A DNA stretch of 64,000 bases from Isurus oxyrinchus (lineage: Eukaryota). The DNA lies in assembly GCA_026770705.1 (NCBI GenBank), contig JANJGN010000041.1:3844001-3908000 (forward strand), written 5' to 3'. A program made the position numbers and the translations under genes. Of this stretch, positions 1 through 64,000 are shown one piece after another (positions within the stretch are counted from its first letter, which is position 1; every line of letters starts with the position of its first letter). The notes under the pieces are model-generated. The model saw only the letters and a list, made by a program, of their open reading frames with translations. It was not told where the DNA came from and did not search any database.

Positions 1-479
1 ATCAGTAACGATTTGATACCCAATATCGCTCTGCGTGTTAATCATTTCCAGCCGCACCTATCCACTATGGGACCTACCCGTGCTCTTTAAAATATAGCCC
101 CTTCCATTGTATAGACCGCAAACTTCATTCCAATGTTGGCCATTTCACTTCGAAATGGTGTCTTTCAGAAGGAGAATGACTGACGTAAACTGTTTGTTCA
201 ATGACTGAAACTAATTGATTTCTTTTGGGGACATGAATGCGCTCATGGGGATTTATCTGCTGCCTATATAACAGTTTCTCTGAATGTCACATTTCATGTT
301 TTCCAAAAGGCTCGGTGTGTCTCTTTCTACAGGAGTTAGCGCTTCTCCCCAAGGATATAATTTGCTCTACTTCATCAGATATGGGCCATTTACAAACCCA
401 TTCTTGAAGTTCTTATTTTCCAATGAACGTTTATTAACATGCTCTCGGACTAACAATGTGAATTTCTGTCCTTCTTTAG

Positions 480-750
480 TTTCATGAATGAGGGTAACGC
501 TTGAAAGGCCTGTATTGCCCATCTCTAATTCTACTTGTGAAGTGGGTGTTGAGCTGCTGCGATCTTTGTGGTGTAGTTACATCCACGTTCTTATTCGGGG
601 GGGATCCATTAACTTGACATGGAGACAGTAAAGGAATGGCAATAGTTTTCCAAACCAGGGCATTGAGTGGCTTGGAGAGGGACGATCAGCGAGTGGCGTT
701 CCCATGTTCATGTTGCCTTTGCCTTTCTAGATCATTGCGGCTGTGTGTAT
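480..750 (-). mobile_element. 3' tail fragment of a CR1-clade LINE (second family in this window)
   Basis: Resembles the minus-strand tail at 54035-54310 (ttcatgaatg...attgcccatctctaatt...gagctgc...). Confidence 0.5.
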
Positions 751-1012
751 GATTAGTTAACTAAAGGGATTCATGTTCGCCAAATGTAACAGTTTTTCTC
801 TGTTCACTGCTACGATTGCTGTCGTGCCTGTTTTACCCTGTTACTCCAGATTAATTAACGTGGCATCTCCTCCCGAATCTCCTGTGATTTTAATGTGATT
901 CTCTTATTTTCCTGAACTGAATTTAAAGAAGAAGAGGGTTTCTACGTTTCAGCTCAGACATTCATTCCATATTCTGCATCGATCTCTGCAGGAAAGACAT
1001 CTCCTCATAAAG

Positions 1013-1082
1013 ATGGGAGAACTGATACTGCACCAGATAGAAGCCATTTACTATCCTATTCTCGCGGCCATTGGTGTTCCTG
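1013..1082 (+). CDS. Coding exon 1 of an intact GPR139/GPR142-like class A GPCR (MGELILHQIEAIYYPILAAIGVP)
   Basis: ATG at 1013 (aagATGG), 23 codons plus 1 nt, then the donor G|GTAAG at 1082/1083. It supplies the first half of TM1 that is missing from ORF 8874..9911, and the phase matches the acceptor at 8973. Confidence 0.9.
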
Positions 1083-1639
1083 GTAAGAGCATAAATACTA
1101 CCATTACCGGCATAGATGCATGTTGACGTTTTTCTCAAACGCTGGTTCCAATAACATGACGTCGTTTCTTTACTGCTGGGGAGCATCAAAGCAGTGATAT
1201 ATGTTTAACCATAACGATAACAGATTTCTTCCTGCTGCTTTACTTTATACTCGGTGGTATCCACTGCTGATAACCTATTATTGCTTTATTGAATGTTATG
1301 TCACAGGGTGGGCTCTACAATAATTATCATCATCAAGCACAAACCGAATTTCAACTTTTAGAAAATACAATCTCTGAAAATCTGTGCAGGAGAAAATTTG
1401 CATTCTGCAAAATTCTGCTTGAAATACTTGAACCTTTTGTTCATGATTTTCATCAATTTTCCAATATTTAGTGGAACAGAATCCCTGAAGAAAACATATG
1501 CTTATTACCACAGCGATCCTTTTGCAAATCTGGATGCAGAAAGGATATCGGGAAGTCTGGCTGAAACACATTACCGTGTGTGCTGAATACATTCCGACTG
1601 TCTATTGAAATACATTCATTTCTGCAGCCTCATTTATTG

Positions 1640-2025
1640 AGCACCTCAATAAATTTACATGAAGTGTAGTCACTTAAGTAATGAAAAAGATGACAGGCAA
1701 TTTTTGTTCCGGAAGCTTCCACAAGCAGCAAGTTGATAATGACCAGATGATCCTTTTTTGTGCTTTAGCAGAGGTTTAAATAGTGGTCATGACGCAAGGG
1801 GCTATGACAATGTTGTTCAGCGAAATAGTGGCATGGAATCTTTGACGTTTAACCTGTGAATCGAATTGACATCTGTTCTGAAAGTTATTACATCCAATAA
1901 TGCAGAACTACTTCACTACGGCAATGGATAATTAGCCGAGAATTTTGATCTCAAGAACTTACGCCGGACTTAAGTAATCAAACATCTATCTCAGCACGTG
2001 GTTTGCTAACTGAGACATAAGTGGT
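1640..2025 (-). mobile_element. DeuSINE (SacSINE1/AmnSINE1-like), decayed, in GPCR intron 1
   Basis: Reverse complement resembles the Deu domain as recalled: gaagtgtagtcac...gataatgaccagat...aaatagtggcatggaatctttgacgt. Confidence 0.7.
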
Positions 2026-2249
2026 CCGATTTCGGAAGACGTACGCTCCCCGAGTAGATATCTGGTTCTCATTATTCTGCTCATTTCAATTTCTAGCCCT
2101 GCACTTCCTGCTGTTGAAAACGCTGCTTCAAAATCTAACTGAATTACACTGAGAATTGGAGTGGAGTGATAGTAAGAATTGTCGGACTGCCCTGTGGCTT
2201 TGGGAAACTCACATTGTCACGATACATGGTGGCCCTGACAGAGGGCCAG

Positions 2250-2760
2250 AGGAGCATAGGAAATACGAGTAGAAGTCAACAATTTGGCAGCACGAGGGTG
2301 CTCCACTGCTCAAGTATACCATGGCTGAAATTATGCCTCCGCGATATTCCATGCATTTCATACCTTTGTGTGCATTTAATATTTAGAATTCGGTTCATCA
2401 GCACTTTCAACATATTCAAAGACTGCCCGTCAGCCGAGGTTTCCGTATATAAGTTGGAACATTTAACCTTACCTGAGTGATGAAATTCTTCCTCATCTCA
2501 GTTCCAAATTGCAGACCTTTTATTCTGATATTGCTTTTCCTGGTTTTAGACACACCCGCTAGATGAAACATCCATTAAAGATCTACACCGCTGAAACTTA
2601 TAAGAATGGTGAATGCTTCAGAGAGATCACTTCTGATTGGTAAAAGCTCCAGAAAGCAGAAGATGAGTCTCGTCAATGTCTCCACACAGGATAACGCCAG
2701 TTAAGTACCAGTACCCAAGAAGTATTCTGTTTAACATTCCTTATCGCAGAGCTAGAACAA
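2250..2760 (-). mobile_element. CR1 LINE 3' fragment
   Basis: Starts with the reverse-complemented CR1 tail (cataggaaatacgagtagaagt...) and includes gaaattcttcctcatctcagt, similar to the copies at 42430 and 43868. Confidence 0.6.
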
Positions 2761-3639
2761 CAACTAATGAAATCTACACCAAAGGAGTAAAGTAGAATGT
2801 TTGAAAGCACCACAAACATCACCATAAAGAATCCACATGAAAATTACAAAGTTGGTTATACGCTGGGCTTTGGTTACAATTTGTGGCTGTGCACAAATCA
2901 GCTCCAGCTGATGGTCCACAGTCCCTTGTAAATGCAGATTTTTTAGTTCTTTATCAAGGTGAATCCTACCCCATTTAGCACAATGGTTGCATCACAAAAT
3001 TGCGGTGGATGGAAGCCCCGATATGAGGGCGGAATTAGTCTGTACGAGGACCATGCCCAGGTCAATCTAATCAAGCATTGAATAGACAGATGGACATTTA
3101 GTGGGCAGGTTGGTGGAGCAAATTCAATAAGCTTTTTGCACCTGGTTCTTTCCCTGACCACCTGCCAAAGACCCTGTCTAGCACTTAACTTTATGACTCT
3201 GCCAGCTCGGTCATTAGTGGAGCTACCAATCCTTTCTTGCTCACAGACAACGAGGTCCCCGACGTAACTCACTTTTTTTTTCTTGTCACTCCCCAAAACG
3301 TCGGCCATTAATGATCATTAATTCATCCGCTGAGGGGAACGGTAGGTGGTCACCAGGAGAGGACATTCATTGCCCATGTGATGTCATGAGATTTCATGTA
3401 ATTACCACGTGCTCTGAAATGGTGCACACTGAAAGTGTTGCAACATGGTGCTTAGGAAAGCAGTAATGCAATTGAGCACAAGAAATTGGATGGTTGATTC
3501 AACTTTTACATAAGATTATTTCACTCAGATGTTTGCTGATGATTGATAAGAACTTTAAAAGCAGTAAGAGGAATTATTCAGTTAGGAATAAAAAGCTTGA
3601 TTCATTAAGTTTAAGAATATTTGCAAATCAAGAAGTCTT

Positions 3640-4310
3640 CTTTGTCCAGGATTAAGTCAATATCCTTGAAGTCTCTTGGAGCGTAAATCATCTGGACAGG
3701 TGTAGCTTATCCCATCACACTCCTGATTTGTGTATATCAGATGGAGGAAAGGTTTTGTAGAGTAAGGAGTTTCATTGCTCAACATAGTAAGCTCAGATTC
3801 TGACCAGCCCTTTTAGTCGCAATTTCTTGTCAATGGTTTTTCCAAGGATGTTGAAAATGGGGCCTGAAGCCTGTACATCAGCCTGTTTCTTCAGTCATTC
3901 CTTCAATTCAAGTGCTGAGAATCGCATTGTATAAAGACTGGCATCTGGGATGCTTGTCATCCATAGGAGGAGATCGGAATGGTGCATCCACCCGTTACTT
4001 CAGGGTGAATGTGGCTGCAAGTTCTACAGCCATGTATATGCAGTGGTTCGCTGCACTCCACAGTCATTGCCGATGGGGATATTGGTGGAAGCGGTCCAAA
4101 AGTGAGGTGCAGAACTTTCCACGACCATTGAAGTCTTGTGTGACAGGACTTCAGAGCTGAGCTATCGTTATTTGCTTGGAGGATGATGGAGCTCTGTCTC
4201 TCTCATGCTGAATACGCTGTTTTGCCTGCAAGTAGCCCTGTCTTACAATTCACCCGGTTAAGCCCTGTAGTTAGGTATGATCGCTGCTGATGTGGACATA
4301 TGACAGATGT
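3640..4310 (-). mobile_element. CR1-clade LINE ORF2 fragment (second family)
   Basis: cccatcacactcctga matches the motif at 54531-54547 (RSVMEY region of the RT C-terminus). A separate plus-strand tail of the same family follows at about 4330-4610. Confidence 0.5.
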
Positions 4311-6428
4311 TGACAAAGTTCCTTCATTTGTGCATTTGACCTCGAAAGCCTGGAAGGACTAGTGCAGAAGTGGCATGGGAACACTATTCGTTAGAAAATC
4401 CTTTCCAAGTCACACACCAAGCTGACTTGGAGAGACATAACATTTCCCTGACTGTCACTGGATCTAAAACCTGGAAATCCACCGCTCGAAGCATTGTGTC
4501 TGCACCAGCTTGACATGGACTGCAACATTACAAAACCTTATTTTCAACGGGGATTCGTGAAAATGGAAGTAAAAGTGCAATTCTTGTCAATGTATCCAAA
4601 GAAAAGAAAATGTTGCATGATGACGAATCTATGACTATTGATAGCCTTTTTGTATTGAAATGACGGCCCTGGCTGCTTCTTCTGTTCCCACTCAACAAAG
4701 ATTATCTACAAAATCAATGTTTAAATACGAATTATATCTGGAGTACACTGGCCCCTAACTGAGAACGTATATTTTGATTTCAGTCCTCAATATTAAATCT
4801 TAAACCAGAAGGATTGCCTGGAATTTTCGTCCACACATCGCCCCCTCGCGTCCCAAGCCCCAAATTCCCCACTCTCCAACAGCCATCGCCCACAAAAATG
4901 CCGAATCCGCGCAAAGAACATTGACTTGCATCGTGTATGATGACGTCACGTACTTGAATCTCCCAGATGCAGCTGGAGAACAGGCGGGCCCACCTTTTCC
5001 AAGTTAGTAATTAGCAAGTTATTGAGCTTGTGTATGACACAATCATATGTTTTTTTTCATTGGTGCTCTGCACTTACCGTGGCCCAGAGGAGAGAGAAAA
5101 AAATATTTCTGGGCAGCTACCATCAGGCGAGTATCGCGAGGAAGACAAGTTATGCCTCCGGGACCATGATTGAATGTAGCAACGGCTTGTGCTGGTGAAG
5201 CCTTCATGTTTACTTTTCAGGTTTTTATTTTTTGCCTGAGCTTTCAGGGAAAATTATTTTTTGAAAATCAGTTTCTGAGAGCAAGTGATCTTGACCTTGC
5301 AGCCATACCGACTTGCTGCTTACAGTATTACTCTCTGCCACATGCTGTTCAGGCTTTCACTGCCGATTGGACGTGTCCCCACTTTGCATCACTCAATGCC
5401 TCCTCCAAGTGGGAATTTAATGAATTGCGGAGCGGGAGATGGTCTAAGGGAGGGTGAGTAGGAAAGAGCTAATTTTGCATTTCTCCAATCTCATGCTGCC
5501 CCCAAATGTAAAATCCAGACCGCTCTCTACTTATTGTATTGTTTCTTAATGATCTTAAATCACGTTTAGCGGTTTGAACATGCGCCGGAAGATTTCTGTC
5601 ACTTCTCTAGAGTAACTGTTGCTGTCGAGCCTGCAGCAATGTGCCATACACACAAACACACTTCAGTGGATCACACTCGGAGTAGTGTTCGCCACAGCAT
5701 TCACAAATTCACTGAAATGAATTAATCCTTAATGATCTGTTTTGAATGCAAAATATGCCATAGAAAATTGTTGTTTTGTTCTTAAATTGCGAATATAACA
5801 TTGCTGTTAAAGTGCTATGGATTTGGGACCGTGGAGGAAACTCCATTGCTCTGTCGTTCTTCACACTCAGGTAACGAGTCTGCAGAAACGACACCAAGAG
5901 GCCCATGAACTGAAGTGCACTGCACCTGCTCCAGGTTCCTTTTCCTAAACACCAAAGCAATAACAGGTCAGAAGCAGATTGCAGTTGCAGAGAGCAATGG
6001 GTCCTTCTGTCGCGTTTATACATGTTGATTTCTCTAATTTATTTATCAGGGAATAATGTTCATAATATATTTGATGACGGTATTCTTAATTTGCTAGCTA
6101 AATAGTTGATAATGGATTGAATAGGTCACTATTTCTTCAGTTGATCATTGAATGGTTCATTTCTGGGGCATTTCAACGTTCAATTCGGAGGAAAATTCTG
6201 GGAATATACTGATAATTTATTGAATAATAGTTTTGATAATTAATTTGTTCAAACATTGGCTGCTTCATTACACAATTGTTTAAATTACTGTATTTTTAAA
6301 GCCCTTTCCTTGTTTACAGTGCTGGCCAGCAGAGTTTCAAGTGCTGATAATTTGACTAAGAATCTTTGTATAATTCACAATAGTGCACGGATAATTATGC
6401 CTCTCAGTTTAAATGCACGTCATTATAG

Positions 6429-6430
<2 letters not shown>

Positions 6431-6460
<30 letters not shown>
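6431..6460. repeat. (AT)15 microsatellite
   Basis: Direct observation. Confidence 0.95.
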
Positions 6461-6463
<3 letters not shown>

Positions 6464-8973
6464 GTTTGATCAAATAATAATAGGTATTGGGTAAATGAAG
6501 GTCAATTTTAATTTTTAACAATTACTTCAAGCTGCAATTGTGTCAAAAAAGCTTTGATTAATAATGCTTCCATCTTTTCCAGTGTATCCTACATGGTCAA
6601 CAGAAACTCAAACCTTAATTTTTTATCAATTGCCTGGCGTTTTCAGTGTTGTTTTTGATTTTCTTTGACAGCTCCATTAAGGCAATGACTGTTTGCTGCT
6701 TGCATTCGAGTTAGAAAACTGTGAATCGAAGGTTGCCAAGTGGGCTGTGTATTTAACGCAAATAGGTTTTTTTTGTTTGTGTGGTCAAAGCTTGCCAACT
6801 TACAATCTGATCCAAAAATGTAAAGACGCTGTTTATCTTTATCCGACTAATTTGTTTTTCATCATTCAACGTTCATCTGAATCATTAACCAACAACTTAC
6901 TGAAATAATATGATCCAAAATGTTACTTCACCACCCCGTTAACAGACGTTCAATGCATTGTTTTTCAATAAGTTCAAGTTTGCGAAAACTCTCCGTTCAG
7001 TCTGCACCATGTTGCATAGCCATGAAACCAGTTGGTACTTGAAATAACTCTCTACCTACTCGTCCCATTATTTTGAGAATGTGCATTTTCCATTCCCTAT
7101 TCTGTGCCTCACGAATCTGACCAGAGATTTCAGTTGGAAGGCGATTCAGCACCATTGTCACAGCCATGTCATCCTATCCTATAGCATCACCACCTGAACT
7201 ACAACGAAAATTTCAGCAGCGATCCGATTTCCTACTTGCGATAATAATTCAGGCTAGTGTTATTTACCTTGCTTTAAAATGCAGGAATTAATTTAGTAAA
7301 TGTGCGCATCAAGTTGCTACATATCTGGCAGCTAAAAATTAGATTCACTTAGAAAATCTATTCTTCAAAATTCAAGTGGACCTTTACTAAGTAAACAACA
7401 GAAATCGTAATGCAATCTGTGAGTCACGTCAATTTCGCTTGAATTGTATAAATCATTTAATTTAATCCGTATAAATGTCTGTCTGAAGTTAATCTTCTGC
7501 AGAATAATGCACCATTGAATATCTTGGCCTATTCCCTAAAAAGGATCCTGCATTTTGAAAAAAAAAGCGATATGGATTTTAACAAATAAGGCAACCGTTT
7601 TATGAGCCTGCCCAATCTGAAATGAATTCAAACATGGGGCTGGTAGGAGTTAGGTGTTTATCGTCACGTATTGGACAATTTGTAATTTCATTTTTCTGAA
7701 CATCTATTAGTCTACAGAATCAAATCGATGTGCCCTTCACTGTCAATCGTTATCCCGCACTTTGTGCCCAGCAAAAATCAATTTTCAGCTTCACATTTAA
7801 AATCACTTCACACGGATGCTGTGCTTGGGACGCAAGCGTCTCCCTCCTGACCTTTCAGCAACTAAGTGATTTGTTTTGCAGCCGATCAATTATTGGGAAC
7901 TCTGTCCTGTCCACTTGGAAGCAAAACACTAGTTATGACGTCGCTAGGATCACATCTCCGAATGGCTCAGTAACTTTGCTTTGCAAGAAATGTGCCCCTA
8001 TGGCCAATAAATATTGCACACTCAATCTGATAGCAAAGTCACCCTTCCCAATCAGCAATTAAAATGCCCTCTTTTTCAGTACTGAATGCACCCATTCTGC
8101 GTAGCAATGTTGTTTTACTCGTTCTGCAATAAATTAGCGATTCATTCACATGAAATATTCACGATGCCCAGCCAGCATATCAATCGCAGTTTACTCAGTC
8201 TAACGTAAAGCACATGACTGATCAGATCTCATCCTTGAATAAAACTTCTCCCTGGGAACCTGCATAAGAACGTCACCTAATACTGATTGCCATTGTACCA
8301 CACCTCTGATGACACCTGTGTAAAATTGCGTTCAGCCTTATCTATGCTGGTCTTTTATGTAGCTCAGTGACCATTTTCTGGTCCTTTGCCTTTACCATTT
8401 CATCTTTACTCTCACAAGCGTTCAAAGTCTGTTCGTGCCGCTGGGCAATATCTTACCTTCAAGCTGCAGGTCCTGTAGCACAGTAAACCTTCCCAGTACT
8501 TATTCACATCTATAGACCACCCAGCACGCATTTCACCACTCCCTCCTCCAGTGTATATCTCTTCCAGGCCGAGATTCCATTTTGTGCATTAATTTCTCCA
8601 CTTCACATTGTACCAACACATAAGAGTTGACTCTGTAGACCTCCCCCTTGCCTTTTAATATTCACCATTCCCATTTGTTTGTGCGTAATCAATTTTTCCA
8701 GGTCACATTCGCCCTCAGCAACCTCAATCGTTATTATACAATTGTTGTCCAGTTTACATTGAAGATGTTGCTTTCAAACGACGAAGTATCAAATGGTGTT
8801 TATCGTCCCTATCAAATTTAAGTAGGTCCAGTTTACATTTAGAACATGCTCGCCTCGGAAAGCAGACTGTGCATTGTTTGGTCAAATGAACGATCCTTTG
8901 CTGCAACAGGAAGAAAATTATTCACGTTCATCCATGTCATCTATCTCCTGCTCTCTCTATCCCTCTCTTACAG

Positions 8974-9911
8974 TTAATGTTGTTGCGATTGTGATTCTTT
9001 CACGAGGAAAATGTGGCCTTTCCAAAGGTATTACCCAGTATATGATCGCCATGGCTGTTGCAGATCTCCTGGTTGTTTGTGCAGAAGTCATACTGAAGAA
9101 TATATTGGAAATTTATTTACCTGTTTCATTTCTGACCATGAGCACAATGTGCAATCTAACTGTGACTCTGACTTATGTAGTCACATCAGCCTCTCTCTGG
9201 TTCACAGTGGTGTTCACCTTCGATCGTTTTGTGGTCATATGCTGTAAGAAGCTACGAAAAAAATATTGCACGGAGACAACAGCGGTAGCTGTCATATCAG
9301 TAGTGAGTGTGTTGAGTTGTTTGATAAACATTCCCTGGTACTTCGCATTTGAACCTGCGTATATAATGGACAATGTAAATCATGGTTGTGTCGTAAAACA
9401 GACATTTTTCATTTCTGCTGAATGGGCCGTATTTGACATGTTTACACTTACATTGACCCCATGTGTTCCATTCATTCTAATTTTGCTGCTAAATGCTTTG
9501 ACGGCAAGACGTATTTTGGTGGCCAGTAAAGTTCGCAGGGGTCTCCGCAGTTGCAGCAATGGAGAACATCACAAGGATTCTGAAATAGAAAGCCGAAGAA
9601 CATCCATTATTTTACTCTTCAGTATAACCGGCAGCTTTATATTGCTCTGGACAACTCCGCTTATATATATTTTCTCACTGCGTGTAACCATCACATCAAA
9701 TTCTGGCACAAATGAGCTTGAGTCAGTTGGATCCATGCTTGGAATCCTCAGTTGCTGCACAAATACATTCATTTATGTGCTGACACAGGCTAAGTTTAGG
9801 GAGGAGCTGAAGAATGGAATGCAGTACCTTCTGAAACTGTGCGTAAACATAGGCAAATTACAGCTGCGAACACATTGTTCTTTACAGGAGGACAGAAACG
9901 TTGTGCCCTGA
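8974..9911 (+). CDS. Coding exon 2 of the intact GPR139/GPR142-like GPCR (TM1 end to C-terminus); spliced product 335 aa
   Basis: Polypyrimidine tract ctctctctatccctctcttacAG ends at 8973; G+TT gives Val in frame. Motifs: N in TM1, AMAVADLLVV (TM2), C at the top of TM3, FTFDRFVVIC (DRY-like), ECL2 Cys (HGCVV), PCVPFILILLLN (TM5), FILLW (TM6), CCTNTFIY (TM7), helix 8 KFREEL. No stops or frameshifts. The ORF-track start at 8874 is intronic. Confidence 0.92.
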
Positions 9912-10066
9912 AAGAACTCATGTTAGCGAAATGCTTGTAAAAGCGTTTAAGCGCTCTGGATAATATAATATCCTCCTAAAAATGCTCATTTATGATATAA
10001 TGTCAAATTGGACTTTTCAAAGTATACTGTAATCAATGGTGAATTGTAAGTTGTGATAATAATAAG

Positions 10067-10072
10067 AATAAA
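10067..10072 (+). promoter_or_regulatory. Candidate polyadenylation signal AATAAA for the GPCR gene
   Basis: AATAAA about 155 bp after the stop codon, in an AT-rich stretch. Confidence 0.4.
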
Positions 10073-11449
10073 TAATAATAAAAATACAGAACGGCACCTG
10101 TTAGTGTTGCAGAGTTTAAAAGGGTCAAATCTGATGCCAGGTTCCCACAGTCTTCTGTTCATTGGAAGAGCTGTTCTGATCAACATGAGAATATCCGAAA
10201 CATCACCAGTACATGGGGGAATATTCAGAACAGGTTTTATGAAGTCTGGTACTCTCCAAATATCCAACAGTTGCACAATCAGCTGCTTCTCAGAGTTCCA
10301 AAGAACTCGCATGATTAAAACAAGGAAGGCCTGGTCATCAAGTGTTTTGTGAAAGGACGGGTATTGGCGCAATTGATCACTCATTCCCACGCTCCATAGG
10401 GCTGAGACGACTCCATATATTGTATTCAAATCTATTAAATCCAATTTTCCTACGATTCGTTTGAAAGCACTAATAGCTCATACTTGATTTTCCTCGATTA
10501 ATGAGGCTACCTCCTCTCCACATGCTCATTCACAACACTGTCTGTTGCATGTTTTCTGGTGCTTTCACACACACAGCCTCAAATAGCTGTGATCATATTT
10601 CTTTAATATGTTTGACTTGATAGCCATTCATCAATAACACGTGTGACGCTTCAACCAGGTACCTGCACGAATTCCCAGGCAAGAAACATCTGATCACACA
10701 TGGCCCTACCATCAAATTCCTTCTTTGTACACCTATGCATACTGAATTTGAAAAAAAATGTAATGTAATTCTTCTCGTCCCATATTCTTATCATTTACTT
10801 AGCTTAAATGCCGTTCGTAGAATGCAACCATAGATGGACTACAGCACAAAAGCAGACCATTTGTCCCTTCCTTTCCTTATTGTACCTCTTCTGGAAGATT
10901 CAACCGGTAGGCATTCCACCAAATACTCTCTGCTATCTGGGTCATTCGCTTTTCTCAGATATTAATCCGAAATCCTGTTGATCATTCTTAATTAACCACC
11001 CCAATCACCCAGTAAAATGATTGGCCAGAACAACTGCCAATTAAAACAGCATTAAATTGAAAACTACAACCGCTGCCCTTGAATAAATTCACGTTTAAAA
11101 CAAGACAGATTCGGTCATGGCATGAGTGGCACAGCTGGCAAGAAAAGCAATTATTGCCAATCTTTAATTGCTATTACAGCAAAGCATACGTGATCCTTCG
11201 TTTCAAGCAGCTACAGTGTTTCTGATGTCTTTGCAAAGGCTGCTTAGGGTCTTAATTATTAATTGCCCACTCAGCCGGCCCAGCTACCATTCTTTTCTAA
11301 ATGCTTGATCTGGCCTTTTGACAACTGCACTTTCTAAATAACCACCCGACCGCTCAGCTTCCAGTCCTTTTAGTTCCTCAAGGAACCGGAGTTTCGCAAA
11401 ATAGTGTCCGAGACTCAACTAAGTTTAGTTCCCTCAACAATGACCTCCT

Positions 11450-12360
11450 GTCGATCTTAAGTTCGGAAAAGGGAATGTTCGCTCATGGTTGCACAATGTT
11501 CAACACAATTCGTGATTCCTGAGATCATGAGGTTGTCCATTCCCAAATGCAGCATCTTCAGGCTTTGGCTGACATGTGGCCAAGGACGGTCACACCATAC
11601 AAGCAACTGGCAATGACTATCTCCAAAAGAAAAAATCAAGCCATCGCCCTTCAACGTCCAATGGCATTACCATCGCCCAAAGTCGCATTTGTAACATTCT
11701 AACGGATATCATTGACCAGAAACAACATAACTGGATTGGCCATATAAACATAACGTCTACCATTGCAGTTCAGATGCAAGGAATCCCGCGGCGAGTAACA
11801 TACTTCCTGACTCCCCAATTCCTTTCCACCATCTGCAAGGCACAAGATAGGATTATGCTGGTATACTCTTCACTTGCTTAGATGCGTGCAGCTTCAATAG
11901 CAGTCAAGAAGAATGATAAAATCTGGGACAAATCAGCCGTTGATTGACACCACATGAAAAAACGTTGACTCTCTCCACCACCGATGAACAATGGCATCAG
12001 GGTTTATTACCTGCAAGGTGCACTGCAGGAATTCTCGAAATCACCTTAGACATTACAGTCCAAGCCCACGACCACAACCATATGGAAGGATAATGGGCAG
12101 CAGGTGCATGGGAACACAATGCTTTGTAAGTTCCACTCCAAGCTACTCCCCAGCCTGATTTGAAATTATCTACCTGCCCCTTCATTGTTGTTGGGTCAAA
12201 TTCAATGGAACTCCATCCATAACTGCAGTATGGGTATAGGATTACCAGAGGGATTGAGGCGATTGAAGAAGGCAGCTAAGCAGCACGTTCTCTAGAGTAC
12301 GTACGTCTGGACACTAAATGTTGTGTGAACAATTGACGCCAACACCCTCTTAACGAATAA
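11450..12360 (+). mobile_element. CR1-clade LINE 3' end (second family)
   Basis: ORF 11576..11881 reads ...RRVTYFLTPQFLSTICKAQDRIMLVYSSLA, an RT C-terminal KAQVRSVMEYS-like motif; the tail ends near 12355. Confidence 0.7.
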
Positions 12361-13559
12361 TAATAAACTATCATTGTGTCTATGGCTACACAGTTACTGG
12401 GCATCCCATTTCTCTGTTCTAATATAGTTCTAATTGCATGCAATTGGCAAATGACCCCTCCCACTCCCACAACCCGCGCCTCTGTCCTCTTTAATGAGCC
12501 TAAATGTTCTTAAGCAGCCTTATCTGTGATAATTTGTCTATTAATATCTCAAAATCCTCTAGGGCATGTATTCTCTTCATTAATCTTCTCTGTTGTGATA
12601 TCAAAATGCAACTAGTTTGTTGAAGCATGTTCTTATTTTCAGGCATGGTGTTATAAACCATTGATCATTCTTAATTAAATTCAATAGTTTCCAATTCCTG
12701 GCTAGACTCTTGACAGTCAGGGCAGGTGTATTTACTCTTTTACTGCTGCAGCTGAACAGTGAGAGCAGAGATTGAGAGAGAGCTTGGAGCTGAGAACAAA
12801 CAGGTGATTTTTCTTTTAAGGGGTCGTTGAGGCGCGAGGGCAGAAATATAAAAAGAGCGGGAGCCGGGTTGCCAGAGGAGAGAATGAAAAAGAGCTAGAG
12901 GGAGATAGTCAAAGCCCAGATTAGAAAGTGGCTGTCCTCCCATAACGGAGTTCAAACTAATGCGAGCTAGATAATCAAAACACAGATTTAAAACTAAAAG
13001 GCACTCTTCTCCCAGAGCAGTGATTTATAAAAGTTCAGGATCTAAATAGCTAGAGCATACTTTAATAAGGAGCAGGAAGTATTAGCTAGGACACGGATGG
13101 GGTTGGAATTAACAAGTGAGGTTGATACGAATCCATTGCAATAGGACATGGAGAGTCTACCTGAATAGGCAGGGGATTAGCACAGGCAATTTAATGCGTT
13201 ACAATATAAAATCTTACAATTTGGCAGAAGGGGTAGTGAGGGGGAATAAAGACGCAATGTCACTGAATTTGATAGAATGGATGGACAAATGTGCATGGGC
13301 TTTGATCTTTGATTGTGGTAGACAGATCCTTGCCTCGGGTATGGAGAATTGCAGCGACAGCACCTGGCACCGTACTTTGGGGGAGGGATATGGACTGCAC
13401 TGGGTGAACTTTGAATATGGGCGACCTTTCATTTCTGAATAAGTTTGAAGGTGTCTGTTTAAGAGAAATAAATGAGCGCCCTATTCGTATTTCGGTTTCA
13501 ATGACTAGCACGATCAGAGACAGAGAAAATGGAGGAATGGTGCTCGGGTGTGGAGAAAA

Positions 13560-14955
13560 TGCAGAAAAAAACAGGATATGATAAGACCCTGAAATGTTCT
13601 CCAGAAAACTAGAAGGCTTTGAAAAGTTTTTCGGCACTTCTGCAAAATATTGCATTAAGGCACTTCAGCGAATGTACCAGCGAAGAGCCTGGTGCACATG
13701 AAAAATCGCTGATGCGGCTTCTTGATTCCGCTGCAAATTGTACGTCTCAGAAACCGCCCAGATATTATGGAAGGAATGCTGCAGTGCCTGGAAACATTGC
13801 AATGACAGTTGGCAATGTCATCGAATTATCTAAGGAGCAAGATCAAAATCCAACAAATTGAATTAGCACAAAGCCAACGTTCCCAGAAATGAAGGCACCA
13901 GATGAGTAAGCGCAGGGATAAATAAATAAGGTGAAGAAAGAATGGCAAGCAACTTTGACAGGCATTATTGCAGTCGTCCAGCTCCAGTTGATCATAACTC
14001 AGAATTTCGATGAACAAATGCAACACATTATGAACACAGCAATGAAACCTTCCTTGGATTAATTGTCATTAGAGCTAAATTCGAACCAATGATACAAGGA
14101 TATGTCCCATGCATTAAAAACTAATACAATCCTGACCATTTTCTTTGACCTCGCATTCAAAAAGAATTAATTTCGATGATGGCATCGCAGGTGAAGAAAA
14201 TGAACATAATTGTAATGCTGAAGGCGGCAAAACACGTTGTGCTTATTCTTGACGGTGCCGCTGGTCTGAGTGATGAAGATTAGATATTCGTTGTGCTTCT
14301 TTAGGTTGATCTGACTTTTGAAGATGTGAATCGAAGGGAGTATTTGACTCAGTATCTGCTGATTCAAGAGAACATTTTGCAAGGCCTAATTTTCTCAATG
14401 ATGCGCCAGATGGGCGAGGACTTTAGAGCAATGACTGCAAGAGGCAGTGACATAACAATCGGCTAAACATTAAGGATCAGAAACAAAAGGTTTAGTCCTG
14501 CCCCCTTCATCACAACCATCGGGGCTTGTTAACTCCACGAGGCTGCCACAAATTGGAAGATATAGTAAAGTATACTTCTAAAACCACGGCATTCTTTTGA
14601 AGCCGTGCCACGAACTTGAATAAGTATTTCAGTTTGAAATAATGGTTAACATATCTTGAGAGCAGATGCTTCCTGTGTAACGTTAAAGTCGTTGTCAGAC
14701 TGTTGGTGGCATGTTTAACGCAGAATGGAAATGCAATCTGTTCCAAAACAGCTGATATCAGTATGAAATTGATTACAGTTGCTGAAGAATGTCACAACTC
14801 AAATGTTAATATAGAGGCATATTCCAGGATCAACGACGAAGTTGAATCTTTCGAATTTCGCTTTGCAATGGTTGAGTGGTAGGACAGCATATTTGCTACA
14901 AGCATTGTGCCTCAGAACATTCAATCCTTCAAAATGCAGCTTCGTGTGGCTTTAG
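13560..14955 (+). mobile_element. Decayed hAT (Tip100/ZMYM1-like) transposase fragment
   Basis: Frame-hopping translation gives RHFSE..., INKVKKEWQATLTGIIAVVQ, ETFLGLIVIRAKFEP, PRIQKELISMMASQVK, KAAKHVVLILDG (first catalytic D), TLKSLSDCWW (TRW-like) and EVESFEFRFAMVEW. Many stops; truncated by a CR1 at about 14960. Confidence 0.75.
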
Positions 14956-14959
14956 TATT

Positions 14960-16400
14960 TCGGAGGGATAGGCGAAAATGAAAAGCAGGCTGCATAGCCC
15001 TCTTAATAAGGGAATATATTATTGTTAAGAGCGGATCTTTCATCAAACCTTGATGAGCCACTTTGTGAGGAGCTGGGAAACGGCAAATGGATCAGATATC
15101 AGTGGGAGTTGTTTATAGGCCACCAAACATTTGTGTCACAGTATATATCAGGAAATTCGATCTGGATGTAACATGGTTAAAGCAGGAAAATGGGAAACTT
15201 CGATATACAAAGAGACAATGGTTAACCAAATCAGCACTCATAACCTGGAAGAGGAATTCATTGAATGTATGTGTGACTGCTGTCAGCACAAATACGCTAA
15301 AGAGCCAACTAGGGATCGACCTAGACAGGATTTAGTGCTAAGCCATGAGAAAGGTTCAATGGATGTCCTTGCTTTCAGGGATTCTTTGGGAAATAATGAC
15401 GATAACGTGATAACATTTTGCAAAAATGTATTACATCGGTATGCTGTACTCTAATGCTCTGTTCTCAAATCTGACTAAAGGAAATTATGAATGAAAGAGA
15501 GGCAAGTTGGCTATGATGCATTTTCAAAGTATAGCAAAAGGTTTGTCAGTAGACAGGCAATGGCGAGTATTTAAGGAAAGGATGCTGTGTCTACATCAGA
15601 CATGCATTCATCGAAAGCTCAAGCACTCACAGGGAAAGAAAACTCATGGATTGTTAACAAATGAATTTAAATATTGCATTACATGAAATGAAATAATTTA
15701 TCGCGGCACATGAAAGACATGGTAAATCTGAAGGTTGGGGGAAATTTGGAACCCAGCAAAGGAGGACTAAGAAATCGATTTAGAAATGGGAAGAGAATGG
15801 ATTACTATCCAGCGAGGAATGTAAAGAACAAATCTGGGCACTTTACATGTGGGTAGAGAAATATTTATCGTGGAGAAAAGGGAAACAGCATAGCAACGAA
15901 AGCGGAACTTTTAGCTTATCCTCACCAAAGAACATACAGAATATTTCCAAGATAAGCTAGGCAACCAAGTGACTTGTGAAACAGGGGTGTAAAAAGAAAA
16001 AAATAGTATTAGTGAAGAAGGTAGTACTTGAAATGTGAACTTGGATTGACGATTACATAATTGGCTGGATTAGAATTGCTTCATCTCATGAGTTCCGAAG
16101 GAGGAGGCTAAAAAAACGTTGGATGCATTGGTTGTTTTCTTGCAAAATTCTGTAGCTTCTGGAAAGTCTCCAGCTGAATGCAAAGTATCAGATGTTGAAT
16201 CACTATTCCAGAATGGAACCAACGGGACGAGATAGAATTGCAGGCATGTTAGTTTGACTTAACTGGTATGGAAAATGTCATAATGTATTAGTCCGATGCT
16301 GTAACTGGGTATTTAGTAAAAACTGGTAAGATTGCGCAGTGTCAACAAGGGTATATGAAAAGGGAATCATGTTAGACAGAAAATTGAACAACTCCCTGCA
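14960..16400 (+). mobile_element. CR1 LINE ORF2 fragment (endonuclease to RT start)
   Basis: VGVVYRPPN, EEEFIECMCD...KEPTR...DLVLS, and a P-VSLT-like motif near 16245. Confidence 0.75.
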
Positions 16401-16599
16401 TAAGGAGGCTCCAACAATATCCACATTTACCATGCGGCGAGGGCCCAGCTCATCACAGGAAAATATAAAGATGAAGCATTCGCAAAAGTATTCCTCTAGA
16501 GGTGTCAAGTGGATGACCCATATTGGCCTCCTCCGTAGGTTCCCCAGAGCACAGATGATAGTCTTCAGCCAAGTGCCTACACTCTCCTTGTTATCAGAG

Positions 16600-18115
16600 A
16601 GCTGCTGAACCTGTGGATACTGCAAGACTTTGGGCACCAATAATCTTCCAGCAATTGTAATGAAGGCTTGTGAACCCGATAGTGCCCTCTGCAATACCCA
16701 TGCTACAACAGTACAGATTCAACATTGGCACATACCCATATATGAGAAATATCGTGAAGGGACGTGATACAGAAAAACAATCACAAACCCAGCCCGTTCA
16801 CTAACAGTTGCATCAGCTTCCATTTCATCATCAGGAAAGTAATGGAAGGGTGCATCAAGGGGCATCTGATCATCATTACTCTGCTCACTGAGGCTCAGTT
16901 TGTGTTCCACAAGGTGCAGTCTGTTCCCAACAGCATCACAGCCATTGACCAAACATGGAGACAAGAGCTGAACTCCAGATGTGACGTGACATTGGCCGCA
17001 CTTAATATCAAGTCAGCATGTGATCAGAAGTATCATCAAGGCGAACTCAAATAACAGCAGTCAATGCAAATCATCGGAAAAACTCGCCGTCGGATGGAAT
17101 CATATCTGGCACAGATGAATATGGTAGTGATAGTTGAAGGTCATTCATCTCAGTTCAAGGATGTCACTGCAAGAGATGCTCAGTATTGTGCCTAGTCCTC
17201 AGCACCTTCAGCCGCTTCATCTATCACCTTTCTTCCCCCATACGCTCAGAAGTGGGGATGTTCGATGACGATTGCTCACTGGAAAGAACATTTGCAACAC
17301 CTCAAATACTGAGCCGTCCATGCCCACATATAGGAAAGTCTGGACATTGTCCAGGCTTGGGGTGAGAAGTGTCAAGTAAGGTTCACCTTACATACGTACT
17401 AAACAATGTTTATCTCCAAAAAATTTTCTAACCATCGTCCCTTGGCATTCAACGAAATTATGATTTCCGAAACCCCGCTATCATGATCCTCAGAATAACC
17501 ATTGACTAGTAACTGAACTGGCCAACCAGTCAAATACTGTGGCTACAGGAGCAGGCCAGAGGCTAGGAAATCTTTGGCGAGTAACTCACCAGCTGACTCC
17601 CCAATGCTTGGCCACCGTCTACAATACACAACACAGGAGTTCCCAGATAAATGCTGCTCCAATAGCCCTCAGGAACCTCAAAACCATCCACCACAAAGCT
17701 TGATTGGCAGCCCGTCAATAATCACGCGCTCCCTCCACCACTGAGGAACAGCAGCGACAGTTTGCACCAGCTAAAATATTTTCCTCAGTAGCACTCCACT
17801 CTTCCTCGTACAGTACATCCCAAATCCACAACAGCTGTCATCTGGAAGGACAGGAACAGCAGGCACATGGAACACCAGCGCTGCAAGTTTTCCTCCCCAC
17901 CACTCACCATCCTGGCTTGGGACTATCGCCGTTCCGTCATTGTCGCTTGGTCAGACCCTGGAACTACCTCCCTAACTGAACTGTGGGTTTATGTGCATCA
18001 CACACACAGCCATGGCACAAGAATGTAGCTCCCCACCAACTTCCCAAGGGTACGAAAGACGAGCAGTAAGTGGCTGCCTAGGCTGCAATGCCATCCTCCC
18101 GTAAAAGAAGAATAA
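16600..18115 (+). mobile_element. CR1-clade LINE RT and 3' tail (second family)
   Basis: ORF 16764..17054 (IIRKVMEGCI...AALNIKSACD), a degenerate FADD-like motif near 17260, gagtaactcaccagctgactcccc, tail at about 18100. Confidence 0.7.
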
Positions 18116-18744
18116 CGATATAGACGTGCTAATGAGGCAACAATGCTCACATTGTTTCACCATGCTCACCATCATTATATATATATATCTGCAGCCTTTC
18201 TGTTCTCCCCTCAGCTTAACTTTCTGCATCGTCTATATCATCAGCAAAGGTAATTACATATTTCTTTGTTTCTTCTATCGCTTCATTAAGATTGATTTTA
18301 AGAGCCATTCAGCAACTGTCAGCCTTTTACACAGGAACAGAAAAAGGTCATTCTGCGCATCGGGCATTTTTGTATTGAAATGGAGTAGGTATTCAATGCC
18401 TCGAGCCAGTTTCACAGAATTAGAGGAAGGCTGTTAAGTCCTTCTTGTGTTGGTTACAAATGAGCAGGAGGAAGCATTCAGCATTATTCGATCCTATTAC
18501 ACAGGGAAAGTGAGAAACACGATTCATGCTATTTTCGACCCTGAAAGACTGGAGCAGGGGGATATTTTGCACCCACAGACTGTTGCCGTGGAAAAGTGGG
18601 GACTGACTGTTTGGAAGCAATTAGCAGGGCGTTGGAATGCTGAACACCATCACTAATGGATCACAGAAGTTTGGATAATTAAGCTTCTCTTGTAGTATTG
18701 CAAATGTTGCCGTTTATCAATGTTAATGATTTCTTTAACAAAAA

Positions 18745-21220
18745 TAAACACACCTGAAAATACTCTGCTGGACTGGCAACTTCTGCGGAGAGGAAGACAA
18801 TTAACGTTTCGAGTCCATAGGACTCTTCAACAGACCTGAGTAAAAATAGTAGAGAAGTGAAATATAAGCTGGTTTAAGGCGGGGGTGGGGGGGGGGGGGC
18901 GCGGTGACCAGTCGAAATGGATGGATGGCCAGTGACAGGTGGAGATAGACAAAAGATGGCATAGAGAAAAGTACAAAAAGGTGTTGGCGGTGGTGGTATA
19001 ATCTAAGGAATCTGCAAATTATGGGTAGAAAGCAGAAGAAGCAAGGTACAAATAGTGGGGGTAGGGAGGGGTGAAGGAATCAAAAAAGGCCAAAAGGTAG
19101 AGATAAAAGAATAGGTGGAAATACATTTAAAAATACTGGAAATAGGTGGTAAACTAAAAGTCTATTTAAATTATTGGAAAAAGGGGGTGGATCGGAAAGG
19201 GGTGGTGTTGGTAGAGAGAGTTCATGATCTGAAATTGGTGATCTCAATATTCAGCGGAAGGCTGTAAAGTGCCTATTCCGAAGATGAGGTGCTGTTCCTC
19301 CAGTTCACTGGCCCTAACCGCCTCCACTTCACCATGGACGTTCAATCACTCAACACCTCCATTCCCCACCGGGATGGCCTGATGGCTTTCCAATTCTTCC
19401 TCGAACAGAGGCCCGAACAATATCCATCCACAAGTACTCTCCTCCGTCTATTTGATTTTGTTCTGACACAGAACAATTTCTCCTTATACTCCTCTCACTT
19501 CCTGCAATTAAAAGTTGTGGCTATGGGTAACCACATGGGTCCTAGCTATTCCTGTCTTCTTTTGGGGTATGTGGAACATTCATGGTTCTAGTCCTACTCT
19601 GGCCACTTCCCAAAACTTTTTCTCTGGTACATCGATGATGCCTTCGGTGCTGCTTCATGCTCTCGCCTGGACTTGGAAAAAAAAATATTAAATATGCTTG
19701 CAATTTACACCCCTCCATCATTTTCACATGGTCAATCTCGGACACTTCCCTTCCAATCCTTGACCTCCCTGTCTCAATTTCTGGTGTTTCACTGTACACC
19801 AATATCCATTATAAGCCTACCGACTCCCACTGCTACCTTGACTACAGTTCCTTACACCCCGCTTCCTTTAAGAGATCCATCGCCGTCTGTCAGTTCTTTC
19901 ACCACCATCGCATCTGTTTTGATCATGTCACTTTCAGAAACAGTTCCTCTGACATGTCCTTCTTCTTCCTTAAGCGAGGATTTCCACCCATGATGGTAAA
20001 AAGGGCACTCAACCGTGTCCAGCCCATCTCCCGTGCATCCGGCCTCACATTTTCCTCTCTGTCACAGATACATGATAGTGTCACCCTTGTCCTCACTTAT
20101 CAACCCAACAGCCTTCACGTTCAGAGTATCATGCTCGGCCATTTCCGTTAACTCCAACATGATGCCAGCACCAAACACATCTTCTCTTTACCTCGCCCGC
20201 CGGCATTCCAGAGGGATCATTCCCTCTTTGGCACTCTGGTCCACTCCTCCTTGGCCTCCTAAATCACAGCCCCTCCAATGGCACCTTCCCATGGAACTGC
20301 AGAAATTGCAACACCTGCCAATTTACTTCCCCTCTCCTCACCGCCCAAGAGCCCAAACACTCCTTTCAAGTGAAGCAGCATTTCACTTGCACTTGCCTCA
20401 ATTTGGTCCACTCCATTCATTGCTCCCCATGCGTTTCCACTACATTGGAGAGACCAAGCACAGACTGGGTGACTGCATTGAACAACAACTTTGGTCTGTC
20501 TGCACGCATTACCCAGACCTCCCTGTCGCATGGCATTTCAACACTCCACCCTGCTCTCATGCCCACATGTACGTCCTTGGCCTGCTGCATTGTTCCAATG
20601 AAGCTCACCACAAACTGAAGGAACAGCACCTCATCTTCCGACTGGGCACTTTACTGCCTTCCGGACTGAATATTGAGTTCAACAACTTTAGATCATGAAC
20701 TGTCTCCTCCGTCCCCACCCACTTTCTGATCCACTCGCACGCTTTTTTTCCAGTAAGATTTACACCTATTTCCTTCATTTTTAAATTTATTTCTATCCAT
20801 TGTGTTATCTCTACCTTTTAGTCCTTTTCGATTCTCTCACCCCACGCAAACCCCTTTCGAGCTATCTGTACCTTGCTTCTCTTGCTATCCAACGTTAAAC
20901 AACGCATTCCGTATATAATATCATCACCTCCAACACATCTTTGTCCTCTTGTCTATAACATCATTTGAATATCTGCACAAATCACTGGCCCTCTATCCAG
21001 ACCTACCTGTCCCAGCGCCTCATACCCCCCCACACCCACCCATCCCCGCCGCTCCTCCACCCCCCATATAACCAGCTTATATTTCACCTCTCTTCTATTT
21101 ATCTTAGTTCTGAGTCATACAGACTCGAACGGTTAACTATGTTCCTCTCCGCAGATGCTGCCTGATCTGCTAGATTTTATTTTTGTTTTGAATTTCCAGC
21201 ATCCGCAGTTTTTTTTCTTT
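18745..21220 (+). mobile_element. 5'-truncated Penelope-like retroelement (RT + GIY-YIG) with an inverted 5' pseudo-LTR
   Basis: RT motifs FTMDVQSLNTSIPH, AMGNHMGPSY, YIDD (19628) and IHYKPTDSHCYLDY; GIY-YIG HYIGETKHRL...PVAWHFN...KEQHLIFRLGTLLPSGLN, stop at 20698. 18745-19308 is the reverse complement of about 20610-21220. Confidence 0.9.
18798..18840 (-). ncRNA. Degenerate minimal type I hammerhead ribozyme core in the Penelope pLTR
   Basis: Minus strand reads CTGTTGA-A-GAGTCC-TAT-GGACTC-GAAACGTT: core CUGANGA with one substitution, 6-bp stem II, GAAA and a palindromic ACGT stem III. Confidence 0.65.
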
Positions 21221-21419
21221 ACCATAATGATTTTTTTATTGTTGTTGGTTTTCATGACATGAAAGTAACCATGTGGAAGCTGTGATGGGTATCTCTGGCA
21301 CATGCAACCATGAGGATTGAGGGATGCATGGTGCTGAAGTGAACTTGTCAGATGATAACAGGGGATACTGCAAACACTGCCCAATATCGGTTTAGGTATT
21401 TACACTATATGGCAAGAAT

Positions 21420-23640
21420 CACAAGAAGAAATGTCTGCCGTTTATGGTCCAGGAACGGATCATGGGTGATTTCAATTTACATTTAAACTGGAAAAATCAG
21501 CTTAGTAGTTAGAAGGATGGATGACTAATACAAAGAATGCCTCTGATGTATATTTGGTATTTTACATTTAAAAAGTATTAATTAATGGCCCCAGAGTAAA
21601 GGCACTCCTCGGTAGCAGCGTTTAAAATATAATTAAAATTTACCTCCAGCTTGAAATGGAAAAGAATATGCCTAAGACTAGTATTTTAAGCTTAAATATG
21701 GGCGTCTCTGTGGGCATGAATGCTGAGCGAGCTGAAGCAAACGGGGATATTAGATTAGTGGACATCTCAAAGGAGAAGCAGTGGCTGACAGTTAATGAGG
21801 CATTTCAGAATAGTCGGAATAAGTACATCTCTGCAGTAAAGGAAGATTATTAAGGGATAACTCAAAAAGTAAGGGAAATCATCGAGCTGATGGTAAGCAA
21901 AATAGACCGTGCAAAGTTTGCGGCCAGGTCAGATGATTGGCCAGGTTAAAAGGAGCATCAAAGAATAACTAAATGGTTACCAGGAATGAGAAATTAGTGT
22001 ATGAGGGGAAACTAGGTAGAAATGTAAAACGGATGTTTTTGAAAGGAAAAGAGTAAGTAAAGGGAGTGATATTCCCATTCTGATTTTTAAAAAAGAGGCA
22101 ATATTACCTAATAAGGAAATGGCGGATAAAATTAAGGTATATGTTCCTTCTCTACTCAGCACACAAGTAGCACAAATGTTCTAGTAATAGTTGTAAAGCA
22201 AGAGCAGAAATGGAGAGCGAGACTTGGTGAAATTGCAATCACAAGGAAAGAGCTCCTGAACAAACTGACGGATCTGCAGGCAGAAGCGTCTCAGTGTCCT
22301 CAGAAACTTTATCCTCGGATCTTAAAAGAGAGGGCTAATGAGGTAAGAGATGCATTGGTGTGAAAAATTCAATATTCTCTCGTTTCTGGAAACGTTCCAT
22401 TCCGCTTGGAGCGCGTTAAACCTCAATATTCACGAAGGAAGGGATATGGAAAACAGGAAAAAATGGGCCAGTTAGCTTGACACCTGCCTTGGGGATGGTG
22501 TTAGAAGCGATCAGGCAGGAGGTTATAGCTGGGCACTTAGAGATAATCAAGGTAATCGGGAAGAATATCCATGGTATTGTGAAAGGGAAATCTGGTTTAA
22601 CCATTTAATTGGAGTTTCTGGAATGATTGACGTGGGTTGTGGACAAATGGGGATGCTTTTGCATGCGCTGTATTTCGGATATTCGGAAGGCAGTTGATAA
22701 GATGTCGCATCAAAGTTTATTTTAGATGTAAAATGCTCATGGCCTATGGGTTAACTTATTATCATGGACAGAAGATTGGTTAGCTGGCAGATAACAAAGA
22801 CAAGCGAGCGTATTGTGGTAAAATGGGAATGTTTCACTCTGGCAGGGTCAATGTAAATAACATTTGGTGATACCTAACCTGAGAAAGGCTGCAGGATTCC
22901 GAACTGCAGAGGGAACAAGCTGGTCAAAGGCATGATTCGGAAAAAGTGGCCATGCAGGGATGCATTGTAATTCAGATGGGTAATTAATTGTTATGCTTTT
23001 TTGTGAGGGTAATTGAACATAAAAGTGAGGGTGTTATGCTTCGCTTAAACACGTCATTGGTGAAGTCTGGAATATTGTTTGTAGTTTTGATTTCCATGTT
23101 TATGGAAGGATGTCAATGCATGGAGACACATCAGAGAAGGCTTACTAGGTTGTCACCTGGAGTGAATGGAATGTCTTGTGAGCAAAGGTTAGGAAGATCG
23201 AACTTGCCTGCAGAGCATTTTACAGGAGCAATGGGTGAAATCATTGAAGGTAATGCGAACCTGAAAGCTTTTGACAAGGCGGTGGGAAAACATCTTTCAT
23301 GTTTTGGGTGAGCCCTGAATTAGGAGGCATCTATTAAAAAAAGGTTTTGCCCTTTCAGGACACAGTTTATGAGTTTGTGCTTTATTCTGTTTGTTTCTCC
23401 TCGAGGTTTATCTGACGTTGGAACTCTCTGCCTTAGAAGGCGGGGGAGGAACGATCACTGAATATTGATAAGATGGAGGTCAATATATTAGTGCAAGGAA
23501 AATGAATCAAAGCTTATGGGGTTGGTTGGGAATTTGAATCTCGAAACAAACAGATTAGCCATGAACTATATAAATGGTGGAGAAGTTTCGATGGGCCAAA
23601 TAGCCTATTTCTGCTCATATCTTTGCTTTTTGTATGTTTG
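21420..23640 (+). mobile_element. CR1 LINE ORF2 remnant with 3' tail
   Basis: IMGDFNLHLNW (endonuclease), GPVSLT, HGIVKGKS (RT), tail tcgatgggccaaatagcctatttctgctc at about 23590. Confidence 0.8.
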
Positions 23641-24334
23641 TAATCGTGACGACATTGATGAATTTGATAGCAACAATATAAACATTAAATTTTATATGTT
23701 GCCAGAGCGAAAGAGGTCAGTGAGCACAATGGGGATGCTTAATGCGGATTTGTGAGAGTTCGGATATAGGCAGCACAGTTTTAGATGTGTTTTGATCATT
23801 CAGATTTGTAACTGGTGTTGCCAGGAAAACAATTAGAAAAGTTGAGCCTGGATTTCACAAAAGGACAGGTGAGGCTTTGAGCAGCAGATGATCTGGAGTA
23901 GAAGTTCTGGTATAATGTGGAGGATCGAGTGAAAAGCACTGGGTGACGTGATAATGTGGAGGCGCTTGTCAGTCATAGCCAAGTGGATCACAGAGGTTGT
24001 GACCTATCTGTTTCATCATCAGATGTTGGCCAGACACTGGTCTATGTATGCATATTGATTAGAAATGATAAAAATGTCCGCCATCTTCACATTCTTGAGC
24101 ATCACGGAAGGTAATGCAATGAATCATGGATTTCAGACATAGCATCTGGATAGAATGTTTTGACAGGAAGTACGCCAAAGCAATGATTGGAGAGTGAGTT
24201 AACGAGATTATCAGTAAGTTAGGAATGGGATTTCGAGTTAACAACTGAACGCAGAGATGCAGGAAAAAAAGACAAAACAGGGCAGATTAAATGGCTACAA
24301 GAGGGACAGCGTCAAACATCGTTCATATAATTAC

Positions 24335-24632
24335 TTCCTGAATAGGGAACAATAGCCACGATGGCAAATACATCTACTAAACAGTAGTCCGAAATGGATC
24401 CACTTGGCTTAGTTATTGACGAATCATCTGCAGAAATAACTTTGAAAGTGTAAGATAATCCGCTGTCCCTTGTTTGTACATTTCGCTCTATTGTTCCAAC
24501 ATCGCCTGCATTGTCTTAACATTCGAACTAATTTATCTCAGATTCTGATCCACTTCTGCAACATTCAATTTGATTGGCTTCAGATTCAAACCCATTGTTG
24601 TAACATTTCAATCTATTGATCTCAGATTCAGA
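24335..24632 (-). pseudogene. Orphan decayed exon 1 of a GPR139-like receptor with about 3 copies of the 42-bp repeat
   Basis: Minus strand aatctgagatcaatagattgaaatgttacaacaatgggtttgaatctg...gtggatcagaatctgaga, ending in gccatcgtggctattgttccctattcaggaagt (degenerate PILAxxGVPG|gtaag). Contains stops; no exon 2 recognised. Confidence 0.7.
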
Positions 24633-24728
24633 TTTGTTCAGGCAAATTGGGTAAATGTTGCTAGAAAATGGAAATTCTACGGCAAAGTGGAATCCCACTG
24701 GCTTCCGTGGAATGCCGCTGCAGGCCTG

Positions 24729-24799
24729 TCATCCTCAGCAGAGTGGTGAGTATCACCAGCTTCACATGGGAGGCGGGGATTCAAATCACTGACGCGGCA
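24729..24799 (+). pseudogene. Highly decayed tRNA-Asp-like pseudogene
   Basis: ...agtggtgagtatc...gggagg...ggattcaaatc...gacg, in the same flanking context as the copy at 31168. Confidence 0.55.
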
Positions 24800-26834
24800 A
24801 AAAGCCATTATTCAAATTGTGCGCCCCAGAAGGCATGCTCACCATTTTTATTAGCAAATGTGTTTTCATTTCCTGATGAATATCGACATAAAGGGCACAT
24901 CCTCATCAATCCGGACAGAAGGCAGATTTGCAAATATACATCATGAGGAAAGATGTTGGAAAAATTAGAATGTCAAAATCCCCTGTCGGCAAACGGCCCT
25001 TTACCCCATCGTGCTGCCAGCCTCCATCTTGTAGATGTCGCAACATTTACCGAAAATAACTCATCCCAAAGTTTATCGACGGCACGTCCTAAAAAAAAAC
25101 ATGGTTTTGAATCGAGAACTGCATAAGACACAACAGGCATTACGAAAATCGCTAAGGCTGAGGTACTTCACATCCCACCCCCGATTGAGCATCCAGGGCT
25201 AACTGACCACGACACCGTCCAGGCAGGAACACAGCTCCACATCGCCTGTACCAGATGCTGCTGCAGCCTGAAGTACGCTTGTGATGGCCAGAGTGTCAAC
25301 CGACATGTACGCAGTGCGTTTCCAGGAGCTCCAAACTGGTAACAAATATCATTTGAAGGCACGCAAATTCCCATTACTTGCAATCAATAGGAAAAGTAAA
25401 ATCATATTTCAAAAGATACTCATTCAATCGCACTCCGCCCTTCTTTCACGTTATTCCTGACTTTGTACATTCATTATAGCATGTGCACACTTCCCTTGAG
25501 AACATAAGAATTCAAGCAGAAAAAAAAAGCAACAACCTTGCATGTAGTCTCCTCAAAAGGCCAAGGTAATCAAGCGCAAAAAACAAAGTTTCACCAAAAA
25601 TCTTATCAAATCTTTGCTGCCTGAATACTCACTCTACTTCAACTGAAGTTCTGACCATGAAAATGTGCCTGGATTTTGAACGCCGCTCTATAACCTCTCC
25701 AGAATACACTGTGCTTGATGCTTTAATAAACTATTGGATTTCAGCTTTGCCAGCAGCACGGCATACATGGCTTGTTCCTCCCAAGTAACAGGGTCTGTCC
25801 CAAGTGTGACGCACAGAGGTCAAAAATGAAAGCTGAGTGAGAATACCGGTCAATTTTCACAGAAACCCAAATTTTAGGAAAGAAATAAGCGGGCCTGAAA
25901 GTCTATGTGGAAAGAAAGAAATGCTTTACTTTCCGAGTCCGTGGGGCACTTTTTCAAAACTTTCATATGTCAATTTTGTTCGATCATGTTTGTATATGTA
26001 GGCTGTCTTAACTACATTTCTGCACTCCTCTTTAGGCACTTAACATTCAGTCTGAAATGAAAACAGCCTTGTGGAAATCCGATCCAATAGCCTCGTATAA
26101 CACTGCATCAAAACACGCTCTCCACATGTAGTCTCTGCTCCCCTGTCCACATCCCCTTCTTCTGGTCCACACTTCTGCAACAAATAGCGTTCAAGAAATT
26201 TGGGATTTTTAATGCTTCGATCACGTGCCGTGTTTTATGTCTGTGCTGAAAGCTGACCGTGAGAAGTCAACATATTTTATTCCATTTTTCATGGCGCTGC
26301 TAGCGTCCATGGATCCTGCAGCTGCACTAAGCCTTTATCTCTGAAGAGTGACCGAGAAGGATTTAAAATGCAGAGCGGCAAGTGGTGATTGGAAACATTG
26401 CTTCTGATTGGTTTGCTTATGTTACTGAGTGAAAATGAATAAAGAAACGTCTTTCTTTACCGCTTACATGTGAAGTTTTAAATTCGACACACTACATGGT
26501 TTGTGTAGATTATAGAATTAGAGCTGGGAGCGTGGCTGCTGGTGATTGGCGTCTGAATCAAATGGACGACTGGAAATCCTTGCGAATTCTTTGAAAGACT
26601 GTGCGAGTGACAAAATGAGGTAAACAACCGAGGAAGATGGACCTGTGCCTTTGGGCAACGGGAACAACTGACGTCATGTACCGAATTTGAAGAAAAACTA
26701 TGCAATCCCGTTCAAACCGATGGAAGTTAATTGTTTGCATTGTGCAGGCAAACTGTGCAACTATCGCTTCAAAATGAAAACCTGAGTGCAAATTGGAATA
26801 TCACTAGCTCCCTTGGGAAGCACCAGCCGGGCTC

Positions 26835-38219: not shown

Positions 38220-41200
38220 ATGTGTTACAGAGCTGGGGGCTGTCACTGGCATATTAGAGTGGGTGACTGTCACAATGGTTACACAGCTGGTGACTGTAAC
38301 TTCGGTAACAAATTGTGGTGGAGACTGCAGCACTGTTTAAATGGAATAGGGTGCAGGCACTCTGCTTACACAGCTAAGGGCTGTCAGTACAGTGAAAGGA
38401 TGTGGGGACTGTCGCTATTGTTGCTGTGCTAGAGGGTAATCACTATGAAAAACGGATTGGGTGAAATGTTACTCAGGTTAAAGAGCTGGGGAACAGACAT
38501 TAAAGTAATTGATTGGTAAATTGTCCCTCAGGCTACAGAGCCAGGGACCAATCGTTATAGGAATTGATTGAGGAAACCATCGCTCATGTAACAGTGCCAG
38601 AGTTCACTCATGCATTGCATTGGCTGAGCAGACTATCAAACAGGTTACAGAGCAGGGGTCCACACATCATAGCAAATAATTGTGGAGACTGCCACTCAGG
38701 ATACAGATCCGGGAATGGTCACTATCACAATTGATTGGTTAGACAGTCACGTTACAAAGCCAGGGGCCACACACGCATTAAATACATTGGCAAGACTGTC
38801 ACTCAGGTTACAGAGACGGGACCCAGTCACTAAAATAATTGATCGGGGAGCCAGTGACTCAATGTACGGGTTCAGTGGCTGGTCAGTATCGAAATAGATT
38901 GGATTGTCACTCAGGTTATTAAAGAAAGGAACCATCAGAACTCCAAGTGTTTGGCGAGACTGTCACTGAGCTTACAGAGCAGGGGCCAGTCATTCGAGTA
39001 ATTGATTAGGGAATCTGTGACTCAGGTTGCATGCCCGCATGACAGTCAGTATATTAGTTGATTAGGGAGCCTGTCACTTAGGTTAAAGAGCAGTGGAGCA
39101 GTTTGTATAATAATTAATTGATGAAGCTTTCACTCAGGTTACAGGGCCAGGGATTATTCAGGATTGTAATTCATTGGGGAATCTGTCACTCAGGTTAGAG
39201 AGCGAAGGGCCTCTAAGTACCATAACAGTTTGCGAAGACTGTCACTCACGTTACAGACCAGGGCTCAGTCAGTATAGCGATTGATTGTGGAGTCTGTCAC
39301 TCATTTTGCAGTGTCAGTGGTCATTCGGAATCATTATTGTTTCGGGTCGCAGTCAGTTAGTTTATAGATCCGGTCTACTCATTTATAGCAATGGATTGGG
39401 GAGAATGCCAAACATGTTACAGAGCAGGGAGCCTGTCAGTACAGGAATTAAATGAAGGGACTTTCTCCCAGGTTACAGAGGCAGCGGGCAGCACAGTGTA
39501 GGAATCGATTGAAGAGACTGTCACCAAGGTAAACCGAGCCTGGACCAGTCATCGGGAGAATTTATTGAAAAGAATGCCACTCAGATTACAGTGCCAGGGG
39601 CTTGTCAGTAGATTAATTCACTGGGAAGTCTGTCGCTGAGGCATCAAGGATGGGGACCAGTCACAATATTAGTTGATTTGGGAGTCTGTCACCCAGGTAG
39701 CAGAGCCGGGGTTAGTCACTTTTGGAATGGATTTGAATGACTTTGACTCAGATTACAGAGCCAGGGGTCATTCAAGATTGTAATTCATTGGGGAGAATGT
39801 CAATCAAGTTACAGCGCCAGAGGTCATTCTCGATAGTATTTGATTTTGGAGAGTGCCAGTCAGGTTACAGAACTGGGAACAGTCACTAACAGAATTTATT
39901 GCGGAGATAGTCATTCTGAGCCAAGAGCCACTCATGAATGTGTAATTTAGTGAGGAGCCTTTCACGTAGGTTACAGAGTCGAGGCCCAGTCATGACAGCA
40001 ATTGACTGGGGATAATGTCATTCAGGTTAGAGAGTAGGGGCCCACTCAGGAATGTAATTGACTTCGGAGAATATCTCTCTATGCTTGCAGATTCAGTTGC
40101 CACAAGGTATTGTGATTAATTGAGGAGACTGTCACTCTGTTTACAGATCCAGAGAAACTCACTCTGGGAATTGTTTGAGGAAGGTTTCTCTCAGGTTAAA
40201 GAGCACGGGGCCAGGCAATATCGGAATTTCTTGAGGAGACTGTTACTCAGGATCCAGAGCCAGGCGTCAGTCAGAAGAGTAAATTTATGAAGAGGCTGTG
40301 ACTCAGGTTACAGAGCCCGAGCTCAGTCAGTATCGGAATAGATTGGGGAGACTGGCACTCAGCTAACGGTGCAGGGACCTTGTCACTAAAGGAATTCATT
40401 GAGGGACTGTCACTCAGGTTACAGAGCCGAGGACAGTCACAACATGAATTGATTGTAGAGACAATCACTCAGGAAACAGAGCCATCTATCATTAGCGACC
40501 ATAATTGATTTGAGGAGGCTGTCACTCAAGTCTTTGAGCAAGGCACCTGTCAATATTCTAATTGATTGGGGAGCCTGTCGCTCCGGTTAAAGGGCATGGG
40601 CCCAGTCAATAATTTATTTGATCGGGGAGGCTGTGACTTAGGTAACGAAGCCAGGGGCTTGTCTTTATAGTAATGGATTGGGTGGTCACTCAGGTTAGAG
40701 GAACAAGGGCCCGCCAGAACAGCAAGTGTTTGGAGAGAATGTCGCTCAGGCCTCGGGGCCAGTCAGTACAGTAACTGATATGGGAGCCTCTCACCCAGTT
40801 TAGAGAGCCTGGGACCAGTCTGTGTAGGAATTAATGGATGAGGCAGCCACACAGGTTGCAGAGCCAGGGATAAGTCCGAATTGTAATTGATTGGGGAATC
40901 TGCCACTCAGTTTAGGGGGTGAAGAGCCTCTTCGCACAGCAATAGTTTGCAGAGACTATTACTCACGTTACAGAACCGGGGCAGAGTCAGTGCAGTGATT
41001 GATTGGGAAAACATTCACTAATTTGACAGAGCCAGGGCCCTGTCAGTAAAGTAATTGATTCAGGACACAGTCACTCAGGTTACAGAGCCGGGGGCCATTC
41101 ACGTATTGCAATTTATTAGGGAGACTGCCAATCAGGTTATAGAGCAGGGAGACTGGCTCTGCAGGAATTGATTGAGGACACTATCTTTCAGGGTACAGAG

Positions 41201-41235
41201 CCAGAGGCCTGTCAGAATAATAACTTGGGAATCAC
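38220..41235. repeat. 56-bp satellite/minisatellite, about 50 diverged monomers
   Basis: Consensus by eye GACTGTCACTCAGGTTACAGAGCCAGGGACCAGTCAGTATAGTAATTGATTGGGGA; CACTCA recurs at 39131, 39187, 39243 and 39298. Confidence 0.92.
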
Positions 41236-41699
41236 TTAGTGCTAGGGGTAGGATGGTACAGAATTTGTAAGGTTCATCCTGAGGTCTTCTTGAGGCAACA
41301 TGTAGATAGATTAACGAGGGACGGGGTAATACTGGACCTGTTATTAGGGAATGAACCCGCCAGGTGGTCGAACTGTCATTGGGGAGCACTTCGGGAAAAG
41401 TGACAATATTTCAGTAATTTCAAGATACTGATGGATGAGGAGAACAGGAGTCTTGGGGTTAAGTTGCTTAATTTGGAAAAGGCTAATTATAACAATATTA
41501 GGCAGGAACTGAGAATTCCAGACTGGAGGTAGATGTTTGAGGGCAAATCAATAAGTGACATGTGAGGAGCTTTCAAATGTGAGTTACAACGAATTATTTC
41601 TATGTTCGCGGTCTGCTAATCATCATCAAAGTTAATAGTAACGACAGTGAATAGTTGAGAACATTCTGGCCATCGGCAGCCACAACCTGCCAATCGTAA

Positions 41700-43385
41700 T
41701 CATTGCTAATTGCCCCTAGCATCTTGTTTCTTTCCTCTGAGACTTGGCAAAATTATTCATTGGACTTCATTTCCATCAGTATGAATTTCAGCTAGCAATC
41801 TCTTATACAGGACTTCATCGGGTGTCCACTGCGTGTTGATACACCTAAAGCCCATAGACATTCCAATGTCAAATTATTGAGTAAGCACTTCAATAAACTT
41901 AATGATTTTTTCCGGTCATAACCTACCATTTATAAACCAATGATGACTTTCTCTGATTAGCATAAACATCTCTATCTGTCACACATTAGAGAGACTTGTG
42001 CTAATTTCCCGACAACTAAGGAAAACTAGTCTTACTGGCCGATAATTCAATGGTTTCCTTTGACATCGTTGTTTAATGGCGGAAAAAACAACAACATTTT
42101 CCACACTTAAGGGCTGGTAGCCAAGTATAGAAAACTGTGTAAGTACATGGGCAGATGCATCTACAACAAGGTCTTGAAATATTGTCATAATGTAGAGCTA
42201 TTGATTTCTCAATTTCTGTTATCCTGCTTACATTAACGTTGTTCAGCCATTGCTCTGATACAGTAATAATTTCCTTCTGTTGTCTAGCATGTTGATCACT
42301 CCATTTACATTGATTATTGATGGAATGTACTTATTCAACATGTCTGCCACCTCCTTATTTTGATGGACAATGGCGCCATTAACAGATATAACTTGCCTTA
42401 CATTGTTTCTGACTGTTCATTTCCAAAAAACATGGAACATCGGAAAAGGAGTACGTCGTTTGTCTCTCCTAACCTGCTCCACCATTTATTCTCATCATGG
42501 CTGATTCTCTAGAATGAGGCCATGCTCTCCCCCTCATCCCACATCTCTTCCAACCTTTCGTGTCCATAAATCTGTCGATTTCCTTCTTAAGCATATACAG
42601 TTATCTGACCTATACAGGGTTCTGTGGTAGAGAATTCCATATGTGTAATACTCTTTGAGTGAAAGCTATTTTTCTTCATCTTGTTCCTGAGTGGCCTGTC
42701 CCATATCCTGAGAATGTGACCCCCTTTTTCACGACCCCTCAGCCGGAGGAATCATCTTCACTGCTTCCAGTCTGTACATCCCTATCAAAATGGCATACGT
42801 TCCAATGTGATCCCCTGTCATTCATCTGAACGCCAGCAAAGTTGGTCTAAGCGGCCAAATTACTCCCCAGAAGACAAACGTGCCATCATTGGAGTCAATA
42901 TGGTGAAACTTCCCTGCACCCCCATGTGGCAGTATATCTTTAGTTTGGGACGGAGCCCAAAACTGCACGCGATACTCCAAGTGTGGTCTCATCAAGGCAC
43001 TATAAAGCTACAGTAAGGCTATATTTTTCCTGTACTCAAGTCCCCTGGCAATGAAACCTAACACACCATTTGCTTTCTCAACTGCTTCCTGAGCCGACAG
43101 GGTTGTTTTCAGTGATTGGTGTACTAGAACACCTATGTCCTATTTAAATCAACATTATCAACTCTATTAACATTTTTAAAAGTCTGCCCATTATATTTGT
43201 TGCCTAGCAATTTCGATCAATCCACACTTGTAGTCGTTATCTTTCATTTGTCATCAATTTGCCGCTCGGTTTACCTGTCTAAATCATCTTGAAGCCTCTT
43301 CACACCCTCCTGACCGCTCATATTGCCACCAAGTTCCGTGTTGTTAGCAACAATCGAAATATAACATTTTGTTCCCACATTCAAA
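41700..43385 (-). mobile_element. CR1 LINE fragments (RT piece, plus a separate 3' end starting about 42430)
   Basis: ORF 41979..42188 contains PLNYRPVRL; reverse CR1 tail catggaacatcggaaaaggagta at 42431. Confidence 0.65.
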
Positions 43386-43867
43386 TGATTTTAACCATTT
43401 CCTGCTCTTTGTATGTTTCCCATGTACCAGGATCGGTGTTTCAAGCATTTATTGAGATAATTATTTCCTTCCCTCTCATAACTTTTTCTTGTCCCCGACT
43501 TGACCTTGGATGTCTTTTTGGAAATTAGTTGTGTTGTAGGTTGGGACCTGTAACAAGTTGGGGCTTGTAAAAAATTAAATTATCTTTGAACAGCCTTCCA
43601 ATGTCATTTGCCCTTCTCATTGAAATGATTACCCCTTGTTATTTGTCAGATAATGAATAATCTCAGACACATTCAAGGATTTCCTCAACTTTCTAACATA
43701 TGCTGGTCTGCTTATCAGAAACATCATGGAATTTGCATTGACAAAGATGTACATAATTCATGTAACATTTTATTGCTAAAAAAACAGCTGATATTCAGGG
43801 AACGGGACTTGATCTCAGGAAGGAATGCGAAGGAAAGAAATGAAATGCAAAGAGATCGAGTAACGGC

Positions 43868-45480
43868 ATAGAAACATAGAAATAAAAATACGAACGGGAG
43901 TAGGCCATTCGACACTTCTATCCTCATCAGCCATTCATTATGATCATGGCTGATCATCCTACTCAATTTTCTGCTCACGCTTTCTGCGCATACTCGTTTG
44001 TGCCTCTCGCCCCAAGAGCAATATCCAACTCCCACTTGAAAACATAAAATATGTTGGCGTCAATTACTTTCTGTGGTAGCGAAGTCCAAAGGCCCACCAC
44101 TCTCTGAGTGAGGAAATGTCTCCTCATTTCAGTCCTTAAAGGTCTCCCTCGTATCCACAGAATGTGACCACTGGTTGTACTGTTCCCAACCATCGGGAAT
44201 GTCCTTCCTGCATTTGCTCCGCCTAGTCCTGTCAGAGCTTTATAGATTTCTATGTGATTCCCAATCATTCTTCTGAAGTCCAGTGAATAAAATCCTAACC
44301 GATTCAATGATCCCCTTCTATGTCAGTCCTGCTATTCCACCAAACAGTCTGTTAAACAGTCGCTGCACTTCCTCTATAGCAATAACATCCTTCCTCAGAT
44401 AAGGAGACCAAAGCTGCAGACAACATTGCAGATGTCGTCTTACCAAGGCTCTGTACAATTGCAGCAATACACCCCTGCTCCTGTCCTCTAACTTGCCTTA
44501 TTTACCATTTGTTGCACCTGCATGCTTAACTTCAGCGACTGGTTTACGTGGATACACCAGTCTATTTGCACATTCACCTCCCTCAATTTGTAGCCATTCA
44601 GATAATAATCTGCCTTCCTGTTTTTGCTACCAAATTGGATAACCACACATTTATCCACCTTATGCTGCATCTACCATGTATTTGTCCATTCACCCAGCTT
44701 GGCCAAGTCACACTGAAAAAAAGCTGCTTCCTCCTTACAGCTCACCCTCCCACTCAGCGTTGTCTCACTGCAAATTCGGAGACACTACATTTAATTCCCT
44801 CATCCAAATCATTAATATATGTTAGAAATAGCTGTGGACCCATCACTGATCCCTGCGTTGACCTTTAGTCACTGCCTACCTACTGGAAACAAAATCCACT
44901 TATTCCTACACTTGTTTCCTGTCTGCCAACAAGTTTTATATCCATCTCAATACACAACCCCCAACCTCATCCGCTTTAATTTTACACGCCCGTCTCTTAC
45001 GTGGGACTTTGTCGAAAGCCTTCCGAATGTCCAATGCAACCAAATCAATTGGCTCCGCTTCATCAACTCTACGAGTTCCATCCTTGAAAAATTCCAATAA
45101 ATTTATCAAGCGTGATTTCCTTTTCATAAATCCATACTGAAACAGCCCGATTCCGCCACTGTCTTCCAACTGCACAGTTGTGAAATCTTTCATAATTTAC
45201 TCTAGAATTTTCCCCACTACCAATGACAGGCTGTTCTATAATTCGCTGTTTTCCTTTCACCACAATATTTAAATAGTGCGGTTACATTAGCTATCCTCCA
45301 ATCTGTCAGAACTGTTCCAGAGTCTTTAGAATGTTGGAAGATGTCCACCAATGCATCCATTATGTATGGGGCCTCCTCCTTAAGTAATCATTGATGTAGA
45401 TTTTCAGGCTCTGGGGATAAATGGCCTTCAATCCCATTAACTTCTCCTACACAATTTCTCTACTATTAATGATTCTTTCA
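43868..45480 (-). mobile_element. CR1 LINE RT and 3' end
   Basis: Tail catagaaacatagaaa...ggagtaggccattcga; minus ORFs QYGFMKRKSRLINLLEFF...LDIRKAFDKVP, KCVVIQFGSKN and RLGFYSLDFRRMIG. Confidence 0.9.
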
Positions 45481-46019
45481 GTTCCTACCTTGAAAATTGG
45501 AATAGGACACTTCAAGTCCAGCATCCTGATAATAACTCAGAACAAATCCACTGAAAATGATGAAAAAACTCATCTTTCTGATAGTTTTAATGCTCATTCT
45601 GCCCAGTCCCATTGTTGGAGGGATGTCCCCACTGAGCCATAGAGGTATATGGTTCTAAATTTCTCTGATCACTCAGTAGCCAGTTTTCATACTGTTTGAT
45701 ATTTTTTTAATTTTATGTTTCAAATTCATGTTTTAATGGGCTGAATTAAGATGATTCTGCGTGAGGCTGAAAGATTTAACATTAAACATTTCTACAGGTT
45801 AATTCACTGAATGTTTAGCCACTAGTTGAGCAGCTAGAGGGAATGGCGGTTGTTGGGAGCTGATCTGAACACAGCACCAAAAAAGGGGCAGTGCCGGCTG
45901 GTGGATCACAAGCGGACGAATGACCTGCAAACGAGACTCTAGAGTTGGTCTTACACATACGCACCTCGTAGGGGTGGAACCCAGTAACCCCCCGCGATCA
46001 CTGCTACCTGCTGTGAAGT

Positions 46020-46330
46020 GCGAAAGTGCGGAATATATGTGTGGACAGTGTGCCGGGAGGATGCTGCACTGTTCGATGTGCCAATGTTTGGATGAAACAT
46101 ATAATAGAGATCCAGTCCACCTCTTCATCAGAAAGAGTATGTCAGACAAATGATTTGAACATCTGGCAGATTGTGGTGTCCTGGAAGAACACCACTCTCT
46201 CAACATCACCTGAGTTTCCTCAGACTGTCTAATGTCAGTCTCCGTTCATGGGAGTTTGCTGAAAGCTGGCTGGCTGCAGTGTTTTCCATAAAACAGTCTC
46301 GGAATTGCGGAAAATACCGATGGTCTCATA
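46020..46330 (+). mobile_element. DeuSINE (SacSINE1-like), decayed
   Basis: gggaggatgctgcactgttcgatgtgcc...ttggatgaaac...ggtgtcctgg...caacatcac...gggagtttgctg resembles the Deu domain. Confidence 0.65.
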
Positions 46331-47759
46331 AAATCTTTGCACCGTTCAATGACAAGAATTAGCTCGATTTAAATGTTGTAGCTTTTATTTGACTATCTCT
46401 GGTCTCAGATTGTGAGTGCAGTCGTGCCCCCACTGAGAAAAAAATCTTGGAATGACTTTCATCCAAAGCGCGTGTCTGTAAAGATCCAGGGGAGGGAGGG
46501 AAGTGTGGGCTCTAATTAAATAGATGCACGTTCCTACTTTATTTCGGTTTGCAGGGTTACCATGTTTCGGCAGTGTGAATGGAGGAAGTTATAGGATTTA
46601 GATGTCTGAAAGCAACAACCGTTTTGCCTTCCGTGAAAGGAACAAGATGGTTTACTACAGACCAAAACGGTAACATCCAGTGATGGATTTCTGGCATCAT
46701 TTGTTCTCCAATCTCTTAGTGAATGATATATTCGTTAATTGGAATCAAGCTCTGTTTGATGGTTTAAATCAATGACCCTTGACCCTGTATAACTGCTGTC
46801 TGAATAATGGGCTGCTCTCTGAAACAAAACTTATTGCATTAATCACATCCTATTGCCTGTGTCTACTTTCACTTTGAGATAAGGATGTCTCATGACAAGG
46901 TGAATAAGGACGTTATGAGGCTGGACGAAGATGTGGGAATTACACGGAATGGGATGAGGAGTTCACTGAGGTGAACCTGTGAAATTTCAGAAAAACACAT
47001 TCAGAAGCCCACCGGATAAAACAGGTGTCTCAGGGTGTCAGCACTCTGAACATTTACGGACTAAGATATCTCACAAATATCTGGGTGCAGAAAAGCCGCT
47101 CAGGGTTTTGAAGTGGACGGTGAGAGGGGGTCAGAATTGAGGTATTGTTTCCAGGATTGGGAAGGGGCACGGAGGGAGGTTCAGTATTTCAGCGCACGGG
47201 GAAGTGTCTAGGCCTTAGGAACTATGTGCATTAGCCGGTCATTCGGGCAATTTTTCTGTTCCTTCATTTAATAGTAACATGGCTGATATGATTGTGCCCT
47301 CATGTTCATGCCCTGCCAATCCCAACACCATTTGACTCACTTGGTATTCAAGAATAAAATGATCGTAACTGCTGAAATGTTGATAAGCTGGACATTTTTG
47401 CAGGTTCAAGAAGAATCTCCATCATTTCCATTGAGGGAGCAGCATAACTGAATGGCAATTTCTTACTTTACATGTCTTCACGGGAATTGACTGAGTTTTG
47501 CAGGAAGCAGCATTCAGACACTTTTGGGAAACCTATGCTCTCGGTGTTCATACCAAGGCTCTACCAACTGATTTATCCCCGCACAGGGCAGACAAATGCA
47601 CTTGCTCTGTTTCGAAACAGAATTTTCTAGCGTGTCAGGGAAACTTGAAAACCATTTGCAGTTCGGCAGATGGTAAGTAGTTCACAGGATGTTGAAGTTG
47701 ATCTGAGTCTGGTGAGTGAGGCAAAGCAATGGGAAAGAGTATCATTTGTTGGGGACTCA

Positions 47760-48240
47760 CTTCAATGTCTGACGAAGTGAGCGCAGAGTGTTGGGAAGGT
47801 TTTAATTGGGTGCTGAAGGAAGATCAAAGGGATGCGAAGAATTTCAGAGGGTGTAGGTCTGGGAAGAGGTTGATCAGAGGATGGGGGAAGTTTCAGTCGG
47901 CAGTGAAGTGAGATCGAGGGCTGAGAAGAATTTCAGCGGGTGTTTTAGGGCCACCAGATATTTTGGGAAGAGTTTCAGTAGGTAGGGGAGATCAGATCAA
48001 TGGCACGTATTTTAGTGGATGGGAAATGATGATTAGAATGTTGGGATGAGATTAACTGAGTGGAGAAAGAAGATGAGACGGCTGTAGAGAGTTCCTCTGC
48101 ATGGGAAAGGGCGATCAGATGGCTGAAAAGAGTTTCAGTCGGTGGGGAAGGGTAATAAGGGGGACTGAAGGGCTTTAGTAGATGTGCAATATTGTCAGGA
48201 GGCAGGAAGTATGGTCAGCCGTGATGGAGATGTTATGGTC
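47760..48240. repeat. Degenerate purine-rich ~40-bp minisatellite
   Basis: tttcag recurs at 47891, 47931, 47973 and 48133 with similar gggaag...gatcag flanks. Confidence 0.55.
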
Positions 48241-48479
48241 TCGTTATGTGGTGTAGAGAAGCAGAAGTACTCCAAATGAGTATTGAATTCACATTCACAA
48301 TGGGTTTACTGGCCTCCTTCAGTGTTTATGTTCATCCTTTCCATTTTTCTATGAAAGGATATATATTGTGGGTCTCAAATTCAAGATCCAAGAACATTAA
48401 AAACAATGGCGTCCTTTTAAAATGTACTCACTGCAGTTGGAAATACCGCAAAGACATTTCACTCATGTGAAGTAGGGCA

Positions 48480-48910
48480 GCTACTGGACTGCAGAAAATC
48501 AAATGTTGAGAGAAGAGAAGCCTGGGAGAGGAAGGGTGAAATTAAGGGACGGAATAGAATGGAAGTGGGTGAATGGAGAAAACACGTTAAAGGCAGAGAG
48601 TTTGAGGGATTTAGTTCCAGAGTTAATATCCCAGGCAGCTGAAGGCATGGCCACCGATGCTGGAGAGATTGAAGCCTTGGTTGCCGCACGATTTGACGTG
48701 TGGAGATGCCTCACAGCGTTGCAGGGCTGGATGGTCTTTCAGAGACAGGGACAGTAAAGACTATATTGTGCTTTCACAAAATTGAGTTGAATTGTAATTC
48801 TGAGACCAAGAATCAATGCAGGTCAACAAGGACGGGGATGATGGGTGAACGGTTTTTGGTGAGAATTCAGATATGGGAAATATTTCTTTCTAATGATCTG
48901 GAGGATGCAA
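48480..48910 (-). mobile_element. L2 LINE 3' fragment
   Basis: ttccagag...caggcagctgaaggcatggccacc is the reverse of the L2-type 3' region also seen on the plus strand at about 63440-63500. Confidence 0.55.
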
Positions 48911-49329
48911 AATCAGACGTTCACCAGCATCTGCATTGGGACACTCGGGTGCTTCTGTATTTCAGCATACCACATCTGAGAGTTCAGCAATATCTCAGTT
49001 TTTAGACCATATGATTATTTTTTAAACAGCTTTTTTCCTGCCACTGTGGGCAATTTCCCATTCTCCCACATTAGACTCAATTTTCCAGTTCTTTCTCATT
49101 AACATAACCTGTGTAGTTATTTTTACCGTCTGCTTATGTCATCATCACAATTTACTTTCCTACCTGCATCAAAGTCATCCACAAATTTAGCACTGACTGC
49201 CTAAGTATGTTATATATGGTGCATATGTTCCTGAACCCTGGATCAGCATCTGCAAACGACCCCACCTAAGAAGGAGGCAATGTCGTTGATTTAGCAGCAA
49301 AAAATGTTTTGAATGGGAGACCTGGAAGT

Positions 49330-50370
49330 ATAGTGGGCCAAGTGCTATGGCATGAGGCAAGTGTGGCACGTATTGACATTGGCAAGTATGATGTGGTAGG
49401 CATCATGCAGACATGGCTGCAAGGGGATCAATACTGGTAGCTAAATATCCAAAGATATACACCTTATCGAAAAGATAAGCAGGATGGCAGAGGGTAGGGG
49501 TTGCTTTGTGAGTAAGAAATGAAATTAAATTGATAGCTAAAAGTGACGTTGGGTCGGATGATGTGGAATCTGCATGGGTAGAGTTGAGGAGCCGCAAAGG
49601 TGAAATAAAAACATAACGTTAGTTATGTACAGGCCTCCGAACAGGAGACAGGACGTGGGGCACAAGATACAGCAGGAGATCGAATGGGCATGTAGGAAAG
49701 ACATGGTTAAAGTGATCATGGGGATTTCAATATGCAGGTAGACTGGGAAAATCAGGTTGGTAGTCAATCCCAAGAAAAGGAAATTGTGGAATGTCTACGA
49801 GATGGCTTTTTGGAGCAGCTTGTGGTTGAGCCAATAGGGTTGAGGGAATTCTAGTTTTAGTGACGTGTAAAGAGGCACATTTGAAAAGGGAGCTTACGTT
49901 GGAGGACCTCTTAGGAGAAAGTCACCAAAATATTATAGAATTAACGCTGCAATTTGAGAGGAAAAATCTGGAATCAGATGTAACGGTATGGCAGTTGATA
50001 AAAGGCAACTACAGAGGCATAAGGGAGGAACTGGACGGTATTACTGGGAGATGAGCCTAGCAGGAAAGACAATGGAAAAGCAATGGCAGGATTTTCTGGA
50101 AATAAATTGGGAGGCACAGCAAAAAATGTTCCATAGGAAGAAGAAGCATTCTGAAGGGATGACGAGACAACCATGGCTGACAAAGGAAATCAGGGACAGC
50201 ATAAATGCTAAAGAGAAAGCATAAAATTCAACGAATAGCAGTGGGAAACCAGGAGATTAGGAAGTCTACAAAGACCAACAGAGGAAAACTAAAAAAAAGA
50301 AATAAGGAGTGAGAAGATTAAATATAAGGGTAAAGTGGCCAGTAATAGAAAAGAAGATAGCAAGAGTTTT
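49330..50370 (+). mobile_element. CR1 LINE ORF2 endonuclease fragment
   Basis: YDVVGIMQTWL, VMYRPPN, IMGDFNMQVDW-like (frameshifted), ECLRDGFLEQLVVEP, QPWLTKEIRDSI. Confidence 0.85.
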
Positions 50371-50375
50371 TTTTT

Positions 50376-50690
50376 TCACACTCACACACACAGACATGCG
50401 TGCACACATGCATCATGAACACACACAATCTCTCACAAATACAGATACTCTCTCATGCACATCTTTCTATCTCAAACGCTCTCTCTCATACACATATTCT
50501 CTCTCTCACTCTCTCTCCACTCTCACGCACAAACCCCATTATTCACACACTCTCTTTGAGAGACGAGCTTACGCAGTCTGTCTCTCACAAACACTCTCTC
50601 TCACAAGAACACTCTCACGCTCTCACTAACACTCTCTCACACACATGCTCTCTCCAACAATGACCTGATACATCACATCGCCAAACACAC
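50376..50690. repeat. Degenerate (CA)n/(CT)n microsatellite tract
   Basis: Direct observation. Confidence 0.85.
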
Positions 50691-51241
50691 ACTTCTGGTG
50701 TACCCAGTATATCACCCTTCTTCTCCTGAGATGTTTAAATATCAACCATACTCCCACAATGCACCTGTTAAATATCCCCACATCTCCGATGAACCTGGGA
50801 TAGAGACAATCTCCTTGTAGCTGTTATATTGCCCTCTTGCCCTTTTGTGCCTAGAATAAACTCGAAGCCCATGTACCTATCTCATCCCTCCGTTGGCCCG
50901 TGATATACTTCACCCCTCGTTGCGCTGGCTGCTTTTGTTGATGTCCAGGTTGCAATGACAACCATGAGTGGGCGGGGCAAGTGATGACTCTTCGTTTCAC
51001 TCTCTGTGCTCCAGTCAATCTGGGCCTCTGTGCATGGCTGACAAGCAACACCATGTGGGACAGACTCTGTCCATTTTCTCTTTCAGCATAAGGACAGCAC
51101 AGCCCCAAACCCCTCTGCTGCTGCCAACCTAACAACAGCCACTCTAACAATGGAAATACAAAATAAATTTGAAACATAATGGACATTCGCAGTCAGTCAT
51201 TGTTCAGATCGTTGCACGGATTGATGCATTCGAGGAACGGG

Positions 51242-52090
51242 TTATCTCAGCACATTCGTTAAGTGCTGCTTGAACTTAGGCTGGGTCACGGCATAAATCC
51301 CAGTGTTTGTGCAGCAACTCAGGAGCTGCAGCATGAAACCCAATTCCATCACAATTTAAACTATATCAACTTGCATATTCCTCAAGAACGATATTCAGTC
51401 TCAGATAGAAACAACATTAATATTCCCAACAACAGGATGAAACGAGATAACGAGCAGTGAAATAATTGATTTCCTCCTACATTCCATCTCTGGATCTCTG
51501 GCACTATCCCTGCTGCTTTGAGACCGGAGTCTCTTTGCGGGGACAGCTTTTTAATAAAATGTGTCTCAGGGTGAGATCATTGAGCAGCAGAATCAGGAAA
51601 AATGCGACACGGGGTGAGAATGTAATGGAGAAATTCTATCGTTACCCAGGCCCGAGAGAGCTGAAGAGAAATAGTTACATCACAAAAACCATGAGGCGTT
51701 CCTCAGTAAACAATAACCTGTGAGCATAATATACCAGGTGATCTTCTTTAAACAGCTCAGAGCCGTCACTGTTCCCAGAATCACAGCCGCCATTTTCTCC
51801 ATACAATATTTACTGTTCAGATTCTGGTGACAAATAGCGACAAATCCATAACAGGTGAGAGTGACTGTGAACCAGACAGAACAGCCACTGGCGGAATATA
51901 GGAGGACGGTATGGACATTACACAAACTAAGAAAATACAGGATATTAAACCCTGTAATGTGTCTCAATATCAGGTCCAGGATTACGACCAATAGATCCGC
52001 CACTGACATGGCCACCAGGGAGCGAGAGGCACATGTGTAAACACCACACTTTCTCCGAGAAACGATGACCAATTGGCAACAAAATAACCA
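51242..52090 (-). pseudogene. GPR139-like GPCR pseudogene, exon 2
   Basis: SRRKCG...VAMSVADLLVVI...CSVWFTVTLTCYGFVAIC (DRF lost); +1 frameshift in a T run at about 51685, then CDVT...AWVTIEFLHYILTPC, further frameshifts, DPEMECRRKSII, and LQLLSCCTNTGIYAVTQPKFK to a stop at 51242. Confidence 0.9.
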
Positions 52091-53025
52091 TGTGGAAGCA
52101 AGATAAGCATGGAAGTCAGCTTGGGAGAAAAGTGGCTACATTGATTGAGCACAACTTGAAAGGACAAAACCTGTTCCTGTATCCTGAGCTGTGTTAATAT
52201 GATTGTGGCTGAAAGAACAATGGAGAAGTTGGTGATGTCATGGATGGCAGGAGAGTATAAAGCGCAAAAGGATGTTACTTAATGTATTGAATTGATGTCT
52301 ATTCCTAACCTTGGTGAGCTTTCTCCGCCTGGTTTACAATCTCTTGACCTACCAGATCTAAGCAAGCGACTCCTCCCTCCCTACTACCTCAAGGTAACAT
52401 TGAGCTGTCACAATGCCTGTCGCTCAACTGTGGGTTTGGGTTGGACATTTTTTTTTCCAGCTAGTGACCATCCTTCCGCTCCCTTTCTACATTAGCCGTC
52501 CCAGTAGAGGCTACCAATGCTCTGATATTTGCTTATGAGATCCCCCATATTGTGAGTTTGGACAGAGGGTATAGAATGCAGGGTTTTAGAATGAATCTAC
52601 GGAAAGCACGAATTTGATTGCGTCCTGGGCATTGTGTCCAACACTGGACACTGTACATTCAGAAAGATGTAAAAGTTTGGGAGGGAGTTTAAGCGATATT
52701 TACTAGAGTGGTTCCAGTAATGTAGGGTAACTGGTTAGACTGGAGAAGCTGAGTTGAAGAAATAATTGAAATACAAGAACGAAAGCTTTAAAATGGATTT
52801 TCTCTCCGACTGCAACTAACCTCTGACAAAGGATCTCAGGTGTTGTGAGCCACCTGGATAAACCTTTTGTATGAACCGATAGGGGACCTGGTGAGGATGG
52901 ATCAGGAATGGAATGTGTGATCAGAATTGCACGCAATGACTTTTGTCTTAAGAAAATGTAGACGAAATGAACATTAACAAAGTTCAACATGTTTCACGAG
53001 TTAATATCTGAATGGAAAGACTTAC

Positions 53026-53285
53026 CAGGGACACTATTTATAGCCAGGATGGGATCGTAGCAGGCTTAAATAACTAAAGGTATCCATATGATGCGCCAGT
53101 ATAATGTATACGATCATCTTCAGCAGAAAGTAAGTTAAATGCTGCAGTGAGGCTCCTGGTCATTGTTGTAACATTTCAATCTATTGTTGTCAGATTCAGG
53201 CCCATTGTTGGAATATTCCAATCTATTACTTTCAGATTGTGAACCATTGTAGTAACATTCCAAGCCATTGTCCTCAGATTGTTAT
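53026..53285 (-). pseudogene. GPR139-like GPCR pseudogene, exon 1, with 3 copies of the 14-aa repeat
   Basis: NNLRTMAWNVTT MVHNLKVIDWNIPT MGLNLTTID*NVTT MTRS ... VI*ACYDPILAINSVP G|gtaag (donor at 53025); two in-frame stops. Confidence 0.85.
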
Positions 53286-53579
53286 CTCTCCTTTCCTTCC
53301 TTCTGAAGTTGATGACCCCGGTTTGTGGCGGATGGAATGCTCGCAATGATAGTGTGGGAAAACGCTTTGAAAAGATCCAATTATAAATAGGAGTTGGCAA
53401 CCTTTTAGGGGCACAATTAAAATCCATAGAGCCTGATATTAATCACAGCCATTGAACGGACAGGTTCTGTCAACCCCTTTCATTCCAAAACTCTTGTGTC
53501 AGAACAGAGATTTACAAGGCGTGATGAGCGCCATAGCGCCATAGCGCCATAGCGTCATAGCGGAAACAATGTACATAAT

Positions 53580-55125
53580 CTTTGATTCTCCCTTTTACAT
53601 GGGAGTGACGCCGGAGGACTGGAAGCTTATAAATATTCCACCTTGATTTGACAAAACGACAAACTCTTTACCTGCAGCCAGGCTGTCGAATGAGGCCGGT
53701 GGTGCATTTTCTAGTAGCCATGATGGAGGGAAAAACATGTGACCATCCTAAAAAAAATGTATCGGTTCATGTAACTCAAGGGAAATGAGTATCTGAATAT
53801 GAAATAAAACATACCTGATGAATTATATCGAGGCCTCTTACGGTATATTAGAAATGGCTGATGATGACAGTCGGTTTCTTGTTACACAGATGGGTTTTCC
53901 AATGGCGTGTCATCAGGCACCATTAAATAGACATGTTATGGAAATGGAAATGCATGGGATATAGACGTAGTGGCAGAGTGGATGTGACATTGACCTAGAG
54001 ACGGGAAACGGAGAAAGGGTGATCAGGAATGTTTTATTCATTCACGGAGTGTCGTCTTCTCTGGCTGGGTCAACATAAATTGCCCATCCATAATTGCCCC
54101 TTGTGAAGACGGTGGAGAGCTGCCTTCTTGAACCGCTGATGACCATATGGTGTAGCTACACCCACAGTGCAGTTTGGAAGGGTGTTCCTGGTTTTGAAGT
54201 AGCGAAAGTGTTCGAACTGCACTGTGTGTACAAGTCAAGAGTGTGAATGCCTTGGAAGCGGACATCCAGGTTGTGGTGCTCCCATCTGTCAGCAGCCCTT
54301 GTCTTATAGAAGGTAGAGTTTGTGCACTTGGAAAGTGCCATTTAATTTGCCATGTCGAACTCCTGTAGTGCATCTTGTTCATGGTACGTACTGCTTCTAG
54401 AGTCTGCCGGTGGTTGAGGGAGTAGATGTTTGTGCATGGGGTGCCAATCAAGTGGACTGCTTTGACCTGGACGGTGTCGAGTTTCTTGAGTGTTGTGGGA
54501 GCTGTACTCATCCAGGCAAGTGGAGTGTATTCCATCACACTCCTGACTGATACCTTGGAGATGGTAGAGAGACTTTAGGGAACCAGTAGATAAGTTACTC
54601 ATTGCTGTATCCCTGTCCTCCCAGCTGCTTTGCTAGCCACAGTATTTACGTGGCTAATCCTGTTCAATTTCTGGTACATATTAACTGTGTGAGCAATCGC
54701 AGCTGGTTCACGCAGGACACAGGCAAATGGGTGAAACTAGCAGCTGCATGGCCGATGGAATCACAAATGAAATAATGGATGTCCGGTTGAAAACTAATTT
54801 TAAATACTTCTTCTAAGGAGGAACTTCACACTAATATTTTAAACCACGCTGGTTATGCCTCAGCTGCAGTATTCTGTCTAATTGTGGGCATGTTATTTTA
54901 CAAAGTAGGGCAGGGCCTTGGCGAGGCTGCAGATGAAGTTTCCGAGAATGGTAACAAGGATGAAGGATTCCAGCCAGGTTGGGGGGTGGGGGGGGGGGGG
55001 GGGGGGGGAGGTGTGTGTTGGAAAAACTGGGATTGTTATCCTTCAAAAAAATGACAGTGAAGGAGAAATTTAAAAATTTGCTTTTGAGTCGTGATTGGCT
55101 TTCATAGAGTGAGAAATGATAAACC
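53580..55125 (+). mobile_element. CR1 RT/3' remnant interrupted by a nested second-family LINE
   Basis: ccggaggactggaag (PEDWK) at 53611; CR1 3' coding sequence resumes at about 54840-55120 (ggaaaaactgggattgttatcctt). Confidence 0.55.
54035..54680 (-). mobile_element. CR1-clade LINE 3' end (second family), nested insertion
   Basis: ORF 54038..54538 reads MEYTPLAWMSTAPTTLKKLDTVQVKAVHLIG; the tail ends ...gtgaatgaataaaa. Confidence 0.8.
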
Positions 55126-55329
55126 AGCTCCAGTTGAATATCGGTCAGAAACCATTTGCCCGAAAGAGTGCAGCCCAAGCAACACACAGAAAGCTCGAGC
55201 CCATTCAGAACAAAGCTGCCAGGTTGATTAGCACCCGATCCAGTAACATTCACTCCCTCCATCTCCGATACACACTCGTAGCTGTTTTCAAGGAAAATGG
55301 GAAGAATCAGTGAATTAACAAATTGGACA

Positions 55330-56420
55330 GTTTGTGTTTGTGCACATAACCTCTTGTATGTCGTTTTTGTGTATGTTTGCACATAACCACTCGTTTATTG
55401 TTGTGTGTATGTGTGTACCTAAAATCTTGTTTCTTTTTGTGTTTATGTATGTCCATAACCTAATATATGCAGTTTGTGTGTATATTCGTACATAACCACT
55501 TGTTTATTGTTTGTGTTTATACATATTTACTGTTTATGTGTATACATGTACATCAACAGCTGCTTATTGTTTGTGTGCGTGTGTGTACGTAAGCACTTGT
55601 TATCATTTGTGCGTATGTGTTTGACTTGTTTGCTATTTGTGTGTTGCATGTCCAAAACAACTTGTTTATTGTCCGTTTGATGTGTGTACATAAATACATG
55701 TTTACTGTTTGCTGTTGCTGTGTGCGTACATAACCTATTTCTACATTTTGAATAATGCATGAACATGACCACATGTTTATGTGTGTGAATGTGTGTACAT
55801 AACTCGCTTACTTTAGTGCATAACCAACTGTTAATAGTTACTGTTTAAGCGTGTACATAATAACTTATTTAAGTTTGTTTGTATGTGTGAATAACCACTT
55901 ATTTATTGATTGTGTTCATTTGAGTACATAACCACTTTGCTATTGTGTGCGTGTGCACGCACATAACCAGCTAGATATTGTATGTCAGCATGTGTCTACA
56001 TAACCATTTGTTTATTTATTGTGTGCATATATGTACATAACAGGTTGTTTGCCGTTTGTGGATGTGTGTGTGCCTAACTACGTGTTTGCTGTCTGTGCGC
56101 ATGCATACGTAATCACATGGCTATTGTTTGTGTTTATGTGTGTACATGAACACTAGTATACTCTTTATGTGTATGTGTGTTCATTGCCACCAGTTAATTG
56201 TTTGTGTGAATGTCTGTTACATTGCCAACTGTTTATTTTTTGTATGTGTGCTGTGAAGAACCAATTGTTTATTGTTTCTGTGTATGTGTGTTTATAACCA
56301 CTTATTTATTTTATGTTAATGCGTACCTAAACACTTGGTCATTGTTTCTGTGTATTTGTGCATGCAAAAACATTTATTTATTGTTTGTTTGTAAGTGTGC
56401 ACATGGCATTTGTTTTTTCA
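55330..56420. repeat. TG-rich ~36-37-bp minisatellite (TGTGTGTATGTGTGTACATAACCACTTGTTTATTGTT-like)
   Basis: acataacc-like cores at 55344, 55381, 55417, 55453, 55490 and onward. Confidence 0.85.
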
Positions 56421-56479
56421 TTGATCCTGGTGTTATGGTGACAATTTTACATGTCAATTATTAGCTCAATGCCGGATGG

Positions 56480-57320
56480 CGTCGAGATTTCCCTTCATAT
56501 GAACATGGACTGCTTCAGTTCCTGTGATGTTGCCAATGTGCTCAACATGGTGCAATCATCAGCGAGCATCCTCCCTTCTGACCTTATGATGGACGGAAGA
56601 TTACTGATGAAACAGGCGAAGATGGTCTAGCCAAGGACACTGCCCTGAGGAACTCCTGCAGTGATGTCCTGGAACTGAAATTATTGACCACGAACAACCA
56701 CAACCATCTTTCCTTGGGCTGGTATGTCTCCAAACAGCAGAGAATTTTCCCTCTGATTCCCATTCACTTCAGTTTTGCTCGGCCTCTGTGATGCAACACT
56801 CGGTCGAATGCTGCCTTTATGTCCAGGGCAGCCATTCCCTCTTCACCTCGGGAGGTCATCCTTTTTATCGATGATTGAATTAAGTTAGTAGTGAGGTCAG
56901 GAGCTGAATGAAACTGGCGAAATACAAACCTGGCAATAATCTACAGGTTATTGCTAAGCAAGTGCCAAATAATAGTGCTGTTGATGATCCCTTCAATTAC
57001 TTTAATATTGTAGGTTGAGGGGGCGATAATTGGCTGTTTTGGACTTGTCCTGTTTCTTGTGTACAGGACATACCTGCACAATTTTCCACATTATTCTTTA
57101 GGTGCCAGTGTTGTAGCTGTAATGGAGCAGCTTGGCTGAGGCGCAGGAAGGCCTGAAGGACAAGTCTTCAGTACTTTTGCCGGAACTTTGTCAGGTTCCA
57201 GTGCCTTTGCAGTATCCAATGACTTCAGCCGTTCCAGTGACATCATGGGGAGTGCATCGAATTGGACATAGCGGTGGCGGGGCCAGTTTATCCCTTGTCA
57301 GAGAGGAAGACGAGGCAGGG
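56480..57320 (-). mobile_element. CR1-clade LINE RT fragment (second family)
   Basis: catcagcgagcat (FADD/LADD), tgaggaactcctgcagtgatgtcc (GVPQG), gaatgctgcctttatgtccag (LDIKAAFD). Confidence 0.75.
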
Positions 57321-58261
57321 TCTGTTGCTTCATTGTCAGAGAGGGGGCGGGGAATTTTTTCTCCATTGGCAGAGCGAGGCCGTGGCCTGTTGCTTGATTG
57401 CCAGAGCAGTGGCGGGGTCTATTGATTCATTTTCAGGTCGGCACCCACAGGTGCCTTTAGGATGTCATAACATGGGCCCATCGCTCGGGTGATGGCTATG
57501 GAGAGATTTTTTATCTTTTGTAGGAGAGTTTAGAAGGCCCTCTCGACCACCTGGGTCACAAGTGGCCCCTCCAAATGGAAACAGGAAAGCTGTACAAAAA
57601 GAAAAGGAGCAGTCAGGGGCTGATATCAAAGGGACATGGGGAGACTGGTGATATCCCAGGTATCCGCAGGTAGGGGTGATATTCCAACAACAACAGATGG
57701 GAGGGGATACATATCCACCGGTGAGAAGGGATATATGCCTGCTACACTGTACGTGGGGGGTAATGTCCAGTACACCATTGTACAGGGTGAGATCGAACAG
57801 GTACAAGCATTGTTAGAGATTGACTGGATAGAGCAGAGTAGGGGGTGAACTACAAGGCATTCTAGGAGAGGCGGATAATGCAGATGCATCTTGGAAAGGG
57901 AGAGAAATGCCAGCAGCAGTGAGGGAAAGGTGTGATATGCAAGGTGCACGAAGGGAGTCATTTACTGCATACACTGGGTGGTGTGGAGGCAGGCAGGACG
58001 AGTGCGGGGTTGGCGGGTTCTATTTATTTATTAGACTGTGGACGGGAGGATTAGTCAGCAAGTAAGCTGAGGCAGGGTAAATATATCTGCTACAGCGGGG
58101 CAGGAGTTCAAATATGGTGTGAACTGCGGAGGGGATTGTTATACGTGCTACACTCGGGAAATAGGAAGCTTTACCAGGTACACCATGGATTAAGCGGGGG
58201 AATATGCATGTTTTCAGGGATGTGGATATTTATGCGTTTGTTGGTGGAAGAAAAAGTTATA

Positions 58262-58400
58262 AGGACCTGTGCTAGTTTGAAGCTCTGTATTTGTATCAAA
58301 TGTTGAAATAGTTTCAGTGTCTGATTCAGGCTCAGGATCTGTGTTGGTGTCAGAGTCTAAATTAGGAACAGAACCTGTTTCAGTTTCAGGTTCTGAATTA
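58262..58400. repeat. Short degenerate block related to the 18-bp repeat (minus frame SEPETETGSVPNLDSDTNTDPEPESDTET)
   Basis: ORF 58214..58420 on the minus strand; gtttcag periodicity. Confidence 0.5.
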
Positions 58401-58504
58401 ATTACACGCCTGCAGTTCATATTGGGGTTTATACAGGATTACGCCCATTTGCTTGTGCTATTCAATGGCTGTATTAGAAACATGGTCAGTAATAGATTCA
58501 GTGA

Positions 58505-59200
58505 CTGAGGGAGGCAAAGATCGTGTGAGAGAGATAAACAGATTAAGGCAAGGCTACCGTGTGTGTTTGAGACAGAGACAGAGATTGATTGAGACATACA
58601 TAATGTGTGTGAGTGAGATAGAAATATGGATCGTGTGTGTGTGAGACCAGGAGAGAGATTCAGAGAGGTGTGGTGAATAGATGGAGACAGGGATACAGAA
58701 AGCGAAATAGAGTCAGAGAGGTGGATGAAGCTTGAGAAATCAAAAAGACACAGTGAGACAGCACAGGAAAGAAATCAAGATTAAAAATGCAGGCAGAGGA
58801 AACGTGTTGATAAGAATGAGTGAGAGAGAGAGGAAAATCACAGTGTGGGACAGAGACAGACAGAGGAGTGACAGAAATCAGAAAAAACAGTGATAGAGGG
58901 AACAAAAGAGTGATACAAAGGAGAAGAAGATAGCTAAGGACAGACAGGGAGAAAAATAAAAATAAACTGACAGCTAAAAGCAGAGACAACAACCGAGAGT
59001 AAGAGAAAGACTGAGAGAGGGACAGACAGACGGACAGGCAGGGAATAATGTATTGAGCGATAGAGAGGGAGATTAACAAACCCAGAGAGTAATGGCGATA
59101 TAGCAGACGATCAGAAAGACAGAGGAAGAAAGAGCTGGGAGAGAAGTGGAGCTTAAAATTGGAAGCGAAGCAGGGCTAGACAGAGGCAGAGAAAGAGAAA
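58505..59200. repeat. GA-rich low-complexity tract
   Basis: Degenerate (GA)n/(GACA)n. Confidence 0.8.
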
Positions 59201-59489
59201 GGGTGTTATCAGCTTGAGACAATTCACTTGCGGCTCGGTTAATTCTGCTCTTGATTCAGCACCATGCAAGGAAGATCAGCCTCAGGCACGAATAAACTGT
59301 GCAATACAACAGTCATCATGACATAAAGTCCCTGGTCTTATTAAGGGCCCTAGCTTCCGATGGCTTCGATTAGCACAGATTCATAGAGTCATACAGCAGC
59401 AGAAGAGGCAACCTGGCCATCGTTTCTGTACTATTTCAATATTCTCTGCGTGTATTTATTATTTTCCTAGGCCCCTGCAGGTCTCAGCG

Positions 59490-60750
59490 TTTAATATTAG
59501 CTTTCAGGTCTTCTGTTTCTTTCAGTGATTTTAGGAGTTTAGGAGCCCATATTTTTCCTCGGGCAATTGTAATTTCAGGGGTCAAAACTATTTTCAGAGC
59601 GGTAATAAATTCAGGTGCTGTCTTATGTTCAGAGGCCATCTCAGTTTCACCATCAATCACAGTCTCAGGTGCGGCATTAGTTTCAAAGCCACTGTTGCAC
59701 TCGATGTATTACTCCTATTTCGTGTCTGCATTACTTTCAGATTCTCTATTAGTTCTAGGTCCAGAATTAGTTTCAGGGCCTCTATGAGACTCAAAGCCTG
59801 TAACAAAATCTGGGCTTGTATTAATTTCAGGGCCTCTAAGAGTTACAGAGCCTGTAATAGTACCTGGACCTGTATGAGTTTCAGAGCCTGTAATATTATC
59901 TGGACCTGTATGAGTTTCAGAGCCTGTAATATTATCTCGGCCTGTACTACTTTTGGGGCCTGTATGAGTTTCAGAGCCTGTAATAGTATCTGCGCGTTAA
60001 TGAGTTTCAGTGCCTGTATGAGTATCAGAACGTGAAATAGTTCCTGAGCCTCTATTTGTTTCAGGGCTGCATGAGTTTCAGAGCCTCTAATATAATCTGG
60101 GCCTGCATTAATGACAAAGCCTCTATGAGTTTCAGAACATGTAATAGTTTCTCGGCCTGCATGATTTTCAGAGCTTGACATAGTTTTAGGATCTTTATTA
60201 GTTTCAGGATCTGCTTTATTTTCATGGTTTCTGAAAGTTTCAGGGACTGTAATAGTTTCAGGATCTGTATTTTTTCCAGGGCCTGTATTAGTTTCAGGTT
60301 TTATGTTAGCTTCAGGATCTGAATTAGTTTCAGGGTCTGTTTTCAGTTCAGGGCCTCTCTGAGTTCCAGCTTCTGCATTAGTTTCAGTGTCTGCTTTAGG
60401 ATCAAGGCCAGAATTCGTTTCATGGTGTGTATTACCTTCGAGGTCTCTATTACTGTCATGGTTTTTATTAGTTCCTGGTTCTGTATTAGCTTCAGGGCCT
60501 GAATGAGATTTGGAACCTGTCGTAGAATTAGGGACTTTTATGGTTTCAAAAAATGGTACTGGCACTCTGGTCCTATATTATTATATTTTGTCTGCATCTG
60601 TTTCAGGGACTTTGTTAGGTTCGGGTCCTATATGAGTTTGAGAGCGTACGTGAGGTTCAGATCCTGTAACAATACGCGGGACAGTATTAGCTTCAAGGCC
60701 ATATGAGTTTCAGAGCCATTAATAATTTCTGGATGTGTATTAGACTTAGG
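59490..60750. repeat. 18-bp tandem repeat (TGTATTAGTTTCAGGGCC consensus), about 70 diverged units
   Basis: Direct periodicity. Minus frames read GPETNT or ALKLIQ; plus frames read CISFRA or VLVSGP. Confidence 0.9.
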
Positions 60751-60879
60751 GAAAAAAATTAATCGGTGAGTGTGTTATTTTGCGCCCTTGCATCCATTAG
60801 CGCACAGTTAGGTCAGCATCTGTCTCAATGAACCTTCCCCAACAACTGGAAACATGACATACGGACAAAATGGCCTCTG

Positions 60880-61830
60880 TTGGCACACACTTATAGAATC
60901 AGACAGTTTAGCAGGAGGTCATTTTTCCCATCGTTCCTATTAACACTCTTTGCAAGAATTATATAATCAAATTCATCTCTCTCCGACACCACCAAGACCC
61001 TTCCATTACCTGAGCAAATATCCACTGTCTGACCACAGGCAATTATATGGTGAAAGTCACTGATATATCTCACTCTGCCAGGCTTTCAGGCAGCGTATTC
61101 CAGATTTATCGGCCCCTCTCCGTTTCTTTGTCAATCACTTTAAAACATTGTCTGCTGGTTACTGACCCATATTCCAGGATCACCAGTTTATCGTTATTTG
61201 CTCCATAATATCTCATCAAGATTTCAAGTGTCTCTATTAATCCCCCAATTTTCCTGATCTGCTTTAAGGAAAACAGTTCCAACTTATCTAGTCTCTCCAT
61301 GCAATTCAAATCCCTTTTCGGTCTTCCAATTCCAGTAATATTCTTCTACCCCCGGTCCAAGTCCCTAGCATCCTTTCTGAAATGTCCTCCCCAGAATTAG
61401 AAATAATACTGCAGCTAACGCTTCACCAAGACTTATAGTTAGAACATTTTGGCTCTGACTTTCTTACTTTTTCTAAACTCTGTTTCGATTTATCAATAAA
61501 TAATATACTGTAATTTTAATACTCTAAAAGGATTGCACTATCACATACAACTACTTGGTTATGCAATCCTAATCTATTTATTGAACAGCTCCCAAATTTG
61601 CCCGGTTTTAAACTTTGCACAACTCTCTTTGTACTTTTCCTTACCACAAACACAATTGTACATCTCAGCCAGACCGCGTGAATGTACCACTTTCGTGCAG
61701 TGCAAGAAAAACTGGATTGAAATGGTTAACTGAATCTGTTTGTTCAGTGGCTGGAATTAATGGCAGTCTCCATGGATCCTAATTACCTCACTGGGTGCCT
61801 CCCACTGCTGTTAAAAATGGCTTTGCTTCC
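60880..61830 (-). mobile_element. CR1 LINE 3' end
   Basis: ORF 61106..61309 reads ERLDKLELFSLKQIRKIGGLIETLEI. Confidence 0.75.
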
Positions 61831-61907
61831 ATCTGTTACATCATCATGTTAGCAGGAGAATCAGCTCTGCCACTAATATGCAATTGCAGCTTCAAAAGGA
61901 GGATAGA

Positions 61908-62159
61908 CTATAACAGAATCGCAGGACAATAGATTGGAATCTTACAATAGTGGATCAGAACCCGAGAGCAATAGATTGGAATGTTCCAACGTTGGATAAT
62001 AATTTGAGAACAACAGATTGGAATGCTGCAACAATGGATCAGAACATGAGAAGAAGACATTGGAATGTTACAACAATGGATCAGAATCTGAGAACAATAG
62101 ATTTCAGTGTTGCAGCAATGGATCAGAACCTGAGAACAATGGATTGGAATATTGGAACA
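61908..62159 (+). repeat. Six 42-bp units, consensus ATGGATCAGAATCTGAGAACAATAGATTGGAATGTTACAACA (MDQNLRTIDWNVTT)
   Basis: Units start at 61908, 61950, 61992, 62034, 62076 and 62118, with no indels. Confidence 0.92.
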
Positions 62160-62298
62160 ATGAACAGGAGTGTCAGCGATGCACTTTACATGCTGTCTGT
62201 AGAAAAAGATTGGTTGGATTTGAATGAAAGGTTCTATTTTGTCATTTTGACTATTCAAGCTGGTTATTATCCCATACTCGCCACTTTTGGTGTACCTG
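62034..62298 (+). CDS. Coding exon 1 of another GPR139-like GPCR; exon 2 not seen in the window
   Basis: First in-frame ATG at 62034 (acaATGG); the frame is open from 61914 and ends TIQAGYYPILATFGVP G|GTAAG, same phase and position as exon 1 at 1013-1082. Functionality cannot be confirmed without exon 2. Confidence 0.75.
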
Positions 62299-62839
62299 GT
62301 AAGTTTCAATACCAAACTATTAATTTTCTATCAACAATTTAACAATATTAATTTTCTTGATTTATCTAATTTGCGATCACCAAATCCATTGTCTTCAGTT
62401 CCGGTCACTTTTTATGCTCCCTATCCATTGACTCCGTAATGCCTCCCTGGCTAATATTCTAGGCTGTGCCAGTCTATTGTCCAGCCTCTGATACCTTTTT
62501 GATTTTTAGTTGGTTTTCTTCCCCAATTTTCTAACCATTAGTAATCCTGCGATTTCACTATCTCCACTTCTGCATCTGCCCGTTTGCTGCCAAAAGGATG
62601 GAATTCATAACCTCATTGTGATCTTCCATTGCAGCACTGAAACGTTAGATGCCTGATGCCTGTGCTCGCAGTTGAAGCGGATACAATGGCCAGCAGACCC
62701 TATATCACGGAAGGGTCCATTAGCGTTCTCTCTATACTCTTTCACCCCGTTTATAATTCTACCATTTATACTGTTTTGTCTCTCCTCATTCCTCCTCCTA
62801 AAACATATTCCTGCACACATCTGCCATGCCAATTAATGA

Positions 62840-63690
62840 CGGTACAGACTAAAGTCATTATTTCCTGTCTGCGCATCAACCTTTCTTTTTTACCAAACCT
62901 CCATTTCATTCCTCTCCTCACCATCTGTCTGAGATTGCAACAATGCATTCACAGCCCTGGCCTCACATGTCAGCCTGAATTGCACTTCTTAACCACATCT
63001 TCAAGCAATCACTCATGCTCCCGATTTCCACCTGCATTTCATCGCCCTCAAATGCCTATGCCTCCGCTCACCTGTGGCTTTTTTTACCTCACAGGCACAA
63101 TAATACTGACACACTCAGAGCAGGTCTCCCACAATCTACCCTCCAGAAACACAGGGCCATCTGGAATGCTGCAGTTCTTGTCTAAACTCGCACCATGTAA
63201 CGATCGCCAATCACATCTGTGTCACTTAACTGCATTGGCTCCATGTCAATCAATGACTTGATTTTAAATTCTCATCCCTTTACGACCATGCGCATTCTGT
63301 TCATGACCCCGACTCCCTGCAACCAACCGCCCGCCCCCACCAACGCCATTGCTGTAGTATAATGTAACCTAAAAAACCTCCAGAATATTTGCACACATTT
63401 AATTATATTCTCCTGATGATCCCCAATTTTAATCATTGCATCATTGGTGGTCGGATCTGCATTGCCCAAGAGTCGAAGCTCTGGAATTCCATCTTTAAAC
63501 TCCTCAAAATCCCTATCTCTCTTTGCTCCAGCACAACACACATTAAACCTCAATCTCTGATCAAACTTTTGGTCATCTGAGCTAAGATCTCCCTATCCAT
63601 CTCTGTGTCATGCTTTGATTTATATTGCTGCTGTGAAGCTCCTCCAGATGGGTTGATTACATTGACGACATTATGTTAATATAGGCTGAT
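62840..63690 (+). mobile_element. L2 LINE 3' fragment
   Basis: TKVII...IPLLTICLRLQQCIHSPGLTCQPELHF (L2 RT C-terminus-like), gcattggctcc...gattttaaattctc, tail gctgtgaagc at about 63630. Confidence 0.6.
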
Positions 63691-64000
63691 GCGGATCTAA
63701 TGCTCCAGGCACCAGACTATACCTGTGGCAATTGATTTCATCGTACTGGTCGATCACCCTTCATCGTGGACCGTTATGGTTCTGTTAGGAGAGCTCCTAC
63801 ATCTGAGTCAGAAGCTCGGGCTGATTGAGCCAATCGCGCATTATTGGTTTCCGAATAACACAGCCACTAATGCTGGCAAGGCTGCGGGTCCATATCCATC
63901 GCAGAGACCGTGATAAGGAGTGGAGCACAGGCAGGAGGATAATCCACCTGAAAGGCAAATAGCCATATACAATAACGATGTTTGTTATTAAGGGCAATAA

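Follow-up and report, generated by a model that had tools for sequence, protein, structure and literature searches.

A family of more than 1,000 clustered two-exon class A receptor loci in sharks and rays groups with GPR210B in trees and may serve chemosensing

Our best explanation, held with moderate confidence, is that sharks and rays possess more than 1,000 clustered two-exon genes for G protein-coupled receptors (GPCRs) of class A, which trees place beside GPR210B and which likely form a chemosensory repertoire. The window, a stretch of 64,000 nucleotides from Isurus oxyrinchus, contains two intact class A GPCR genes of two exons each (loci A and D), a pseudogene (B) and an exon-1 fragment (C) (Table 1), and the family comprises more than 1,000 loci in the genome. 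Whatever the tissue in which these receptors act, a family of this size behind the wrong name 'probable GPR139' alters the shark receptor count.

Table 1. Receptor loci and associated repeats in the window (positions in nucleotides).
Feature	Position	Strand	Description
Locus A exon 1	1013..1082	+	coding, from sequence; runs from Met through GVP and one further base; phase-1 donor GT at 1083
Locus A intron	1083..8973	+	7,891 nt, GT..AG, predicted splicing; AG ends at 8973
Locus A exon 2	8974..9911	+	open; end of TM1 to C-terminus; Pfam 7tm_1
Locus C	24487..24633	-	~150-nt remnant of a D-type exon 1, from its N-terminal 42-bp repeat
Locus B exon 2	51208..52087	-	pseudogene, D-type subfamily; stops, acceptor AG lost
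Locus B exon 1	53026..53268	-	42-bp repeats; stops and frameshifts; SVP end, donor GT at 53025
18-bp-based satellite	59766..60501		lies upstream of the donor of locus D exon 1, at a distance of ~1.8-2.5 kb
42-bp (2 x 21) repeat	61926..62162	+	partly coding; marks D-type exon 1
Locus D exon 1	62034..62298	+	open; first in-frame ATG 62034; GVP and phase-1 donor GT at 62299
Locus D intron	62299..64000 in window	+	2,022 nt in total; acceptor at window-equivalent 64320

The predicted splicing of locus A yields a stop-free product of 335 amino acids. Locus D is likewise an intact gene, because its exon 2, which starts 321 nt past the window end (G000:C41:3908321), is open; both exons together encode about 387 amino acids. 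Locus B carries stops and frameshifts in exon 1 and exon 2 alike and has no AG at the homologous acceptor position; its exon 2 matches that of locus A with an E value of 3e-23 and is separated from that of locus D by nine indels at 73% DNA identity. The original prediction had listed four paralogous loci: A is intact exactly as claimed, B is a two-exon pseudogene and exon 1 of D is open, but the supposed orphan exon 1 (C) consists merely of repeat sequence with neither GVP nor donor, and a search for its exon 2 found none. A phase-1 intron after GVP, said to be common to the loci, has its donor at three of the four (A, B and D), whereas C lacks one and B reads SVP. This exon-end/donor pattern occurs three times in the window and not once in 200 shuffles, and is thus not due to chance; an exon-1 donor pattern was useless as a copy counter (2,049 matches versus 1,676 in the control). 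The exon 2 sequences had been described as sharing TM motifs but differing strongly in the extracellular loops; the divergence is indeed strong but extends throughout (47% protein identity between A and D), because A and B/D are members of different old subfamilies.

An exact TM7 motif gave 2,235 genome-wide matches versus 13 in the control, and a TM3 motif, which is independent of the former, gave 1,276 versus none; the copy number is thus far above the first guess. Exon 2 is open at 21 of 40 unranked, sampled TM3-motif loci (17 by a strict motif rule, four by inspection). Full-length, stop-free copies make up 108 of 133 scored loci with A as the query and 131 of 132 with D, both sets being the best-scoring loci and therefore biased toward intact copies. 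Within 504 kb around the window, by comparison, exon-2 loci are open at six of 26 sites and broken at 20. At three sites on the contig, an A and a D copy were duplicated together at a spacing of about 52.6-55.3 kb, flanks included, with 97-99% identity, although some near-identical contigs may represent uncollapsed haplotypes. The family has spread via segmental duplication of multi-gene blocks and decays frequently. Many subfamilies are deeply split, with a median identity of 47% among 17 open copies. At E<=1e-10, 2,264 homologous proteins were retrieved, and the best 120 of these 2,264 (the named ones) all come from sharks, rays and skates. Ray and skate proteins are interleaved with the shark subfamilies, the starred branches forcing five changes, so the repertoire is older than the shark-ray split. 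Among the matches listed, most family members carry 'probable GPR139' as an automatic name. No description of the family was found in the literature searched, a scope outside which subscription papers mostly lay; the term GPR139 is absent from the supplements of PMC10115646 and PMC13188829, and the supplement of PMC13200729 holds the true GPR139 orthologue only.

A single GPR139 and a single GPR142 gene are present separately in the genome, and approximately unbiased (AU) tests reject a grouping of the family with GPR139 and GPR142 (p=0.0205 and 0.015). The family is monophyletic (support 100/100) and falls within a vertebrate GPR210 clade comprising GPR210A, GPR210B and a third subtype (98/97; 99/96 in the other tree). 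GPR210A and GPR210B are orphan GPCRs of fish and coelacanth that owe their names to Rinne et al. 2019 (PMC6504862). GPR210B was recovered as the sister of the family with a support of 93/94, which lies below the star threshold of the tool, and the long stem of the family (1.74) is a caveat for its placement. The GPR210B clade without the family is supported at 100/99, and a grouping of the family with shark GPR210B is rejected (AU p 0.006); judged by these trees, and with the same caveat, the family is not nested in GPR210B. A profile of the family likewise scored GPR210B best among the single-copy genes (162 bits), compared with 59-123 bits for the other GPR210 types and 63-77 bits for GPR139/142. 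GPR210A (L070) had been taken as the sister gene and was replaced once L150 was found. The single-copy sister orphan is probably Rinne's GPR210B, a name derived from accession arithmetic: H3AX25 and H3B118 are 1,393 apart, and the same gap separates Rinne's two Ensembl ids.

The phase-1 intron after the TM1 G-x-P is common to the wider GPR139/142/210 group. GPR139, GPR142 and the three GPR210-type genes each have a same-phase acceptor ahead of the Asn of TM1; a donor was found for L149, and exon 1 was not found within 10-20 kb upstream of GPR139, GPR142, L070 and L150. By sequence, the family belongs to this wider group and is a distant cousin of GPR139. The original prediction of GPR139/GPR142 receptors for aromatic amino acids is not supported in the narrow sense, since the trees place the family outside that pair, a position named beforehand as speaking against it, and since the residues central to Trp/Phe binding are gone from most members. 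In the wide sense the likeness holds, as group membership, the common intron and GPR139 as the top PDB match indicate.

Locus A scores 77 bits against Pfam 7tm_1 (cut-off 30.5), and an AF2 model shows the class A 7TM fold (pLDDT 71.5) with Foldseek TM scores of 0.7-0.8 to peptide receptors, a search that could not tell one class A receptor from another (GPR139 at rank 9). D2.50, R3.50, both disulfide cysteines, W6.48, N7.49 and Y7.53 are each conserved in 133-135 of 135 members. Variability averages 2.16 bits at 26 pocket positions; it is lower both at the 147 TM positions outside the pocket (0.96 bits, p 2e-7) and at the upper-TM positions among them (1.48 bits, p 0.002). The intracellular signalling face is thus conserved and the pocket hypervariable; together with the motif counts and the broken copies, this bears out the predicted lineage-expanded, clustered birth-and-death family with a variable pocket. 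The residues of the GPR139 pocket are found in 19 (Arg6.51), 30 (Asn7.39, N7x38), 62 (H5x43), 40 (F3.33) and 135 (W6.48) of the 135 members, and 80 have an aromatic residue at 3.33. At 3.33, 5x43, 6.48, 6.51 and 7.39, locus A reads Y/T/W/P/S, with Pro and Ser in the last two. Arg6.51 is described as critical in GPR139 (PMC8807744, PMC5430874). Given the hypervariable pocket, the tree position and the loss of Arg6.51, this birth-and-death repertoire probably does not consist of Trp/Phe receptors.

Exons are more conserved than introns (89-90% versus 76-80% identity in three paralogue pairs), and omega for 53 A-type copies is 0.58, below 1 (2dL 57.6). The extracellular half has a higher dN/dS (0.77) than the intracellular half (0.44; 2dL 42.5, 1 df), but the 26 pocket codons alone (0.73) do not differ significantly from 1 (2dL 2.7); relaxed constraint therefore accounts for part of the variation. 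In site models run with our own code, checked by recovering the M0 likelihood, 48% of sites have an omega of 0.11, and M2a beats M1a (2dL 39.2) with 4% of sites, pocket positions 6.55 and 7.43 among them, at omega 3.5. These sites of apparent positive selection are not enriched extracellularly (5/9 versus 118/283, Fisher p 0.50), and two of the strongest (136 and 182) are CpG-type changes; site-level positive selection is only partly convincing.

GPR210B and the other GPR210 types share with the family the phase-1 intron, the TM3-ECL2 disulfide and a TQxKFR helix 8, and GPR210A a KCG[LM]SK-like ICL1. Unlike the family with its more than 1,000 loci, variable pocket and invariant W6.48, they are single-copy genes on large chromosomes, are conserved across jawed vertebrates and keep Arg6.51. 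GPR139 and GPR142 resemble the family in the wider clade, the position and phase of the intron, W6.48 and the lack of Pro at 7.50; GPR139, however, is only 24% identical to locus A and lacks the TM3-ECL2 disulfide present in the family, which in turn lacks Pro6.50 and most of Arg6.51/Asn7.39. The right comparison gene for ligand work is GPR210B and not GPR139. Srw is an expanded nematode chemoreceptor family from the MIP/FMRFamide-type receptor clade. A Pfam match to Srw was obtained for GPR210A, and Srw-bearing clusters occur among the Atlas neighbours, whereas 7tm_1 is the sole match of exon 2 of loci A and D; the family has expanded independently. GPR139 and GPR142 are class A receptors activated by Trp/Phe and by peptides, placed by PMC8557429 as deuterostome sisters of the protostome MIP/FMRFamide/myosuppressin/proctolin supergroup.

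The family shares tandem clusters, birth-and-death evolution, pseudogenes, a conserved signalling face and a hypervariable pocket with the OR, TAAR, ORA/V1R, V2R, FPR and MRGPR families, although their homology extends to the rhodopsin fold at most and the two coding exons and the origin in a peptide-receptor clade set it apart. A chemosensory role is about evenly balanced in our judgement. The copies would differ in the polar small molecule or peptide to which they respond, and by analogy with the OR, TAAR, V2R and MRGPR families a diversified ligand input would feed one common G-protein output. Expression would be expected in sensory cells such as olfactory microvillous neurons, chemosensory cells of gill or skin, or somatosensory neurons, perhaps with a single receptor chosen per cell. 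In three of four presumed-RNA runs from a related organism, contigs matching D-type paralogues reach a depth of up to 29, a weak hint of their transcription. No RNA data set was listed as containing exon 2 of locus A, and four presumed-RNA runs compared with locus A yielded matches to repeats and a single short stretch of exon 2 but no splice joint, blanks that do not count as evidence. In a catshark brain-plus-olfactory library, the 50 genes of highest specificity include no GPCR (PMC11979771), and V2Rs are absent from that list as well.

Receptors for immune or internal surveillance, by which leukocytes, mast-like cells or epithelia would recognise microbial or damage peptides as FPRs or MRGPRX2 do, would leave an identical signature of conserved core, variable pocket and rapid turnover. 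Known immune GPCR families, however, have tens of members, against more than 1,000 here, and a Pfam scan of nine other long ORFs in the window gave no match and detected no immune gene. We consider such receptors unlikely, even though the wider clade is reported to bind peptides (PMC8557429) and MAS1 and its relatives are reported missing from cartilaginous fishes (PMC8455134), which leaves such a role open. Mostly passive amplification, in which a few functional receptors lie in a duplication-prone cassette that has multiplied into thousands of copies, most of them drifting with little function, is quite unlikely. The 20 of 26 broken loci near the window and the block duplication of A and D with their flanks are compatible with it too, as are the satellites beside the genes, an omega of 0.58, which is high, and possible uncollapsed haplotypes. 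It is opposed by the strongly constrained 48% of sites, the excess of exon over intron conservation, the unequal constraint on the two sides of the membrane and the deeply split subfamilies that sharks and rays alike retain.

Tandem families that evolve fast often show a gonad bias, which counts for reproductive or germ-line receptors acting in sperm chemotaxis, in the oviduct or in pheromone sensing outside the nose; we deem this improbable. Several catshark V2Rs are reported to be testis-enriched (PMC11979771), which would fit such a use. It is very improbable that the copies are multiplied nutrient sensors of the true GPR139/142 type, tuned to Trp and Phe: GPR139 is the best match among solved structures (E 1e-8), and the common intron, the invariant W6.48 and the frequent aromatic residue at 3.33 agree with it, but one GPR139 and one GPR142 are retained in the genome, the AU tests reject a joint clade, and Arg6.51 and Asn7.39 are scarce and replaced in locus A.

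The catshark repertoire is given as 2 OR, 6 OR-like, 3 ORA, 3 TAAR and 32 V2R genes, and sharks are credited with chemoreceptor genes numbering a few dozen (PMC11979771); they have also been described as relatively poor in GPCRs (PMC8455134). If sensory, the family would directly answer how sharks can sense numerous chemicals with few classical receptors. It is possible, and put forward tentatively, that a new chemoreceptor family rivalling the mammalian odorant receptors in size arose from an old GPR210B paralogue and supplies much of the chemical sense of sharks and rays. If so, the view of cartilaginous fishes as chemoreceptor-poor would be overturned, and a peptide-receptor clade would have given rise to a large sensor repertoire in an independent case.

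In its coding part, the 42-bp repeat at locus D specifies an N-terminal repeat of 14 residues that carries N-glycosylation sequons. The 18-bp-based satellite is also present upstream of a further D-type exon 1 belonging to the cluster. No 26-bp satellite was found upstream of eight exon-1 copies.

The four copies in the window (loci A to D) belong to a two-exon class A GPCR family, which is real, very large and organised in a known manner. Six-frame translation and tblastn located exon 2 at two loci and an exon-1 end at three, and the exon-end pattern occurs three times in the window, compared with zero in 200 shuffles. Locus A has the exons, intron and protein length that were originally predicted, and locus B, already read as a two-exon pseudogene, contains stops and nine indels relative to locus D and lacks the acceptor AG. 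Exon 1 of locus D is open as proposed; however, it is more than a lone exon, since an open exon 2 begins 321 nt beyond the window end, which makes locus D an intact gene of about 387 aa. Locus C had been taken for an orphan exon 1, but consists merely of a repeat remnant without the exon-closing residues GVP or a donor.

Family loci in the window
Feature	Position	Strand	Basis or status
Locus A exon 1	1013-1082	+	sequence, predicted splicing
Locus A intron, GT-AG, 7,891 nt	between 1082 and 8974	+	predicted splicing
Locus A exon 2	8974-9911	+	sequence; predicted spliced protein 335 aa
Locus C	24487-24633	minus	remnant of 42-bp N-terminal repeat common to B and D
Locus B exon 2	52087-51208	minus	pseudogene
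Locus B exon 1	53268-53026	minus	pseudogene
Locus D exon 1, open	62034-62298	+	sequence

The window is part of a contig of 7.09 Mb in an assembly totalling 4.98 Gb. Genome-wide, a 17-nt TM7 motif has 2,235 matches (control: 13) and a 26-nt TM3 motif 1,276 (control: 0); the copies are thus far from few, and the lineage expansion suspected at the outset is borne out. Among 40 TM3 matches fetched from the first 100 listed, all on large contigs, the family motif was in frame in every case and exon 2 was open in 21. TM7-motif loci were open in 12 of 20 cases (7/12 and 5/8), and extrapolation gives roughly 1,300 open exon-2 copies with this motif alone, a number that refers to exon 2 only for most copies and may be inflated by uncollapsed haplotypes. 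The TM7 motif is present in only 8/26 and 12/40 loci of two samples; the total including fragments extrapolates to roughly 7,000 loci, which uncollapsed haplotypes may likewise inflate. Counted directly, two queries yielded at least 239 distinct full-length stop-free exon-2 matches (108/133; 131/132). The density of the family varies, with 26 exon-2 loci (six open) in the 504 kb around the window versus one in 150 kb on another contig. At three sites along the window's contig, A-like and D-like genes are separated by 52.6-55.3 kb, and six A copies match at 97% over 3.9 kb, which indicates that copies spread in blocks.

Sequences of the family are already found in public catalogues under automatic names: of 2,264 protein matches, the best 120 are all from sharks, rays and skates and mostly bear the name 'probable GPR139'. 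The closest named proteins among the matches listed come from lamniform sharks, and batoid proteins fall within several shark subfamilies. The family is apparently undescribed so far; full-text literature searches, whose coverage excluded subscription papers, returned no description, and family terms led to none in the main texts of the shark genome papers PMC11979771 (and its preprint), PMC11406177, PMC7677710, PMC10620051 and PMC8455134, the last of which calls GPCRs relatively scarce in cartilaginous fishes.

GPR139 is the best match among solved structures, yet with an E-value of only 1e-8. The genome contains one GPR139 (contig C15) and one GPR142 (C22). Three other genes, L070, L149 and L150, are likewise single and located on large chromosomes; in all five, the exon-2 acceptor has the same position and phase as in the family. 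Orthologues of L070 occur in chimaera, coelacanth, lungfish, sturgeon, gar and teleosts, and those of L150 in coelacanth, teleosts, crocodile and gecko. Three such orphan subtypes, two of them named GPR210A and GPR210B, were reported by Rinne et al. (2019; PMC6504862); because the coelacanth accession spacing exactly equals theirs, L070 is probably GPR210A and L150 GPR210B. The final tree comprises 25 rows (LG+C20) and is rooted with somatostatin receptors, a comparatively distant outgroup. In it, the family is monophyletic (100/100), has GPR210B as sister (93/94) and lies within the vertebrate GPR210 clade (98/97), next to which amphioxus relatives are placed (90/87). GPR139 and GPR142 form a separate group (99/99), and a constraint joining the family to them was rejected (p 0.015 and 0.0205); the family is therefore not GPR139/142 proper, contrary to the original prediction. 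Grouping with shark GPR210B alone was also rejected (p 0.006). This suggests that the family is an old paralogue and not a young offshoot of GPR210B, a reading kept tentative by its long stem. In this assembly, ECL2 of shark L150 (C9:126713203-126714090, minus), the closest single-copy gene, contains an in-frame TGA, whereas the coelacanth and teleost orthologues are open. The third GPR210 subtype has no name and is found in this shark (L149, C21:15048074-15048952), in gar and in a caecilian, and a gene from lamprey groups on the side of GPR210A (proteins concerned: P0523, P0463 and P0379).

The structure predicted for exon 2 is a seven-helix bundle of class A (pLDDT 71.5). The 135 aligned members, 120 of them database matches skewed to two species, hardly vary at the positions for activation and coupling, and 26 pocket positions, numbered from anchor residues and listed after small alignments had been viewed, average 2.16 bits versus 0.96 at other TM positions. 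In 53 open A-type copies (the subfamily of locus A), omega is 0.58 overall, with 0.44 in the inner and 0.77 in the outer half. For selection on pocket and loops, which had been proposed for examination, the picture is mixed: a positive-selection class that includes pocket sites 6.55 and 7.43 is favoured (2dL 39.2, a value that gene conversion may affect), but enrichment of selected sites on the outer side was not found in these copies, and two selected sites look CpG-driven.

A fixed output combined with varied input, within a very large cluster family of rapid turnover, would constitute the design of a sensor repertoire, which we infer here from sequence. A chemosensory role has, in our estimate, about an even chance, and an immune or internal surveillance repertoire is a distinctly weaker candidate. 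That the family mostly reflects passive amplification appears somewhat less probable still, and a reproductive role is improbable. Sensing of Trp/Phe, the parallel originally drawn with GPR139, is very improbable, because the residues required for their action there, including Arg6.51 (PMC5430874, PMC8807744), are mostly replaced, Arg6.51 being retained in only 19/135 members. Presumed-RNA contigs of a related organism match D-type paralogues (the subfamily of loci B and D) in three of four runs, a weak hint of transcription in one tissue or another. For locus A, four presumed-RNA runs yielded no read across the predicted splice joint. In a catshark study (PMC11979771), the top 50 genes of a brain-plus-olfactory library include no GPCR. 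The function of this putative sensor repertoire is directly testable.

D-type genes possess a variable number of 14-residue N-terminal repeats with N-glycosylation sequons (at 61926-62162 in the window and at 10 further sites within 504 kb), unlike A-type genes with their very short N-terminus. Directly adjoining the locus C remnant is a tandem array (24634-33932) in which a 2.1-kb unit recurs as incomplete copies (66-77% alike). A further copy (C41:3818083-3820150, same contig) likewise has a remnant of the exon-1 repeat, on the minus strand, as its neighbour, and the two elements therefore look like a duplicated pair. A degenerate 56-bp satellite (38465-41207) occurs only once in 504 kb. The segment 18775-21162 contains ORF fragments flanked by an inverted repeat of about 550 nt (71%); the fragments gave no match in a Pfam scan but, by their motifs, resemble a decayed retroelement. 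An 18-bp-based satellite (59766-60501; also at about 3.70 and 3.93 Mb of the contig) is located upstream of two of three D-type exon 1 copies examined, and locus B has a 37-bp repeat (55335-56399) at a similar distance instead. In five of five A-type exon 1 copies examined on the contig, a (TATC)n-type tract of 70 to 2,200 nt is present 3-5 kb upstream of exon 1; that of locus A falls immediately outside the left edge of the window. These five copies also share a conserved stretch of about 350 nt ahead of the ATG.

Follow-up and report, generated by a model that had tools for sequence, protein, structure and literature searches.

The window, by which we mean the whole 64,000-nucleotide stretch of Isurus oxyrinchus DNA analysed, carries close to its 3' end the first exon of a class A receptor gene that belongs to a GPR139-like family of sharks. 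Six units of 42 bp occupy 61903-62159 of this exon. They run head to tail, fall within the 10-100 bp range of minisatellite units and lie above chance both by TRF, which reports 5.6 copies at 61926-62162 with 77% matches and 0 indels, and by a matrix scan. The matrix was derived from 61950-62201, with 30 shuffles of the window as background; units 2-6 score 48-52 bits and unit 1 scores 28 bits, against a shuffle maximum of 18.1. The exon and its surroundings on the forward strand are composed as follows.

61903-61949, + strand: unit 1; head ATA GAC, no ATG, 5-nt insertion; predicted 5' UTR
61950-61991, + strand: unit 2; GTG head (61950); predicted 5' UTR
61981, + strand: out-of-frame ATG of unit 2, opening 8 codons whose stop ends at 62007
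61992-62033, + strand: unit 3; TTG head (61992); predicted 5' UTR
62023, + strand: out-of-frame ATG of unit 3, opening an 8-codon frame across ATG 62034, with its stop at 62049
62034-62075, + strand: unit 4; first in-frame ATG (A at -3, G at +4) and an N-V-T sequon
62046 and 62065, + strand: inner ATGs of unit 4, the former in frame, the latter out of frame with 8 codons and a stop ending at 62091
62076-62117, + strand: unit 5; ATG (A at -3, G at +4), Trp replaced by F and Asn11 by S, without sequon
62118-62159, + strand: unit 6; ATG (G at -3, G at +4), without sequon
62139, + strand: second in-frame ATG of unit 6, at the head of a half-unit
62160-62298, + strand: post-repeat exon 1; Met with an N-R-S sequon, variable ectodomain and the start of TM1 (YYP..GVP), frame open
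62299, + strand: canonical phase-1 splice donor GT, directly 3' of exon 1

Each unit is itself a doubled 21-mer, with 15 of 21 nucleotides identical between the halves, and the majority of the 12 units in the window translates as MDQNLRTIDWNVTT. Unit 1 is preferably read as ATA GAC (61903-61908), a TATAA insertion (61909-61913) and then CAG; the 5-nt insertion supplies the in-frame TAA at 61911. An initial annotation of this DNA had noted this TAA, the GTG and TTG heads and the ATGs at 62034, 62076, 62118 and 62160, all of which were confirmed. It had also placed the heads in a strong context (A at -3, G at +4), which is correct for 62034 and 62076 but not for 62118, with G at -3, or for 62160, with A at +4. 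The N-V-T sequon that it gave for the consensus is present in unit 4, whereas the other two ATG-headed units, 5 and 6, have no N-x-S/T sequon at all. To its list we add in-frame ATGs at 62046, 62139 and 62190, the last of these past the array, out-of-frame ATGs within units at 61981, 62023 and 62065, and upstream ATGs at 61846 and 61878.

Translation of the DNA predicts a frame that stays open from 62034 through exon 1. Exon 2 was not found in 62299-64000 and lies outside the window. The exon has the units, 35-residue spacer, YYP..GVP motif and phase-1 donor of the repeat-bearing receptor clade described below, and its 49-residue spacing is the one found in 69 of 106 unit-carrying relatives. 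The post-repeat part is 43-59% identical to its 25 best matches. It scores under all 69 clade members, which may reflect either lineage or decay.

The sequence ahead of the array contains three features.

61809-61817, + strand: TATA-like site, degenerate here (TGTTAAAAA), aligned with the TATA-like element of paralogues
61846-61932, + strand: upstream ORF of 28 codons, in the leader frame that enters the array in homologous models
61878-61913, + strand: 11-codon upstream ORF that shares the receptor frame and closes with TAA 61911

The leader can be aligned among paralogues, and the TATA-like site lies about 95 nt ahead of unit 1. This site pairs with TATTTATAA of the paralogue at 53 kb and also aligns with the T-I-N-K/E-G stretch of the upstream-extending models P0005 and P0186, the homologue reading there being a back-translation only. 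If 61809-61817 marks the TATA position, the TSS would lie near 61840 and the whole array would be transcribed, as the leader sequence suggests. The 28-codon ORF is out of the array frame owing to the 5-nt insertion. A stop inside one unit had been proposed to be bypassed by the next ATG; the TAA at 61911 sits in a unit that has no ATG, so that this proposal finds no support here. In the consensus unit, the +1 frame contains an ATG that opens 8 codons across the ATG of the following unit, and the W-N-V codons are the direct source of this out-of-frame ATG. Upstream of the TATA-like site, a conserved block with two TAAT cores occurs at 61700-61790 and at 53500-53410 (- strand); common to a live-looking gene and a pseudogene, it is a candidate promoter element of the clade.

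The RNA fold of leader plus array is no better than that of shuffles (z 0.07), and we dropped a role in RNA structure on these grounds. Rfam returned nothing in the array region, its only match in the window being a tRNA at 26835. Neither the repeat nor exon 1 has a significant Pfam match (best E 0.038), and the ESM Atlas returned only unnamed clusters, at 0.80 or below.

Further receptor loci are present in the window.

53164-53289, - strand: exon 1 of a pseudogene with three units; unit 1 headed by AGA, Trp of unit 3 replaced by TGA, and a frameshift further on
51212-52072, - strand: exon 2 of the same pseudogene, interrupted by several stops and a change of frame; on the tree, a long branch within the repeat-bearing clade
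24512-24637, - strand: relic of an array, at least three units long and containing two stops; cut on the 5' side by a 2.1-kb duplicated block
1013-1082, + strand: exon 1 of an intact short-N-terminus receptor, without the repeat; donor at 1083
8974-9911, + strand: exon 2 (7TM) of the gene at 1013; Pfam 7tm_1, E 2.7e-21

The matrix scan finds arrays in the window only at 61903-62159, 53289-53164 (-) and 24637-24512 (-). No exon 2 for the 24.5-kb relic was found in 10000-24500. Exon 1 at 1013-1082 is identical to Cetorhinus P0018 at 21 of 23 residues, and the closest relatives of exon 2 at 8974-9911 are from Carcharodon (83%) and Cetorhinus (75%), with which the tree also groups it. The scan detects no array at this gene, and none of its 120 nearest relatives, which form a short-N-terminus subfamily, contains a unit. 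The initial annotation had arranged the loci as a paralogue series of 0, 3, 3 and 6 copies. The counts are correct, but the series is not: the two three-copy loci are dead, and by its sequence the gene at 1013 belongs to another subfamily and is not the zero-copy state of the same array. The intron of this gene contains one isolated partial match to the unit at 1471-1512, which scores 21.9 bits against a shuffle maximum of 18.1 and may be due to chance.

A search with exon 1 identified 17 named shark proteins containing the 14-residue unit encoded by the 42-bp array, and a profile built from ten of them matched 1877 proteins. Among the best 120 of these 1877 relatives, 105 have 1-8 units and 15 have none. 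Units are predicted to be coded in frame from 62034 here and in those 105 of 120 gene models. Whether the unit is confined to exon 1 had been put forward as a check, and in the protein models the repeat is tied to this exon: across 242 named proteins, 244 of 249 called units lie ahead of the 7TM match, and the other 5 are in a single model that consists of exon 1 only. We considered and rejected a dispersed repeat or transposon fragment, since the arrays in the window all lie in receptor exon-1 sequence and the protein units precede the 7TM; this assessment covers the window DNA and the protein models. A phmmer search against 1.84 billion representatives yielded 107 matches, of which 3 are named shark proteins. 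Seven others (48-69% identity) all contain units (7/7) and mostly share the YYP..GVP end of exon 1 (6/7); a distant carrier that is not a receptor is possible among the remaining 97, at 12-43% identity.

In a tree of the 7TM region with 241 rows, all 106 carriers fall into one clade of 122 leaves with SH-like support of 100, while the remaining 119 rows have no unit; this deep split is partly a product of sampling, as the rows come from two top-120 lists obtained with two distant queries among roughly 2000 family members. P0001, P0004 and P0005 were left out of the tree because of short 7TM matches. The carriers belong to the genera Heterodontus, Stegostoma, Rhincodon, Scyliorhinus, Mustelus, Heptranchias and Pristiophorus. 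As these seven genera represent both shark superorders, the repeat is older than the superorder split, which took place roughly 200-300 million years ago. The array is genuine, of old age and spread across the family.

Of 33 sister pairs of gene models, 23 differ in copy number, among them five pairs from Heptranchias that are just 0.03-0.07 substitutions per site apart. By these sequence comparisons, the minisatellite turns over fast between closely related loci, and this turnover among relatives shifts the length of the N-terminus across the family in steps of 14 residues. The proposed variation across paralogues and species is thus borne out by both the range of 1-8 units and the sister pairs, with only coded units visible in gene models. 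Unit similarity is 0.75 within an array and 0.60 between proteins. Eight intact clade models start at the post-repeat Met and have zero coded units. Thirteen gene models include the genomic 5' flank, and their first unit begins with I (6 models), R (4), M (2) or N (1). Because the 5'-most units often lack an ATG, the coded N-terminus grows and shrinks in modules, and the modular change proposed in the initial annotation holds in this evolutionary sense across the gene models of the family. All homologues are automatic models, in which the first ATG is chosen by rule and frameshifted or stopped units are hidden.

Several models show deviating forms of the repeat. Unit variants of 13 and 7 residues occur in Scyliorhinus models, and P0225 has a frameshifted 5' unit. 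In P0004 (Scyliorhinus canicula), the C-terminal tail at residues 256-324 corresponds to a +2-frame translation of the repeat; the consensus has no stop in this frame, and the tail probably arises from a mis-splice into the array of the next paralogue.

To describe constraint on the unit, we tallied the parsimony changes at every position of the last unit and set these tallies against the non-synonymous opportunity of the codon concerned. The sample comprised the 69 of 106 carriers with canonical spacing, leaving out 37 non-canonical ones; the neutral model is crude, and 47 of the 69 rows of the FastTree tree are from Heterodontus. The uncensored Met after the last unit shows 17 changes against 19-20 expected (p 0.56-0.72). 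Internal starts are therefore kept no better than under neutrality. The comparison gives no support to the claim that each unit is selected as a start, nor to a selected ladder of alternative initiation sites. The unit Trp changed 7 times against 11-13 expected (p 0.11-0.28), and the sequon Thr changed 18 times against 13. The Asn positions are slow, with 6 changes at Asn4 and 4 at Asn11 against about 16 expected, and Asn11 is the slowest position of the unit (p under 0.001). Rates are unequal among the positions of the last unit (chi-square p 0.003-0.007). Overall, the last unit has 13.9 changes per site, the adjacent ectodomain 22.4 and the TM1 start 12.7.

The DNA of the window provides a second view of the same question. 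Compared with the majority of the 12 units, units 4-6 show 2 synonymous and 13 non-synonymous differences, and the two dead copies 3 and 15, and 4.5 and 20.5, respectively. Units 4-6 fit an omega of 1 (p 0.26-0.41), and an omega of 0.4 or less is rejected (p 0.01-0.04), in a test that comprises 15 changes in one gene, itself possibly decaying. The initial annotation had named neutral evolution of the units as evidence against its own proposal, and the window DNA, with its 2 synonymous and 13 non-synonymous changes, points to neutrality. That the gene at 61903-62298 is decaying is suspected from its degenerate TATA-like site, the insertion in unit 1, the neutral-looking units, the low post-repeat score and its two dead neighbours; we put the chances of decay near even.

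No AAT codon has changed in the two dead copies (0 changes at 36 nucleotides over their six units), compared with 25 changes at 124 other A/T sites (Fisher p 0.0013), a comparison chosen after the fact. Asn4, one of the two slow Asn positions, lies outside any sequon. The slowness of a non-sequon Asn, together with unchanged AAT codons even in dead copies, means that slow Asn is not a clear sign of selection on the protein. The AAT result could instead point to constraint on DNA or RNA, with the unit acting as a regulatory motif just past the TSS and copy number tuning transcription, a reading that we consider highly improbable. The consensus unit does contain TGGAATGT and GATTGG, which we take to resemble TEAD and inverted CCAAT sites, and this would suit such a role. 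However, chance matches to some motif are frequent for a 42-mer, the TGG is mutated in 4 of 6 dead-copy units and in unit 5, and the AAT contrast is absent from the six units of the gene at 61903-62298 itself (4/36 versus 16/128). The fold and Rfam results given above also argue against it.

We next consider the protein segment encoded by the repeat. The tail is hydrophilic and contains no signal-like stretch. In the AlphaFold model of the homologue P0007, repeat residues 1-6 and 9-29 have pLDDT under 50 (mean 81.7), and its two units form a coil without secondary structure, followed by a short helix and TM1. The repeat-coded tail is most likely disordered, extracellular and optionally glycosylated. 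A glycan ladder, as initially envisaged, finds no support at this gene: the predicted start at 62034 includes two sequons and those at 62076, 62118, 62139 and 62160 one each, so that the predicted isoforms differ by at most one sequon. In the segment between repeat and TM1, hypervariable positions alternate with conserved ones, as expected of ligand-diversifying receptors.

These properties raise the question of whether the units could be a selected, length-tunable N-glycosylated stalk, which would promote surface arrival or retention of receptors that have no signal peptide, or would shield the pocket, with Met being incidental. Such a stalk would account for the slow Asn11 and for the hydrophilic, signal-less tail. 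It would also fit the sequon counts in the gene models: sequons per N-terminus climb with copy number, sequon-less N-termini are absent among models with at least two units (0/45, counted from the seed unit with Gly at position 10), and short-N receptors have none (0/54). On the other hand, the sequon Thr changes faster than expected while the non-sequon Asn4 is slow too, and the AAT codons are unchanged even in dead copies. Eight clade models do without any coded unit, and here only one of three coded units carries a sequon. The sequon is intact in 81 of 128 internal units. Taking both sides together, we regard a selected stalk as unlikely.

We favour, with moderate confidence, the explanation that a duplication spanning the start codon became a minisatellite, in which the first surviving ATG sets the length of a tolerated, disordered tail and the internal ATGs are passengers. 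According to this explanation, a 21-bp half-unit would have doubled to 42 bp around the start codon in the ancestor of one GPR139-like clade. Because the duplicated stretch contains ACA-ATG-G, fresh copies would be born with a good start codon. Copy number would then drift, presumably through slippage or unequal crossing-over together with homogenisation within arrays. Ribosomes that scan a leader begin mainly at the first ATG in good context. The main start would thus be the first surviving in-frame ATG, predicted at this gene to be 62034 with three coded units. Units 5' of it would become 5' UTR, and units 3' of it would become disordered extracellular tail, each with zero or one N-glycan site. 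The tail would be tolerated and dispensable, a by-product and not a designed set of alternative starts. The four upstream ATGs of the gene at 61903-62298 should reduce its output, and its array would be decaying at about the neutral rate.

Some observations stand against this favoured explanation. The last unit is slower than the adjacent ectodomain and about like the TM1 start, position rates differ and Asn is slow. Internal Met is retained in 110 of 128 internal units, and none of the 45 multi-unit models is sequon-less. Persistence in both shark superorders is also long for a functionless 42-mer.

The retention of Met could alternatively mean that the array works as a means of translational control, which extends the model of the initial annotation. 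Leaky scanning or re-initiation would then produce a ladder of isoforms in 14-residue steps, and the out-of-frame ATG within each unit would make ATG-less 5' units into uORFs that damp output and shunt ribosomes to later starts. The context of the seven heads, with a purine at -3 in 7/7 and G at +4 in 6/7, is in keeping with this, as is the uORF at 62023-62049, which spans the first ATG and ends 27 nt ahead of the ATG at 62076. Nonetheless, we judge such control improbable, because Met retention equals the neutral expectation, the first ATG with A at -3 and G at +4 should capture most ribosomes under the scanning rule, the out-of-frame ATG simply follows from the W-N-V codons, and the predicted isoforms here would hardly differ in sequons. 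Under the favoured explanation, the out-of-frame ATG in a perfect array should trap leaky ribosomes and so work against an isoform ladder; in ATG-less 5' units it would become a uORF. Since the uORF at 62023-62049 could divert some ribosomes to 62076, isoforms are possible at this gene, though differing by at most one sequon.

A more far-reaching version would have the clade, as part of a possibly sensory receptor repertoire, use the start-codon minisatellite as a self-renewing switchboard. Every unit would bring along a start codon in frame, an overlapping uORF of 8 codons and a site for a glycan; dose, tail length and glycosylation would be set jointly by copy number and single-base ATG losses, and nonsense in the tail would be survivable by a start shift. 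We consider this distinctly unlikely.

With a threshold of E 1e-20, the host family numbers at least 2277 protein clusters, and 120 of the 120 matches listed are from cartilaginous fish, mostly under the name 'probable G-protein coupled receptor 139'. The closest PDB sequence match to the family profile is human GPR139, a class A orphan receptor (7vug, 9m42; E 1.5e-12), which also leads the 50 Foldseek rows listed by TMt (0.82, at 22% identity). L-Trp and L-Phe are reported to activate human GPR139 by way of F109, H187, W241 and N271 (PMC5430874). Human GPR139 and the shark clade are alike at three of these four pocket columns, with Y/F in 77, H in 75 and W in 80 of 80 clade members, while the N271 column is F in 68/80. 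With this difference at N271 in the homologues tested, the pocket residues do not fit a GPR139 orthologue or Trp/Phe sensor. The shark genes further differ from human GPR139 in sequence, at about 22% identity, and in their expansion to those 2277 or more clusters.

The Trp of the unit had earlier been suggested, as speculation, to be a tethered ligand. As an agonist of a GPR139-like pocket it would draw on the response of GPR139 to L-Trp and L-Phe (PMC5430874) and on the three conserved columns of the clade. We hold this to be extremely improbable. The N271 column is mostly F, the H and W columns are common to the repeat-less subfamily (17/25 and 25/25), and the unit Trp is not significantly conserved. 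The repeat is an unplaced, low-confidence coil in the homologue model, and clade members without units exist.

P0219 (Scyliorhinus canicula) has a 7-residue repeat variant with a Trp at each seventh residue. W-x6-W spacing is that of MIP/allatostatin-B peptides, and the likeness of P0219 to it is probably a coincidence. The receptors of these peptides are described as GPR139-related in a GPR139 review (PMC12208981).

Variable N-terminal repeats in a multigene family (PMC7073761), stalk VNTRs and alternative initiation are all known. Coding VNTRs in MUC1, PSGL-1, GPIb-alpha and DRD4 resemble the shark array in having in-frame tandem units of variable number. The stalk VNTRs of the first three and GPCR repeats such as that of DRD4 form flexible, often glycosylated segments, which as a rule follow a fixed start and signal peptide or belong to a loop. 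The shark array, by contrast, spans the UTR/CDS boundary, and copy gain and ATG loss therefore shift the start itself. In the POTE family of primates, the repeat units are generally described as beginning with Met. POTE paralogues differ in the number of N-terminal cysteine-rich repeats, 1-3 in the rows of Table 2 that were covered (PMC7073761). POTE is, however, a young multigene family of another protein class, whereas the shark repeat, of much greater age, belongs to the extracellular tail of a receptor. The shark leader is also like systems of leaky scanning, alternative initiation and uORF control in having several in-frame ATGs and upstream and overlapping ORFs, but its extra ATGs show no sign of use or of selection.

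In the literature covered, mostly without subscription journals, we found no published VNTR that contains the start codon and thereby shifts the boundary between UTR and CDS. The array offers a clean natural case in which the coding boundary moves because the minisatellite includes the start codon. Near-identical paralogue pairs one unit apart would make the effects of tail length and uORFs directly testable. The array also matters for annotation, as automatic models choose different units as the start, and P0004 is probably spliced out of frame into the array of a neighbouring gene. A larger lead is offered by the host receptor family, which is apparently unstudied. We found no paper on a shark GPR139-like expansion in the main text of the same literature, gene-family tables in supplements being where it might be listed. 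The passages of the GPR139 review that were covered have no mention of 'shark' or 'cartilaginous' (PMC12208981), and the whale shark genome paper refers to a 'relative paucity' of GPCRs in cartilaginous fishes (PMC8455134).

The window contains other repetitive features. About 1.4 kb upstream of the repeat, an 18/36/54-bp tandem array occupies 59710-60550, and a 244-codon open frame at 59843-60577 (- strand) reads as a Pro/Glu/Thr/Asn-rich repeat with no significant Pfam match. A degenerate TG-rich tandem array of 36-38 bp lies at 55329-56423, and a long degenerate 56-bp array at 38467-41226. An inverted pair (18775-19305 and 21162-20613, 71%) is accompanied by overlapping frames at 19592-20698, which may resemble a decayed Penelope-like or LINE element. 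Finally, 24634-33932 contains several degenerate copies of a block of roughly 2.1 kb and adjoins the 24.5-kb receptor relic; one copy holds a tRNA-Asp(GTC) gene at 26834-26907, and the whole looks like a decayed tandem array of tRNA genes.
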